Shown one piece after another: positions 1-64,000 of a DNA stretch of 64,000 bases (within the stretch, counting starts at the first letter, position 1; each line of letters begins with the position of its first letter). The DNA comes from Lepidodermella squamata. Its lineage: Eukaryota > Animalia > Gastrotricha. The position numbers were made by a program, and so were the translations under genes. The notes beneath the pieces are model-generated. The model saw only the letters and a list, made by a program, of their open reading frames with translations. It did no database searches and was not told where the DNA came from. The stretch covers positions 2,232,001 through 2,296,000 of the forward strand of contig JBLDXI010000009.1 of NCBI GenBank assembly GCA_047495785.1, in the 5' to 3' direction.

Positions 1-2646
1 TTAAAATCGACGCGACACAAGTAACGAGCCAACTCGGGGGCGGTAAAGTCATGCCCCACATTGACAGAGAATTAGGTGTAGCCATCGGCATCCAGGTTGT
101 TGACAGTAATAAAAACGAAGTCAGGCAGAAAAAAACTGGTCTGGTATAGGGCGTGAGTGGGTTGAAGCCGTGAACTGGCGACGCTGGGTCAGGTTGCACA
201 GATTTGAATAGGGAAAATTGCGACGACGCCAAAACTACGACTAGGAGGAGAAATTCCAGATCGTGAAAGAAACCGTTAATGAGCAGTTGTCCGGCTAGGA
301 TGGAACACGCCGCGGCTAGTAAGCCAACGAGGACGATTTCCCACAACGATCGCGTCGTGTCCATGAAAGCCATCAGTGAAAGGCGGTCGAAGTGAAGTTG
401 CAAATCGAATTTGAGCTTTCCACGGTCGATTCGACACGTCACCCGACGCCGCTGTCTGACATGAGCACTCAAGGCCGAAGTCGAAGACGTCAAACGATTC
501 GCTGGCACTCGAACTGGTTGACCAGCAAGAGTGCCCTAAATAGCAAAATCAAAATAATAAAAAAATCCTCCTTAAAAATTTCTCATTTCAAACCTGGCGA
601 GTGAGCAGTCCTGTGACTAATCTCTCAAAGCTAGAAAATCGAGGAGGTCCGCCTCGACCAACAAGCCGCGTGAAAGTTTCATTTCCTTCACCAGCACCCG
701 ATCGCTCATTGAGAAGGTAAGAATTCGGCGTCGAAACGGAGTCATTATCCCCGGCTGAAACGTTGACAGTGCTCGACGAGCTAGGAGAGTCATCATTAGG
801 TAATGACGATGACATGCGAAGTCGAGTCGCTGAACTCTGGTTGCCATCGTTGTTTCTACCCGGGTGACGGACTGTTTCATGTTGCCGCTGCAACCTCTCT
901 AACCTCCGATGTAATTCATGAAGCTCTAGGTCAGTCTCCTGCGATTCAGGATCAGCTAACCGTAATTCACCTAACAGCGTCCTCAGATCAGCCAATTGAG
1001 CCCGTAGTGATGGTCGGCGTACGTGACGATGGTGTTGCCGCGAAGGAGCTGCGACAATTTGTTGATTCTGAGCGTTTTCCTCCTCATTTTCGAACAACCA
1101 TTTCAGAGAAATTGCATCTTCCGTTGAGGTTCGATTAACTGTAGTTTCATCATCTGCAATGTAGTCAGCGTCTTGAGCTATTGACGACGAAGTCTTCCGT
1201 CTCTGACCGTAAATCCCACGGTCGCGATGAAGAAGCTCACGCTGCACTTCGAGGGGTAAATTTGTTTGAGAAAAACGAGCTACATCAACCATTTGTGACT
1301 CGGATTTAACGAAATCAAGAGCGCCAACTGAGTCGTCAAGCCGGCGATTCAGACCCATTGTAACAGTACTACTGACACTCTGATTCGCCCGGCCCTCTGA
1401 AACTCCAGCTGGTAGGAATGGCGTAGATTGAGCTGTGACTTTATTCATCCTATAATGCGGTTGCTCTTGGATTTGAATTTCTTTGCCTATAGTGTCGGCA
1501 ATCGTCGTACTGTCCGCTGAGGGTGATCTCAATGAAAGTAACGGCAAGGCTTGAAGAGAAGTACCACCGATTTCAGTGTCTATAAAAAGGTCAATAATGT
1601 CGATTCTAGTCAGAAAATTGAGAAAATATACCTGAAAAAGGTTCGTCCAAAGTAGGTTGTGAAAGCGCGGTTTCATTAGGGTACCATAAACGGTGATGAA
1701 GACGCATCGAAGGGGGAAGATTTGGAATAGCTCTGAAAAAACCACCTGCCCCTGCTAGACCATCCGCTGACTCCGCGGCCGGAGATGAAGCAGCGACTGG
1801 CTCTTTGAGGAAAGAAACATCATCCAGCCGAGTCTCAGCTATTATAACGCGACGCCGGGGTAGTAAAGTAGCAGAAGCTGCCCGTGATTTTGACGTTGTA
1901 TCAGTAGCTGAATGAGCGCGTCGTAATGTTCTTCTAGACGGTAGTCGTGCTAATATATGCTGCAAGGCATAGGACGGTGGTCTCCTTCGACCTGAGGGTC
2001 CGGCAGTGGTCGCTCGGTGGGTTCCAAGCCTGGACTGGGGCCGACCTTTCACATCAGCCGTGTGAACCTCGGCTACAGCGAGCGATGGAGCCAAAACGAA
2101 TTCAACATTTGTCACGTTACAGCTTGTAGCTGCACCCGCTCCAGTCGAATGAGTATCATCGTTGGTAGCTGCCGTTTGATCGAGAATAATTGTACTTTGC
2201 TGAGCCAAATTGAGCTCCGTCAGCTCAACTGCTTCATCAAGACGCCGTGAGTCATCAACATCATGATGTTCCCTGGATGAAAATCCTAAATGATGGCGGC
2301 GCCTTGACGGGTTGGTCGCGTCGTTTTGCCGCTGAGCTTCTTCGTCAGAGCCTCTCCGCTCTGGGATTGCACAAGTGTCAAGCATCCAGTGCAGAAGCGA
2401 GGCAACTATTTTGGAACATGAAAAGAAAACTCCAGCAACTATGGAATATGAAAGCCAGGCGATCCATGAAAAGTTGACAGGAACGGCCAAGTGAATCGCC
2501 ATTGGTATGGCTGCCAGCATAGCCCATAGATAGACGTGGAACAGATTGGAAAAATCTGTTTGGGTTACGTCGTAATGACAGCCACCGGTAAACGCTGGCC
2601 ATATTGCGTCCCGTATCAACTCCAACACATAAGTTATTGTAACCAT
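1..2646 (-). CDS. pcx: Pecanex-like multi-pass membrane protein, 5' part; 3' end lies beyond the window
   Basis: N-terminus ELIRDAIWPAFTGGCHYD..NLFHVYLW matches the pecanex N-terminus. Exons 2646-1632, 1579-594 and 535-<1 join in frame across GT-AG introns 1580-1631 and 536-593. Exon 3 encodes FDRLSLMAFMD and QFSLFKSVQPDPASPVHGFNPLTPYTRPVFFC, typical pecanex motifs. Confidence 0.9.
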
Positions 2647-2812
2647 TCCGCTGCTATTGCCATATCATCCCTTATGATAACAGTAATAGACCTACAGGCA
2701 TAAAAAGATTTTGCTTAGAAATAAATTTAATCAGGGTAAAAAGTTTGAGCCGATGGTGATAATAACGTCATTTGGTGAAAAACGGAGAATAAAATCACTT
2801 GAAACTTGAAAA

Positions 2813-3745
2813 TTAAAGCGCAATTACTTCACCACGAATGATCGCACTCAACACATCCGAAGCACTCGGTAGTTCCGGCCGTGGCCACCACGAATAATTC
2901 CCCAAACGATGGATATCACTGAGCGCAACAGATAATTTGTGCTCCTTGCCTGTCGACACAGAGAATCGATTTGTGAACAACAGAAGCCATGTCAAATAGA
3001 ATGGATAACGGACAAGCCAGTGTAAAACAGCGAATAGCACGTAACGAGCACCTGCCAATGGTAGGTACAAACTCAGAAATACAACGTAGTAGACTACAGT
3101 TGTCGGCAGCAGGAACAGAGCACACGTGAAAAGCAGAGTGCCAACAAACAATTGCTCAGCGTCGTATCGAACAGAGTCGACGCGTTTTCTCAACGGATTC
3201 CACTTCTGCCCTCGCCACAATCGGAAACACACGAGCAGAATTCGTACCTCCATTCTGTAGAGTTTTGTTGCATATACGTAAAAGCATATTAAATGAGGAA
3301 AAACAACCAGGAGACCGTCAGAAACAAGTGCTATTGGAATCGACATTCCACCTAGACCAAGGCTCGATAATAAAGAGCTTAGATTGCTATAACAGAGGCT
3401 TGATTGGACGAGACCAGAAAGCAGCTGAACGTAATTTGTCCAAATGAATACGTGGTATGAATAGAAGTATCCCAGAAAATCGTTTAACGGAGCGTTTAGT
3501 TTGAGGCCCGCTGGCGAGTCGTGCAGCCAACTCAATAGACTGTTCAGCCTTGGACCTAATTCTTCGACCAATAACGACGGTTGAATAGCAACAAACATCT
3601 GCGATGACACTAAAGTGGCCAATATGGCATAGAGCATCGTGCCAATTAATACATCAGGGAGTAGTAATACAGCCCAATCGCTTGCGCTCGCCACAGATGC
3701 ATGCCGGCGTCGCTGGCTAATAAGCCATGCCAGTTGAAGTTTCAT
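2813..3745 (-). CDS. PIGQ: Phosphatidylinositol N-acetylglucosaminyltransferase subunit Q (Gpi1 domain); further 5' exons probably lie up to ~4170
   Basis: Gpi1 motifs WLHDSPAGLKLNAPL, LWRGQKWNPLRKRVDS and EQLFVGTLLFT..FLLPTT in a hydrophobic ORF. True start not resolved. Confidence 0.9.
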   Translation of the reverse strand: MKLQLAWLISQRRRHASVASASDWAVLLLPDVLIGTMLYAILATLVSSQMFVAIQPSLLVEELGPRLNSLLSWLHDSPAGLKLNAPLNDFLGYFYSYHVFIWTNYVQLLSGLVQSSLCYSNLSSLLSSLGLGGMSIPIALVSDGLLVVFPHLICFYVYATKLYRMEVRILLVCFRLWRGQKWNPLRKRVDSVRYDAEQLFVGTLLFTCALFLLPTTVVYYVVFLSLYLPLAGARYVLFAVLHWLVRYPFYLTWLLLFTNRFSVSTGKEHKLSVALSDIHRLGNYSWWPRPELPSASDVLSAIIRGEVIAL

Positions 3746-4583
3746 CGAGCATATATTAACCTAGCGAAACCAATTCAAATTAGAGCCAAGCTCAACATAA
3801 AAAACTTATAAGATTGATGCTGACTTCTGACTTACTAAGAGAATGCATATAGTGGAACAATAAACTATGTAATTCCAAACAGATATTTTCATATATCGGT
3901 AGCACAATCAACAATCGACAGACGTCAGAATCGCACAATTTACAATTGTGATTCTGTTATGAGCATAAACATTTCGCAAGGTGCATGGAATCAATGCCGT
4001 ATGCCGTATACAAATAAAAGATTTTACATTTTACCATCAGAAATTGGATTACATATTAGTGCTTAGGGTTGTCCGATTTTCGATTAGCATCCTACATCCT
4101 ACATCCCAATCCCAAATTCCGGTAAGACAGTACCGGCAGCTGGAAGCCCTGCTTCTTGTTGTGAACATTCCGCTATTCTAATCTAATAGTTCTGACTAAT
4201 ATGGAGTAAGTCGGGAGGCGGCTCACGTCAGCTGAAGCGGGGGCTGCTGGCGTGCCCCTGTCCCTTGTTAGAAGTTTGAATTCCAGCAGCCAGCAGCCAA
4301 CAGCTGGAGGTCACGTTGAAGGCGAAGTCGCATCGCATGTGACGTTGACATCAGCAAATAAAACCCCAAGAGTTCTGACGCAAGTGCACCTGTCACCCCT
4401 GGTAAAACAAGAAACAAAATAATAATTAAATAATAATTGTGCAGATGGCTATGAAAAGAACTCATGATTGTTTATGTTTTCCAGTAAATGTAAGAAAATT
4501 AGTTCTAAAATTTTTGATTGATGGCGGGAAAAAGTTTAAAATGATGCCAGAAGTTGAACGTTTTTTTCGTGGTGGGAATAAAC

Positions 4584-5219
4584 CTGTTGGTCTGCCTTTG
4601 GAATGTAACACGTAACACGCAACCTTTTGCTGCATTGCGTGGGTGATAATGCGTCCTTAGTAGTTGAGTCATTTCGTGGCTGCTTCTGTTCAACATTTCT
4701 AATCTGAGCAGCTGGTAGTTGGAAATCTATGGTGCCTACTATGTTGATCTATGTATGCCAAGTTCTGCTAAATTTTGAAAGACGGATTCCGCCGAAACCT
4801 ATACAAAATTTTTCAAAATTTACGTTTCTTTCTTGCAGAGCACCTGGCTATGCAATTTTAGGAAGTTTAGGCACAGCATGAAGCCTCTGGTGGGATATCT
4901 TTAAAGCCGAAGTAGTGGCGCCGTCGTTGACCTGAGCAGACAACACGGTTGTATCTGCAGAGGCTGCTTTAGGATGCACACGTGGGCCGCCATGACTCTC
5001 AATAGTTGTCTCGCTCGAGAGGTGGGGAAACCCACATGTCGATTGACGGTCTTCTGCGAAATGGCTTAGATAAACTCGAGCGGGGTTTGGCACCACATCC
5101 AATGGTGTAGGGTCTCTATTAGAGTGGGCAGCCAGCTCACCCTCAGATCTTCCGAACCTGTCATCATCATCATGAAAATTTGGAGTGGATGGATTTCGTC
5201 TCTTTTTGAAAAACATCAT
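4584..5219 (-). CDS. Hypothetical protein, probably spliced; no recognisable domain
   Basis: 123-aa ORF 5219-4848. The same frame continues to 4584 with two TAGs (4848, 4749) that can serve as splice acceptors. 3' end not resolved. Confidence 0.3.
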
Positions 5220-6527
5220 TATCTTCCAGTCTTTTCATTCGTATAAATTGGATATTTGGACTGGCTCTTTCGAATATAACAAGAAGTTGCTAAAATAGAG
5301 CAAAGAATTATGAATTTTCTTCGGAATTTGGGCTTTTTCAGGCTCGATCTTCGATCTGCTATCTTTTTCCAACACTTGTGTGCACTATCGCCTTATGAAA
5401 AATTTATATAATGCATAATGTTTACAAATTCTATAATTAAATTCTTGAATTCGCCGAATCCGACCCTGCACGGCATTTTGTCATATCCGTGTGACGAAAT
5501 GCGTCATCCCCGTCACGGCTGGTCTCGCTAAGTAATAGGTAGCTCTATCGAGGTCCCGGTTCCTCAAATAGGATATACTCGCACAGTATCTGCTATCTGC
5601 TCAGACTGGCAGAAAGTTATTCCGGTCTCGACCTTTATCCCAGAATGGGTTCATATTATCTAAGACTTATCTTTTCTGATACAATCAATGCAATAGGGAC
5701 ACAATTTGCCGTCACCAAGCCCGCATTGGGTTTCGTATTTACTTGGACTTGGTATTTGAAATCGAATTGAGCTAATCATCCCCGAGGACGTGCTTCTAAC
5801 TTATAACCACAAATGAAGGCTGCTTACTTGACAGTGGCTTGACCTTTGACTTGTCTGAAGGTCAGTATTGAACTTTATTCTGTTAAAAGTCGCCTCTTAC
5901 ACCCCACTAAGAATGACCTATAAATCGATATATAAATATATATATTGGTGGGAGACATTTCTGATGAGTGAAATGATTAAAACGATATAAAATGGCAGAT
6001 AATAGGTAATATAAAAATAGTTGGCGCAATTTATCCCGAACGCCGACTATTATACCAGAATAGTCTGGAATTCGAATGAGGAGACGTTTTGAAATGAGCT
6101 TGTTTGTGATTTCATATTATTTTTTTTTGATCTGGTATTCTGGGAAAATTTTGTCAGTCTGTATCTGCTGACATACTAGTTGTCCACAGAAACATCTTTA
6201 CCGGTGAGAACCCAGTTTGAAAACTCAAATTTTCCGTTACATGTATAATTGAGCGTCATTTACTTAACGCACCTTGGCTCTGCGACAACTTTTTATTTCA
6301 AAATTTTTTCGTATAATTTGTTCTGTAAATAAAAATATGCAGACCTAATTGAAGTCTGGCATGAAGCTGTGCCTCACAATCGCGCTCAAATTTTGAGTTG
6401 TAATAATATTACTGCTCTGATTATGCAATTTCAAGTTGAGCTCCATTTAACCAATGTCTATCATCTCCATTTTATTTGGTCGTTATTTTATAGGTAACTT
6501 TATTCGCTTCAATTTTAAAGTTTAAAA

Positions 6528-9500
6528 ATGGAAGGAGCGGGTCGAGCTCGCGGTCGCGCTCGCGGCCGGGTTGCCGGGAGCGGCCTGAGTACTCCAGGCC
6601 CAGACGCCCCAAGTGAAGTATCAAATTCAGTGGCCACGGCTGCAATGCCGCGTGGTGGAATCGCCCCACGCGGTCGCGAACAGTCTGGTCCGGTCGACGC
6701 CAAGGGCCGCATGGAGCGCCTTCAGGCCGCAAGAGCACGTCGTATGGAATCAATCGTCATCCCGTTGACCAGGCCGCAAAATGTGACCAATACTCAAGGT
6801 AATTCAAGTTAATCAAATGGGACATGTTTAATCTATGTTTTATGTTTGATATTCTAGGCACGACAGGTGATCCTGTGGAGTTGGTTTCCAATTTCTTCAA
6901 GATTCAGGGCGGCCCGACTTGGTCCATGTATGAGTACCATATCGATTTCGAGCCCGAGATCGATTTTATCAGCCTTCGAATCCAGCTTGTGCGCGCCCAC
7001 AAGGATAAAATTGGCGAAGTTTTTTCCTTCAATGGCGCTAATCTGATTACTCCTAAGAATTTGGGCGAGGTAAGCATTCTATGCACTTATTTTTTAGTCT
7101 GTTGAAACCTAGATATTGGTTTTGGGAAATATTGATTCTGCATACTAGTTGCAATTCTGTGTCTTTTTCAGGAGAACATCTGGCATTCGACACGTGACAG
7201 TGATGGAGCGACCATCAAACTGCGAGTTCGGCGAACTGCCGAAGTTTCGCCCGACTCGGAAGAGGCCGTTCGCATTCTCGACAATGCCGTTCGTGACATG
7301 CAGAAGGCCCTCGAGCTGAAACAGTCGAAGAGAGATTTCTTTGACCCAGCCGCAGCTATTAACATGCAGAACTTCGGAATGACAATATGGCCTGGATACG
7401 CTATGACGATCACCAAGTATGAGAACGAGCTGTTGCTGAACATGGACATTATTCATCGCGTCATGCGTACCGATACCTGCTATGATATGATGCGCAAAAT
7501 TTTCAACGACGCTCGCCAGAACAATTTTGATCCGAAAGAAGCTATTTCAAAGGCACTCATTGGAACCATCGTCTTGACCAAGTACAACAACAAAACACAT
7601 ACGATCGATGACATCCTGTGGCCGCCAGAAAACTCCCCGTTAACGAAGTTCGAGCGCAAGGGCGAGGAGATTTCGATCGCCGACTACATGCGTATTCAAT
7701 ACGACGTGGTTATTCAAGACGTGAAGCAGCCTCTGCTGGTCACCCGTCCGCGAAAGATGGCTCGTCGTATTAAGGAGGAAGGCCGTGTCGACAAATTGGT
7801 TCCGGAGTTGTGCTTCATGACCGGTTTGACCGACGCCCAACGTGCTGATTTCCGCCTGATGAAGGAATTTGGCGAGATCACCCGCCTGAACCCGACGAAC
7901 CGTATGCAGCGATATACCGATTTCGGTCGCCGTGTCGCCAATTGTGACAAGGCCCGCAAGGTTCTGTCCGATTGGAACCTTCGTCTCGATCCGCAGCCGC
8001 TTCGCCTGAGGGGTCGACTCCTCAAGCCAATCGAGTTGACCACAGGTAGCGCTCCTATATGCCCTGATCAGAGCGCGGAATGGTCGAATGCAATCAAAAA
8101 TATGAAGGCTTGCGACCCTCAGCCGATGGATCCGTGGGTCCTGATCTTCCCACGTCGTGACGAACAAGCCGCCCGCGAACTTTCTGACGCTGTGTGCCGC
8201 ATTGCACTTGGCCTTGGCATTCAAGTTAGTGATCACTAGTTTTGCTTTCATATTCCGAATAATCTGATCAATTTTGTGTCTTTATTATCAGTGCCCGCCG
8301 CCTAGACCGTGTCCTATCGAAAATACGCGCGCCGATGGTTATAAAGCTGCATGTCAGCAGGTTTCGACGTTGCCTAACATCAAGCTCATCATGTGTCTGC
8401 TGGGCCGCAAGGATCGTCAGATCTACGAAGCAATCAAGAAGTTCACCCTCGTCGACGTCGGCATTCCATCACAGGTTTGTAATTATGCGTGTTTTAGATT
8501 TTAGATATTAAGTACTCATCATTCCTATTTGCAAAATGGCGCGAAAAGTGTTTAAAAATACTCTCTCTCTCTTGATCTGTTGATTCTAATTTATTTTACC
8601 AATGGAGAATCCAAACCAGACCTAGTCTGGTAAAATTTCCCGGATTGGGCGTAATCAACATCAATTTAGTTGGCTCGATCGATGATCCATTTATCGAACT
8701 TAACACAGTAAAGGTAAAGGTGGAGAAGATGGAGAAAAGCTAAAGCTTAAGTAGATAGTAACTGAAATGATTTCCCTCGAAACATTTACGATTTTATTGT
8801 CAATGTTTGAAGCCCTCAAAAACTCACCCTTGTTTTTTTTATTCAGTGCGTTGTTGTGAACACGCTCCGCAAGGGTATGATGAGCGTGGTGACGAAAATC
8901 ATGCAGCAAGTTTGCGTCAAATTGGGCGGCGCGTTGTGGAGCGTCCCGATTCCGTGCAAGACTGCGATGATTTGCGGCTTCGACACGTACCACGACTCGG
9001 CTGCTCGAGGCAAATCAGTCGGCGGGTTCGTTGCTACTACTGATCCTACGTTCACGAAGTTCTATTCGCGCTCGTTTGCTCATGAAGCTCGTGGTGAGCT
9101 CTCTCATCACCTGGTCGTCTGCCTGGCCGAAGCTATCAAAACATACCACTCGAAGAACGGTGTGCTGCCGGCGATCATCCTCTTTTACAGAGATGGTGTC
9201 GCGGACAACCAATTAAAGGCCGTACACGATAGCGAGGTGCAGCAGCTGAAAGAGGTCGCTAAGCAGTTTGGACCTGACTACCAGCCGAAGCTGTCGGTGA
9301 TCGTCGTTCAAAAGCGCATTCGTCCCCGTTTCTTCGCTATCAGGGGCCCACAAATCAACAATCCCACTCCGGGTACTGTTGTCGACAATACTATCACGAA
9401 TCCCAAGGCGTACGATTTCTACGTAATTGCCCAGTCCGTTCGCCAGGGTACAGTCACGCCGACTCGATACAATATCATTCACGAGTCGACTGCTCTTCAG

Positions 9501-12500
9501 CCCGACCATCACCATCAGCTGGCGTACCGTCTCAGCCATTTGTACTACAATTGGCCGGGAACAGGGCAGGAAAAAGTGTCCGATCGTGCGATCTATGATC
9601 GTGGGCAGTTTACAGGGCTGAAACCCCCTTTTCGTGGGCAGCTCGGCTTTTTGCTCATTATTTAAAAAGTCATTGCGTAACTATGAACTTCAATTTATTT
9701 GGAGGAAGAAAATCGAAATGTAAAAGATTAAAATTCGATGCGCCCTTTGGCGCTGGCGATGCGATCGACAACCTTCCCTGTTGCAAACTTGACCGCCCGA
9801 TCGCTGCGCCGCTTGAAATTCCACTCCCTTCCCTTAAAGTAATTATTTAACGCGGTAATCAAAAATTTTGAAGAATTCGGGTTGGCAGGATTTGGTCCAT
9901 TCCAGTGGATGAAGGTCTCTTTTGACACGACCGCATCGTCCGCCGGGCGATCGTGGCTAGCATGACGGTCCAAGACGGACCCCATCGACTCCACCACGGA
10001 CTCGCAGTGGCTCTTGAGGGCACATTTTAAATAAAAAGACATGAAGTCTTGGAGCCCTTCATGCAATGAAGCGGTATTCATAAATTGATACAACACCTCG
10101 CAGTGTTTTTGCCCATTTAAGGGAAGCGATTTAACCCGCTTGCTCCAAATGCGGTATTGACTGATTATCGAATCTCGATTGAGCAGCTGCCCACCTTCCT
10201 CGGCCTCGTCGATGATTTCAGAGAGGACGGATATCTGCTCTGGAGCCCCAGCCTTTATCAGTTCCACATTAAACACCAATGCAGCCTTGCTGCTCAGATT
10301 CTGCTGAGGCGGAAAACGTTCCACAAGTCGCTGCGTTATAGTCGTGCATAGACGCTTTCCTTGCTCGAGACATGATTTGGCAGTAGACAATAGGTCAGTA
10401 GGTCCGGTTGATTTAGCCGATCGAGTGACGACAATCTGCCCACCGCATTGGTCCAATTTGCGAGTTTTATACTTGCCCCCTAATAATAAGGAAGATTAGA
10501 TCCTCCCAAAACTGCCCAATTTCACACTTACCATTTTCTTGCAACTCCTTGTACGCGGAGTGGAACGATGGAAATTGATCAGCGCAATCTTCAATATCTA
10601 CTGCCGACATTTGGCGGAATTTCGATCTGGCGAGTTTTATTATCGTGTCAATTTCCCAATTCATCAAGTCGAAAGTTTGAACTTGTTTCGAGGTTTTACC
10701 AAGGAGATCGTAAACATCAATTGCCAAATTGAGCTGCAAAACGAGTTTCGCTTGGCCGATTTTCGCAGCTAGTGGGTCGCTCTTCTCGACAAGTTTCGCA
10801 TGCATCGTTGTGAAATTTTTGCGGAAATTGCGGAAAACCCCATCAGCGTAGGCTGCGAATCGGGTATCTAGTTATAATGACACAGGTAAAATACGTTTTT
10901 TGCGATTATCTCGATCAATTATCGATGATCAGCAGAAATCGATAATCGATAATCGATAAGTGGTGATAGATAGAGGAAATTGAGTGACACCAGCTTGTTC
11001 AGCGTGAAATTTCACCCTAGATGACAAATTTTCATGTTTCTATCATTCATAATAAGGCAGATATCGCACAATCAGTTTTACTTCCGGTGGGGTATGTTTA
11101 GGCGGCTTTAGGCAATTGATGTAGAATTTTTCAAAAAACCGGCAAAACCGCTTCCTTTGAACTCGAAATCCCCCTTAGAAACCCCGGAGGGGTAAAGTTC
11201 GTACGGCGGATTTGATTCCGTTTTCAGAATTTCAATAGCCCCCGTACTTCCGGAGATAGTTGATTTTTTTAAATTGTTTTATTACTTTATTGCACCGTAA
11301 TTATTTTTTCCTTCCAAAGCGTTATATACCCGTGTAATACATCAAACTAAGCAGTTTTTTGCGTAGAATCGCGTGGTGCAATTCATATTTGCATGGGATA
11401 AATGGCTTGCAAGTTATTGATGATTCAATTATTGACTAACCTGAAAATAGACCGACGCTCCCAAGCGAGGTTTCGGCAACAGAAGCCGCTTGTTCCAGCT
11501 CGTGAAACTTCTTTCCCCTGCCGAAATGCTTGAAAACTTCGGTGATCAAGTCAATCAGAGTTTTCAACCACTCGTTTTCAGAGCGGGCATCTTTCATCGC
11601 AAGCTCGATCAAGTGGGCAGGATCCCAGATAGCAGTGAGCCAGAGATCGCCTAGTAATTCTCGAAATCGGTCTGCTACACCAAGGTTAATGTACTGACCA
11701 TCGCAGGCTAATCCAACCAATCTTTGTCGCAGCATAGTTGTTGAATAATTCAAATTTGTTTGTAATACCGAAATCATGCTCTTGGTTAGCCCCAGACCTG
11801 CAAATATAAGTTGTTAGTTTTTAGATCCACGTGACTAATTTCCTTACCAGAGTGGTCCTGAACTACGGTGTTTTCGACGAAGATGGGCTGGATTCGACCT
11901 TGGAGAAATGCGGCGAGCCCAAGGATCTGCCCAGTCCGGCGTTTGGCAGTCATTTTATCCGTTAGCACAGCAATAGGTGTGGGCTCTCCAGTAGCAGGAA
12001 GGGCGTCGTGTAAAAGGAAAACCAGCTTATCCAATAATGTAGTAAAGAGGCATTTTGTAAATGAAGCTGCGAATTTCCGGCCGTGATTGACCTCGCCAAC
12101 CTCAATATCGGAAACTGCAAGTGCTGCTACTTGCCGCTCGAATTTAGAATAGGAAATCGCTTCACGCGCATTGTTGAACACAATACGCGCTAGTAGTAGC
12201 GCTAGAATATTGTTATTAGATTGATTACGCTTACAGCTTACATTAGCTATTAGAACTCACCAATTCTCTTCACAGATCTGTTGTTTGCAGCGACTTTTTC
12301 TTCAATTTTTTCAGCGTTTTCTTCAGCTACCAAATGTTTCTCGCACTCCAAATGTTCCGCCATGTTTCGCTATAAATCGGATTTTTAAAATGCTGGCTAA
12401 GAGAGAAATATCAAGTTAAAGGCGTACTTTCAAATTGCGAAATTCGATTGGCTGAGTGGTTTTCGCAAATTCTGATCCAAGTTCAAATTTGAACCGGAAT

Positions 12501-13757
12501 CGTCCAGTTTTGCCTTTCTCTGTTCCATTCTTCGTACACGACTCGCAACGGACCAGTACATCGCCAAACTCTTCGACTATTGAAAAACAAGGCGAAAGAG
12601 TGAGAATTCGAGAAATTCCTTTTGCTGATATGATAAGTGTTCGGAGCGCCTGCCGTTCAGCCTCTTCAGTCACATCGACACTTGGTAGAGGTACCACTCT
12701 GGCTCCGGTTGACGATTGTTTAGTGGCACTTTGTCCGGAAGAAACACTAACATTTCGAAGGCTTTGTTGGAGAACGCGAATCTCCTGCAACAACTCATTG
12801 GCCTTTGAATTGGTTATCGTATCTTCATTCGCTGAATTACGACTAAGATTGGATTGCCGATCAGTCGGTTCGACACTCGAGCTTCGAGATACCGCCGAAT
12901 GTGGTCCGGCCATCGACATGCGACTAGATGGAAGCATAACATCACAGTTGAAAACGTCGTCGTCATCAGCTGCAGTTGCTACATCAACAGGGTTTTCGTT
13001 GGTGGAAACCGACGATCCAGTGTCACTCACGGATGCCAAAGACGGTAGCGTAGAAGACGTGGTCACAGAATTAGTTGTTAGAGCTGAACTTGAACTAGCC
13101 GACGCTAAAGAAGGCAGCGTAGATGAAGTGGCCATGAGCTGAGCTGAGCTTGTACTACTTGCTTGTAATTTTTGAGCAGAGCTTGCACTACTAGCGAACG
13201 ATAGCTTGGTTTGCTTGGCCTGCTCTTTCTGCCATTCTTCCGGATGAACTGCCTGACGATGGCGATCAATGTGCTTCCGCATCATCGGTTTTCCACAGTC
13301 TTTACAAGGAACTTTTTCCTGGTTTGGCGCAACTCGATTCATTTTATTAGCAACAAGTAAATCAAAATGCTGGTGAACTATATAAATAAATATTAAAATA
13401 AATTAATTTCCTCGACAAATTTTCTATAACAAAATTAAATTAAATCAAAACAGCAACACTTTTCAACAAAAGCAAATTTTAGCTGGCACCCTCGTAATAG
13501 TCTAAATAAAATACCTTGTATTTATGCCAACGAGAAACAAGTGACTCATGTCACTCTTTAAACAAATAACAGCATATGGTGTTTGGTGGGCAGATTTTGC
13601 GCGATCGTGGGTCAGAAAACATGTTTTCCTACCCTGGCCGGGAACCATCCGCGTTGTTGCCCCGTGCCACTATGCTCACAAGCTGGCTTTCCTAGTCGGT
13701 CAGCACGTCCATTCCGAGACCCACCGCAATCTCTGGAACAAGTTGTACTACCTGTGA
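6528..13757 (+). CDS. piwi: Piwi-clade Argonaute (848 aa reconstructed); last exon disrupted by a hAT insertion
   Basis: Exons 6528-6798, 6858-7069, 7172-8224, 8292-8474 and 8847-9561 plus 13645-13757 join in frame with GT-AG introns once the element and one TSD copy are removed. N-terminal [10 protein letters not shown]; PAZ ([25 protein letters not shown]); MID-PIWI ([39 protein letters not shown]|[23 protein letters not shown]). Confidence 0.95.
9554..9574. repeat. Left TSD (GCCGGGAA) and left TIR of the hAT element
   Basis: gccgggaa|cagggcaggaaaa seen directly. Confidence 0.95.
9562..13636 (-). mobile_element. Autonomous hAT-superfamily DNA transposon (4,075 bp) inserted in Piwi exon 5
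   Basis: 8-bp TSD GCCGGGAA at 9554-9561 and 13637-13644. TIRs CAGGGCAGGAAAA / TTTTCCTACCCTG (13 bp, 1 mismatch). Encloses a transposase gene. Confidence 0.95.
9728..13342 (-). CDS. hAT transposase (ZNF862-like motifs), 6 exons, 940 aa, open frame
   Basis: Exons 13342-12428, 12369-12261, 12201-11848, 11797-11441, 10867-10532 and 10479-9728 splice in frame via GT-AG introns (2823 nt). N-terminal C2H2 finger (CKDC..HRQAVH), second CxxC..H..H finger, [41 protein letters not shown]. Minus-strand AATAAA at 9694-9699. Confidence 0.9.
13624..13644. repeat. Right TIR and right TSD of the hAT element
   Basis: ttttcctaccctg|gccgggaa seen directly. Confidence 0.95.
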
Positions 13758-14418
13758 GCTAATCGAGTGAAATCAAACGAAAGAACAGTATTGAAAGTAC
13801 TGTTTCGAACGTATATCATTTGCATGTCTTGTTTTTTTCTGAGCTCAATGAATTTTGTGAGTCAGTTATTATTTTGACTGTTTTATTCCAATCAGTATGT
13901 GACTCTTGTCTCTCAAACTTGTGCTCAAATTGTTATAGTGATATTGATATTAATTCTTGCCATGTATATAACATTAATATACTTAACTTAAATTAACATT
14001 AACAAATTTATATACCTACCTATATCTCAAAAGGTGTCTCACGTTGTCTATCAGTATTATTTGCCAAACTGGTTCATGAACTTGCGCCGCATATCTCATA
14101 TAATTTGGGAAACAATAAATGATTTTATCGATTGTTAATCGAATGTCTTCTTGATATCAAGTTTTTTGTTTCACTTCGATATTGATGATTGCCTTGCTGA
14201 TTCATGACCAGCAATTCAATACCTACTTATAGCTTGTGCAAGGTCCGACTAAACTGCAATATCATGTGAATATCCCATTCTCACACATTTTCAAATGAGT
14301 TGATGGGCATGCCTTACATTGGATTATAAAAAGATTCAACTTATTTAATGATGCAACAGCTTTTCTCGAGTTGCGTTTCAGTGAAAGCCTTGCCCTATTT
14401 GTTTCGCCAAGTTCTTGC

Positions 14419-15743
14419 ATGCACAATTCAGAAGATATAGTGGTGCCGGCAGATTTGCGCGTGAGCAACTCCGGAGTCGAGCACACTCATTTAGGATCGG
14501 CAAGTATTTGTTAAATTTTTAGATTTTTTCTAATAACTAACTTTCAACAGATCCGACTGTGCAGATCTTTATCAATGCAAGAAGTGCTATTTTTCGTATT
14601 CGGATGCTCATTGGTTGTAGTTTCAATCGCGTTCAGCCTCGCTGTCATCATCACTTATGCCCAGCATACGTCTGACGAAAGTTTCCAACACTTTGTCCTA
14701 TCGATTGTGGTTTTCGTCAACACAGGTTTCATCTAAAAAATCGAAATACATATCGGCATTATTTTTCAATTTTCAGCGATCTGTTTATTCTACGTTATCA
14801 ACGGGATAATTGCTGAAAATCCGTTTTCGCTCATAATTTTCTCAATCTGCAGTATTCTTCTGTTGTTCTATGCCATTGCTGATTTTGCTGATCACTGCGC
14901 CGATGTTCGAACTTCTTGCGCTGAGAAGAACAGATTAGTAAGTTGACGGATTGAACCTTTCAAGTAAAAAATGCCCGAGACATGAAATATTCAGTCTAGA
15001 GTGATCTTCTCAGCCCTAACATCTCTTCCTTCAACATTTGCCGGGCTAAGATTGTCAAAGCGTTACGTCAAACATGGCAGTTTTATTTTCCGAGTTGTGG
15101 GCGCCGATGCGAATTTGCAAACAGGATGTAAGGTGTTATACGGAACATTCGGAACGATGAGCCTGGACCTTCAACTTCAGGTAATTGACCTAATTTGTTG
15201 CTTGAATCAAGTTACAATCTTAATTTTTTCAGGTCAGCATGGTAATTCTGATGATCGCATCTAACAAAGACCGATCTTTGAGCGTTTGGGAAATCAATAT
15301 TCTCACATTTGGCATTATTTTGAATATTTTATGGACAGCAATTCTCTACATAGCAGTATTTATTTTAAATTTACCCAGCTAATTTTTATTCAATTCTTTC
15401 GTAGATAAGGAAAGAAAGCCTGAGAACTGTTCTCGGGTTAGTTGTGGCATCCTTAGCCTCTTTCGTCTACAATAGCTACCGAATCTGGCTAGCAACTTAC
15501 AATCTTCACACCCTCGACCAAAATTTGTTGAGCACAATCGCTATAATTGTCGGCTGTTTTGCGATTGTGGTTCGATCAGGCCTCATTGTTTTGCTTTATT
15601 TCTGCTGGACTTACGTTTTCAAATGCGACTTGATTCCCCGAGGTAAGATTTTCAATAATTGTTAAATTTCGCTGGTTTTATGAATTTTTTAAGTTTTCTC
15701 GAAGCAATCGAACAGAGTGGCTGATATCAATTCTGATTCATAA
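14419..15743 (+). CDS. Uncharacterised ~8-TM membrane protein, paralog A (possibly UPF0658/DUF7789-like)
   Basis: Spliced gene MHNSEDIVVP... with family motifs ENPFSL, FIFRVVGADANLQ and LDLQLQ. First intron is GC-AG (14500-14550). Family name is tentative recall. Confidence 0.75.
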
Positions 15744-15995
15744 ATTTTTACCGACCTATTATCTCCATGCATGCGGTTGTGGATTAATCTGTGGAATCTT
15801 GTGCGTTGGCGATGGGTTTTCCCGTATCTCATATAGCGTGAACCGAATACTTGGCACCTACGCCATTTCTATGGTTTGGCCTTCATATCTCTCGAGTTAT
15901 CTCTTCTTTATCATCATCTTTTATAACCGGCTTTTCGCAAAATTAAACAGCTTGCCTTTCATTCTAGAGGCTTTTTTATATGTAAAAATTGCAGC

Positions 15996-17503
15996 ATGCT
16001 AAGCGGAAGTTACAGGGACGAAGACGTCGTACTGCCCGAAGGCCTCAGGCTGCGACCCGTCGAACCGGTTCAAACTAAATTTGGAACAGTAATTTATTCA
16101 ATTTTCGCTAGTAAATATTTAAAATTAATTTCTATTCAGATTAGAGGATGTGGCTCCCTCAGCAAGCTCGAAATTGTCTTCATTTCAGTCGCCCTACTCG
16201 GCCTGGCTGCTTCATTGGCGTTTTCAATCGAGAAAATTGTATCATCCCAGCAAATGGATGCGGATGAAGATTTTGTGTTAGCATTGGTTTTAACTCTCAA
16301 TATTGGTATTTTCCCATCAAATTTAATTTTTTCAAATTCAATTTAATTTTTTCAACAGGTTTTTGTTTTATCTACGTTGTCGATGGCCTGTTGACTGAAA
16401 AGCCGTACGAGTTGATAATTTTTTTGATCGCCGACCTTATTGTAACGAGCTACGTCATTGGAAATTACGCATTCCGATGTGTTCAATACGAAAATTCGAA
16501 TTCTTCCTCGAATTCCACAAATGGTACCTACTACGATATTGGCCATTTCGAGCCATTTCCGCTATTCGATGATGAATCTACTTCAACAATGATGCCAGCT
16601 ACGCAGGTAACCGGCGAAACGGGGACAACTAGTGAAATAACGACTACGCTACCGGGTAATTGGACTACAAGCATGCCGACTACAACGCCGGTTGATAATA
16701 TCAATTACTGCGCAGACGCGGTGAAAATTGTGAGAAAATTATACACCTGCCAATTATAGCCATAATGAGTAATTTTTCGTTAATTAGTCGCGCCTGGCTT
16801 TGACGGCTTTACTGAGCCCGCCAGCGATTGCGCTTGGAATTGTTATCGCCCGAGACTACATTGAGAAGGGCGAATTTGTTTTCCGCGTGGTTGGAGCAGA
16901 TGCTGTTCTTCAAAGGGCTTGTAAAATCCTGTTTGGAGCCATTAGCATTATTAAGCTGGATTTACAGCTTCAAGTTTGCAATATCGAATCATGAAAAATT
17001 GAGATTTGAAGATAATTTTTTTTAGCTGTCAATGCTGATTTTGATTCTCCATCAAGATATCGATCACATTGATATAACTGAAATTCTGATCCTTGCGATT
17101 GGTGTGCCGTTTAGTGTGATTTGGGCTATTGGATCTTACTTTTCGGTAATTTTCGGATTTCCTCGAAATTCTTGGCCTAATTGTTTTAAAATTATAGCTT
17201 CGAAGAGAAAGCAAGACCATTCTACTTATCGTTGCTTTGACTTGTTTAATCGAGCCGGCTTACATTGTTTTTCGAATGACTTTGGCTGGCAAGGAGATTA
17301 TCACGTTGGACCATAAACTGCTCAGTGTTATGACTTTCCTATTTGGTGCGGGAGCGCTGTTGGCCAGACTCATTCACATGATTCTTCTTGGCCTATGTTG
17401 GCGGGGCTTCAACCGTGGATTGAAAGATCGAGGTTAGAATTGATGTTATTTAAAGATTACCTACGCTAATTTTTTCATTTTTTTAGTATGGTATTCGAAC
17501 TAA
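15996..17503 (+). CDS. Uncharacterised ~8-TM membrane protein, paralog B
   Basis: MLSGSYRDEDVVLPEG...; EKPYEL, FVFRVVGADAVLQ, KLDLQLQ, EPAYIV. Intron positions match A, C and D. Thr-rich loop. Confidence 0.8.
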
Positions 17504-17638
17504 AACGAGTTTATGAGACGAAACGGGCTGTTTTTTGCTGCTTTTATATTGACTACATTATTTTATGGCTCTGTGCAATGATATTTTATGCCAATCATGT
17601 TAACAAATGTTATATCGTGAAACGGTTTTATTGATTTA

Positions 17639-17669
17639 CTAGAAAAGACGGGCGCGCGTACCGCGCGCC
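17639..17669 (-). other. Helitron 3' terminal hairpin and CTAG end
   Basis: Minus strand reads GGCGCGCG-GTA-CGCGCGCC (8-bp stem), then 8 nt, then CTAG|T. Confidence 0.9.
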
Positions 17670-18852
17670 TCGTATGTTACTAATTGGCGTATACTTGTTA
17701 TTTCAAAATTAAGCAAATTAAAGCGGAAGAAGGGTTTTGAAAAACTTTTTTTATTTACAAAAAACTTCACGGTACACAATGTTCCGAGTAATCGGCAATT
17801 CAGTCGCTGGCCACTTCTTCACATAGCAGTAGAGATTTCGCGGGTCGGTGACGCGAGATAAGGCAACGTACAACTGTCCGTGGGAGAAAACCTCACTGTG
17901 ATGCAGAGAAAGACCAACGAACTGAAAAGTTTGTCCCTGACTTTTGTTAATTGAGCAGCAGAAAGCTAACCGCACCGGAAACTGGCGGCGGCGAATAGCG
18001 ATCGGCACTCCCTCTTGGTCTGAGATCAAAGGAATTCTCGGAATTTGAGCCAAATTGCCAGCGCATGCCCCAGTCAATATGCGAGCTTCCAAGACGTTCT
18101 GTCGCATGCGGGTAATAGTCAGCCGCGTGCCATTACAAAGGCCGGATGAGGGGTCCAGGTTGCGCAGCAACATGATGGGCGCGCCGATCTTTAAAGTCAG
18201 CCGATGAGGAGGAAGACTGGGCGGGGTGAAACTGTTGAGAACTTCTGTGGGATAGAAAGGCTTGAGATTCGGGTTCTCGACGGAATCGCAACTCAGGAAG
18301 ACCTGTTCTTGTTCGGGGACGGAGCGCAATATCTGGGAAAAAAACAGTATTGGTAATGGCAACAACAGACCGCCGACAAATTCCTACCTCAGCGTTAAGG
18401 GCATCCACCTCGTCGTTACGTGCGGCAAGGATACATCGTTCCGACAAATATTGAGGTCTGCGATAGCCGCTTTTTACGTCACCATAAACGGAGTTTATCA
18501 GGTCGGAAAGCCTTTCGACACAATTAATCGGTTCCGGGAGGGAAATCGTTTCAAGATGAAGTGGATCGGGTCCTTTAGCGACACCGTCCCCAACCGACAA
18601 TAGCCAAGGTGCGAAAGAGGAAACCGCAGGGTCGGTAACGACGCGCATGTTTTGACTCAGAGTGAGCTGTTTCACGCGATGCCAGAAAACCGATCGGGTT
18701 AAACACTGCTCAACGATTTTATGACGACCGCCTTTCGGTACAACAGGCAGGCACTGCCTGAAATCTCCGCCAATAACCGTCGTAATGCCTGTGTTGTGAA
18801 GTGGAGAAAGTTATTGAAGGAGATTTTAGTAAGTAGTAAACCTACCACCAAA

Positions 18853-20039
18853 AAGGGCGTCGTTCTTCCGGATGTCTTGTAGTGTTCTGTTGACAGCTTC
18901 GAAAGTGTACCGACTCATCATGGGTCCTTCATCCCATACGATGAGCTTAGCGCGCCTGATGAGCTCAGCAACGGAACTGCGTACAGATATGGCACATGTC
19001 GATGATTCATGAATGTTGATTGGTATTTTGAATCGATAGTGCGCCGTTTTACCACCTGTCAATAGCAGAGCTGCTATGCCTGATGAAGCACACGTTCCGT
19101 TCCTAGACGCTTGCAGAGCGCGTCATTTGGTCGAGAACGAGGACGAAGTCGAACACAGCATGATAGAGGCATGCCAATTTCAAATGCCTGTCCAACTGAG
19201 ACGTCTCTTTGCTACGCATCTGCTGTACAGCAATCCGACAAATCCTCAGAACATTTGGCAACAGTTCGAAGTTAACTTATGCGAAGACTTCATGTATGCC
19301 GAAAATTTGACCTTCGTTTCCGATTACGTGCGGAACAAAGCCCTTTCCGAAATCGAAAATTGTCTGAATCAACACGGGAAATCGTTGTCCGATTTTCCAG
19401 ACATGCCATTGGTCAACAATGACTTGGTTACCGCTGCAGTTATGCGTGAAGAGACCGATTATGATCGAGAAGCATTGAAGGTTTTCGTTAATGAAAAGTC
19501 CGAACTCTTAAATAACGACCAGCGTGTTGCGAGGGATGCCATTGAAAATGCCATCTTCAATGATGATCCTCAAGTTTTCATGCTAAATGCTCATGGCGGC
19601 TGCGGCAAAACATTCTTATTCAACTTGCTTCTGGCTAAGGTAGTATTTCTTGATGTTATATCATAACGGTTCAAGTAATTTGTTGTCTTTATTTAGGTTC
19701 GCTCTGAAGGTCATGTTGCTCTCGCGTGTGCTTCATCAGGCATAGCAGCTCTGCTATTGACAGGTGGTAAAACGGCGCACTATCGATTCAAAATACCAAG
19801 GGCGTCGTTCTTCCGGATGTCTTGTAGTGTTCTGTTGACAGCTTCGAAAGTGTACCGACTCATCATGGGTCCTTCATCCCATACGATGAGCTTAGCGCGC
19901 CTGATGAGCTCAGCAACGGAACTGCGTACAGATATGGCACATGTCGATGATTCATGAATGTTGATTGGTATTTTGAATCGATAGTGCGCCGTTTTACCAC
20001 CTGTCAATAGCAGAGCTGCTATGCCTGATGAAGCACACG
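18853..20039. repeat. 242-bp direct duplication (18853-19094 = 19798-20039)
   Basis: Identical MTGGKTAH...DIRKNDAL ORFs at an offset of 945 nt. Confidence 0.92.
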
Positions 20040-20666
20040 CGAGAGCAACATGACCTTCAGAGCGAACCTAAATAAAGACAACAAATTACTTGAACCGTTA
20101 TGATATAACATCAAGAAATACTACCTTAGCCAGAAGCAAGTTGAATAAGAATGTTTTGCCGCAGCCGCCATGAGCATTTAGCATGAAAACTTGAGGATCA
20201 TCATTGAAGATGGCATTTTCAATGGCATCCCTCGCAACACGCTGGTCGTTATTTAAGAGTTCGGACTTTTCATTAACGAAAACCTTCAATGCTTCTCGAT
20301 CATAATCGGTCTCTTCACGCATAACTGCAGCGGTAACCAAGTCATTGTTGACCAATGGCATGTCTGGAAAATCGGACAACGATTTCCCGTGTTGATTCAG
20401 ACAATTTTCGATTTCGGAAAGGGCTTTGTTCCGCACGTAATCGGAAACGAAGGTCAAATTTTCGGCATACATGAAGTCTTCGCATAAGTTAACTTCGAAC
20501 TGTTGCCAAATGTTCTGAGGATTTGTCGGATTGCTGTACAGCAGATGCGTAGCAAAGAGACGTCTCAGTTGGACAGGCATTTGAAATTGGCATGCCTCTA
20601 TCATGCTGTGTTCGACTTCGTCCTCGTTCTCGACCAAATGACGCGCTCTGCAAGCGTCTAGGAACG
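19098..20666. repeat. 702-bp inverted repeat (19098-19799 vs 19965-20666), 165-nt spacer
   Basis: The + ORF 19076-19666 reproduces the C-terminal part of - ORF 20098-21585; junctions located by eye. Confidence 0.92.
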
Positions 20667-23600
20667 TAGGGTGAAGGACTCCATCATGTATTCGCAGGTT
20701 CTCATAGGATACTGGCCCTTTAACGACATGCAGGAGCAGTCGAAGATGATACAAATCACTGGTAGGTGGACACGTAAAAATGCGTCCGACTTGACCGTCG
20801 CCACGTTGCCGACTATGCCACGATCGCTCATCTGAGTTCCAAGTATAATGTTCGCAAACTTCGAGATAAGTTAACGATCGTGCGAATTCATCTTCTTGAC
20901 ACAATTCGAAGAAGGCGGTTAGTTTAGTTCGGGACTTCTTGGGATCGAGTTGCACTTGCTGTTGGTTTTCCTTGAAACAAATTCGCTGCTGCCCTGGAAG
21001 ATGGAGATCCAAACGGCAGACACTTGGAAATTCTTCGTGAAGGGAAAAGCCGACAATGCGCCAGAATGCTTCAGACGTGGAGACGTAACGCGCATCGCGA
21101 AACTGCTTGATTTCATCCACGGGTTTGCTTGGGTCGTCAACAGCCACCAGGGCGCGGTCGTGGCCTTTGTACACGTATTTATACAAATACTTCACAGCCC
21201 GGATGCCACTACACACCTCCACGTTAATGTGGCAGTCGTACTTCAGTAGAAGGAAAGAGTTATACGGAACGACCCATCGATTGTCGACTAATGCACCATG
21301 ACATTCGGCAACATTGCCGTCGTCTCGACGTTTGTAAGATGGATAACCGTCCTTGCTGCAAGTTGTTTCTTCCGCAAACGGCTTGGGGAAATTTTTTGTA
21401 CATTTCCCATTGTCGAGACACCGGGCGTCACAGGGTCCGTGAATCATACAGCGTGTGACGATAGCATGGAGACGCGGATGTGTAGTTTTGTTCGGAATCT
21501 CTGCGGATATGACTTTGTCGAATTCTTCGGGCGACAACGGGTTATCTTCTTTCGCCATTATCAGCAAGAGATGACAGTGTGGCAAACCGCGTTTCTGAGA
21601 AATCCGAATATAAATTCAAGTTATAAAGATAACAAAATACAAAACATACCTGGAATTCAATAACATGGATGTGGCAAGCGACACGACCGAAGATCTGACG
21701 CTTGACGATGTCATTGAGTATTTCTTTCAACTTCAAGCGAAAGACCCTGGCGCACAAATCCGGTCGATCTGACGCCTTCTGTGTGGGTCGGCCACTACTA
21801 TCCTTGTGTAACTCGTCCTGAATTTCCTTCCAGTTGGGATTGCAGGTGATGGTAATAAAGAAACCTGGATTGCCGAAGTGTCTAACCAAGGCCATTGCAT
21901 CCTGGTACGTCTGTTGCATGAATCTCGGTGACCCGATGTAACTGGATGGAAGAACGACACGTTGACCAATGTTACTCAGATCACGTTCGCCGGAATTAAT
22001 GGCATCCATGAAACCTGTTCAAATTTAATGATTCAGTTTGATATTAAGAAAGTCGCTTAAATAATTAGAACCGAAGGAATACCTTTGTATAGATCTGCCC
22101 GAATCTTATCTTGATTACATTTGAGGAACAACAATCTGCCGCTTTCAACCTTCAGCCATGCGTCAACAACGTACTCCTGAAAGAGGCGGCCATACAGCTG
22201 TAGATGCCCGCCTCGAACCATGAGCCTGTAGCAGTAATATTCCATTGCCGTAATTTGTTTCCCTTTAAACCCAGCAGGTACTGGAATCGCGGGGCTCCAT
22301 CCTAACTCTCCTCGGGTACAAATTAGAGGATATCGCAGAGGATCGTAGTTTGAATTGATTTCGCTTATCCGGAATAGGCTGCCAGCTCGTAATCTCAACA
22401 TAATGTCGCGTGTCTAGTACAAAAGTTGAGAATTCTTTTAAAAATAAATTTGAGAAACCTTACCTTTGAAGGATCATAGCCGTCCTCAGGTATAATTGCT
22501 GCCAGTTCGTTGGAGGTAGGCAAGTTGTAACGCCTACGATCGACCTCGCGATCTGTTTTCAGAATTAGCGTCAAATTGTCGCGGCTCTTGAGCAGTTCGT
22601 ACGCGAACTTGTAGGTATGAACAAACGGATTAACACTGTGCATGATATCTTGCAGCTGCGATACAATTATCGGGTTAAGATCGGGTAAATGAGATAGTCG
22701 ATTATTCAGCTCGTTATGGGTATCGTAGATGTACAACTGAGCGAATTTGGGAGGCTGGCCAGCAACCGGCTCAAGACCACCGTGAAAATGGCGCATTTCC
22801 CCTTGCACACGAAAGTTGAAACATCCATTTCGCCCGTTTGCTACGCTTTCATCAAGCTTCATCCCCATCGATGTGAAAGAAAAGGCGTTGTTGTAAGCAC
22901 GGATCATCTCTCGGAATTCCTTAGCTGTAGCATCATTGCTGGTGAGTAGGTTGCGTAGTGCATCTGGCGGGTGATGAAACTCCGGAAATTTTACTTTACC
23001 ACCGCCACAGCAGAGCTTGAAGACGGGAAAGGCTTTCGAACCACTACTTTTCTCGTCGAGCCAAAATTTGGCGCCGCAATGATTGCATAGGTAGTTCATG
23101 CCACCGAGATTGTGAGTTTCGGTGTCATCGGAAACCAATCCTTTCCGAGCAAGTCTGTATGTTCTTTTGGATGGTCGACGAACAGCTTCTTCCGCCTCTT
23201 GACCTAAAGATCAGAAAGTAATTAGTAAAAATAATATTCATCGGGGTTGAGGCTTACCAGGGTCAAAGGTTGGATGAATTTCTTCATCATCAATTGAGCG
23301 TTGAAGCATTTCGAAAATTTCAGGAGGAAGATGCTCATCTTCATCAACATTACTGATAATCTCTGGCGGCTGTCGGTTTTCACTGTTGGGCCGTCGATGT
23401 ACTTGTTGTACAGGTCGCGGCGAAGCCAGCGGTGACAAAACAGACACTGGGCGTATCACTTGACGCATTGTTGGTCGAATCGGAGTAGATGAGAGGCTTG
23501 CAGACCTTGCTCGGGGAGGAGGTGCAGGCGATGATGGATGGTAGATTTCAAAATATCGAGGCGGAGCCCAGATTGGTGGGCTGCATAAGTCTGGAGAACC

Positions 23601-24696
23601 TATTTATGCATTTTCAGATAAAGAAGTTCATGGATTCTTGTGTAGAAATATTACTCGATGATCTAACAGGCGTGAAAGAAGGAGTTGATATCAAGCGGGC
23701 AACAGGTAACGGGCGGATATGACGGACTGGTGGTGTTGCCAACACGGGTGCTTGCGGCGGAAGTCGCGAAGGGCCTAAATGTAATTAATTTGAGAAACAC
23801 AGTTAGTAGGTAATGAACTAACCGGGAACAGGTGACATAAACGATTGCCGCACTGCAAAGAACGATTTGGGTTTTATCAATGATTACTGCTTGCAAATTC
23901 TCAAACCTGAAACATTAGAGGTGGATGGTCGGTTAGGTGGTTCAGAAGGAGAGCGCTCATTTCTGGCTGGGGGCTTTGTCACATTGCTCTCAGAGTTAGA
24001 ACGACTTGTTCGCTGTGCCTGTTGGTCTTTCCGCTTCTTAGCACGATAGGCGTCGCCAGCTTCTGTGAGTGTCGGCTTACGTTTCCGACCCATGAAGTAT
24101 GGGTTAGCAGATTATAACTTCACTCTAATGACTGAAATAAGAAAAATTAAGGCATATAACGGAGTAAGGATTCCAATGTTTTTGACTCGATCATCAGAGA
24201 ATCGGAGAATCAAAGCTAAGATTAAAAGTTGAAATCGGAGATACCTCTCTCCGGCTCAATAATTGCTGTAATTTTATTGTGACAGATGTTAATAAAGCGG
24301 TTTTACGGGTGAGACGATTGTTTATTCTTTTATTAAAACACATCAGAAGAACAGTTATTTCTGAATTGCGAATGCGGAAGCAGGGTTGTTCAACAGCTGC
24401 GACCGGGTTGACCGGGTTACCGGGTTGACCGCCGGCGAGAAACTGCTTAGGAAAACACTGCGAAAAATGCTTTTCAACCGCATTAAATGCATTTAATGTT
24501 TATTAGTAATTTCATTTATTGAAAAAAAATAATATTTAATATTTAATCGTTTTTATTTCATCCCTGCAAAGTTTATCCGAAGTCTTCTTACGTTTGTTAT
24601 GTTGTTAATACCGATGATTTTTAGCAATATTTTTTGCGATGAATAAACACAACATTTGGAAGATTTGTAATTTTTCATAGTTTCGTTTTATGAAAA

Positions 24697-26087
24697 ATGG
24701 ACGACATTTCATCGGTTGCGTCTTCGCCGCGTTCTGCTGACCGGGCGAATAACAGTAACACAAGTTACGACCCGCCGCCGGGCGTCGTTCGCATTCAATC
24801 GCGAACCGTCGACACTTGCATTGGCACAGTATGCTGGCCGTTGAATATAACTCTTCCTCAATCTGAAAATTGATTATTTTTTTTCGTTCAAGATTCGCAG
24901 ATGGAGCACAATTTCGCGTTTTCAAAGATTTTTCTTCGTTTTCGGGCTCATGGAATTATTTATTTCTCTCGGCTATTCTTTATATGCCATGCTCCACGCC
25001 CTTCAATCCGCAGAACCAGGCACCGGCGAAGACTTCATCCTTGCCACTGTTTTAGCAATTAACATTTGTAAGATTGAAACAATTATTTAAAAAATCTGAA
25101 ATTTTGATTATTTTGTTCGCAGTGTTCTGCTTTCTTCACCTTTTCGACGGCGTCATGAGGGAGAGACCTTACGATCTGATGGTTTTCGTGTTAGCCAACG
25201 CTATGGTGCTGATCTATGTCATCGAAAACTACGCCTTTCGATGCGTTCAAAACGCAGAGATGTGCTTCAAAATTATTAAAATGGTATATTAATTTTTTTT
25301 ACAATTTTTTTCATCAATTGAATATTAATTTTCAGTCCCGAGTCATTTTTACGGCGGTATTTACGCCTGTGGTTATAATTATCGGTATCATTGTTACGAA
25401 GCAATTGAGCCGGGGCGATTTTATTTTTCGAATCGTCGGCGCTTCGGCATCTGCTCAAAAGGCGTGCAGAATTTTATTTGCCTGCATCAGCTTTATCTTA
25501 CTCGATCTCCAAGTTCAGGTATCATTTTTTCGAATTTAACCTTGATAATTTTAACCTCAGAATTGCCTCAGCTCAGCATGCTCACTGCGCTACTGTATGA
25601 GAAAATCAAAGAAAAGAATATGCCAGAAATCGTATTATTGAGCTGTGATTTGCCGTTCTGTTTACTGTGGGCTTTGGCTTCATATTTTGCCGTGAGTTTC
25701 TAGAAAGTTCAACAGGAATAAAATGCAAAAATATCGCGCCATAGGTTCGGCTAGAAAACGTGGCCTTGACGATTATGGTAGCCATAACGTCGCTAGCCGA
25801 GCCCGCCTACATCATTTACAGCATATACGTGGCGCAGGGTAAGCTGAGCGCGAATAGCCACGAGTTGCTAGACATCGCCATCATATCGATTGGCGGGCTT
25901 GCGCTCATCGTTCGCGCTATACACCTGTACCTGCTGTTTCGCTGTGCTAGAAACTTCGACCGTTCGTTGAGCCTTGTCGGTAAGTTTCGTTTATTACGTA
26001 AAAAAAGCTGCGATTGTTACGAACTCACTTTCGGAGACAGTTTTCAACCTGCCGATAAATGGCGAAGCCAGACCGTTGCTGCGTTAA
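24697..26087 (+). CDS. Uncharacterised ~8-TM membrane protein, paralog C
   Basis: MDDISSVASSP...; ERPYDL, FIFRIVGASASAQ, LDLQVQ, EPAYII; conserved intron positions. Confidence 0.8.
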
Positions 26088-26297
26088 ATTTTGGTCTTTT
26101 CTGCTACGTAAAAATCGATTTCTCAGTTTCTTGTGATTTTTTTTGCGCAATAAAACAAAGACGCGAAAACCAGCGTTTTGATTTGATCGGGTTATGATTA
26201 ATAAATGATTTGGAGCCCTGAGCATTGAACATAAAGGTGGGTTAAACAGTCGACTCGATTCCTGTTGAATAACTGTTTCAAAGTTGAGTAAAATAAA

Positions 26298-29200
26298 ATG
26301 AAGAATTGGCTTATCGCCGTCGCTGTGCTTTGCTTGATAAAAATTGAAGGTACAGGGGCGCAAACCACTGTTTCAACGACGAGAGCCTCAACAACTCAAA
26401 CCACTACTATGCCACCTTCGACACTGTCAACTACTCGACCTGCCACTGTAACATCCGCTGGTGCTACAACAAGCGCTGCTGCTTCGACGTTGACCACTTC
26501 TCGACCGGCTAATGCAACTACCGCAACATCAGCCGCTGGTACTGCAACAACAGCTCCTCCTTCGACGTTGTCCACTTCGCGAGCTGCCAATCTTACTACT
26601 ACACCAGCTAATGCTACAACCCCTGCAATGTCGACTAGAGCAGCGAATGTAACTGGAACAACTCAGTTACCACCATCGACGATCACAGCTGGTAATACGA
26701 CTACAACGGCTGCTAATGTAACTGGAACATCCCCACCACCTCCGTCACAGCCGACTTCGACCAGCATGACTACGGCAGGCAGAGCTGGTAATTTAACGGC
26801 TACATCACCTCCAGCACCCACCACGACAGCCCAACCGATAAACTCTACGGAAAAAATACCATTGAGTAATGTCACAGGAACAACAGCTAAAGCCGGGAAC
26901 ACCTCATCACCGGGGGCCCTTCCGAGCTCTCCCGTAAACTTGTCAACTCAGCCGATGAACTCAACTACAGCAGCTCCATTTTCGCCAACGACAAGAATTT
27001 TCACGACTGGGGCATCCCCACCATCCTCTGCTTCACCATCAAATGATACGGACTCGTCGTCTTCGATTAATGCGACAACCGTTCAGCCATCGAATTTCAC
27101 TAGGGCAGCGTCATCGATTGGTTCAACACATGATAATAGTTCCACCAAGTTGCCTCAATATTCTACGGCAGCGGCAGTCATGTCAACACCAGCTTCAAAC
27201 ACCTCAAGACCAGCCGGCCAATCGACTGAGGTCATATCAACCGTTAAACCAACAACCGGGCAAACGATGAAAGTCACCACCAATGCGTATTCTGTTTCCA
27301 CGAAGTTTGCAAATGCAACAAGTATGGCTCCAACGCGCGCCGCCGGAGAGACGACAAGGTTTTCTAATCAACCATCTACCGCTTCAAACGCTATGAATCC
27401 GTCGTCGACGAGACCTGTTGAAACAACCACCGCACGAAATGGCGCTCTGGTGGCGACACAGACAGCCTCTAACGTGGATCCTCAGAATCCAAGCTGTGGC
27501 AGAAGCGTTTGCGAAGCTCCTTTCTTTGTCAAAGGCGCGTCTGGTGAAAACGTGGCTGCTTGCTTGAGCGATAAGAAGCTGTATTTGTGCCAAAACAAAA
27601 CGACATACCAAGCATGGGCTAACGTAGCCGTTGTCGAGGAGATGCCATTGTATGGCGAGCTGAATTTCACGATTTTCGACAAGCAATACATGTTGAAAGG
27701 GACTCAGCTGTTCCAGTTTGCGACAAACGGTAGTAGCACAGCGATCAATGACAAAGAAAAATTCAAATGGTTCTTCGCTCGGTTCAAACGCCACGAAGGT
27801 GACAAAAGTTAAATTTAGAAGTCATGGTTCTATCACCATTTACCCTCGTTCTCAGGTAGGGGGTGGTTTTACAGCTCATGGACCTTTCCATCTTCAGATA
27901 ACAAGTACCTATTTGCAATAACCTAATAATCGTGATTTTCAGAGCTTCAATTTTTCAGAACCTCGGTACGACGCGCGTTTCATTTCAATGGAACAGGGTT
28001 TTGCGACTTGTCCACTACAGCAGATGGATCTCTCACTTCTGTTGCCCAAAACATGAACCAATACACACAATATTCATACTACAGGGTCGAATACGAAGGG
28101 CCTTTCAACCGCCGAGAGCCTCGCGTTTGGTTCACTGAGCAAACGAATACAAATGGAAAAGTGAATTTTGCTGAATTTTCCTACAATGGAACCTGGTTCA
28201 TTTGGACTGAAATGAATGGATATCAGCGTTACAATGGAGAGTTTACAGATAGGTAAGAAATCAGCATTGAGCTTTGGCGTTTGTTAATGTTAATGGAAAA
28301 TGTTGTCCTCGACCAGGATCACTGCTTCTGCAAGTCTACTCTCTAACATGACTTTCGCGGCAGCTAATGGAACCAAGTATCAGTTTATAAACGGAACAGT
28401 ACTTCGTCTGGGGCGAAATGGACTGCCGGTCGCTCCGATTCCATCTGACTTCGATTACCAGAAAGCCATAGATAGCGACCCGCTTGCCACTGGTGGTTAT
28501 TTCTTCAAATGGGATGCAGACTTGTCGAAGATGGGTGCTTATCGCGGCGCTGATGGGGCTTGGTGGGTCAATATAAACAAGGGAAAATTCCAGTTTCAGC
28601 GACGCCCTTTGACCTGTCAAGATTTGGATAAAAGGCCTCTCGATACAGTGCAGGCGGCCGAACCATCCCGCATCCCAACTGAAGATGTTATGAAGACAGG
28701 CTTTCAAGGTAAAAACCCGAAAAACGGAGAATTGATGGCAGATTTCTGAACATATAAATGTTTACAGTTTGTTCGCTGTCTTCTCCCAAATGTGAATTGG
28801 GCTACTACTGCCAGGATCTTTCGGCTGTTTACGATATTCGTTGTCGACTTGGGCTATGTGTTTTGAGTGAGATATCCTTTCGGAAGTTATTCCCAAATAG
28901 TTTTCTTTTCGTGCTAGATGAAACTGCTATTTGCCCTAGCATCAAGGGAAACTTCTCTAGCAATCAAAAGAGTAAGCTGCAACCTTTTCTTAAAACTTTT
29001 TCAAGCAGATTTTCAAACAGGATTTGGCCAGGCTTGTAAAATGAACTCGGACTGCTTCACTGGAATATGTAGCGATGGTAAATGCGCTTGCACGAACTGC
29101 ACTAAACCCTTGCCTGCACTGGAGTATGACTTAGATACTGGAGTTGTCATTTTCAAAGAGACATGCATCCGTAAGTGATTAGCCATTATAGGATGGGGAA

Positions 29201-31002
29201 AGTACACGCAACAGTTTTCTTGCAGCTTCGACTAGCGTTGTTGGAAGCCTGAATGATACTTGCGACTTGTGGGCCGGAGTAAAAAGAAAGGAATGCCCTT
29301 TCGGATCTGTATGTGCGAAATGTCCAGAGCTTCTCAACTCTCGATTTTCCCCAGCTAGATGCGTCGGTATGAAGGCTTTTCCTAGTACCATCTTCATTCA
29401 TTAATATGGTCTGATTTGATAGCATTGAAATCTGTCTCGACAAGGCCTGTCAATAAAGACCTGAACCCAACCGGGCAAGCAAAAAACACAACAGAGACAT
29501 CTGCGACAAATTCAACGAAAGATTCCGTGGTTGCAACAGGACCATGTGACAACTTCAAATGCGGTTACCTATCGAACTGTTCCGTCGTCGCGGGCATCGC
29601 CACATGCGTTTGCCCAAGAGGCTACAACTTGGAGCCGAATATGAAAGATTGTTACGGCTGGCGTCCGGCCACCCAAGGAGCCTGCAGCACAACTTGCGGT
29701 AATGGAATTATAGTCGCAACACGGCAGTGTGACAAAGTCAGCAAATCATCCGGTGTGGAGTGCGAGGGTAACTCTACAATCGTTTCAACTTGCGTTGGTG
29801 GCGATGAGTGCCCGGGTATTTATATTCCCTTGAATTAAACAATTTTTATTACAACCTGGCTTTTCAGTCGCGACCTCGTTGGTAACAAAGTCATGCCGCA
29901 TCGTTTTTGGCTCTTCAGTACTAACTGAAGAGTTGTTTACTGATCTCGCGGAGGACAATGTCAAATACGCAATCGCTCAGAAGTTGAACGAACATTGTGT
30001 GAATGACTCAGAAACCTTTGAGAAGGAATGCTGTCCGTCAAAGGCCTGGTCAGAAAACATCGCATCTCTTTTTTCCTCACCTGATGCAGCTGACTGTGTC
30101 GATTACAAAACTGGAATAACGATCCACAACAAATTCTCGAATGGCACGCATTTCAGTTTCTACATGATGGCATCGGGTAATCCTACGGGGACATGCTGTT
30201 CCGCGGCTCAACCATTGAAAAGCCGAAAAATTCGTGAAGCTCAAGCCGCCGCATTTGATCAGAACAGCCTTCAGACGATTCTGACTGACCCGACCTTGTA
30301 AGCAGTTGCTTTATTATCTTTTTAAACCTCTAATTCCCTCAATTAAGGATGGCGACAGTTACAGAAAGTGTCAAATACGTTGACCCTAATGTCGAGCCGC
30401 TAACTGCGGGAAGTGTTAAAACTGCCAGTGAAATTCGCCAACTTCAGGCAAATGTTAACAACAATTTCGCAACTAGCAATTATTCCTCGAACAATGCTGC
30501 GAAAGCTGTAAGATTTGAATTATATTCTTGTCTTCATTCTATTTTTAATGAAATAATTTTAAGGCTACAGTAAACGAGACTTCGTCCCGCTTGGAACCTT
30601 GGGTAATTGGAGTAATAGTGGCAGGGGTCGTCGCAATCTTAATTGCAGGAGGCGTCGTAGCTTACCTGTTAATCAGAAAAAAGTATTAACGTTACTTCTG
30701 ATCTGAATGAAATATCTATTACTGTGCCATGTTTCAGGAAATCATCAACTTCCAACAAAATTTATGTTTCCGAAAATTTCGGTACGAGGCAAGAATACTT
30801 ACCGCGAGTGACTTACACGGAGCGAGCTACGCCCAAGCCACGCGTGGTCGGTCAAACGTCACGCGTTAGATTCGCCCAGCCTGCTGTGCATCTGATTCCT
30901 GCGAATAATTATCCGCCGTATTACAATCAGTATCCGCAATCGCAATATGCCTATGCCCGGCCTCGTCTGCCTCATGATGACAACTACGCCATGAGCTCGT
31001 AA
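26298..31002 (+). CDS. Type I surface receptor paralog G1 (SP, ~370-aa mucin, novel domain, Cys-rich, EGF, TSP1, SEA-like/RxxR, TM, YPPYYNQYP tail)
   Basis: Signal peptide MKNWLIAVAVLCLI; RFKRHEG|RGWFY; DPLATGG; CDNFKCGY..CVCPRGYNLE (EGF); W..GACSTTCGNG..RQC (TSP1); SRKIR; EPWVIGVIVAGVV TM. Multi-exon. Confidence 0.85.
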
Positions 31003-31306
31003 ACAGTGGTTTGGAAATATCTAGCGCGTTTCGCAAAGCGCAGTCAGACTTGAAACTTTTGATAACTCAATTTATATTAAATCAACTATGACCGCCAGGA
31101 GAGTTCTTGATACTAACTTGAATCCACTATACCGTTATAATTTCTTCTTTCCGGGATTTTTCGCAATTCTCCATAGTTTGAGCCTTGCTCTTTGAAAAAC
31201 TAAGATACATAATAAGCTGTGAGCTCCTGCATTTACATGTACTAATTCCCTTCGTCTAATACTAAAGTAGTTTTACTGGCCCTGTGTGCTGCTATGTGCT
31301 TATAAA

Positions 31307-31602
31307 TCAGTGCAGATTCGAAGTTAAACGAATAAAATAATCACATCGGCGGTCTAACAAATCTGAATCAAAACAACAGCAGCATGTTATCGAAAATTCT
31401 ATTCGTGATACTGGTGTAGCTGTCGGTCCATGCTTCCATAGGCTGAGGCCGGATAGCCAAAATTTCAGTGCCGTTCGAGGTGAATTTAACAATAATTTTT
31501 CTGGATTGAGCTGGAGGAAAAAAATATCTTAGCAACCAGGCGTTTGTTTCGATCGGCAAAACATTGGCAATCAGCTATTATGCTGTTCAGATGAAAGTGC
31601 AT
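31307..31602 (-). CDS. Candidate 64-aa three-exon antisense microprotein gene
   Basis: Exons 31602-31563, 31510-31412 and 31362-31307 join in frame via 52- and 49-nt GT-AG introns. No homology recognised. Confidence 0.25.
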
Positions 31603-31796
31603 AATTAATTAATGAAGTCGCCAGCTTGCTAAAGGTGTGATTTTAGGTATCAAATGTCAATGCTCAGCTGCGAATTAAAGGAATATTCAATATTAGCTGT
31701 GAATTAAGGAAAAATCCGCAAACATTTGTGATCATAAGATTGAAAAAGTATTTTGTAGTAGATCATCCCGGAAGCTCTCTTGATTTTACAATTAAA

Positions 31797-34700
31797 ATGA
31801 TCCGCACGTTGTTTTTCGCAATCGCTGCCACCACGTTTCACAATGCTCCGGCTCAGAAAGATACGACCTCTACTCCTATAACTACTCGAAGCGGCAGCTC
31901 CTCCGCAACAACCAGTGCCGTTCCAACGACAGCTATAGGTCGTGCAGCTCAAACTACAGGAAGCCCTATTTCGTCCATGCCATCGTCAGCTATGTCAGGA
32001 TCACCCCCTCCATCTTCAACCACCGGGGCAGCCCCTAGTTGGCTACTTCCTGTGAAACCTGCAGCTGCGACAAGTCCGCCTATTCCATCCTCATCACCAG
32101 GGATGACAACTAGGGCTCCCCTTCCCACTACAGCTACTAATCAAGCAATGATATCAACTGGAAAAACTGCACCAGTTGCAACTTCTAAACCTGCAGCTGT
32201 TTCAAATGCAGCAATGACCACACTGCCTCCTAAGACTAGAGATAGTCCGCTGGCCAGCTTACCATCGACCTCATCTGGAGAGATTCAATCATCCGAAAGA
32301 CCAGTTGTAACAACGAAGCCCATTCCTTCAACTACGCAACTGCCGACGACACCCGTAGTTACTGCGGCCCCGAAAATAGACATTTTGAATCCAACATGCG
32401 GGAAAAATTATTGCGAGGCGCCTTACGCAGTGAAAGACAAAACCGGAGAATATGTTACCGCATGCTTGAACGAGAAAAAGCTCTACCTTTGCCAAGACAG
32501 AACTACTTACGCGTATTGGACAAATGTAGCTGTTGTGGATGAAATCCCTTTGTTCGGAGACCTAACCTTCGCAATATTCAACGCATCATTCGTTCTTAAA
32601 GGCACAAATCTTTCCCAAATCTTGCCAAATGGCACCCGGATGCTCATCAAAGACAAAGACAGCTTCAAGTGGTTTTTTGTGAGATTCAAGCGGCATGAAG
32701 GTAAATCTTTGAGATTTCTTTACCAAAGTGATGATTGTTACTCTTTGAACAGGGAGAGGATGGTTTTACAGTTCTTGGCTGTTTCCTTCAGCAGATAACA
32801 AGTTTGCTAAGTGACATTTTGGTGTTATTGCATAAATTGCCCTTTCTTTTAACGCAGAGCATCATCCGTCAAGCGAGCCTTTTATTATGATGATAGTGGA
32901 TTCTCTAATCTGTCGACCGATGGTGAAGGGAACCTTGTCGCTGTGGCTCAAGCATCATCCCAATACCTGCAAGTCCCTTACTACAGAACAGATTATGATG
33001 TTTCAGCTGGTCGCCGAGACCTTCGCTGCTGGTTCACCGAAATGATACCATCTGGCGCAGATAAGACTCTAGCAGAATTGTCTTACAATGGAAATTGGTA
33101 TATTTGGACTGCAGCTTATGGGTATCAAAGTTATACTGGAGAATTTACAATGGGGTAAGCCCATTGATCTAAATATATCGCGCAGTTTACCATTGAATTT
33201 TTAACAGAATCAGTAGCTGTTCGATGCTTTTGTCAAACATGGCTTTCACTCTGGCATCCAATGGTACGAAGTTTCAGTTTATAAATGGTACAATATTTCG
33301 CCTTGGACGCAACGGCTCGCCCATAGCTCCTGTTCCATCTGACTTCGACTATCAAAGTGTTATTGAGAGCGATCCATTAGCTACTGGTGGATATTATTTC
33401 ATATACCCTTCTGATGCTACGAAGATTGGTGGTTATCAAAACGCGAATGGGGAATGGTGGGTGAACATCAACAAGGGAAAATTACAGCTACAAAGGCGAC
33501 CTCTGACCTGCGAGATGATTTCGAAAGATCTGCCGGCAACAACACAACCGTCCGATCCAGCCTGCTCGTCATCGGAAGATACTATGAGAACTGGTTTCCA
33601 ATTGTGTGAGCTATCATCACCCAAGTGCGACAAAGGCTACTATTGCCAGGATCTATCTACAGCTTACGGCATCAGCTGCCGTCTTGGCATCTGCGTTCTT
33701 AGTAAGTTGGCATTATATCTCCCCAATGATTACTTCATTTCTCATTGATGGTAGATGTGTCCGCGATTTGTCCAAATAAAGCTACGACAGACTCACTGAC
33801 GTTACAAAGTATGGCTCTGCTTTCAAATTGTGCAAATTACAAGCTTGATTTCAATTTCCAGAATTTGGCCAAGCTTGCAAAACTAATGCTAATTGTTTCA
33901 CCGGCATTTGCTCCAACAGCAAATGCTCCTGCACAAAGTGCACTAAACCATTGCCTACATTGGTGTACGACTGGGAACGTGAAACTTTAGCTTACAATGA
34001 ACGGTGTATCCGTGAGTCATTTTACAATTATCGATAACTGAACTAGGATCATACCCCGTACTATTCCAGCCTCAAGCAGCATTGTTGGGGGCCTAAACGA
34101 TACTTGCGATTTTTGGGCTACTGTTAGGAAGAAAGACTGTCCGTTCGGCGCCGTCTGCGCAAAATGCCCGGAGTTACTTAGCTCGCGCTTTTCTCCCGCA
34201 AAATGCGTTGGTAAGCAAAAATTGAAGCTATAACATAAAGCAGCGGAATTAAAATATTATACTCCAAGCTGTGAAATCCGTTACCAAGAAGCCGAGTGTT
34301 GCAGTCACAAGACCCCCGCCTACTAAATTAACCGACAATTCCACTACAAACAACAACACTACGCAAGAACTGATGAAGGGACCTTGTGACGACTTGAAAT
34401 GCGGATATTTAGCTAATTGTTCGATTGTTGCTGGAATGGCTACATGCATCTGTCCTAATGGTTACAATCTGGACCCGAATATGATCGATTGCTACGGCTG
34501 GCGGCCTGCTGTTACTCAAGGGTCTTGTAGCACGACTTGCGGCAACGGGGTACTTGTGAAGACCCGGCAGTGTGACAAATCAAACCAATCGTCGACTGTC
34601 GATTGCGAAGGAAATTCAACTCTAATTACGACTTGCGTTGGTGGAAGTGAATGTCCTGGTTAGCATTTTGTTTGAATTTCAAATTGCTCACTGACGCATC

Positions 34701-35865
34701 GTTTCTTTAGTTCCCACATCGATGGTGCAAACTTCATGTCGCATTTTATTTGGCTCTTTGATTCTCACCGAAGAGCTGTTCAACAATTATGTCGAAGATA
34801 ACGTGAAATATTCCATTGGTCGAAAATTGAACGATTTGTGCATGAATGACTCCGATATCTACGAGACGCAATGCTGTCCAACAAAGGGTTATTCATCTGA
34901 TCTCGCAAATCTTTTTGACAGCCCTGATGCAATCGACTGTATTGATTATAAAAATGGGCTGAACTTCTTCAACAAGTTTTCAAACGGCACACATTTTAGC
35001 TTCTATATGACGGCGGCTGGCAATCCGACCGGGACCTGCTGCTCCTCGGCCCAAACCATCAAGAGCAGAAAGGGGCGTGATGCCGATGCCCTTTCTTTTA
35101 ACCAAGACAGCCTTCAAACCATTCTGTCGGATCCCTCGTTGTAAGATGTTGATTTATCTAATTCTGATAATATCTATTCAACTGACTTTTAGAATGGCCG
35201 AGGTCACTGATAACGTGAAGCAGGTGGATCCTGATGTGAAGCCCCTGACAAAGGAAAGCGTTCAATCTGCTAGCGAAGTGCGAAGAACAAGTTTTACGTA
35301 TTCATCGGGCACATCGTCATCGAATTCATCTAACTCAGGAGCTCCGGTAAATATATAAATTATCGGTACTTTGGACTTTTACCATTGGTTTCAGGTTGCG
35401 TCTGTTGAGACTAAGTCAGGCCTTGAGCCATGGGCTATTGCTGTCATCGCTATAGGGGTTCTCGTAATTATAATTGGTGGAGGCATCATCTTGTTTGTAC
35501 TCCTTAAAAAAAGGCAAGGCATTTTTTGACTCCCACCATCATGTCAAATTTCTTTTTGATTTTCCAATTGAAGTAAGAAGCAAATATCCAACAAAATCCT
35601 CGCTCAAAACGCGGCAGTTGGTTATCGCGCCAATGATTCTCCTCGGAAGACTTACGACGAAAGAATGGTACCGATGCCCTCTGATGAAATGAGAAGAATT
35701 TCACCGGTCAAAATGACACAACCAACCGCTCAGATGTCTCGTGAGGCTTTTACAACAGGCGTAAGAGGCGGCTACCCACCTTATTACGGGCAATACCCGC
35801 CATCAGGTTTTACTATGGCACAGCCTCTTCCCACTCATGGCGGAGCTGGGAATTATCCTAATTAA
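31797..35865 (+). CDS. Type I surface receptor paralog G2 (closest to G1)
   Basis: MIRTLFFAIAAT signal; ~175-aa S/T/P region; same domain series; SRKGR; EPWAIAVIAIG TM; YPPYYGQYP tail; GC-AG intron 35514-35573. Confidence 0.85.
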
Positions 35866-36432
35866 CCAGCAGAACATTTAATGGAACTTATTACAGATTG
35901 GTTTCTGTTCACGCGTTTCATGTATCGCAAATTTCACAACTATTTTCCTTCATCATAGATGTTTTCCTAATGACATTCAGAGCCATAAGCATTGTTAAAA
36001 TAATGCTTTTTCTCTTTGAAAAATATCTTATTTCTTGCCGTGAAATTATCATGAAAATAAAATCTCATTATGACACTTGACACTTGATAACAAATCAGTA
36101 AATCTAGTCGACGCATGTGTTTCCATACATTTTTCGCATGATTTTGTCAGAAGCCGATATTTTGTAGGCCAGATTTAGTACCTCTAAATAACAGAAAGTC
36201 AGAACTAGGTACATCCATCCACAATTTTATGGGGAGTTTCTGTTCGCTGATGGGGTTTTTACGACGGTGCAATGCTGCAACCTATCAGTCCAAGCGTAAG
36301 AAGCTTTTATGGTCGTCCTTGCAGCTGTTTAGGATAAACAGCCGTGTTCTGAAAAACTGATTTTGCCAAGATACTTCGAGTTGGTCAACTACTATTGCAG
36401 TTTTTCCTAAGATCCTTAGTGGCGGATTCAAA

Positions 36433-37882
36433 ATGGACGATGATTCCGTGACTGGAAGCGTTATTCTACCAGAAGGTCTCATTGTTGGTCACGTCAACCC
36501 CGTAAAATCAAGACTTGGATACGTTGGTCAACTCTCATATTGTTACTACTGGGTGTTTTAGCTTCATGTTTTCAGAGAAAGCCGTTCAGCTCATTCACTT
36601 GGGGCGAAGTAGTGTTTTCTATTATATCTCTCCTCAGCCTCCTCCTATCGCTGGGCTTCGTCATCGAGAGAATAATTAACCACGCTCAAGAGGCTGATGG
36701 CAATGAGAATCTTGTCCTGGCTATTGTGCTCACCTTAAACATCAGTAATTTTTCACATTATTTCTCAGCCCTATAATCGTAGCAGTGAATAAGAGCATAC
36801 CTTTGATCAGTTTTCAGTTTCACTTACGTTATCAGTGGTGTGCTGTATGAGAACCCGTACGATTTGGTCATCTTTGTGATCGCAAATCTCATCGTTGCCA
36901 CCTACGTCGTTCTAAACTACATTGTCCGTTGTGCTTATGGTCGAGGAGAGGACGGCGACGACAGAGAACAGCATTCATTCTACGAGAGCCAGACGACAGA
37001 ATCGCAAATATCAACTACGCCCATTTCTGAAGATCCAACCAGCCCCGTGCCTGTTGAAAATCTATGCATAGATCCATACAAATTGGTATGAAAATTTTGT
37101 AAAATCGGCTTAAAATAACAGTCCTTGTCTCACACATGTAGACTCGCCTCATTTTGACATTATCACTAAGCTTTCCTGTCATTATGTTCGGCATGATTTA
37201 CGCCCGAAAGTACTACAAAAGCCGAGATTTCATCTTTCGAGTCGTTGGAGCTGATGCGATTCTCCAAAAGGCCTGCCGAACTCTTTTCGGAGCTTTAAGC
37301 TGCATTGGGCTAGACTTACAACTTCAGGTTTCGAACTCATTTTTCCTAGCAACATTTCTGCATTTATTTCTATCGCTAGCTCTCGATGATAATACTGATT
37401 GTGAATCAAAACATCATCGAGCCAGATTTCAGGGAAATTCTGATTTTATCAATTGGTTTTCCTATCAGCATTCTTTGGGCGTTTGGCTCTTACTTTTCAG
37501 TGAGTTGCTTTCCTAACGTAATCAGCTTATGCTAAAATTTGATGTAAATTTGCGCAGTTGATGATCGAAAGTAAGCTGCTTGTAATAGTAGTCACGGTCG
37601 CCTGCTTTTTCGAACCAGCGTACATTGTTTACCGAATGGTTTTGGCTGGACAAGATATCTACGTCAGCGGTTATCTGTTACTAAGCATTGTATCTTTATT
37701 GTTTGGCATCGGAGCTTTATTGGCAAGAATTATTCACATGGTTCTCTTGTATCGGTGTTGGAGAAATTTTGGCCATGGTTTGAAGACCCTAGGTTTCTTT
37801 CAAGATACAAAATCCTATAAAATCTTTTTAATTCGCGTTTTTTATAGTCTGGCCGATCGATCAGCCAAGTTCGACGTCGTAG
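36433..37882 (+). CDS. Uncharacterised ~8-TM membrane protein, paralog D
   Basis: MDDDSVTGSVILPEG...; ENPYDL, FIFRVVGADAILQ, LDLQLQ, EPAYIV. Confidence 0.8.
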
Positions 37883-38179
37883 ATGTCAACAGATGTAAAG
37901 ATTAGCAGGAAGACTTTTTGCTTTCCCAAGCTTTGAATAATTAAATTGGAGCGCCGCAATAAAATATAACCTAGCCTGATCTCACACTGGTTTGCGAACA
38001 TACCTTACGTAGCAATCTTAACGATTGGCAGGAAATGTCACGTTTTTTGCTGATTGCTAGCTTGCTGACACTTAGGAATTCGAAGTAAAGACTTATCACA
38101 CCCTAAATTATTTAGAATACCGCCCCAAATGGTTGCTGGCAGATGTTGGAAGGGCGTAATAACGTCATTTTCCAGCAAA

Positions 38180-41100
38180 ATGCCTTGGTCGTTTTGCCGA
38201 TTCATCTTTGCCTTTGGCCATCTGTTTCTATGCTTGTTCGCGGCGAATGATACCGAGTTTGCCAACGAAACATCTACAGTTCCGGATCTTAGCGGTTCGA
38301 CGTTCCAAACTGCCTCGGTGAATTGGTCTGATGGCACGGACGCAACAACGCAGAGTTACGAAAACGTCACCTTTGACACAAACTCAACTGATTTTGATGG
38401 AAATTTCACGGACTGGTTCAGCCAGAATGAAACTTGGTGGGGCAACACCACTGAAATAAACTGGAATCTTACTACATCAAATTTTTCCGATACGAATTAC
38501 ACAAATTATATTAATTCGACGTCAGCTACCGCATTGACGACTTCTTCGACGCTTTCCAGCATTTTGAACACGACTGTAATTATGACTACTACGACTAGTA
38601 CGACGTCAACATCAAAGGCTACACCTACCACTACGCCGACGACGCCTAATCAAACTTCAACTGCTACGAATTCGCCGAGCTATGACAGCTCAGTGAATTC
38701 TAGTAATACGACCACTTCAAGCAACCTGTTTAACTCATCAAGCTGGACTACAGCAAAATGGAATTCTAGTGATGTCTTGAACCTGACCAATCTAACATCT
38801 GAAGTTTGCAGTGGGCTTGATAAATGCAAATCAAAATTTTTTGACATGGAATTGAAAAATTCAACACTGGCAAAAGTATGTTTTGTGGCGACTGAACAGC
38901 TATTTTATTGTGACGCTAACAAAACCATGCAACCATTGGCGAATATCAGTAAAATCATTGACATTCCATGCTACGGCAATGTGAATTTCACTCTTCAGTC
39001 GACTCAGTATTGGTTTAATGAAAGCACATTGTACGTAATTACATCGGGGAATAATGTATCTGCAGTTTCCGATTCAAGTAAATTTCGATGGATGTCTCTT
39101 CGATTTAGGCCCAATGAAGGTATACATTTTCGATAACTTACGTTGAATTTCCTAACATTTTATTCCATTTTCTAGCGATGGGCTGGTTTTATTGCTCCGC
39201 TCCTCCTATTGTTGATAGAAATAACGAGTACTTGATGTTACCAACCTCGCCATTAGCAACCAACCTGACCTTAATCAAGCCATATTTCTACAACGGAACT
39301 TATTACGATTTGCTATCTATCGATTCTTTTGGAAACATCGTCAAAACAAAGAACACCGATCGCTACAAGCAGCCCATCTTCCTCGTCGACAGTCAAGAGT
39401 ACCAGTGTGATACATATACAGCGTGCTGTTGGTTCCAAGACTTAGTTAATATCACGTCTACAAATGGAACTAGATCGCAAGTTTTCACGGAAGTCGTTTA
39501 TAACGGTACATGGTATACCTGGTACAACAGTTCAAATGAGTACAAAATCTATGATGGCAATTTTTCGTACGGGTAGGTTCTATGAGGCGCTAATAATTAT
39601 TATTATTACCTGATTGTAATTATACCCTTGAAAGAATGATGCGCTGCGCTGGTTATCTATCAGATATGACGTTTGATGATGGCGATTCTGGGGACCAATA
39701 CGTCTTTTCCAACGGAAGCATTTGGTCACTTCCAAATGACGACAGTTTGCAAAGAATTATGTTTAAAGGCTTCGATTTCAACAGCTTGATTAACGATGAC
39801 CCATCGGCCAGTGGCGGGGTGTATTACGCTGACCTCAGTGAGCCTCCATTCGTCGCTTACTACCGTGCTTCGAACGGAACATGGAGAGTCAATATCAAAA
39901 ATGGGAAAATGAGTTTGCAGCTGAAGCCAGCAAATTGCAGCTCATTTGACTTTTCTGGCTCTTCTCAGTTAGCTTTATCACCATTTGGTAATGCTTCCAA
40001 TGCGAATAATGGAACAGACGAGCGTTATAACGCTCAGCCGTCCTGCAGCCAAACTGAGGACGTTTGGATAACTGGGGCTACAGTCTGTGAGTCGTTTCTC
40101 AAAGGAGCTTGATCATTATTTATATAAAAAATTCAAGTTTGCGACCCGGCGGTGTCAATGAACCCATGTGGGCCGGGATATCAATGCGCTAGTTTGTCGA
40201 GCATGGTGGAGATATCAGATTGCAAACTTGGAATATGCGTCCCAAGTAACGTGTATAAACTTAAAAATACCTGTTAAAATAAAGTCCAATTATTATCCAG
40301 ACGTCGTTGAAACTTGCCCCGCCTACTTTGTGAATCCCACATCGGGAAATGTAACCAACGGCTCAATCTCTACGAACAGCACAGCCTCCATGGGAAACAA
40401 ATCTTCCAATAATACCGGTCCGCTGATGAAGAAAAGTTGTCTGAGGCTTTTCTTGCGATTGTTGATGATGTCATTCTTCAATTTCAGGATTTGGTTCTTC
40501 CTGTCGATTCGCTTATGAATGCTTCACTGGCATCTGCCAGAAGAATATTTGCTCGTGCAACTCGTGCACGAAAGTCCTGCCCTACATTGCGTATGACCTT
40601 GTTCTAGGCAAAGAAACCTATGGAGAACGATGCATTCGTAAGATTCAATTTTCAAGGCCTATCGTGATATTTATCTATCGAATGCTAGCTTCGAATTCGA
40701 CGATCGGTGGCTTGAACGAGCCTTGTGACATGTGGGCTTCAGTAAAGACCAGAGATTGCGCTCTTGGACTGACATGGTGAGCGTTAAATAATGAAAGACT
40801 GTCGCAAATTTTCTTCTCAATTAGTGCAAAGTGCCCAGAACTGTGGAGTTCCAAGTTCGCGCAAGCAGTCTGCCTACGTCAGTGATTTTCTTGCATTTTT
40901 GCGGTGAAATAATACATTTCCTAATAGCATTAAAAATGTCTATGGATAATTCAACTTCAAATCAAGACGAGGCGTCGACTTCCGGGAATTCGGATCCTGG
41001 GATTATTTCTTGCAAAAACTTTCAGTGTGGCTACAAGTCCTCATGCGTTATGGTAGGACCGATGCCAACATGTAAATGCGACTCTGGCTACAACTTGGAA

Positions 41101-42475
41101 TCGAACATGGTAACGATTATTCTTAGTATTAAAAAGACTACATATTTGTATTTATACAGATGGATTGTTATGGCTGGAGGCTTGACGATGAGGGAACGTG
41201 TTCGGTCACTTGTGGAAATGGCTATAGGATGCGCCAACGAACTTGCGACAAAAGCAATGACTCCTCGGTTATCTGCGAGGGCAACTCAACCATACCCATA
41301 GCCTGCATCGCGCCAACCCAATGTCCCTGTATTAAGCTGAAATTTTTTTATTCTAAAATAACGTCTCTTTTTGCTTTGTAGTGCCTCCATCCGTCGCTTC
41401 TTCAGCCCTTTGCATCGCCATCGCTTCAAAAGTGTTGACTGTCGATCTATTCGAGAAATACGCTGAAAAAGACATGAAAGTTAAAGTCGCCAATTCCTTA
41501 AATAAGAAATGCTGGGTTGACTACAGCACCTTTGAAGCGGCTTGCTGTCCAGGCAAGGCATGGTCCTCTTCCCTCTATGGTATCAACGATTGCATCAGCA
41601 ATACAACGGGCGTTGTCTTCGTCGATAAATACTGGAACGGCACTCATTTCAGCTTTTGTTTAACTGCAACTGGCAATCCAAGTGGTTCATGCTGTCAGTC
41701 GGCAAAGGACGTCCCGAAAAGAAAACGTCGAGACGCTGATACCTTCACGTTCGATCAAAGCAGTCTGCAAAGCCTGATATCAAGTGATACGACATTACTA
41801 ACGCAAATGACGCAGACTTTCCAGAAAGTTGACCCTAATATCAAGCCTATTACGGCAGCGTTACTGACGACTACAACGACGACTACGACCACTACACCAG
41901 CGACAACTACGACATCAACTGTAGCTCAAGCTGCGACAGCTGCTCTGGTTCAAACTCAAGAAACCAAGAAGGAGCAGGCTGGTCTTGCTGGTTGGATCAT
42001 AGGTCTGATTGGCGGTATTCTGGGTGCGATCGCAATTGCTGTTGGTGTCGTTGTAATTTTGTATATCTTTGTTTTCAAGAAGTGAGCTGATTTTCTTTTC
42101 ATGGCGAGAATACCTTATGTTTTTTAACTCAGGAGGGCCACTCAGTCGAACAAAGTCAGTAGTGAAACAGCACAAGACATTGTCGTGCAAGTCGAGGAGC
42201 CCGATCAACCTGTTGAGGGGCAGGAAGCGTCCCCTCCATCCTCTCCAACGACTCCAAGAAAGAAACTTGATGACAGACTGGAAACTCTGCGCCGTAATTT
42301 TCCTAATTACGGCGAAGAGGCAGATGAAGAGGGCGATCATGGCGAAGAAAATAGCTTACAGCTGCCTCGACCCGACTCTTCGGCCAGAAGCGGTAGTAGC
42401 ACCAGCCATCATTACCCATTAGCTCATCATTCCAGCGCTGTGATGCCTAGATCAGCGGCTGAAGTCGATGAATGA
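38180..42475 (+). CDS. Type I surface receptor paralog G3
   Basis: MPWSFCRFIFAFGHLFLCLFAA signal; N-glycosylation/Thr-rich N-region; RFRPNE; YFYNGTYYD; CCWFQD; DPSASGG; EGF; TSP1; KRKRR; GWIIGLIGGILG TM; acidic tail. Confidence 0.85.
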
Positions 42476-42882
42476 CCACCTTTATGTCCTGTAAAGTATT
42501 GAGTTCACATCATTCTTTTAGTAAGCAAACTGACGATCAGAAATTTTCTGTACTCAACACTTGACTCTGTACCGATGTGAAATAAACACTTAGTGTTCGC
42601 AAAAGGGTTCTTTCTTCACACATCGATTTACTCTCGATGCCTCGTCACGTTAAACTCACGTTCGTTGCGCAGCTTGACCGATAATCCGTCACACCTATTT
42701 TTTCGTCCACCCGATACCATTTAGTGTGAAATTATGCTAGCCATCGACCAGAGTGACCGGTGCAGTCCTGTTGCTCCTGTTGAATTATTAATCAATCGTG
42801 GGGCCTGTGTCGCACCGAATTTATAGTACCTAAACTTTTCTCTTAACATGATGTAATAATATGTACTAAAGGGTAATTGAGA

Positions 42883-45800
42883 ATGCGCCTTGGGGTTTAT
42901 CTTGTGAGTCAAGTGATTTTCGTTACCGGATTCGACTATGTGATAGGTTAGTTGTAACAAACTTGAAAGCCTTCCTCAGACCTTTGAGCGACTTTAGGTG
43001 AAGACTATGTGGAGCTCCCACCCTGCGACTTTCCTGACGGCCGACCCATATATAGAAATAGCGTGAACCCGACCGCTACTACAACTTCGACTCCAACTCC
43101 AACTTCAACTCAAACAACTGCTTCAACAACTTCATCAACCTCAGCAACGTCAACAACAACTTCAAGAGCTTCACCAACTACTTCAGCAACTTCAACAACG
43201 TCACCAACCACAACCTCGATCGCTACCGCTCGAACAGGCTCTTCGACCAAGCGCTCCGAGGATACTACTACGACTACGAAGCAGCCAGTTACACCTACGA
43301 AACCTAGCATGCCAAGCGATGTAAACGCCGATGATGACGAGGATTTGATTGAAGCAAGCCTGACAAGTGGCTTGACGGATGCTGACGGCGAAGCTCTGGT
43401 TAAACTTAACCCGCCGGGTCTCAAAGTTTCCGAACATTCCAAAGACTTGGTTAATGAAACATCGGATTCGATGGCTGTTGTAGCTCAAGTCGAAATCAGC
43501 AGCAATAATACAACAAACTCAACAGTTTCCACGCTTTCCAATTTAGTCACTGTAGCTAAATCTGCTCTCCTTGAAGACACAGAAGATGACTATGTTGATT
43601 CCGCTGACGAGAAAGATGCATCTGCAGCTTCTTCTTCGACTACATCAACAGGTAAAACGGTTGCGCCTGTAACTAATAGCGTGCCTCGAGTGGAATCTAG
43701 CAGGCCTTTGAATAGCACAACTACGCTTGTTCCAATTACACCAGCAACAACATCGAAGCTAGAGGAACAAAAAACGACAACTAATTCTGAAAACACAGAT
43801 ATGGTAGATGCAAATACACCTGAGGGTTGTAATTCAAGCATACTGAGGATGAACTTAACACCGTGGGCTCAGATTGATGTTTGCTTTTCGAAATCTCACA
43901 AACTTCTTTATTGCGATGATGGTGACATTGTCCCACTTGCCGATGCACAGCTGATGGACATACCATGTTATGGCAATATAACATTCCGCCTACTTAATGT
44001 TGACTACTGGTTAAATGGATCCTTATTGTATAAGTCAATGCCTGGAGCGAACTTATCGGAAGTCGATGTCGATAATTATCGGTGGATGCTTGCACGATTG
44101 CGGCCAAATGAGGGTACATGGATTGACACCTTTCCAACTAAATAAGTGCATTTTGTTAATTTAGGGAAAGGCTGGCTTTATTGCCGTGGCCCAATGGAAC
44201 AAGACAATTCCGAAGAATATTTACAGCTCAGAACTCCGTCATCATCCTCGATTGAAAAGCCATATTTCTACAACGGCACGTATTGGGACATCAGAACGGA
44301 CTCATATGGCAACTTGGTGAAATCTGGGAATAAAGACCGATATCAAACACCTTATTTTCATGTTGATCAAATGGAGCCAACATGCCAGAAGAGCATCGCG
44401 TGCTGTTGGATGCAAGACTGCTACAACACAACACGAAATGGCTCGTACGTCATCGTTTTCACTGAGATCATTTACAATGGTTCTTGGTATGTGTGGAACA
44501 ATGTAACAAATGCATATGAGTTATATAACGGAGAGCTTTCTCAACGGTAAAACAGTGTCCGCCTGCTTATTGATGGTGTGTATCATATTTTCTATTTTTT
44601 TTAAGAATGTTGCGATGTGCCAGCTATCTTTCGGACATGGAATTTCATGACGATAATACAGATATGCGATTCCGATTCCAAAACGGAAGCATTTGGGGTA
44701 CTACAAGCGATTGGAAGTCGTCGATTATCATAAGCCCATCCTCTTTTGATTTCATGGCTGTGATAGACAGCGACCCCCTGGCTACCGGCGGCTTCTTCGT
44801 AGGGGAGTCTTCTCTCGGTTCGTGGGATCCAGGATCGCCTATAGCCAATTATCGGAATTCATCTGGAATTTGGTGGGCAAGAATAGTCACCGGAAATTTC
44901 ACGCTCCAGCAGCGTCCGAAAAACTGTTCAGCGATTAATTCTACATGGGAAGGCATGTTTGCCATGAAGAAAACTCCAGACAGAAACGACGTGCCATCTT
45001 GTGATCCTCAAACTGTGCCGCTGAATTGTAACAGCATGAAACAAACTCGTATGTCACATTTTCCTTTGATTGCAAGAAACTTCAGGTTAAAACTCATTAG
45101 TATGCGATCCTTTATCTTTGATCAACGAATGTGGAGCTGGATTCTACTGCAGGAGACTTTCAGAAGACCTAGAAATCGATGGCTGCGAATACGGCTTCTG
45201 CGTGCAAAGTTAGAAAATTCCTTTGAGTCTCTCATTTTTAAGAAATTTTTTCCCGTTAGATATTTCATCATGCGTGAGAAAGCCAGATAGCAGTCTCTCA
45301 GCAAAGAAAAGTTGAATGAAACTGATTTTTAGTTTTTATTTGTTTGCTTTACTTTTTAGAGTTTGGAGAGCAATGCAACTACGCCTATGAATGTTTCACT
45401 GGAATATGCGAATCTGGAAGTTGTTCATGCTCATTTTGCACGAAACCGCTCCCTCGAATCGAAATTGATGCAACCCTCAATTTTACCATATACAGCGAGA
45501 GATGTATACGTAAGTCATAAGATACACAGAACGATTATTTTATTTTTGCTACGTCCTAAAAAAGCTTTGGACACTATGATTGTGGGATTGAATGAAACTT
45601 GTGATATGTCGGGCACGCTAGGAGCTCAATGTGGGGTCGGTCTTCAGTGGTACGTTATATTCATTATTAATGCTGGGGAATCTTACTTTGAATTTTAGCT
45701 CAAAATGCCCGGAGCTCTGGAACGTGAAATTTGCCGAATCAAGATGCTTAGGTTAGTTGATGTTAAGACCGATTCCCGATTATTACAAAAATATTATTTC

Positions 45801-47256
45801 TACCTATACTTAGCGACAAAGGTGAATAGGGTTGCCAACAATTCCGCTTATGCCGTCAATTCAAGCTGCCCAGGCGATTTCAAATGCGGCTATAAAGCAA
45901 AGTGCTCAATGATCGGTCCTGTTCCAGTTTGCCGCTGTCCGAATGGATACAATCTTGAGGAAAATCATGTATGAAGATTGGTTCAATTACAACGCTATTT
46001 ATTTAAATACTTGCAACTAAGGTGGATTGTTATGGCTGGGAAGTGGAGAGCGAAGGGCCTTGCTCTGCAACATGCGGAAATGGTTATTTTACGCGCAAGC
46101 GAAAGTGTGATAATGCACCCGGGTCTTCGGCGCGTTGCGACGGTGATCCAACAATCAGCTTACCTTGTTATGCGAAGAATCAATGTCAACGTAAGTTGAA
46201 TGAAACTTTCAGTTAAAACCTTAGACCTTATGTTGTATTCAGTTCCTGCCGAAGTTGCATCTTCCGCTCTATGCTTCACCATCCCAACGAAAATATTAAC
46301 CCCTGGGCTATTCGATAAATACGTCGAAAATGCAGCTAAAGATAAAATCGGGTCATTCCTTAACAAAAAGTGCTGGACGGATTCGAAGACTTTTGAAGAG
46401 TCATGCTGCCCTGGGAAATCGTGGAGTGTTACTATCTACGGCTTGTTGGATTGTGTTACGGCGAAGTCTGGAGTTTCAATCATCAACAAGTACTTCAACG
46501 GCACTTCTTTCCAATTCTGTGTTACGGCCACTGGAGATCAGGCTAGTTCTTGCTGCAAAATCTCTCGAACTAACCAGAGCCGCAGGATTAGAAAATCTGT
46601 TCCCTCGTCTGACTTCACGTTCGGCGATGAATCCTTATCTGCCGCTCTTATTTCCGACCCTTCTCTTCTTATTAAGCTCACAGATTCGATCAGAAAGGTT
46701 GACCCTTTTGTAGATTACCTAACTGTCAAAGAGATGATGACGGCTTCTAAGCTGAACTCACTTCTAAAAGAACAAATGGATCACGAAAATGAAATGACCA
46801 CTCTGGCCCCATCTGTTAAGCCAAGTACCAGCAAGCAAGCTGGCAACCGAGATAACACAGTTCAAGAAACTTGGCAGATCGAAATTACGTTGGGCATTTG
46901 TTCCATCTTCCTTTTATCGCTGTCTGTCATAGCAGCGGTCGCCCTATGCTTAAGGTGACTTTCTTTCATTTATGTCTGTTACCTTGATAAGTTTTGTCCC
47001 TAGAAAACCTCATTCGCGCAAAGTGGGATCTTTTACCGAATCGAAGACTATCGAGCTACCTGAAACGCCCATTCCTCGAAGAAGATCGCTAGAAGAGATG
47101 GACCCATGCCGAATTGTGATTAATGACCACAAGGCGGGGCCATGTGATAATTTCGATCACCTGGACGAGATTCAACGAGTATCCTCTCCACGATCTTATC
47201 GCGATGCTGTTGTTTCGAGCATTGGCGGATTTACTGCAACCTCAGCTCCGAATTAA
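42883..47256 (+). CDS. Type I surface receptor paralog G4
   Basis: Putative signal exon 42883-42946 (MRLGVYLVSQVIFVTGF) splices in frame into ORF 43009; ~275-aa mucin; RLRPNEG; DPLATGG; EGF; TSP1; SRRIRK; WQIEITLGICSIFLL TM. Confidence 0.8.
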
Positions 47257-47465
47257 AACAATAGGTTGTAAGATCTATATTGAAATAATATAAACTGCTG
47301 CTTATAGTGAACAATGCATAACCCCTATACTTCAACGATACTCACAATAAATCAATGCTGGATTCCTTATTGAGAAGTATGATGAATTATTAAACTTGAC
47401 CATTCTTTAAAGAAAGCTTGGGTAGAGCGAAAAAACGATGCCTAGCACTTGAAGCAAAAAGTAAA

Positions 47466-50400
47466 ATGCTTCGAATAATCTTAAGATTTTCTGCTCTTTC
47501 AATTTTCCTTGTTTGTGTTACTGGTAAGTTGACTATCCCCAAGAGATTCTGAATAACCCTTCAACTCCCTTTAGCGGAGTTCAAATGCGGAATATTCACG
47601 TGCGATGGAATTGGCTTTGACGGTGGCTACATGGATGGGGGAAATGTGATTGTACCACAATATCAATGCGTTTCACCCAATAACTTGTACCGAATCTGCT
47701 CGAACAACAAATTCTCGCTGGTCGCGTATAAACGTCTGGCGAAAGTTCCATGTCGTGGAAATTTTCGCTTCACGCTATTCTCAACGCAATACTTCATCAA
47801 CGACACCATGCTTCTTCGGCAAACAACTGGCAGTAATGACACTGACTGGACACCGATCGGAACTGTTTTCGACTACAGAGATTTCCTCGCACGATTGTTG
47901 CCCGGCTCGGGCTATGGCTCATTCTACTGCTGGATTTACGGCCCTTTGAATGATTTGGCTAGCTCAAATTATGTCGCTTTTCAGAGGATCAACGACACAA
48001 TTTATGATGTGACCACTGACTCGGCTGGTTATATGTCGTCGGGGGGCAGTGACATGACCACAGCATTCAGAAGTTACTACAAAAACATGTATATTCTACA
48101 AGACGCGGCGAATTGTTACGGCTCATTTTGCTGCTGGTTCAACGACCAGTTTATCAGCTCAAACAACGTGACAATTGTTACTGAATATTTCTTCGATGGT
48201 AGGCGGATGAATGTTTATAACGTCAGCTTTTATCAAGGTTACACCGGAGAAATATCCCAACGGTAAATTTTGAAATTCCGCTTCGAAAACGCAAAATCTA
48301 ATTACCTTGAAGGATGATAAATTGCTTGCAATATGGGGCTGATTTTCAGTGGAGGACAACTGAGAATTCAAAGGTCAACTACTACCAATTTAAAAATGCT
48401 ACAGTGTATTCGGTCACTCTGTCCGGTACACCAATCAAGGCTCTTCCTGATTATGACTTCTGGAGCACGATCGATACAGATCCGCTTGCAGATGGAGACT
48501 TTTTCTACGTGGAAGATGATGTAGCGATGTATCGCAACATGTCAGGGGATTTCGTAATTAGTTTCTCAAAAGGCCAGCTGGCGTATCGCCGTCCAGAGGC
48601 AACTTGTGAATCAGGCTTTCTGCGGGACTACCCGACAGTTCCAGCTGACCCCAATCCACCATGCTCGTCGATAAATGAAGTTTTTAGCCTGAGTCAAATG
48701 AGGGGCAAGTTTGATACCGAAATATTCAATACAAAAGTTTCATAGATTTGTAATGAAGTTTGCGACCCGTCAGCCAATAACACGTGTGGTGATGGTTACG
48801 CGTGTTACTCCTTCCCCGATGAGATCGACTTGAACTGTGACTACGGATTTTGCGCACCGAGTTGGTGTCATAAGCTTTTAGTTATCATCCTAGCATCTGA
48901 CTGTTTCGTGTCGTCTAGATTACGACACAGTCTGTGGACCAGTTACGACGACTAGGGCTCCAACTACCGCTGGGTGAGTATAACTACGATTGAGCCATTA
49001 AAATTCAAGAAAAACCGCATTTTGCTCTTATCAGGGTCACCGTGACGACGGGACCTACAACAACTGCGGTAACAACTAAGGCTGTCACAACAACTGCTGC
49101 TGTAACAACTGTCAAACCCGCTGCCAGCAAAAAACTTTATCAACGTATCTCTTGCTTCCTTTTAAGTTCAACATATTGAAAGGTGTTGCTTGTTGCTGTA
49201 AGGTTATGGACAATCGTGTACTGCATCAAGTGATTGTTATACTGGAATATGCACGAATAGCATATGTTCCTGCGCGAATTGCACAAAAGTTCTCGTTGGA
49301 TACGACTACAACTTCCGCACCAGATCCGTGGTTTATAAAGAGACATGCATTCGTAAGCATCCACTAAAAATGACTTAATCTAGACTGAAGTTGAATGTAT
49401 TTAGCTAAGAGCAGCAATGTGTCGACTACAGGCGAGACTTGCAATTTATGGACCCCAGTCAAGCAGAAGAATTGCGCCACTGGTTTAATCTGTAAAATGA
49501 TCTGCTTTCTTCAAAATTGCTGACTAATCCAAGCTGGTTTTTAGGTGCAAAGTGTCCTGAGGTTTGGAACAGCGCGTTGGACGAACCGACTTGCGTTGGT
49601 TAGTAGCTAAATTCCTCAAAAAATATTTGATATCGAATGTTTTCATTTTTTAATTAGCAATTAACCCAACGTATGGAAGGGACGCGAACTCAACTACAGC
49701 AAGCTGCCCATCGGACTTCAAATGTGGTTACAAAGCCACGTGTGCATTCGTTGAGGGTGTGCCCACTTGCATGTGCGAACCTGGCTATAACCTTGAACCT
49801 AATTTGAAAGACTGCTATGGCTGGTCGGTTGGCCTTGAAACTCTCTGCAGGTGTGTCTATTTCCAAAACTTGAAGTAAGAGCTTTCAGCTGCTATCTGTT
49901 TTTTTCAGTGTTTCTTGCGGAAATGGACTCAAGAAAATCTCAAGAGTATGTGACAAGGCCACAGATTCGACAGCAGTTTGTGACGGTAGTAATTTTGCGA
50001 TTTTACCTTGTTCTGTTGGCGGCCAATGCCCTCGTAAGTGTATTTCTGCGGCTGAGAAAATCTGTTGCAGGTCGTCCATTTTGTATTTTAGTTAATCAGG
50101 CTTATGTTTCAAATGCTGTTTACGTGAGCTTCAAATCGAAAGTTATGAGCAAAACTCTATTCGATTCCATGGCGTCTGGTCTATTAAAAACAACGATTTC
50201 ATCCTCCTTAACGTCGAAATGTGTAGCTAGCAGCAGTTTATACTCTTCACAATGTTGCCCCGGTAAAAGCTGGAGTGAAGCTGTCGCCAAAACAAGTGAC
50301 TGTATTAAACCTACCGGAGTGCTTCTATTGAGCCCTTACAGCAGTGGCGAGGTTTTTAGCTTCTATCTCGTTGTGAGTGGGTCTTCGAATTCGGACTGCT

Positions 50401-51062
50401 GCAAGGCAAGCTCTCGCCGGAAAAAGCGAGCCTCTGCAACGGGTTACTTCGATCAAGACGCCTTGCGCGAAGTTATTACCGATTCGACAGTGTAAGCTTC
50501 TTCTGCTATTGCTGGTGTTGGAATAATTAATCGAGTTTACCTGTGTTTACAGCCTTGCAACCATGACCGCAGCTATGCAAACAGTAGACCCTAATATTGA
50601 TCTCCCCACAGTTACGAACGCCAAGCCGAACTACAAAGACGATGGTGCATCTGAATCACCGGTAAAATGAATGCAGCCACATCTTACTGGGTGAAATATT
50701 GATTTAATAGGCCTTGCGGGATACAAGTGGAGCCCTGCCTGAATGGGCTATCGGTTTGGCCGCTTCATTACCTGCAATATTTGTTGCAGGATTGGGCATA
50801 GGCATCGGCATTTATTGCGCGGTTAAAAAGTATCATGACTAACCTTTTTTTAAATAAGGCAAAACTAATTCGATCAATTTTGATCAGGAGTGGAATCGCA
50901 AAGGGAAAGAATGATAATAAGGTGGATTCGGCGAGGCCTATCCTCGAAATGCAAGAGCCGCCAATGTTGACATCAAGCAATTACGGTTACAACGCGCAAG
51001 CAGGTCTTTATAGTGAATCTCACATTGGCGGGGGAGCTCCGTATAGTTCTCGCAACTTCTGA
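47466..51062 (+). CDS. Type I surface receptor paralog G5 (no N-terminal mucin)
   Basis: MLRIILRFSALSIFLVCVT signal; PCRGNF; RLLPGSGYGSFYC; CCWFND; DPLADG; EGF; TSP1; SRRKKR; EWAIGLAA TM; GC-AG intron 48705-48758. Confidence 0.85.
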
Positions 51063-51237
51063 CAAGATTATCGATCTTAGACATCATTGAGGCAATGAAG
51101 ATCAATGAGAAATAAAATGCTTGACTAAGGAAAGTCGCTTATAAATTATTTATTGGATAAAGAGTCAACGGTTTATTGGTGAACGATTCAGGCTGCAATA
51201 CCTGACTGAATTGGAACCCGTTTTTTAATTCGAACTC

Positions 51238-54200
51238 ATGTTGAATAACGGAAATTCAGTGAAATTAGCGGTTATATTCCAGCTCATCACAGTGCTGCAG
51301 TTGGGGAAATATGCCCTTGCACAAGGTGGGCTCATTTTATAGTTTGCTGATGATGTATACTAGGTCATTTTAACAGATTCAACCGCAGCTGTTACTACAG
51401 CGGCGACAACTCAGCCAACCGCTGAACCAACCACCTTAAAAGTCACTCAACAAACTCAGCAAACTCAGCAGCCCAATGCCGACACTACATCTGGCGATGC
51501 TACAACTGCTGTTGCTACGAAAGCAACTACGACAATATCTATTTACGCGGTAGATAAAAAGCAGTGGCTCAAGTGCGGTAAGCCCGCTTATTTTCATAAT
51601 ATACAATTATTCAAAGGTGGGCAATCGAAACAGGAAATGACTATTGCGACACACCGGGGGTATCATATGTAACTGCCACCGAAAGCTGGTGCTTTGACCC
51701 CGATGTTGTTGAGCTTTATTTTTGCGATAATTCAACTGACGTTAGCAGTTGGTCCCCGTACCCTGCGACGTCAAGTCTTAAAGAATTCCCAACTAATGGC
51801 AATTTCACATTCACGGTTGGCTCAGCAAATTACTGGTTGTACGGGATTCGGCTAAAAAAATGGAATGGAACCGACTGGTTGAATACAACAAATGATTATG
51901 TAATCCGAGCTTTTCTGCCTCGATTACGACCAGGAGAAGGTTAATGGGTCTAACTTTGTGTACCGCTTTTATATCTTTACATTCTTAGGAAGTGGATTTT
52001 TCTACTCAAAATTTATGTCAAGCACCACAGCCTCGGCAGCCCCAACAATGTCAGCCTACTATTACAACGGCACGTATTATACGGTGTCTATAAAAGGGGA
52101 TACCGGCAGTGTGACTCCTGTTGCGAAAACCGTCTCACAAGTAGGGAATCTGACATGAGGCGCCTTCAATTATCATGGTTTTAATTTATTTTTTATTAGT
52201 ATGATCTTTATAACATGGAACCGTTCATTACTAACACCGAAGAGGGGTGCATGCTCTCGGTTTGTTGTTGGTACAAAGACTTCTACGTTGCCTCAACAGG
52301 GGCGAAGAAGTTCACAGAGATAAAGTTCAATGGCTCATGGTATGCATGGTACAATGGGGCTTATCAGGTTTGAAAGAATTTTTTAAAGCGAATCGACCAT
52401 ATCTTTATTGATTAATTCAGCCCCATCAAAGCGATACTGTATTATCAAACAAGTAAGACTTTAAGGCGATCTACGTGAAACTCCGTATTATGAGTGATTT
52501 CCTATTAGCACTATGGCTTGCCTGAGATACTTTTCCGATCATAGCTGGAAGTCAATGGATGGAACAAAGAACAAATTCACTAATGGATATGCTTATCAAC
52601 TAGATACGAGTGGCAAAACGTCTTCCGTTCTTGACACTTCAACCGAATCCTTCTGGAACTCTCTTGGTTTTGATCCTTTGGCAACTGGCGGATTTTACAG
52701 ATTCAACGGTTTGAAGCCATAATATATCGTGATTAATCCTGTTTCCAATTGCGTGCTTATAGGATCTACTATCATTTATACCAATCTAACCGGTAATTAT
52801 GAAGTCACGATCACATCCGGGAAAATCCAATACAAGCGCCAACCTCCGCTTTGCTCATCCGGGCGATGGCGGGAGCCCTACAGAACCCAGTGTTACCAGG
52901 AGCCTGATAATTACCGAGTGACCACCTGGATAAGTATGAGAATGCTTCAACGCACTCAATAGATCTAATCAATGTATTCCTTTTCTATTGTATAGCGTGT
53001 GATCCATCTGAGTCACCTAGCATCTGCGGGACTGGCTATAAGTGTGTGCAATTTCCTAATTCAATAGGAAATATGGGATGTTCGAAAGGATTCTGCTTGC
53101 CTGGTGAGTTTTCAACAGGGTCTTTAGATTGTACCTTGGTTATTTGGCCTTTACCTTTACCAGACTATTCTGTTGCCTGCGGGGATGCTGTCGCAACTAC
53201 CACGGCGCAGGCTGCAACGACGACGATGGCTGCAACTACCACGGCAGCAAATGTAACTGATGCGCCAACTACGACTGCTGCTAAAGCTGTTTATCGTGGA
53301 TTAAAGAGTAAGCAGTTAATGCACGAGTCAGTTCAATCCAATAACATGAATTCCTGAACTAGAATACGGAGACAGCTGCTCGAATAGCTCGGAATGCTTT
53401 ACAGGTACTCAGTGCTCAGCAAATAAATTCTGAAAGCATTATATCCGAATTTCACCGTTCGCATCAAGGATATTGTGATTCAACCTGTGCTTGCTCAAAC
53501 TGCACCAAAGTTTTGGCTGGTTTCGACTACAATTTTCGAACCAATTCCTTTCTATATTACGAACGGTGCATCCGTATGTTAATACATTTATTTTATACCA
53601 ATATTCGTTTACAATGAAATCTTCCAGCGAAAAACAGCACAATAAGTGGATTAAATGAGCCATGTAGTATGTGGTCGAAGGTTGGTGACAAGTTTTGCGG
53701 AACCGGACTATTTTGCAGTAAAATTTTCTATAATTGAATCTTTGATTTGTATACATTCGCAACGCTGTTTTCTTATAGCGAAATGTCCCGAAGTTTGGAA
53801 CAGCAAATTTGCTGATGCTGCTTGCGTCCGTAAGATTGCTCAAAAACTGCTTTATTGATTATCGGTTCTATGATCTTCCTTTTTCAACGGTGCAGCTCTT
53901 CAACTACCAGTGACTGCCTGCTCTGGTTATACTTGTGGTTACAAAGCTAACTGCTCGGTAGTTGGAGGAGTACCAAGCTGCATTTGCGCACCTGGATACA
54001 ACCTGGAGCCTAACATGGTAGAAATTCATCTGTTCAATCTTTTTCCGAATACCCTATTTGAACATTTTCAGCGCGACTGTTATGGCTGGTCAGATGAAAG
54101 CTATGAGAAGTGCAGTGTTACCTGCGGAGTTGGAATGACCATTATGACAAGAACGTGTGACAAAGCGAAAGAATCCACTGCTTCCTGCGATGGAAATTCA

Positions 54201-55356
54201 TCAATGATATTGCCATGCGTCGGAGGACTTCAATGTCCCTGTATGTCGCAGTCGTAGTTTGATTTCTTTATTTTCATTATCCTGCCTCTTTGTGCCACAG
54301 TACCTTCAGCATACGTTTCAAAAGCTGTTCGAGTGGAAATCAAGTCCAAGGTCATTGACGTTCCTACTTTTGACAACGCGCTAGCCCAACCTTTGACAGC
54401 GACATTGCAACAGAGTTTGAATAGTAAATGCCAAACAGATAAGGATACATTGTTAGTTGCGATTTCTTTCATTCCAATTTAATTTCGCGGGCTACCTATA
54501 TTTTAGTGAAAATAAGTGTTGCACCGGTAAGACTTGGTACTCTGGAATCTTGAATTCGGACTGCATCAGTCAAACCAACGGCATCGTCTTTACTAACAAA
54601 TACAGTGACGAAGAGACGTTCAGCATGTATGTAATGGCACAGGGAAACCCAACAGGATCTTGCTGCAAATCAGCATCAGATAAAACAAGAAAGAAGCGAG
54701 CTACATCTGATTTATCTGCTGCGTTTGATGCAAATTCTCTTTCTACAATCCTCAACAGCGATTCCGTGTAAATACTTCTGGTATTTAGTTATTTATTGTT
54801 AATTAAATGCGATCTTATGTTAGGATGAATCGAATTATTGAGACTGTCAGAAATGTGGATCCTTCAGCTGTTATATCACAAGCTGCGCCAGCTACGACTA
54901 CTACAACTACCACTGTTGAGTATAAGACAGCGAGCACTGTCCAGGTAATATTTCAACGTATGATCGTCTTTATTTCACGAAAAAATGTAACAATAGGTTG
55001 ATACGGCATTTGCTTGGGAACCATGGGTAATCGGCGCTATCGCAGGAGGTGGAGCTGCATTCCTATTGATCGTTGCGGCAATTGTCATTGCTTTGGTATG
55101 CAACGCTAAGAAGAAAAAGCTTGCGGCCAAAGTGTTACCTCAACCCGCCGGCGTGCGGCCTCCAGTGGAAGTTCGAAGTGGCCATGAGCTCAACCATCAG
55201 CAATATGGCGGATATTACGGAAAGCCTACTGGCAGCGAAGGTTTAAATTTTGAATCCGCCGATTTGGCTGGGGAAAAATATCCACCATACTTCGGTCAAT
55301 ATCCCGGCGGACCGGCTAACTCAAATCTTGCACCCACTCAGGCTTATGGCTATTGA
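51238..55356 (+). CDS. Type I surface receptor paralog G6
   Basis: Signal exon from 51238; RLRPGEG; YYYNGTYY; DPLATGG; EGF; TSP1; TRKKR; WEPWVIGAIAGGG TM; YPPYFGQYP tail. Confidence 0.85.
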
Positions 55357-55783
55357 AACTTGCGAAAATTAAATAATTCTGTTTCATTTCCCGATTACAC
55401 GCGTTACGTTCGGACGTTTTGATGAATGAATAAACTGATACCAATACAGGAACAAGCCTCCTTTCGAGAAAGGTAACGCCATTGCATTCTTTCATCGCTA
55501 TTGACGCAATCGAAAAGGCGCGGTAAACTAATCGCTAAGTTGCTTGGCAAAGCTTTAAAAAACAAGCTAAAGGCGTCCTTTTTAAATAATTTATCGGCTA
55601 CCCCGGTTGTGTTTGAGTAATCACAATGGTTCGTAAAGGTTCTTTACTGTTGCAAATATCGACTTGCAAAAAACAGAGACTCTTCGTAATGCAAAGGGGA
55701 TGCATAATGTTTTGATAGCCATATAAGCAGCGAACAGTGTTGAACCAATTTTTGTTACCATTCTTTAGAGAATATTCAAATTC

Positions 55784-58700
55784 ATGACAAGGCACCGGAT
55801 TTGGGGGCTGTTGATACCAGTGTTATGTTTTGTCTTGAGAGCTGCTGGGCAAGATGCGACGAGTGAGTTTATCCACGGAGCAAATTCCTGAAATTAAATT
55901 AATCCAATTAGCTACGGCAGCGGCTACGACGACAACTCCTCCTACAACAACAGCATCTTTGTACGCTAAGGATGGCCAATTACTATGCGGTAATCTTATA
56001 AGGGCGCTTACGAATAATACCATTCTTCATTTGAATATTCCTAAAGTTAACGACTATTGCGGCGTAAATCAAGTGTCCTACATTTATCCAGTCGGGCCTA
56101 CTGCCCCAGAGGGATGGTGCTTTGACCCTACAACTTTGGTCTTGCAATATTGTGACAACTCAACAGATGGTGGCTGGTTGCCCTATCCTGGCACGGAAGC
56201 TTTGGACGACATTCCCTGTCACGGGAACTTCAATTTCACCATTATGGGAACCAAATACTGGCTAAAAGGCAAGAATCTCCTTCAACTTTCCGGATCAGAC
56301 TGGGTCAGCTCGACAAGCGAAAATGTTACCACGGCTTACATGGGACGCCTTCGGCCCAACGAAGGTAAGATTTTCCCAAGATGCAGCCCACGTCTTTAAT
56401 TCGCTATGCTATGCAGGTTCTGGATCATTTTTCTGCAAATATTCTGGAAGTATTTTCATGAATGATGAACCACAGTATGCAGCCTACTTTTACAATGGCA
56501 CCTACTACGATTTGTCCGTGAATGACAACGGTGTTGTAATCAAAACGGCCCAAAACATCACGCAGTACATGCTCTACAACATTCAGCCTTATATTTCAAA
56601 ATCTGAAGACGGCTGCAAGAGTCCAGTCTGTTGCTGGTTCAAAGATTACTTTAGATCACCGCTGGACAAAAAATCATATTGGACTGAAGTAATGTATAAC
56701 GGGACGCATTGGCTCGGACTGATCAATTCAGCTTATCAGCTGCACGAAAGCGACTCAAATTTAAACTTGTAAGTTCGGAAAATGTTAAGGGCTTATTATG
56801 AAATAATACGTGTACCCCAGCTCTTACCCATGCGTTAAGCAATTTTCCGATCAAACCTTCAAAACTCCGAGTGGGAGTCGATACAAATTCAATAACGGTG
56901 AGCCATATCTGCTGGATTCAAATGGCCAGTTGACGTCGACAATGCTCGATGATCTCAGCCAGCTTGATTATGATCCCATTGCAACGGGAGGCTACTATCG
57001 GCATAATGGAACAGCTATGATCTATACCAACGCAAGTGGGCGCTACGATGTGACCATCAGCGGGGGCAAATTTGTCTATCAGCGTCAATTGCCGAAGTGC
57101 GAGTCTGGTAGATGGCGTCAAAATATGCCAGCTCAATGCGACACTACATCAGATTTGTACCGCGTCACGAGCAAAATAGGTTAGGAGTGTAGCTTCATTA
57201 ATCGTGCTTTTCTCTCATTGCAAAACTTTTCAGTGTGTGACCCGGCGGCTAATGACTGTGGCAATGGCTACCTCTGCAAAACGTTCCCCTCTTCAATCGG
57301 CGACGGAATGCAGTGTAAAAAAGGCTTCTGTGTGCCAGGTGCGTTGATGAAATGTGAAAGCAGAAAACAGAATACATGAATGACTTGTTTTTTCAGACCC
57401 CTCGAAAGTTTGCCCTGTATCAGCTGCAACTACGACAGCGGCCCCAACAACCACCGCTGGTAACTCATCTAGCTCGGCAGTTGTCTCTAATGGCCTTAAA
57501 AGTGAGAATTCTTCGTATAAATGCTGATTTTATTATAATATTATGTGCTGGTAGAATATGGGCAAACCTGCAAAGCAGATTCGGACTGTTTCACAGGTAA
57601 GATTTAAATCAACAGCTTCTCACGTGTCACGTGTTCTCATGTCGCATCAAGGAATATGCACAAGTGGAACTTGCTCGTGTACTACGTGCACAAAGGTTCT
57701 AACTTCGTACGATTACAACTTCCTCACGGATCAGTTCATCTACGTTGAAAAATGCATTCGTAAGTTACCTGGCTCATTTTATGGGGCATTTCAAAGCTTC
57801 TTCTAATCTTAGCTAGCAAAAGTGCAGTTGGAGGACTAGGTGATGCTTGTAATATGTGGGCAGATGTCCCAGAGAAGGCGTGCGGGTCCGGTCTTTTGTG
57901 CGGTATGTAAAACTAAATTTACCTCTAGGATGTACAATTCATAATTATTGACTTTGCAGCTAAATGTCCAGAAGTTTGGAAGAGTAATTTTGCCGATCCA
58001 ACATGTGTCGGTAGGAAAGGGCTCTCAAAATACTCTCAGAATGTTAAGACGATATTCTGTTTAATTTAGCTTTAAAATTGCCGCAAACCGATTGCCCTTC
58101 AAATGCCAATACGTGTGGCTACAAGGCAACATGTACAATGATTGGAGGCGTGGCAACATGCATTTGCCCCTCAGGCTATAACCTGGAGTCAAACTTGGTA
58201 ATTGATCTTTAACTTAACTTTTAATAAACTGTGAATCATGATTCTTGATCAAGGTGGACTGCTACGGCTGGGTTGCTGGCTCTTCGGGGTCTTGCAGTGT
58301 TACTTGCGGAACTGGCGTTACAACAACGCTAAGAACATGCGATAGAGCACCTAATTCGACTGCGCAATGCTCCGGAAGCACAAATGTGACATCGCCCTGT
58401 AGTACAGGCCAACAGTGTGCATGTAAGCGTTTGAAAATTAGAGATAAGATCCATAATCACATACGTGTTCTATTAGTGGGCGATGCTTACGTTACGAAGG
58501 CTGTCTACTTCCAGATAAACTCAGTAATCATCAACGTTCCAGTGTTTGACAGATCCTTAGCGAGCAACTTGATGAGTAACCTTCAAAAAGGCCTTAACGC
58601 AAAATGTGTTAATGAAAATACAACCTTGTAAGCTCTTTGAACCTCGATGTAACTAATTTTTTAAGCCTGCATTCTCAAACAGCGAAAGCCAATGTTGCCC

Positions 58701-59556
58701 AGGGAAAAAATGGATCCGCGGTATTACGAACACTGATTGTATCAGTCCTACGAACGGAGTCGAGTTTCTTAGCAAATTCAGCGACGGAAAGGTTTTCAGC
58801 ATGTACATCCTTGCGCGGGGTAATCCGACAGGAGTCTGTTGCAAGAACTCTCCGGACAAGACAACGAGCCGCCGCAAGCGTCAGGCTGATCTTACCACTG
58901 CTTTTGATGCTGGCCCTTTATCTGAGCTTCTGAACAGCGAGGCGATGCAAGTTTGCTTCATCTTGAAAATTTTGCAATGAACCGACTTTAATATAGAATG
59001 AACAAATTTCTCGATTCTGTATTGACAATTGATCCCGATGCCACAGTTCCAAAGGTATGCGTAGCTTCCTCTAACCGATGTTTCATTTTATTCGTTTCTT
59101 CAGACGTCCCCGGCAACAACGACGACCACTACAACTGTCGCCACAAAAACGGAGGCAGTGACTGGATTCGTATGGGAGCCCTGGATAATAGGGGCGATCG
59201 CCGGTGGTGGTGGAGGCCTTATTCTTATTATCGTGATTGTCGTTGTGATAGTCCTATGCATGAATAAGAATAACAAAAAGGGAAAGAAGCGGAACAAGGT
59301 CGGTCCAGACATGGGTGGCGCTCGCGTCATGCCGATGGACATGCATATGGTCAACCCACAGATGAACGATTTTGGCTACCCGCAAAATGGCTATTACGGG
59401 CAGCCAAATGAAGTTTTCACTCCGACCGGGAGCCAGGCAAGGCTGCGGACCGCAAATGGATCGGTTTCAGCCAATTTACAGCCATATCTTGGCCAGCAGT
59501 ACCCAGGCGCTTCTCAGAGGTCGAGCTTAGTTGCAACTGCAGCGCATGGTTATTAA
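55784..59556 (+). CDS. Type I surface receptor paralog G7 (closest to G6)
   Basis: MTRHRIWGLLIPVLCFVLRAAG signal; RLRPNEG; YFYNGTYYD; DPIATGG; EGF; TSP1; SRRKR; WEPWIIGAIAGGGG TM; PYLGQQYP tail; GC-AG intron 58947-58996. Confidence 0.85.
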
Positions 59557-60263
59557 AGTCCAAGTGCAGTTATATTTCTATTTTCTGTTATCGACAGACG
59601 AAATTTAGATTGGATAATAAATGAGTGTTTGAAGAGATATTCTTATATGTTTTGCGCATGTTGTGCAATCAGTTAGAAATGACGCCCCACGAAAAGCCGG
59701 GAGAAAAATGAGACCGATGTTGTAGACATAGGTCAATTCTTCACAGGTTCAATTTTTAACTCCAAGGCATTCCTTTCTGCGCGTTCGAGTTATCTGATTC
59801 TAAACTGATCTTTCGGTTCATCAGCTGCAACTGGCAAAAATAGTCCCTTCGTCAATATGAAGATACTGATAGTTCGGTGAGGTTAGTCACTCACAATTCG
59901 AATGTTTTGTATTTTTGCAGACATTCTTGCGTTTGAGACACAGGGCTAATCGAAGCGCTTTCGAGGCTCTATGCAACATAGCTAAGATTATGTTGCTGCC
60001 GGTGCGAGATATCGATCTGAAAAAACTTCGCATAGCCACCAGAGCCTGAGCTACATCGCTGCCTAGCAGTTTCACCTGTGTATGCACACAGAGAAGCAAC
60101 GGCAAGCAGCGAATAAATAATTCAGATCTGTTCAAAGCGCTGCCGGCGGAGCAGGCGACCAATAGTTCGATCGGGTGCAGTCAAAGGTGAGAAGGGAACG
60201 AGGAAACAATGGAACGCCCGCTGCAATCTTGTTCGTCTTGAAAGTCCTATTTCTGGATAAGTC

Positions 60264-63200
60264 ATGCTGCGAAACCTAATAATTGCAGTCTTTCTCATCT
60301 CTGGATCACTGGTCTTTCCGAACAAAGGTAAGAGTTGAAAATATTGCCACAGATCTCCCAAATTATCATTGGTCCTACCAGGGCAAGACGCAACATGTGA
60401 TTACAATTTATGCACCGGTTCGCTATTTTACACCATCACCAGCTCTGGTGATTATTTGCTGAGCTGCTTGTCACCCAGCTATCAATATCAGATTTGTGAC
60501 AGTGTTACCTTAACTTTCAAGCCGTTTAACAACGACACAGCCATAAAAAGCCTCCCCTGCGCAGGGAATTTCAACTTCACGATTCTAGGACAAAAGTATT
60601 GGCTGAAAGGCGGTGACTATCTCAAGTACAACGGTTCACAATGGAGCAACATTTCAATGGACGCAACGTTCTACAACTATATGACTCGACTGAGGCCAAA
60701 CGAAGGTTTTCGTCTTAATCCCATTAAGTTCGATTCCATTTCAATTTATTTTTTCAGGAGTCGGTTATTTCTATTGTACGGCGTACGTCAGCGAAACCTC
60801 CCTTGATACTTCTATCGCGGAAATAACGTCGAAGCAAGTTGCCTTTTACTACAATGGATCGTACTATGATGTAAGGACGAGTTCGACTGGCTATCTATAC
60901 CCTGTCGCGCAGAAAGTCTCCCAATACGATCTATACGTATTCCCTTTCATGTCAAGATCCATTGCTCCTGCCTGTTCCGATATGTTTTGCTGCTGGTTCC
61001 AAGACAATGCCGTCACGAAAAACAATGGGACTGTGACCTACGCAGACTCATCCACAGATTTCGTTTTCAATGGAACAAAATGGCTTTACTGGGTAAACGG
61101 CAAATATGAGTTATACACTGGAGAAGTGAACTGGGGGTAGGTTACCCAGTAAGAGAATTTAGCCTGCATTCTGACTTATTTTCCCGTAGAATTGCTCAAT
61201 GCTCGGTGTACATTTCAAATTTCGCATTCAAAGATGTCAATGGAACGAGGTACAAAATCATAAATGGAACACTCTATCAATTGGATAGTCAATCTGGCGA
61301 GGTTGTAGGTTCTTCGGATGTATCCTATTGGGAATATGTTGATAAAGATGCCCTGGCTACTGGCGGCTTTTTCTACACAGAAACTGACTCGCCAGCGGGC
61401 TTCTGGAAGAATAGCTCCGGAACGTACACAGTGTCGATAAAACAGGGGGATTACTATACGAAACGGCCTCCACCAGCTTGTAAAATAAGTGATGCTGAGT
61501 ATTACCAGTACACAAATCCTTCTTGCGCGGCCCTTCCTGACGAGTATAAAATCACTGACGTCACAATATGCGATCCAACCGACAAATCGAATTCGATTTG
61601 TGGCGACTATTATTATTGCGCGCCGATTCCTTCGCAAGTGTTAGCAACGTGCTCCTTGGGCATCTGCAGGCCTGACTATGCGCAAATATGCCCAACTCCA
61701 GCCCCTGTGGATCCCACTGCAATAGCTGCTGATAGATTGAGAAGTATAAGCTAAACTTCGGGTTAAACAGGAAATCTAACCTATTTATCTTACAGTTTTC
61801 GGTGAATCGTGCAGTGAAGCCAGCAATTGCTATTCGGGAATTTGCAGCGGAGGGAAATGCACATGCTCATCATGCACCCAGGTCGTTCCCCAGATAGATT
61901 ACGATTCGATTGGTCGACATCTGTATTATCGCGAGCGATGCTTACGTAAATAACGATAATTTGTTTAATTTGTTTAATTTAACTTGTCAACAGCAAAAAA
62001 TGCCACCATTGGTGGGCTCGGTGATGTTTGCAACATGTGGAGCGATGCGCCGCAAACAACATGCGGGTCAGGGCTTACCTGCTGTAAGAACTTGAATTAT
62101 ATAATTGCCTCGCTAAGATTTTTTTCATCGATTAGTCAAATGTCCCGAATCATACAAGAGTTCAGTCGTCCAGGCTAAATGTGTTTGTAAGTGCTTTATG
62201 AATTAACAAAAGATGTTTCATTCACGAATAAATTTTCAGCCTACGATTTGCCATCGAATAACTGCCCAAGTGGGACTCGAACTTGTGGTTTCAACGCGGC
62301 TTGTAAAGTTATTGGGGGAGTTCCTGTTTGCATGTGCACAAAAGCTGGCCATATTCTCGACAGCAACTTGGTATTTTTACCTTGTCACACGGAGTTTCAT
62401 TACTCTATTATGCCTTATCGACAGATTGATTGCTACGGATGGACAGAAACTAAAGGCTCGTGCAATGCGACATGTGGAGCTGGTTTTTATGAAGTCACCC
62501 GAACTTGCGAAAAGGCGAGTGGATCAAAAGCTGTGTGTCCGGGGCCTTCATCCTTTACCGTCGCCTGTTCAACCGGTGTTGAATGCCCACGTAATCTAAC
62601 TTTTTATCGCATAACTGTGGGCTTTATTATTCATCAAAAACAGTGCCGAAGGAGCAGCTTTCTAAATCTGTTTTCCTGGAGGTCGTCACGAAAGTCATCA
62701 CAGTTGATCTATTTGATAAATATTTGGAATCACCAGTGAGACGCGTAATCGCATCTGGCTTGACGACGAACTGCGTCAAAAACTCAACCGCGTTTGAAAA
62801 TCAATGCTGCCCTGGAAAAGTGTGGGCTGCGGGTATCACAGATACTGACTGCATAGGCGTCTCCAATGTTCAGCTGATAAACAAGTTCTACGATGGTGGC
62901 AGACTCAAATTCTACATTAGCGCGCAAAACAGCGGAACCAGCAAATGCTGCTCGAACGCTGCGGCGAAAATGTCACGCCGAAAACGAGCGACGTCAGTCG
63001 ATATCGACCAGTCTACTCTCGCCTCTGTTGTTTCGAGTCAATCAGTGTAAGTATCGATCAAATTGTTTGAACTCAATTTCATGACATCATTTTCCCCAGC
63101 GTTAATGATATCACCGGTGAAGTACAAAAAGTGGACCCCGATGGCAAGGTTCCTGGAAGCTCTATCATTATAGCCTCCGCGGTCACAACTGCCTCTCCGT

Positions 63201-63844
63201 CCACTGCTGCAGCGGCTGGGGCTAACTCAGGGGCTAATTCGGGATCTGGGGCTTCGACTACTAATGCTGCGTCAGCCGTCACAGCTCAGGCTGTTGGTAG
63301 TAGTGGTTCCTCATCGGTAACCGTTTCCCCCATTTTTTGCATCTTGTATTTACACATCTTCAATTTCAGTCCTCAAGTGGCGGATTGGAAGGGTGGGTTA
63401 TTGGTGTTATTGGTGGAGTAATTGGTCTTGTCGTGGTTGGGGCTGTAGTCGGAGTGATCGTTTTCTGCATCATCAAGAAAAAGTAACCAGGCTTTAATAC
63501 AGCCTTTTTGGCCATTATTACATTTTTCTCTCAGGAATTCTGGTAAGGTGGCAAATGCATCAGATCCACCAACCCCTTATGACCATATCCAAGAAAGTAC
63601 TGAGAATCACAAAATAGCGTCAGCCCGACCTACTACAGTCGTGCGACCGGGAACAGTTGTCCAGCCTGAATCTGGTCTCAGGCCAAGCACCCGAGCTTTT
63701 CCTCGATCTGCTAGGCCGGATGATCATATTGCACCTGGCGGCGAACCACCAAATCCAAACGACCCGAATTATCCTGCCTACTTCGGCAGATATCCGTCTG
63801 CCAAGCCTGAAGCTTTGGCACCACAGTCAGTGCATGGACATTGA
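60264..63844 (+). CDS. Type I surface receptor paralog G8 (no N-terminal mucin)
   Basis: MLRNLIIAVFLISGSLVF signal; PCAGNF; RLRPNEG; CCWFQD; DALATGG; EGF; TSP1; SRRKR; EGWVIGVIGGVIG TM; YPAYFGRYP tail. Confidence 0.85.
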
Positions 63845-64000
63845 CACTAGATCAAGTTCAGTTCATATTGCGAGAATTCTTAATTCTATTCTTTCCTATC
63901 TTTCATAATCAGCTGATGCCGCTTTTCTATTAATTCATTCTTTTGTTGATCTCTATATTCAGCGTTATGAAGTAAAACAAAAAACGTTGCTTCGATCGAT

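Follow-up and report, generated by a model that had tools for sequence, protein, structure and literature searches.

A probable young, segregating null allele of a PIWI-clade gene of Lepidodermella squamata, formed by insertion of a hAT transposon

Results

The last coding exon of a PIWI-clade gene in the window (the whole analysed stretch of Lepidodermella squamata DNA, 64,000 nucleotides) is interrupted by a mobile element of 4,075 bp. Very probably, a recently active autonomous hAT element was inserted in this exon and created a young insertional null allele, which is probably segregating. The features of the locus, with window coordinates and the basis of each assignment, are:

6528 to 6798, plus strand: Piwi exon 1, start codon at 6528, N-terminal arginine-glycine repeats (open reading frame, GT donor)
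6858 to 7069, plus strand: Piwi exon 2, Piwi_N domain (Pfam PF23278, splice sites)
7172 to 8224, plus strand: Piwi exon 3, linker 1 and PAZ (Pfam PF08699, PF02170)
8292 to 8474, plus strand: Piwi exon 4, MID region (gene model)
8847 to 9561, plus strand: 5' part of Piwi exon 5, PIWI domain with the Asp, Glu and Asp of DEDH, ending in YYNWPGT (Pfam PF02171, 6e-64)
9554 to 9561: left copy of the target site duplication, GCCGGGAA (sequence)
9562 to 9665, plus strand: read-through tail of Piwi, in which 33 foreign residues precede a TAA stop at 9663-9665 (open reading frame)
9562 to 13636, minus strand: autonomous hAT-superfamily DNA transposon of 4,075 bp, its transposase gene antisense to Piwi (ends, target duplications, fold)
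13637 to 13644: right copy of the target site duplication, GCCGGGAA (sequence)
13645 to 13757, plus strand: 3' part of Piwi exon 5, catalytic His and C-terminus, ending in LYYL and the stop codon (Siwi alignment)

The host gene

With the element removed, the host gene consists of five exons, all joined at GT-AG junctions, and has an open frame of 848 residues, in agreement with the first-pass annotation, which had called the frame otherwise pristine. The PIWI-clade architecture is present, with Piwi_N, ArgoL1, PAZ and Piwi found by Pfam on successive exons and the MID region in exon 4. The best PDB matches of the protein are Piwi-A, Piwi, Piwi-like 1, Siwi and Piwi-like 2 (1e-69 to 1e-54), and the match to human Argonaute-2 is weaker (2e-23), which places the protein closer to the PIWI than to the AGO clade. 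The dN/dS between the host gene and its paralog is 0.017 at a dS of 0.65, and purifying selection on the gene is strong up to the insertion.

In the uninterrupted reading, the two Asp and the Glu residues align without gaps with D670, E708 and D740 of Siwi, and by alignment offset the His of YAHKLA falls on H874, so that the DEDH tetrad is complete. In the assembled allele the D, E and D residues lie upstream of the element, and the His is beyond it and is lost. H874 and the C-terminal carboxylate are documented as essential to slicing and to the binding of the piRNA 5'-phosphate, which depends on a metal (PMC7015924). The tetrad is replaced by DVDK in Drosophila Piwi, and even in this non-slicing protein the terminal carboxylate serves 5'-phosphate binding (PMC7015924). 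Both the identification of the YAHKLA His as the fourth tetrad residue and the role in the piRNA 5'-end pocket that had been ascribed to the extreme C-terminus are thus borne out.

The insertion site

The element is flanked by a perfect 8-bp duplication, GCCGGGAA, at 9554-9561 and again at 13637-13644, and spans the 4,075 bp between the two copies (9562-13636); the length and duplication first given for it hold in every figure. The left half of exon 5 terminates in LYYNWPG(T), with the break within the W-P-G-T codons. On the solved Piwi structure 7kx7 the two halves of the exon adjoin, the left one ending at residue 731 and the right one beginning at 729, an overlap that arises because WPG is duplicated. 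Read into the element, the frame gives a peptide that begins with GQEKVSDR and ends with LLII before the stop at 9663-9665. Native residues 1-812 are kept and the 36 C-terminal ones (813-848) are absent, which reproduces both the stop and the loss reported in the first reading of the sequence.

The element and its copies

The features within the element are:

9562 to 9579: left terminal inverted repeat, starting with CAGGGCAGG (inverted-repeat pair; same in five other copies)
9728 to 10479, minus strand: transposase exon 6, C-terminal region and stop codon (286 relatives; ESM Atlas neighbours with PF05699)
10532 to 10867, minus strand: transposase exon 5 (gene model, alignment of relatives)
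10927 to 11388: unrelated dispersed repeat of ~460 bp, nested within intron 4 of the transposase gene (over 30 genomic copies, 70-78% identity)
11441 to 11797, minus strand: transposase exon 4, second catalytic Asp in ACDGQY, WDPAH motif (family alignment)
11848 to 12201, minus strand: transposase exon 3, first catalytic Asp in LTDKMT (family alignment)
12261 to 12369, minus strand: transposase exon 2 (gene model)
12428 to 13342, minus strand: transposase exon 1, start codon at 13342, Ser/Thr-rich low complexity and CxxC...H BED-like motifs (open reading frame, consensus)
13619 to 13636: right terminal inverted repeat, finishing with CCTACCCTG (inverted-repeat pair, copy comparison)

The terminal inverted repeats, CAGGGCAGGAAAAAGTGT and the reverse complement of ACATGTTTTCCTACCCTG, are imperfect (18 nt, 83% complementary). 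Both ends of the element (CAGGGCAGG and CAGGGTAGG) fit the YARNG-type motif, the consensus start of hAT terminal inverted repeats, and are identical in every copy that retains its ends. Three more insertions in the genome carry perfect 8-bp duplications of their own (GCTGCAAT, ATGCAGCT and ATAATAAT), so that target duplications of the hAT length, each perfect and each different, are found at four independent insertions. Since the three other insertions of the same element are built in this way, the structure at the Piwi exon is not due to chance.

All genomic copies are 99.6-100% identical to the element of the window, which appears to be the only copy in the genome with an open transposase gene. 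Derivatives with internal deletions are also present, one of them with a 22-nt filler, a pattern that abortive gap repair would produce. The window copy has one private substitution in its 4,075 bp, which is synonymous; judged from this and from the perfect duplication, the insertion is very young, and the recent jump proposed in the first-pass annotation is upheld by the same two observations and by the near-identity of the copies. Searches for tRNA genes and Rfam families gave no hits in or near the element.

The transposase

The spliced transposase gene, on the minus strand, encodes 940 residues in six exons with five GT-AG introns and no internal stop. Database proteins of 860-1,010 residues align colinearly with it over ~700 residues, with E values down to 8e-96; this best value belongs to P0031 (~30% identical), the match covering residues 231-931. 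For these relatives, unannotated Logan assemblies are the only known source. The window protein matches 30 of the 34 near-invariant columns of the family, including the D, D, W..AH and E positions, and none of the mismatching columns is a catalytic or motif residue. The window protein and the family consensus both contain the conserved block CxxC...F.Y.F...NLK...H.....H, with no match to the zf-BED model of Pfam.

The fold was assessed on P0031 as a proxy, which shares ~30% identity with the transposase of the window. The AlphaFold model of its residues 250-930 has a pLDDT of 86 and a pTM of 0.81, and the top 12 PDB matches of this model in Foldseek are all Hermes transposase (E 5e-9 to 4e-6, probability 1.0), with target-normalised TM scores up to 0.63. 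After these the E value rises to 0.055, with the P element transposase at rank 38. Among the 100 nearest ESM Atlas clusters, 87 carry PF05699 (top score 0.95, 182 shared features). At the level of sequence, Pfam searches with five pieces of the transposase reading frame, at E values of 0.01 and up to 10, gave no match, including PF05699 and zf-BED, and ten relatives, with E values up to 10 allowed, likewise matched nothing. Two pieces compared with the PDB by sequence returned no transposase, and a search of the PDB with the family profile found no sequence of Hermes or any other transposase. Around two of the database relatives, the search for inverted repeats gave only AT-rich chance pairs.

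The hAT assignment rests on the fold and the end structure, as the Pfam and PDB sequence searches were empty. The description of the element as an intact hAT stands in part: the gene is intact once its five introns are removed, and it is a hAT by fold and ends, but not by Pfam. As judged from the modelled fold, the element is a member of a divergent, little-described hAT lineage beyond the Pfam models, and its transposase is predicted to be apparently still functional. Annotation pipelines probably overlook this lineage, since standard domain models miss it.

The uninterrupted form in public runs

Two independent public runs, X1 (DNA) and X2 (RNA-type), available as de Bruijn contigs from which minor variants are dropped, contain the exon in uninterrupted form, which is probably the empty-site allele that the first-pass annotation had proposed to look for. 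In both runs the joint skips exactly 4,083 bp, i.e. the element and one copy of the duplication, with no extra letters. The depth of the empty-site contigs is 102 in X1 and 304 in X2. They differ from the window gene at 5 of 289 and 23 of 365 sites, and from the paralog in the genome at 21 and 60 of the same sites, respectively. Of the 29 differences listed for X1 and X2, 27 are synonymous and 20 show the base of the paralog. One X1 contig aligns through the intron at ~98% identity, and X1 includes a contig of low depth without any difference from the window at 8607-8885. In X2 an RNA-type contig has a loose end at the junction of exons 3 and 4, and one contig of run X3 leaves out the intron at 8475-8846. 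The uninterrupted form appears well expressed.

The neighbouring paralog was considered as the source of the empty-site contigs and rejected, because it differs from them at four times as many sites. A second exact match to the empty-site 15-mer, on contig 4, was taken as chance, as it is absent from the matches to Piwi loci. The lack of window-type element variants in X1 was not accepted as proof that the insertion is missing there, since minor variants are dropped from the contigs and most variants are shared by other copies. An insertion of the same element on contig 23 is common to X1 and the genome, a loose end of 27 nt in X1 being identical to that flank. Because X1 shares this other insertion of the family with the genome, the insertion in the Piwi exon is probably polymorphic.

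Alternative explanations

It is rather unlikely that the insertion is fixed in the species or strain and the locus is a recently dead paralog, the X1 and X2 contigs then coming either from a sister taxon or from a third Piwi copy that was gene-converted or left unassembled. Such an origin would suit the paralog's base at 20 of the 29 variants and the X1 depth of 102, close to the ~95 of the paralog-type contigs; moreover, X1 has just 52% of the sampled flank words, and the same-species status of the source organisms of both runs is only apparent. However, the contigs are far nearer to the window gene than to the paralog (5 versus 21 and 23 versus 60 differences), a copy of the paralog's age (dS 0.65) would not reach ~98% identity along the intron, no third Piwi locus above 74% identity exists in the genome besides the gene and its paralog, and X1 also carries the contig-23 insertion. 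An assembly artefact, by which a copy of the repeated element was misplaced inside the Piwi exon, is scarcely credible. The element is indeed multi-copy with nearly identical copies, the support for the junctions between Piwi and the element consists of the assembly and the 8-bp duplication, and no contig among those listed for any run bridges them; but misjoins do not produce target duplications, whereas here 8 bp of host coding sequence are duplicated exactly at the terminal repeats, as at three other insertions, and the window copy has its own combination of variants.

It is also very unlikely that the interrupted allele is still functional through cryptic splicing, frame-restoring excision in the germline or a truncated protein acting independently of slicing. 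In other organisms hAT elements within exons are at times partly spliced out, but the borders of the present element are not GT..AG on the plus strand, and a footprint usually remains after hAT excision. Some PIWI proteins work without slicing, such as Drosophila Piwi with its DVDK, but here the whole conserved C-terminus of 36 residues is lost, including the carboxylate needed even by that protein (PMC7015924). A young insertional allele, rather than an old pseudogene, is favoured by the purifying selection before the insertion together with the uninterrupted version in samples apparently of the same species, and the allele is probably still segregating.

Discussion

The allele would have arisen through excision of the element from a donor copy by the transposase and its insertion into GCCGGGAA, inside the W-P-G-T codons. 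The interrupted gene would encode a Piwi protein of native residues 1-812 followed by 33 foreign ones, devoid of the DEDH His and of the C-terminal tail whose carboxylate helps to hold the 5'-phosphate-binding metal ion. As both the tetrad His and the tail are lost, the prediction is a null allele, or one that is at the least unable to slice and defective in loading.

The first-pass annotation had suggested counting the Piwi paralogs, and five or six PIWI-clade genes were found in the genome (121 Mb). An Argonaute gene is also located on contig 56. One apparently intact paralog lies 52 kb from the interrupted gene and is 97.8% identical to it in the last exon, which is why the effect of the insertion may be buffered by other PIWI genes. 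This near-identical paralog and the three or four further PIWI-clade genes would probably compensate for the loss.

An active link between the insertion and the hAT family is distinctly improbable, but it could run in either of two directions. In a chimeric transcript, ~4 kb of the hAT element would form, in antisense, a new 3' UTR, which could seed piRNAs against the same family; conversely, loss of the interrupted Piwi copy could permit the present burst of the family. If true, either link would bind one allele to defence and invader alike. The locus offers a natural and datable instance in which an active transposon would knock out part of the pathway that keeps transposons in check, the PIWI set of this genome being expanded. 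Should the allele segregate, individuals with and without it would provide a ready experiment on PIWI redundancy and on whether an insertion in an exon of a germline gene triggers piRNA immunity. A working copy of the element might also be tried as a new tool for gene transfer.

Comparison with known systems

The phenomenon is a neat case of a kind already known, a real and recent insertional null allele. Like Hermes, hobo and Ac, the element has an 8-bp target duplication, short imperfect terminal repeats beginning with CAGGG, a single transposase gene with the D, D, E pattern and the W..AH block, and a family that includes non-autonomous derivatives with internal deletions. The terminus of Ac, CAGGGATGAAA, has the same CAGGG-type start. 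The two Asp residues of the window transposase are separated by 68 residues, the same spacing as between D180 and D248 of Hermes, and the Hermes fold is shared by the family member P0031. The transposase differs in being longer than that of Hermes (940 residues), in having a gene with five introns, and in matching no Pfam model and, in sequence and profile searches, no PDB entry. At the position where classical hATs carry CxxH, it reads DPAH.

Laboratory insertion alleles of piwi and aubergine exist in Drosophila, and Tol2 in the tyrosinase gene of medaka is a natural exonic hAT insertion. In these cases too, cut-and-paste insertion in a coding exon leads to loss of function, with a PIWI gene as the target in Drosophila. 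The present allele, unlike those of the laboratory, is natural, derives from an endogenous and currently active family and affects one of several PIWI paralogs. In the literature found, no natural hAT insertion in a PIWI gene is reported, although one may exist elsewhere. In Drosophila, antisense insertions of Tirant in the exons or 3' UTRs of host genes seed piRNAs (PMC13226689). The arrangement described here is alike in that the element is antisense in the terminal exon of an apparently expressed gene, so that transposon sequence in antisense orientation would become a new 3' UTR of the read-through transcripts; it differs in that the host gene is itself a PIWI gene and the element is a DNA transposon, not an endogenous retrovirus.

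Insertion site and host gene

In one PIWI paralog, a genuine and very recent insertion of an autonomous element, from a hAT lineage that has been little described, has produced an allele that is probably a null. Piwi_N, ArgoL1, PAZ and Piwi domains (Pfam) lie on successive ORFs of the + strand, and the gene model was derived with GT..AG junctions throughout:

6528-6798, + strand, Piwi exon 1
6858-7069, + strand, Piwi exon 2
7172-8224, + strand, Piwi exon 3
8292-8474, + strand, Piwi exon 4
8847-9561 joined to 13645-13757, + strand, Piwi exon 5
9562-13636, hAT element, transposase gene on the minus strand

Removal of the element and one duplication copy gives a Piwi frame of 848 open codons. Two Piwi splice junctions are confirmed by contigs of RNA-type runs: one contig of public run X3 passes over the 372 nt of intron 4, and the joins of exon 3 to 4 and of exon 4 to 5 show up as loose ends in contigs of run X2.

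At the left junction (+ strand), ...TACTACAATTG is followed by a duplication copy, GCCGGGAA, and the element start, CAGGGCAGGAAAAAGTGT, at 9562; at the right junction, the element ends with ...ACATGTTTTCCTACCCTG at 13636, followed by GCCGGGAA and the host sequence CCATCCGC. The element measures 4,075 bp and has terminal inverted repeats of 18 nt (83% complementary), with a perfect 8-bp target duplication on either side. The left Piwi ORF runs on into the element to a stop at 9663-9665, and the sequence 3' of the element translates as Piwi C-terminal protein; the interrupted allele keeps residues 1-812, gains 33 foreign residues and loses the last 36. The junctions and length agree with the first-pass annotation of an insertion with a perfect 8-bp duplication in a Piwi gene, and the read-through stop and the loss of 36 residues described there were recovered as well.

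The closest solved structures are of the PIWI clade (1e-69 to 1e-54), human Argonaute-2 reaching only 2e-23. In an ungapped alignment with silkworm Siwi, the Asp, Glu and Asp of the window gene fall on D670, E708 and D740, and the His of YAHKLA on H874 (offset 859). These four Siwi residues form the DEDH tetrad, and slicing is abolished by H874K (PMC7015924). What had been taken as established, that this His completes the slicer tetrad and that the extreme C-terminus helps form the piRNA 5'-end pocket, is therefore correct.

An uninterrupted form in other samples

Four public runs, all in the form of contigs, which cannot show absence, were compared over 8300-14200. Position 9551 is joined to 13635 in X1, a DNA run whose contigs reach 130 kb, at a depth of 102, and in X2 at a depth of 304; exactly 4,083 bp (the element and one duplication copy) are skipped, with zero letters between the two sides. 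This would be the empty-site allele that the first-pass annotation had proposed to look for. The idea that these contigs are simply the paralog was rejected, the latter being far more different from the window: over 9343-9551 and the next 80 nt, the empty-site contig shows 5 differences vs 21 for the paralog, and over 9008-9372, 23 vs 60.

Among the listed differences between the X1/X2 contigs and the window, 27 of 29 are synonymous, and one X1 contig can be aligned across the intron, where it has three substitutions and an insertion of 1 nt. X1 also shares an element insertion of assembly contig 23 (its loose end of 27 nt, at the right end of the element, matches the contig-23 flank exactly), which we take to mean that X1 is the same species as the assembly, or very nearly so. 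We conclude that other samples hold an uninterrupted, constrained and expressed form of the same Piwi gene. The exactness of the empty site favours an ancestral allele that was never occupied over an excision product. At this locus X1 is heterogeneous: one of its low-depth contigs has the same sequence as the window between 8607 and 8885, so X1 itself may or may not be a carrier of the insertion as well. The paralog's base is present at 20 of the 29 variants, which suggests gene conversion between the Piwi copies or an excess of derived changes on the insertion haplotype. Over 8885-9509 and at 13676, most differences of the uninterrupted form from the window fall in third codon positions.

The paralog and other Argonaute-family loci

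The nearest Piwi paralog is located 52 kb away on the opposite strand (contig 9, 2188533-2189251), its last exon being 89% identical to that of the window gene in DNA and 97.8% in protein. The target site is uninterrupted there (TGGCCGGGAACCATT), and the exons that encode residues 68-848 have an open frame, with 85-98% identity to the window Piwi protein. Nei-Gojobori counting gives a dS of 0.645 and a dN of 0.011; the dN/dS of 0.017 at this dS points to long divergence of both copies under strong purifying selection. The window copy bears no sign of relaxed constraint and is not an old pseudogene.

The counterpart of intron 4 (372 nt in the window gene) spans about 2.9 kb in the paralog (L067:5251-8122, a stretch of the assembly; contig 9, about 2189250-2192120) and holds extra fragments matching Piwi residues 173-446 (61-88% identity). 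Because of these fragments, sequence exchange between the Piwi copies is plausible.

The genome contains at least 11 Argonaute-family loci, and counting the Piwi paralogs, as had been advised, gave five or six PIWI-clade genes among them, the window gene included:

Contig-9 paralog and a tandem pair on contig 25 (the pair about 67% identical in the PIWI domain), closest to the window gene
Contig-55 gene, PIWI-clade, by PDB matches
Contig-56 locus, Argonaute-family
About five Argonaute-family loci, 22-27% identical, probably AGO-clade

Given these PIWI-clade genes, including the intact-looking paralog, loss of the window copy may be buffered and the phenotypic effect of the insertion may be small.

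The transposase and its assignment

On the minus strand, five ORF pieces and five GT..AG introns (four of 50-59 nt; intron 4 of 573 nt) give 2,823 nt, or 940 codons without a stop. The description of the element as intact thus holds for the open frame, only after splicing. Intron 4 contains ~460 bp of an unrelated dispersed repeat (10927-11388; more than 30 genomic copies, 70-78% identity), which, being found in both full-length element copies, belongs to the master sequence of the family.

The transposase pieces gave no Pfam match and no match in PDB sequence searches. With the last exon as query, 1.84 billion representatives yielded 286 relatives, which are unnamed and come from Logan assemblies only; Pfam found no domain in the ten examined. 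The spliced product can be aligned colinearly, along roughly 700 residues, with several 860-1,010-aa proteins (27-30% identity, E down to 8e-96), which independently supports the exon model. In the alignment of relatives, D, D, W..AH, TRF and E...E.MG are invariant, with an Asp-Asp spacing of 68 residues, and the window transposase retains these positions.

An AlphaFold model of one relative, P0031 (residues 250-930; pLDDT 86.4, pTM 0.81), places the invariant Asp residues on or just past β-strands and the Glu at a helix start, as in DDE enzymes. In Foldseek against the PDB, Hermes hAT transposase chains account for all of its best 12 matches (E from 5e-9 to 4e-6, probability 1.0, target-normalised TM at most 0.63); the next match has an E of 0.055, and the P element transposase ranks 38. 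The ESM Atlas clusters nearest to the last exon bear the hAT dimerisation domain. The modelled Hermes-like fold of the relative, the inverted ends and the 8-bp duplications place the element, as first annotated, in the hAT superfamily by fold and mechanism, with a sequence outside current domain models.

Two relatives on Logan contigs, L055:2727-5627 (SRR20285000; 966 aa) and L056:2974-5868 (SRR18067560; 964 aa), are single intronless ORFs with a mutual identity of 41%, and keep the D, D, E and WDPAH motifs. Both adjoin a VPS4 gene in the same arrangement, with an 81-88-aa ORF ahead of each, and no inverted ends were found around them. Synteny conserved at 41% identity suggests a domesticated, hAT-derived host gene.

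Family copies and activity

The other full-length copy (contig 23, 1191733-1195803; L002:1501-5571) is 99.63% identical to the window element, and exon 6 of its transposase gene lacks 4 nt (window equivalent 10406-10409), which shifts the frame; among the copies found, the window one alone thus has a transposase gene that is open. Two internally deleted derivatives retain both ends (contig 7, L006/L009; contig 19, L007, with filler DNA of 22 nt where the deletion lies), a truncated copy lies on contig 66, and contig 4 (876026-880683; L004/L005/L010/L011) holds a cluster of rearranged and inverted fragments. Such deletions, filler and rearrangement are typical of abortive gap repair after hAT excision. 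All other copies are at least 99.4% identical to the window element, and perfect 8-bp duplications, each different, flank four insertions. The window copy has one substitution seen in no other copy, and it is synonymous. This single private substitution, the dN/dS of 0.017 and the 848-codon frame support the original interpretation of a recent jump into a Piwi gene with an otherwise pristine frame.

Against 1.04 expected, the 64-kb window has 8 occurrences of the octamer GTGGGCAG, six of them in the element; three lie at most 80 nt from the element ends, all on the + strand (9601-9641, 13586-13593), making it a candidate for a subterminal motif bound by the transposase. Elsewhere in the assembly, the following loci have members of this Pfam-invisible, hAT-like family that are more diverged, some of them with long open frames:

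Contig 9, 4226269-4228474
Contig 42, 129283-132003
Contig 26, 92367-95158
Contig 32, 2097305-2098412
Contig 31, 381901-383295
Contig 15, 2096424-2097855

Comparison with known systems

Insertion of hAT elements into exons in nature is well known, as are insertional alleles of piwi. Loss of this Piwi copy might permit the burst of the hAT family; alternatively, the element, being antisense in the Piwi transcript, might give rise to piRNAs against itself. Such seeding is known for antisense insertions of Tirant in 3' UTRs (PMC13226689).

Follow-up and report, generated by a model that had tools for sequence, protein, structure and literature searches.

A tandem array of eight genes for an apparently undescribed, lineage-restricted family of single-pass membrane glycoproteins with a furin-type site in a SEA-like juxtamembrane module

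Background

THSD1, a single-pass TSP1-repeat receptor, has an N-terminal beta-rich region, one TSP1 and one transmembrane (TM) helix, as do the proteins described here, and we know of no SEA-like module or furin site in it. In Notch, the two chains generated by furin S1 cleavage are held together by the fold, and the same is true of SEA-domain mucins. SEA-like domains with a structured neighbour act as proteolytic switches (PMC6586460). The SEA-like membrane-adjacent domains (MADs) of protocadherin-15, cadherin-23 and CELSR1 have a ferredoxin-like order, kinked helices and a position just outside the membrane (10.1101/460097), and the same features are predicted for the juxtamembrane module of the present array. 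The SEA-domain transmembrane mucins and IMPG2 share with the array a Ser/Thr-rich region, a SEA-type fold (predicted in the array), an EGF-like module, a single TM helix and a short tail, and their ectodomain is cut inside the SEA-type domain (PMC9478142).

Results

Eight co-oriented + strand paralogs (G1-G8) occupied positions 26298-63844 of the window, the whole 64,000-nt stretch of DNA (Table 1). A tblastn search of the window with the G2 exon translations gave colinear match sets at eight + strand places with E values of 1e-7 to 1e-65 for conserved exons. The diagnostic motifs DPLATGG, FG..C..C.TG.C, C.C..CTK, DCYGW, CC.GK.W, R..R and VDP and a hydrophobic TM stretch were each present once per gene in this order, which confirmed the co-oriented paralogs and common domain order proposed in the first-pass annotation. 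Its bounds, from the ATG at which G1 starts (26298) to the stop of G8 (63844), were recovered exactly, and per-domain identity matrices agreed with its closer pairs G1/G2, G3/G4 and G6/G7.

From N- to C-terminus the proteins comprised a signal peptide, a variable Ser/Thr-rich stretch, an N-domain, Cys-rich modules, an EGF-like module, TSP1, the juxtamembrane module, a stalk, a TM helix and a cytoplasmic tail of 60-120 aa, with numerous N-x-S/T sites. The earlier description of a mucin region was correct for G1-G4 and, as a short stretch, for G6 and G7, but not for G5 and G8, in which it was missing. G1-G8 appear to constitute one lineage-restricted and previously undescribed family of single-pass type I membrane glycoproteins.

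The genome is one with small introns. Exon-intron models, in which the modal intron is ~52 nt, were obtained by a dynamic-programming search over GT-AG sites; a splice matrix and a bonus for TM stretches served to refine the gene finder, and the G6 and G7 models remained imperfect. All models are approximate because no RNA run contained the locus; the sole candidate "RNA?" run behaved as low-coverage DNA, having opposite-strand joints and zero splice joints.

Table 1 Coordinates of genes and features in the window
Feature	Gene	Position	Strand	Remarks
Gene	G1	26298-31002	+	~1368 aa, 12 exons; Ser/Thr/Pro-rich N-terminus of ~400 aa
Gene	G2	31797-35865	+	~1160 aa; sister of G1
Gene	G3	38180-42475	+	~1249 aa, 11 exons; reference gene of the analysis
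Gene	G4	42883-47256	+	~1238 aa; sister of G3; signal-peptide exon picked by eye
Gene	G5	47466-51062	+	~940 aa; no N-terminal mucin-like stretch
Gene	G6	51238-55356	+	~1090 aa; model imperfect at some small introns
Gene	G7	55784-59556	+	~1000 aa; sister of G6; model imperfect at some small introns
Gene	G8	60264-63844	+	~1019 aa; no N-terminal mucin-like stretch
N-domain	G1	27483-28623	+	
N-domain	G2	32385-33517	+	
N-domain	G3	38798-39944	+	~310 aa, three exons; alignment A3, AlphaFold model
N-domain	G4	43819-44933	+	
N-domain	G5	47577-48613	+	
N-domain	G6	51636-52880	+	
N-domain	G7	56049-57106	+	
N-domain	G8	60387-61487	+	
Cys-rich modules	G3	40140-40876	+	Small knot-like unit, linker, ~12-Cys unit ending KCPE.W
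EGF-like	G3	40930-41109	+	
TSP1	G3	41160-41327	+	Pfam TSP_1 35.0 bits, cutoff 21.6
Juxtamembrane SEA-like/MAD-like module	G3	41384-41860	+	Extends through the conserved VDP motif
Furin-type site	G1	30224-30235	+	
Furin-type site	G2	35067-35078	+	
Furin-type site	G3	41720-41731	+	RKRR; P4 and P1 Arg invariant (A1)
Furin-type site	G4	46581-46592	+	
Furin-type site	G5	50418-50429	+	
Furin-type site	G6	54688-54699	+	
Furin-type site	G7	58870-58881	+	
Furin-type site	G8	62976-62987	+	
TM helix	G1	30597-30674	+	
TM helix	G2	35428-35505	+	
TM helix	G3	41978-42076	+	
TM helix	G4	46884-46952	+	
TM helix	G5	50744-50824	+	
TM helix	G6	55021-55101	+	
TM helix	G7	59179-59262	+	
TM helix	G8	63391-63474	+	
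Tyr-rich tail motif	G1	30910 (start)	+	
Tyr-rich tail motif	G2	35773 (start)	+	
Tyr-rich tail motif	G6	55279 (start)	+	
Tyr-rich tail motif	G8	63770-63796	+	Cytoplasmic; Y-P-[PA]-Y-[YF]-G-[QR]-Y-P

The N-domain, a Cys-containing, beta-rich region of ~310 aa, was present in all eight genes, and the AlphaFold model of the G3 copy was confident (pLDDT 86.7, pTM 0.74). It had no Pfam, PDB-sequence or fold match in the libraries searched, in keeping with the novel domain noted in the first-pass annotation, and ESM Atlas sequence searches started from the N-domain or the juxtamembrane exon returned nothing usable. A YJU2 match of the N-domain profile against PDB sequences (E 1e-4) was weak, fell on a Cys-rich stretch and was judged to be chance. 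Beta-propellers found by Foldseek (TM 0.12-0.18) reflected local hairpin likeness and no common fold, and an RHS/YD-repeat resemblance was rejected with Atlas TM values of only 0.25-0.29 and no Pfam RHS match. The cysteines of the PC.GNF and G.FYC motifs were jointly missing in G1, G2 and G6 (alignment A3), and this joint loss is what true disulfide partners within a folded domain would show.

When 1.84 billion representative proteins were searched exhaustively with a profile, only seven relatives were recovered, all of them ORFs without a name that lie on eukaryotic contigs from two metagenome assemblies in ENA; none was a named protein, and the family can be regarded as unrecognised and lineage-specific, as had been suggested. 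The genes of these relatives were likewise in tandem with one, two or three N-domains each, the head being modular in copy number. A word-index search with profile A3 added one further ENA ORF, an 804-aa ORF with two N-domains matched only itself as a word-index query, and two JGI metagenome scans for the family gave no matches. A tandem set comparable to the array was present in another organism at an identity of only 26-42%, which points to an old and stable family.

Synonymous sites were saturated even between sister pairs (pS 0.69-0.97) while pN was well below this level (0.13-0.59), and the duplicates are therefore old and constrained; dN/dS was not computable because of the saturation. 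The array had been described as diversifying, with allorecognition among its proposed roles. A self/non-self or gamete-recognition locus with diversifying, highly polymorphic members would resemble it in outline, being a cluster of single-pass receptors whose distal domain varies, and one DNA run did show two haplotypes. The G3 differences in that run, however, lay mostly in an intron, the stalk and the tail with few in the N-domain, and the saturated pS with lower pN and the diverged tandem set elsewhere argue against such a locus. With duplicates of such age that evolve under purifying selection, neither the diversifying nor the allorecognition claim was supported, and we consider this reading very improbable. 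It is plausible, by analogy only, that the family functions in adhesion or sensing.

The N-domain was the most diverged folded part, with 23-34% identity among non-sister genes compared to 39-59% for EGF-TSP1. This divergence and the variable head copy number would suit innate-immune or environmental pattern receptors in which a lectin-like or microbe-binding N-domain was expanded to widen the binding range. Such a role is improbable given that the N-domain showed no likeness to lectin folds (best Z 4.3, TM at most 0.28) and that the duplicates are constrained. The G6 and G7 models were imperfect at several small exons, as would be expected if the array consisted of pseudogenes or was a gene-model artefact, although the conserved blocks were open in all eight genes with every motif present once, pN was far below pS, and the imperfect spots were explained by extra short introns, as with the G7 FG..C exon, which was found in another frame. 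Decay of the array is thus extremely improbable.

Pfam TSP_1 (PF00090) passed the gathering score of 21.6 in seven of the eight genes (G1-G4 and G6-G8, 21.8-35.0 bits), which bore out the TSP1 assignment; in G5, where an intron splits the domain, only a fragment scored (16.5 bits). The EGF assignment held for the usual cysteine pattern, but the score was under the Pfam threshold. No Pfam family matched the Cys-rich modules, and Pfam scans of the array proteins detected no cadherin families, Notch-type LNR repeats, multiple EGF repeats or ankyrin intracellular domain.

The juxtamembrane model of G3 was confident (pLDDT 87.6, pTM 0.81) and had the topology beta-alpha(kinked)-beta-beta-[loop]-alpha, a predicted ferredoxin-like fold; the modelled piece did not include the VDP segment, which would supply strand four of a SEA-like fold. 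Eight structures matched the model best, namely protocadherin-15 MAD12 (five entries), CELSR1, cadherin-23 MAD28 and one chain of the nuclear pore, with Z values of 7.2-8.9, and the next fell to Z 5.1. The MADs among them matched over 87-96 residues (Z 7.5-8.9, rmsd 2.5-3.0), led by PCDH15 MAD12 over 94 residues at rmsd 2.5 and Z 8.9, a value slightly above the level often reached by unmatched models according to the search tool's own note. IA-2, MUC16 SEA and dystroglycan were lower (Z 3.9-4.6), Notch was not among the structural matches listed for this model, and Foldseek missed the MAD match. Pfam SEA (PF01390) had no match in the array proteins at E up to 1, nor had profile A4 among PDB sequences, and the SEA self-cleavage motif G/S-V-V-V was replaced by N-G-T or similar at the beta2-beta3 turn (alignment A1). 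The SEA-like label given earlier was therefore supported at the level of the predicted fold and its MAD matches, and not by Pfam SEA itself.

The P4 and P1 arginines of the R-x-x-R site were invariant in 8/8 genes and were kept in six homologs from other organisms (P0001-P0006). The site was located in the flexible beta3-alpha2 loop, the sole low-confidence loop of the model (pLDDT ~62), and we infer cleavage at this position from the motif alone. The G-S-V-V-V self-cleavage motif is missing, and a convertase would be required for cutting. The six conserved cysteines in the domain were all N-terminal of the putative cut and none lay between it and the membrane, which argues that the mature protein would be two chains joined solely by the fold.

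The Tyr-rich tail motif was degenerate in G7, missing from G3, G4 and G5, and found in outside homologs. Tails that are short and not conserved family-wide, Ser/Thr-rich stretches, many N-x-S/T sites and an architecture near that of the transmembrane mucins and IMPG2 (SEA, EGF and TM; PMC9478142) could also reflect a passive coat, either a mucin-like glycocalyx or a matrix anchor, in which the furin cut serves maturation or shedding and the tail serves sorting rather than signalling. G5 and G8 nevertheless retain the folded head and chassis without an N-terminal mucin stretch, and the tail motif is kept across organisms in most members, so that we regard a passive coat as unlikely.

Discussion

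We favour, with a probability of roughly 0.55, the interpretation that the array encodes furin-processed, two-chain adhesion or sensor receptors with an N-domain head on a constant chassis. A variable, heavily glycosylated stalk would present the beta-rich, disulfide-bonded N-domain as a putative ligand- or partner-binding head, beneath which the Cys-rich modules, EGF, TSP1, SEA-like ferredoxin-fold domain, TM helix and short tail would form the constant chassis. Pulling or ligand binding at the head may shed the ectodomain or uncover the stub, and the Tyr-rich tail could relay a signal in most members. It is conceivable, though rather doubtful, that the family belongs, as one of several branches, to a wider receptor system of this lineage, in which a TSP1/furin-cut SEA-like/TM chassis carries swapped recognition heads, including one to three copies of the relative-less fold, and provides a Notch-like, force-gated shedding switch of an origin independent of Notch and the cadherins.

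THSD1 gave no sequence match in any search with the array family. The MADs, which were the closest structural matches, shared a sequence identity of only 11-14% with the array module; in the array the structured neighbour is TSP1, there are no cadherin repeats, and the six conserved cysteines and the beta3-alpha2 furin-type site were not found described for MADs. Compared to the SEA-domain mucins, the array proteins lack a Pfam SEA match and the G-S-V-V-V motif, with MUC16 SEA reaching Z 3.9 only, while the mucins and IMPG2 lack the novel N-domain and TSP1. As in the negative regulatory region of Notch, a loop of the juxtamembrane SEA-like domain contains a furin-type site, and the domain has a Cys-rich structured neighbour, features that suggest a receptor of two non-covalently joined chains and a proteolytic switch sensitive to force (PMC6586460). 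The array proteins have neither LNR repeats nor an ankyrin or RAM intracellular domain, their tail is short, and the resemblance to Notch would be one of mechanism only.

The N-domain provides a confidently predicted extracellular structure of ~310 residues for which the searched libraries contained no relative by sequence or fold, and the family could yield small, novel building blocks for synthetic receptors. The array also places the SEA-like juxtamembrane "switch" in a new setting, behind TSP1 and with a convertase site replacing self-cleavage. Should cleavage and force-dependent release not occur, this would be another lineage-specific surface protein family of the kind common in invertebrate genomes. 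If they do, the logic of Notch, dystroglycan and the tip-link cadherins would have been invented independently in a little-studied animal group.

Gene models and neighbouring features

When open segments of G2, the second gene of the array, were used as a tblastn query against the window (eukaryotic DNA with a G+C content of approximately 44%), eight colinear match sets were recovered on the plus strand with E-values down to 1e-65. Spliced models were built with a small dynamic-programming gene finder using paralog similarity, a transmembrane bonus and a splice matrix, the latter trained on 63 first-pass introns of 44-66 nt (modal length 52-53 nt). The eight predicted genes (G1-G8) encode proteins of approximately 940-1370 aa in 11-16 exons each, and the diagnostic motifs were present once per gene and in identical order in all eight (motif table). 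The array of eight paralogs reported in the first-pass annotation was thus confirmed, and its end coordinates matched the models exactly. A search of sequencing runs for the locus returned two runs, both DNA-like and without splice joints.

Three paralogous multi-pass membrane genes were located upstream of and inside the array, one of them between G2 and G3. No gene of this type was listed on the metagenome contigs carrying relatives of the family (L001-L005), so the linkage to the array may be local. A run of long ORFs on the minus strand had no Pfam match at E 1e-3; a zinc-finger-like motif, C-x2-C...H-x4-H, opens one of them, and a second had, by eye, the look of a transposase-derived protein.

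Features of the window and of related metagenome contigs (L001, L004, L005)
Feature	Sequence	Position	Strand	Description
G1	window	26298-31002	+	predicted spliced model
G2	window	31797-35865	+	predicted spliced model
G3	window	38180-42475	+	predicted spliced model
G4	window	42883-47256	+	predicted spliced model
G5	window	47466-51062	+	predicted spliced model
G6	window	51238-55356	+	predicted spliced model; some small exons not settled
G7	window	55784-59556	+	predicted spliced model; some small exons not settled
G8	window	60264-63844	+	predicted spliced model
Multi-pass membrane genes	window	15996-17316, 25216-26197, 36444-37900	+	Pfam DUF7789, two partial matches each
Helitron-like element	window	17751-23138	-	PIF1 helicase and Pif1 2B domains
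ORF	window	19076-19666	+	inverted repeat of C-terminal part of ORF 20098-21585 (-) of the Helitron-like element
Piwi/Argonaute gene	window	~6500-9700	+	PAZ 7298-8236, Piwi 8856-9662
Gpi1 ORF	window	2813-3745	-	PIG-Q-type GPI-GlcNAc transferase component; Pfam E 8e-58
Long-ORF run	window	9728-13342	-
Family members	L001; L004	11394-15647; 7491-9905, 1075-3398		N-domain three- and twofold in single long ORFs; one neighbour apparently without
Somatomedin_B/TSP1_spondin/SBSPON_C gene and tyrosine-kinase gene	L004; L005	16031-17252; 16463-17248		adjoin family members

Protein architecture

The proteins begin with a signal peptide (picked by eye), followed by a Ser/Thr/Pro-rich or N-glycan-rich stretch of approximately 400 aa in G1 and less in G2-G4, which G6 and G7 keep only as a vestige and G5 and G8 lack. 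Then come an outer domain of approximately 310 aa (N-domain), a small knot-like cysteine unit, often a Thr-rich linker, a unit of approximately 12 cysteines, an EGF-like module and TSP1. Between TSP1 and the transmembrane helix lie a juxtamembrane module (approximately 150 aa), the conserved VDP segment and a stalk rich in Thr; the tail beyond the helix is 60-120 aa long. Pfam matches were limited to TSP_1, above the gathering score in seven of the eight genes, and weak EGF types. The motif Y-P-[PA]-Y-[YF]-G-[QR]-Y-P and an A-x-G-Y-like C-terminal end were common to five of the eight tails and the outside homologs; the G3, G4 and G5 tails were unlike this type.

The N-domain

Six uninterrupted N-domain copies from metagenome contigs were aligned with exon pieces of the window genes (A3); the AlphaFold model obtained from this alignment had a mean pLDDT of 86.7 and a pTM of 0.74 and consisted almost wholly of predicted beta hairpins, plus two short helices. 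Foldseek against the PDB found nothing at E < 1e-3 (TM <= 0.18), the ESM Atlas shape search gave no convincing match (TM <= 0.28), an exhaustive VIA-align of 48,161 chains matched only fragments of 40-70 residues (best Z 4.3), and Pfam and PDB profile searches gave no credible match. The novelty claimed for this domain by the first-pass annotation was upheld, and within the limits of prediction the N-domain is a domain without known relatives. In A3, the PC.GNF and G.FYC cysteines were missing together in G1, G2 and G6; in G1 the three C...CCWF cysteines were missing as well, as was the R-C cysteine, and G2 retained one of the CC pair and a cysteine at the R-C position. This paired loss fits real disulfides. 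The D-P-L-A-T-G-G motif was retained in all eight genes.

Relatives and divergence of the family

For the juxtamembrane exon, a profile (A1) was run over 1.84 billion representative proteins with no word filter; it recovered seven true matches, at E 5e-15 to 1e-34, besides two chance matches. None of the seven relatives, all ORFs, has a name, and ENA metagenome assemblies are their only known source, which supports the earlier proposal of an undescribed lineage-specific surface family. One further ENA ORF came from word-index searches in which a two-N-domain ORF and the N-domain profile served as queries; two JGI metagenome scans were negative. Absence elsewhere is suggestive and not proof, because the searched libraries do not contain the window's own proteins.

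On L001-L005, eukaryotic contigs with 39% G+C and lengths of up to 32 kb, the family members are again tandem and colinear (two genes on L001, three on L004). They were 26-42% identical to G3 and G7, and their introns were much less numerous than those of the window genes. The number of N-domain copies in these relatives was one, two or three, and one gene apparently had none. L004 and L005 are animal DNA, given the Somatomedin_B/TSP1_spondin/SBSPON_C and tyrosine-kinase genes adjoining family members.

Non-sister genes shared 39-59% identity over EGF-TSP1 and 30-44% over the juxtamembrane module; the corresponding ranges were 23-50% for the Cys-rich unit and 23-34% for the N-domain. For the three sister pairs (G1/G2, G3/G4 and G6/G7), Nei-Gojobori pS was saturated at 0.69-0.97 with pN of 0.13-0.59; the duplications are accordingly old and the proteins constrained. 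Two haplotypes were present over G3 in one DNA run; few of the differences listed were in the N-domain, most being in intron 39573-39634, the stalk/transmembrane region or the tail. This pattern is weak evidence against a hyper-polymorphic recognition head. Neither the old, constrained duplicates nor the few N-domain differences favour the diversifying allorecognition-like system first proposed. Within window segment 39513-39681 the second haplotype, at half depth, was 8-9% different over an intron, and it had scattered changes in the stalk and tail (41857-42464); heterozygosity of the source individual or population at these segments is evident.

The juxtamembrane module and its putative cleavage

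The juxtamembrane model (pLDDT 87.6, pTM 0.81) consisted of a strand, a long kinked helix, two strands, a low-confidence loop containing an R-x-x-R site and a kinked helix; the VDP segment, beyond the modelled piece, would supply the last strand. In an exhaustive structural search its top match was the membrane-adjacent domain MAD12 of protocadherin-15 (6c10_A, Z 8.9, rmsd 2.5, 94 residues), followed at Z 7.2-8.7 by more PCDH15 entries, CELSR1, cadherin-23 MAD28 and a nuclear-pore chain. Below these entries the list fell to Z 5.1, with IA-2, MUC16 SEA and dystroglycan at 3.9-4.6. MAD-type domains are classed among SEA-like domains, which are proteolytic switches when beside a structured neighbour (PMC6586460). 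Since neither Foldseek nor ESM Atlas recovered the MAD match and Pfam gave no SEA match, the module is termed SEA-like by its predicted fold only.

The P4 and P1 arginines of the R-x-x-R site were invariant in all eight genes and kept in six outside homologs (P0001-P0006). Six cysteines are conserved N-terminal to the site and the gene models have none between it and the transmembrane helix in any gene, so a cut would leave two chains joined by the fold alone. This putative two-chain state after cleavage is the basis of the mechanism we prefer.

Comparison with known receptors

With cleavage presumed, the family would work most like the furin- or self-cleaved SEA-type receptors, namely the Notch NRR, SEA mucins, IMPG2, dystroglycan and the tip-link cadherins. 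It belongs to none of these systems, because G1-G8 had no cadherin repeats in contrast to tip-link cadherins, no LNR repeats in contrast to Notch, and neither a SEA profile match nor a self-cleavage motif in contrast to SEA mucins. We rate the family as a variation on a known receptor type, bearing a new domain.
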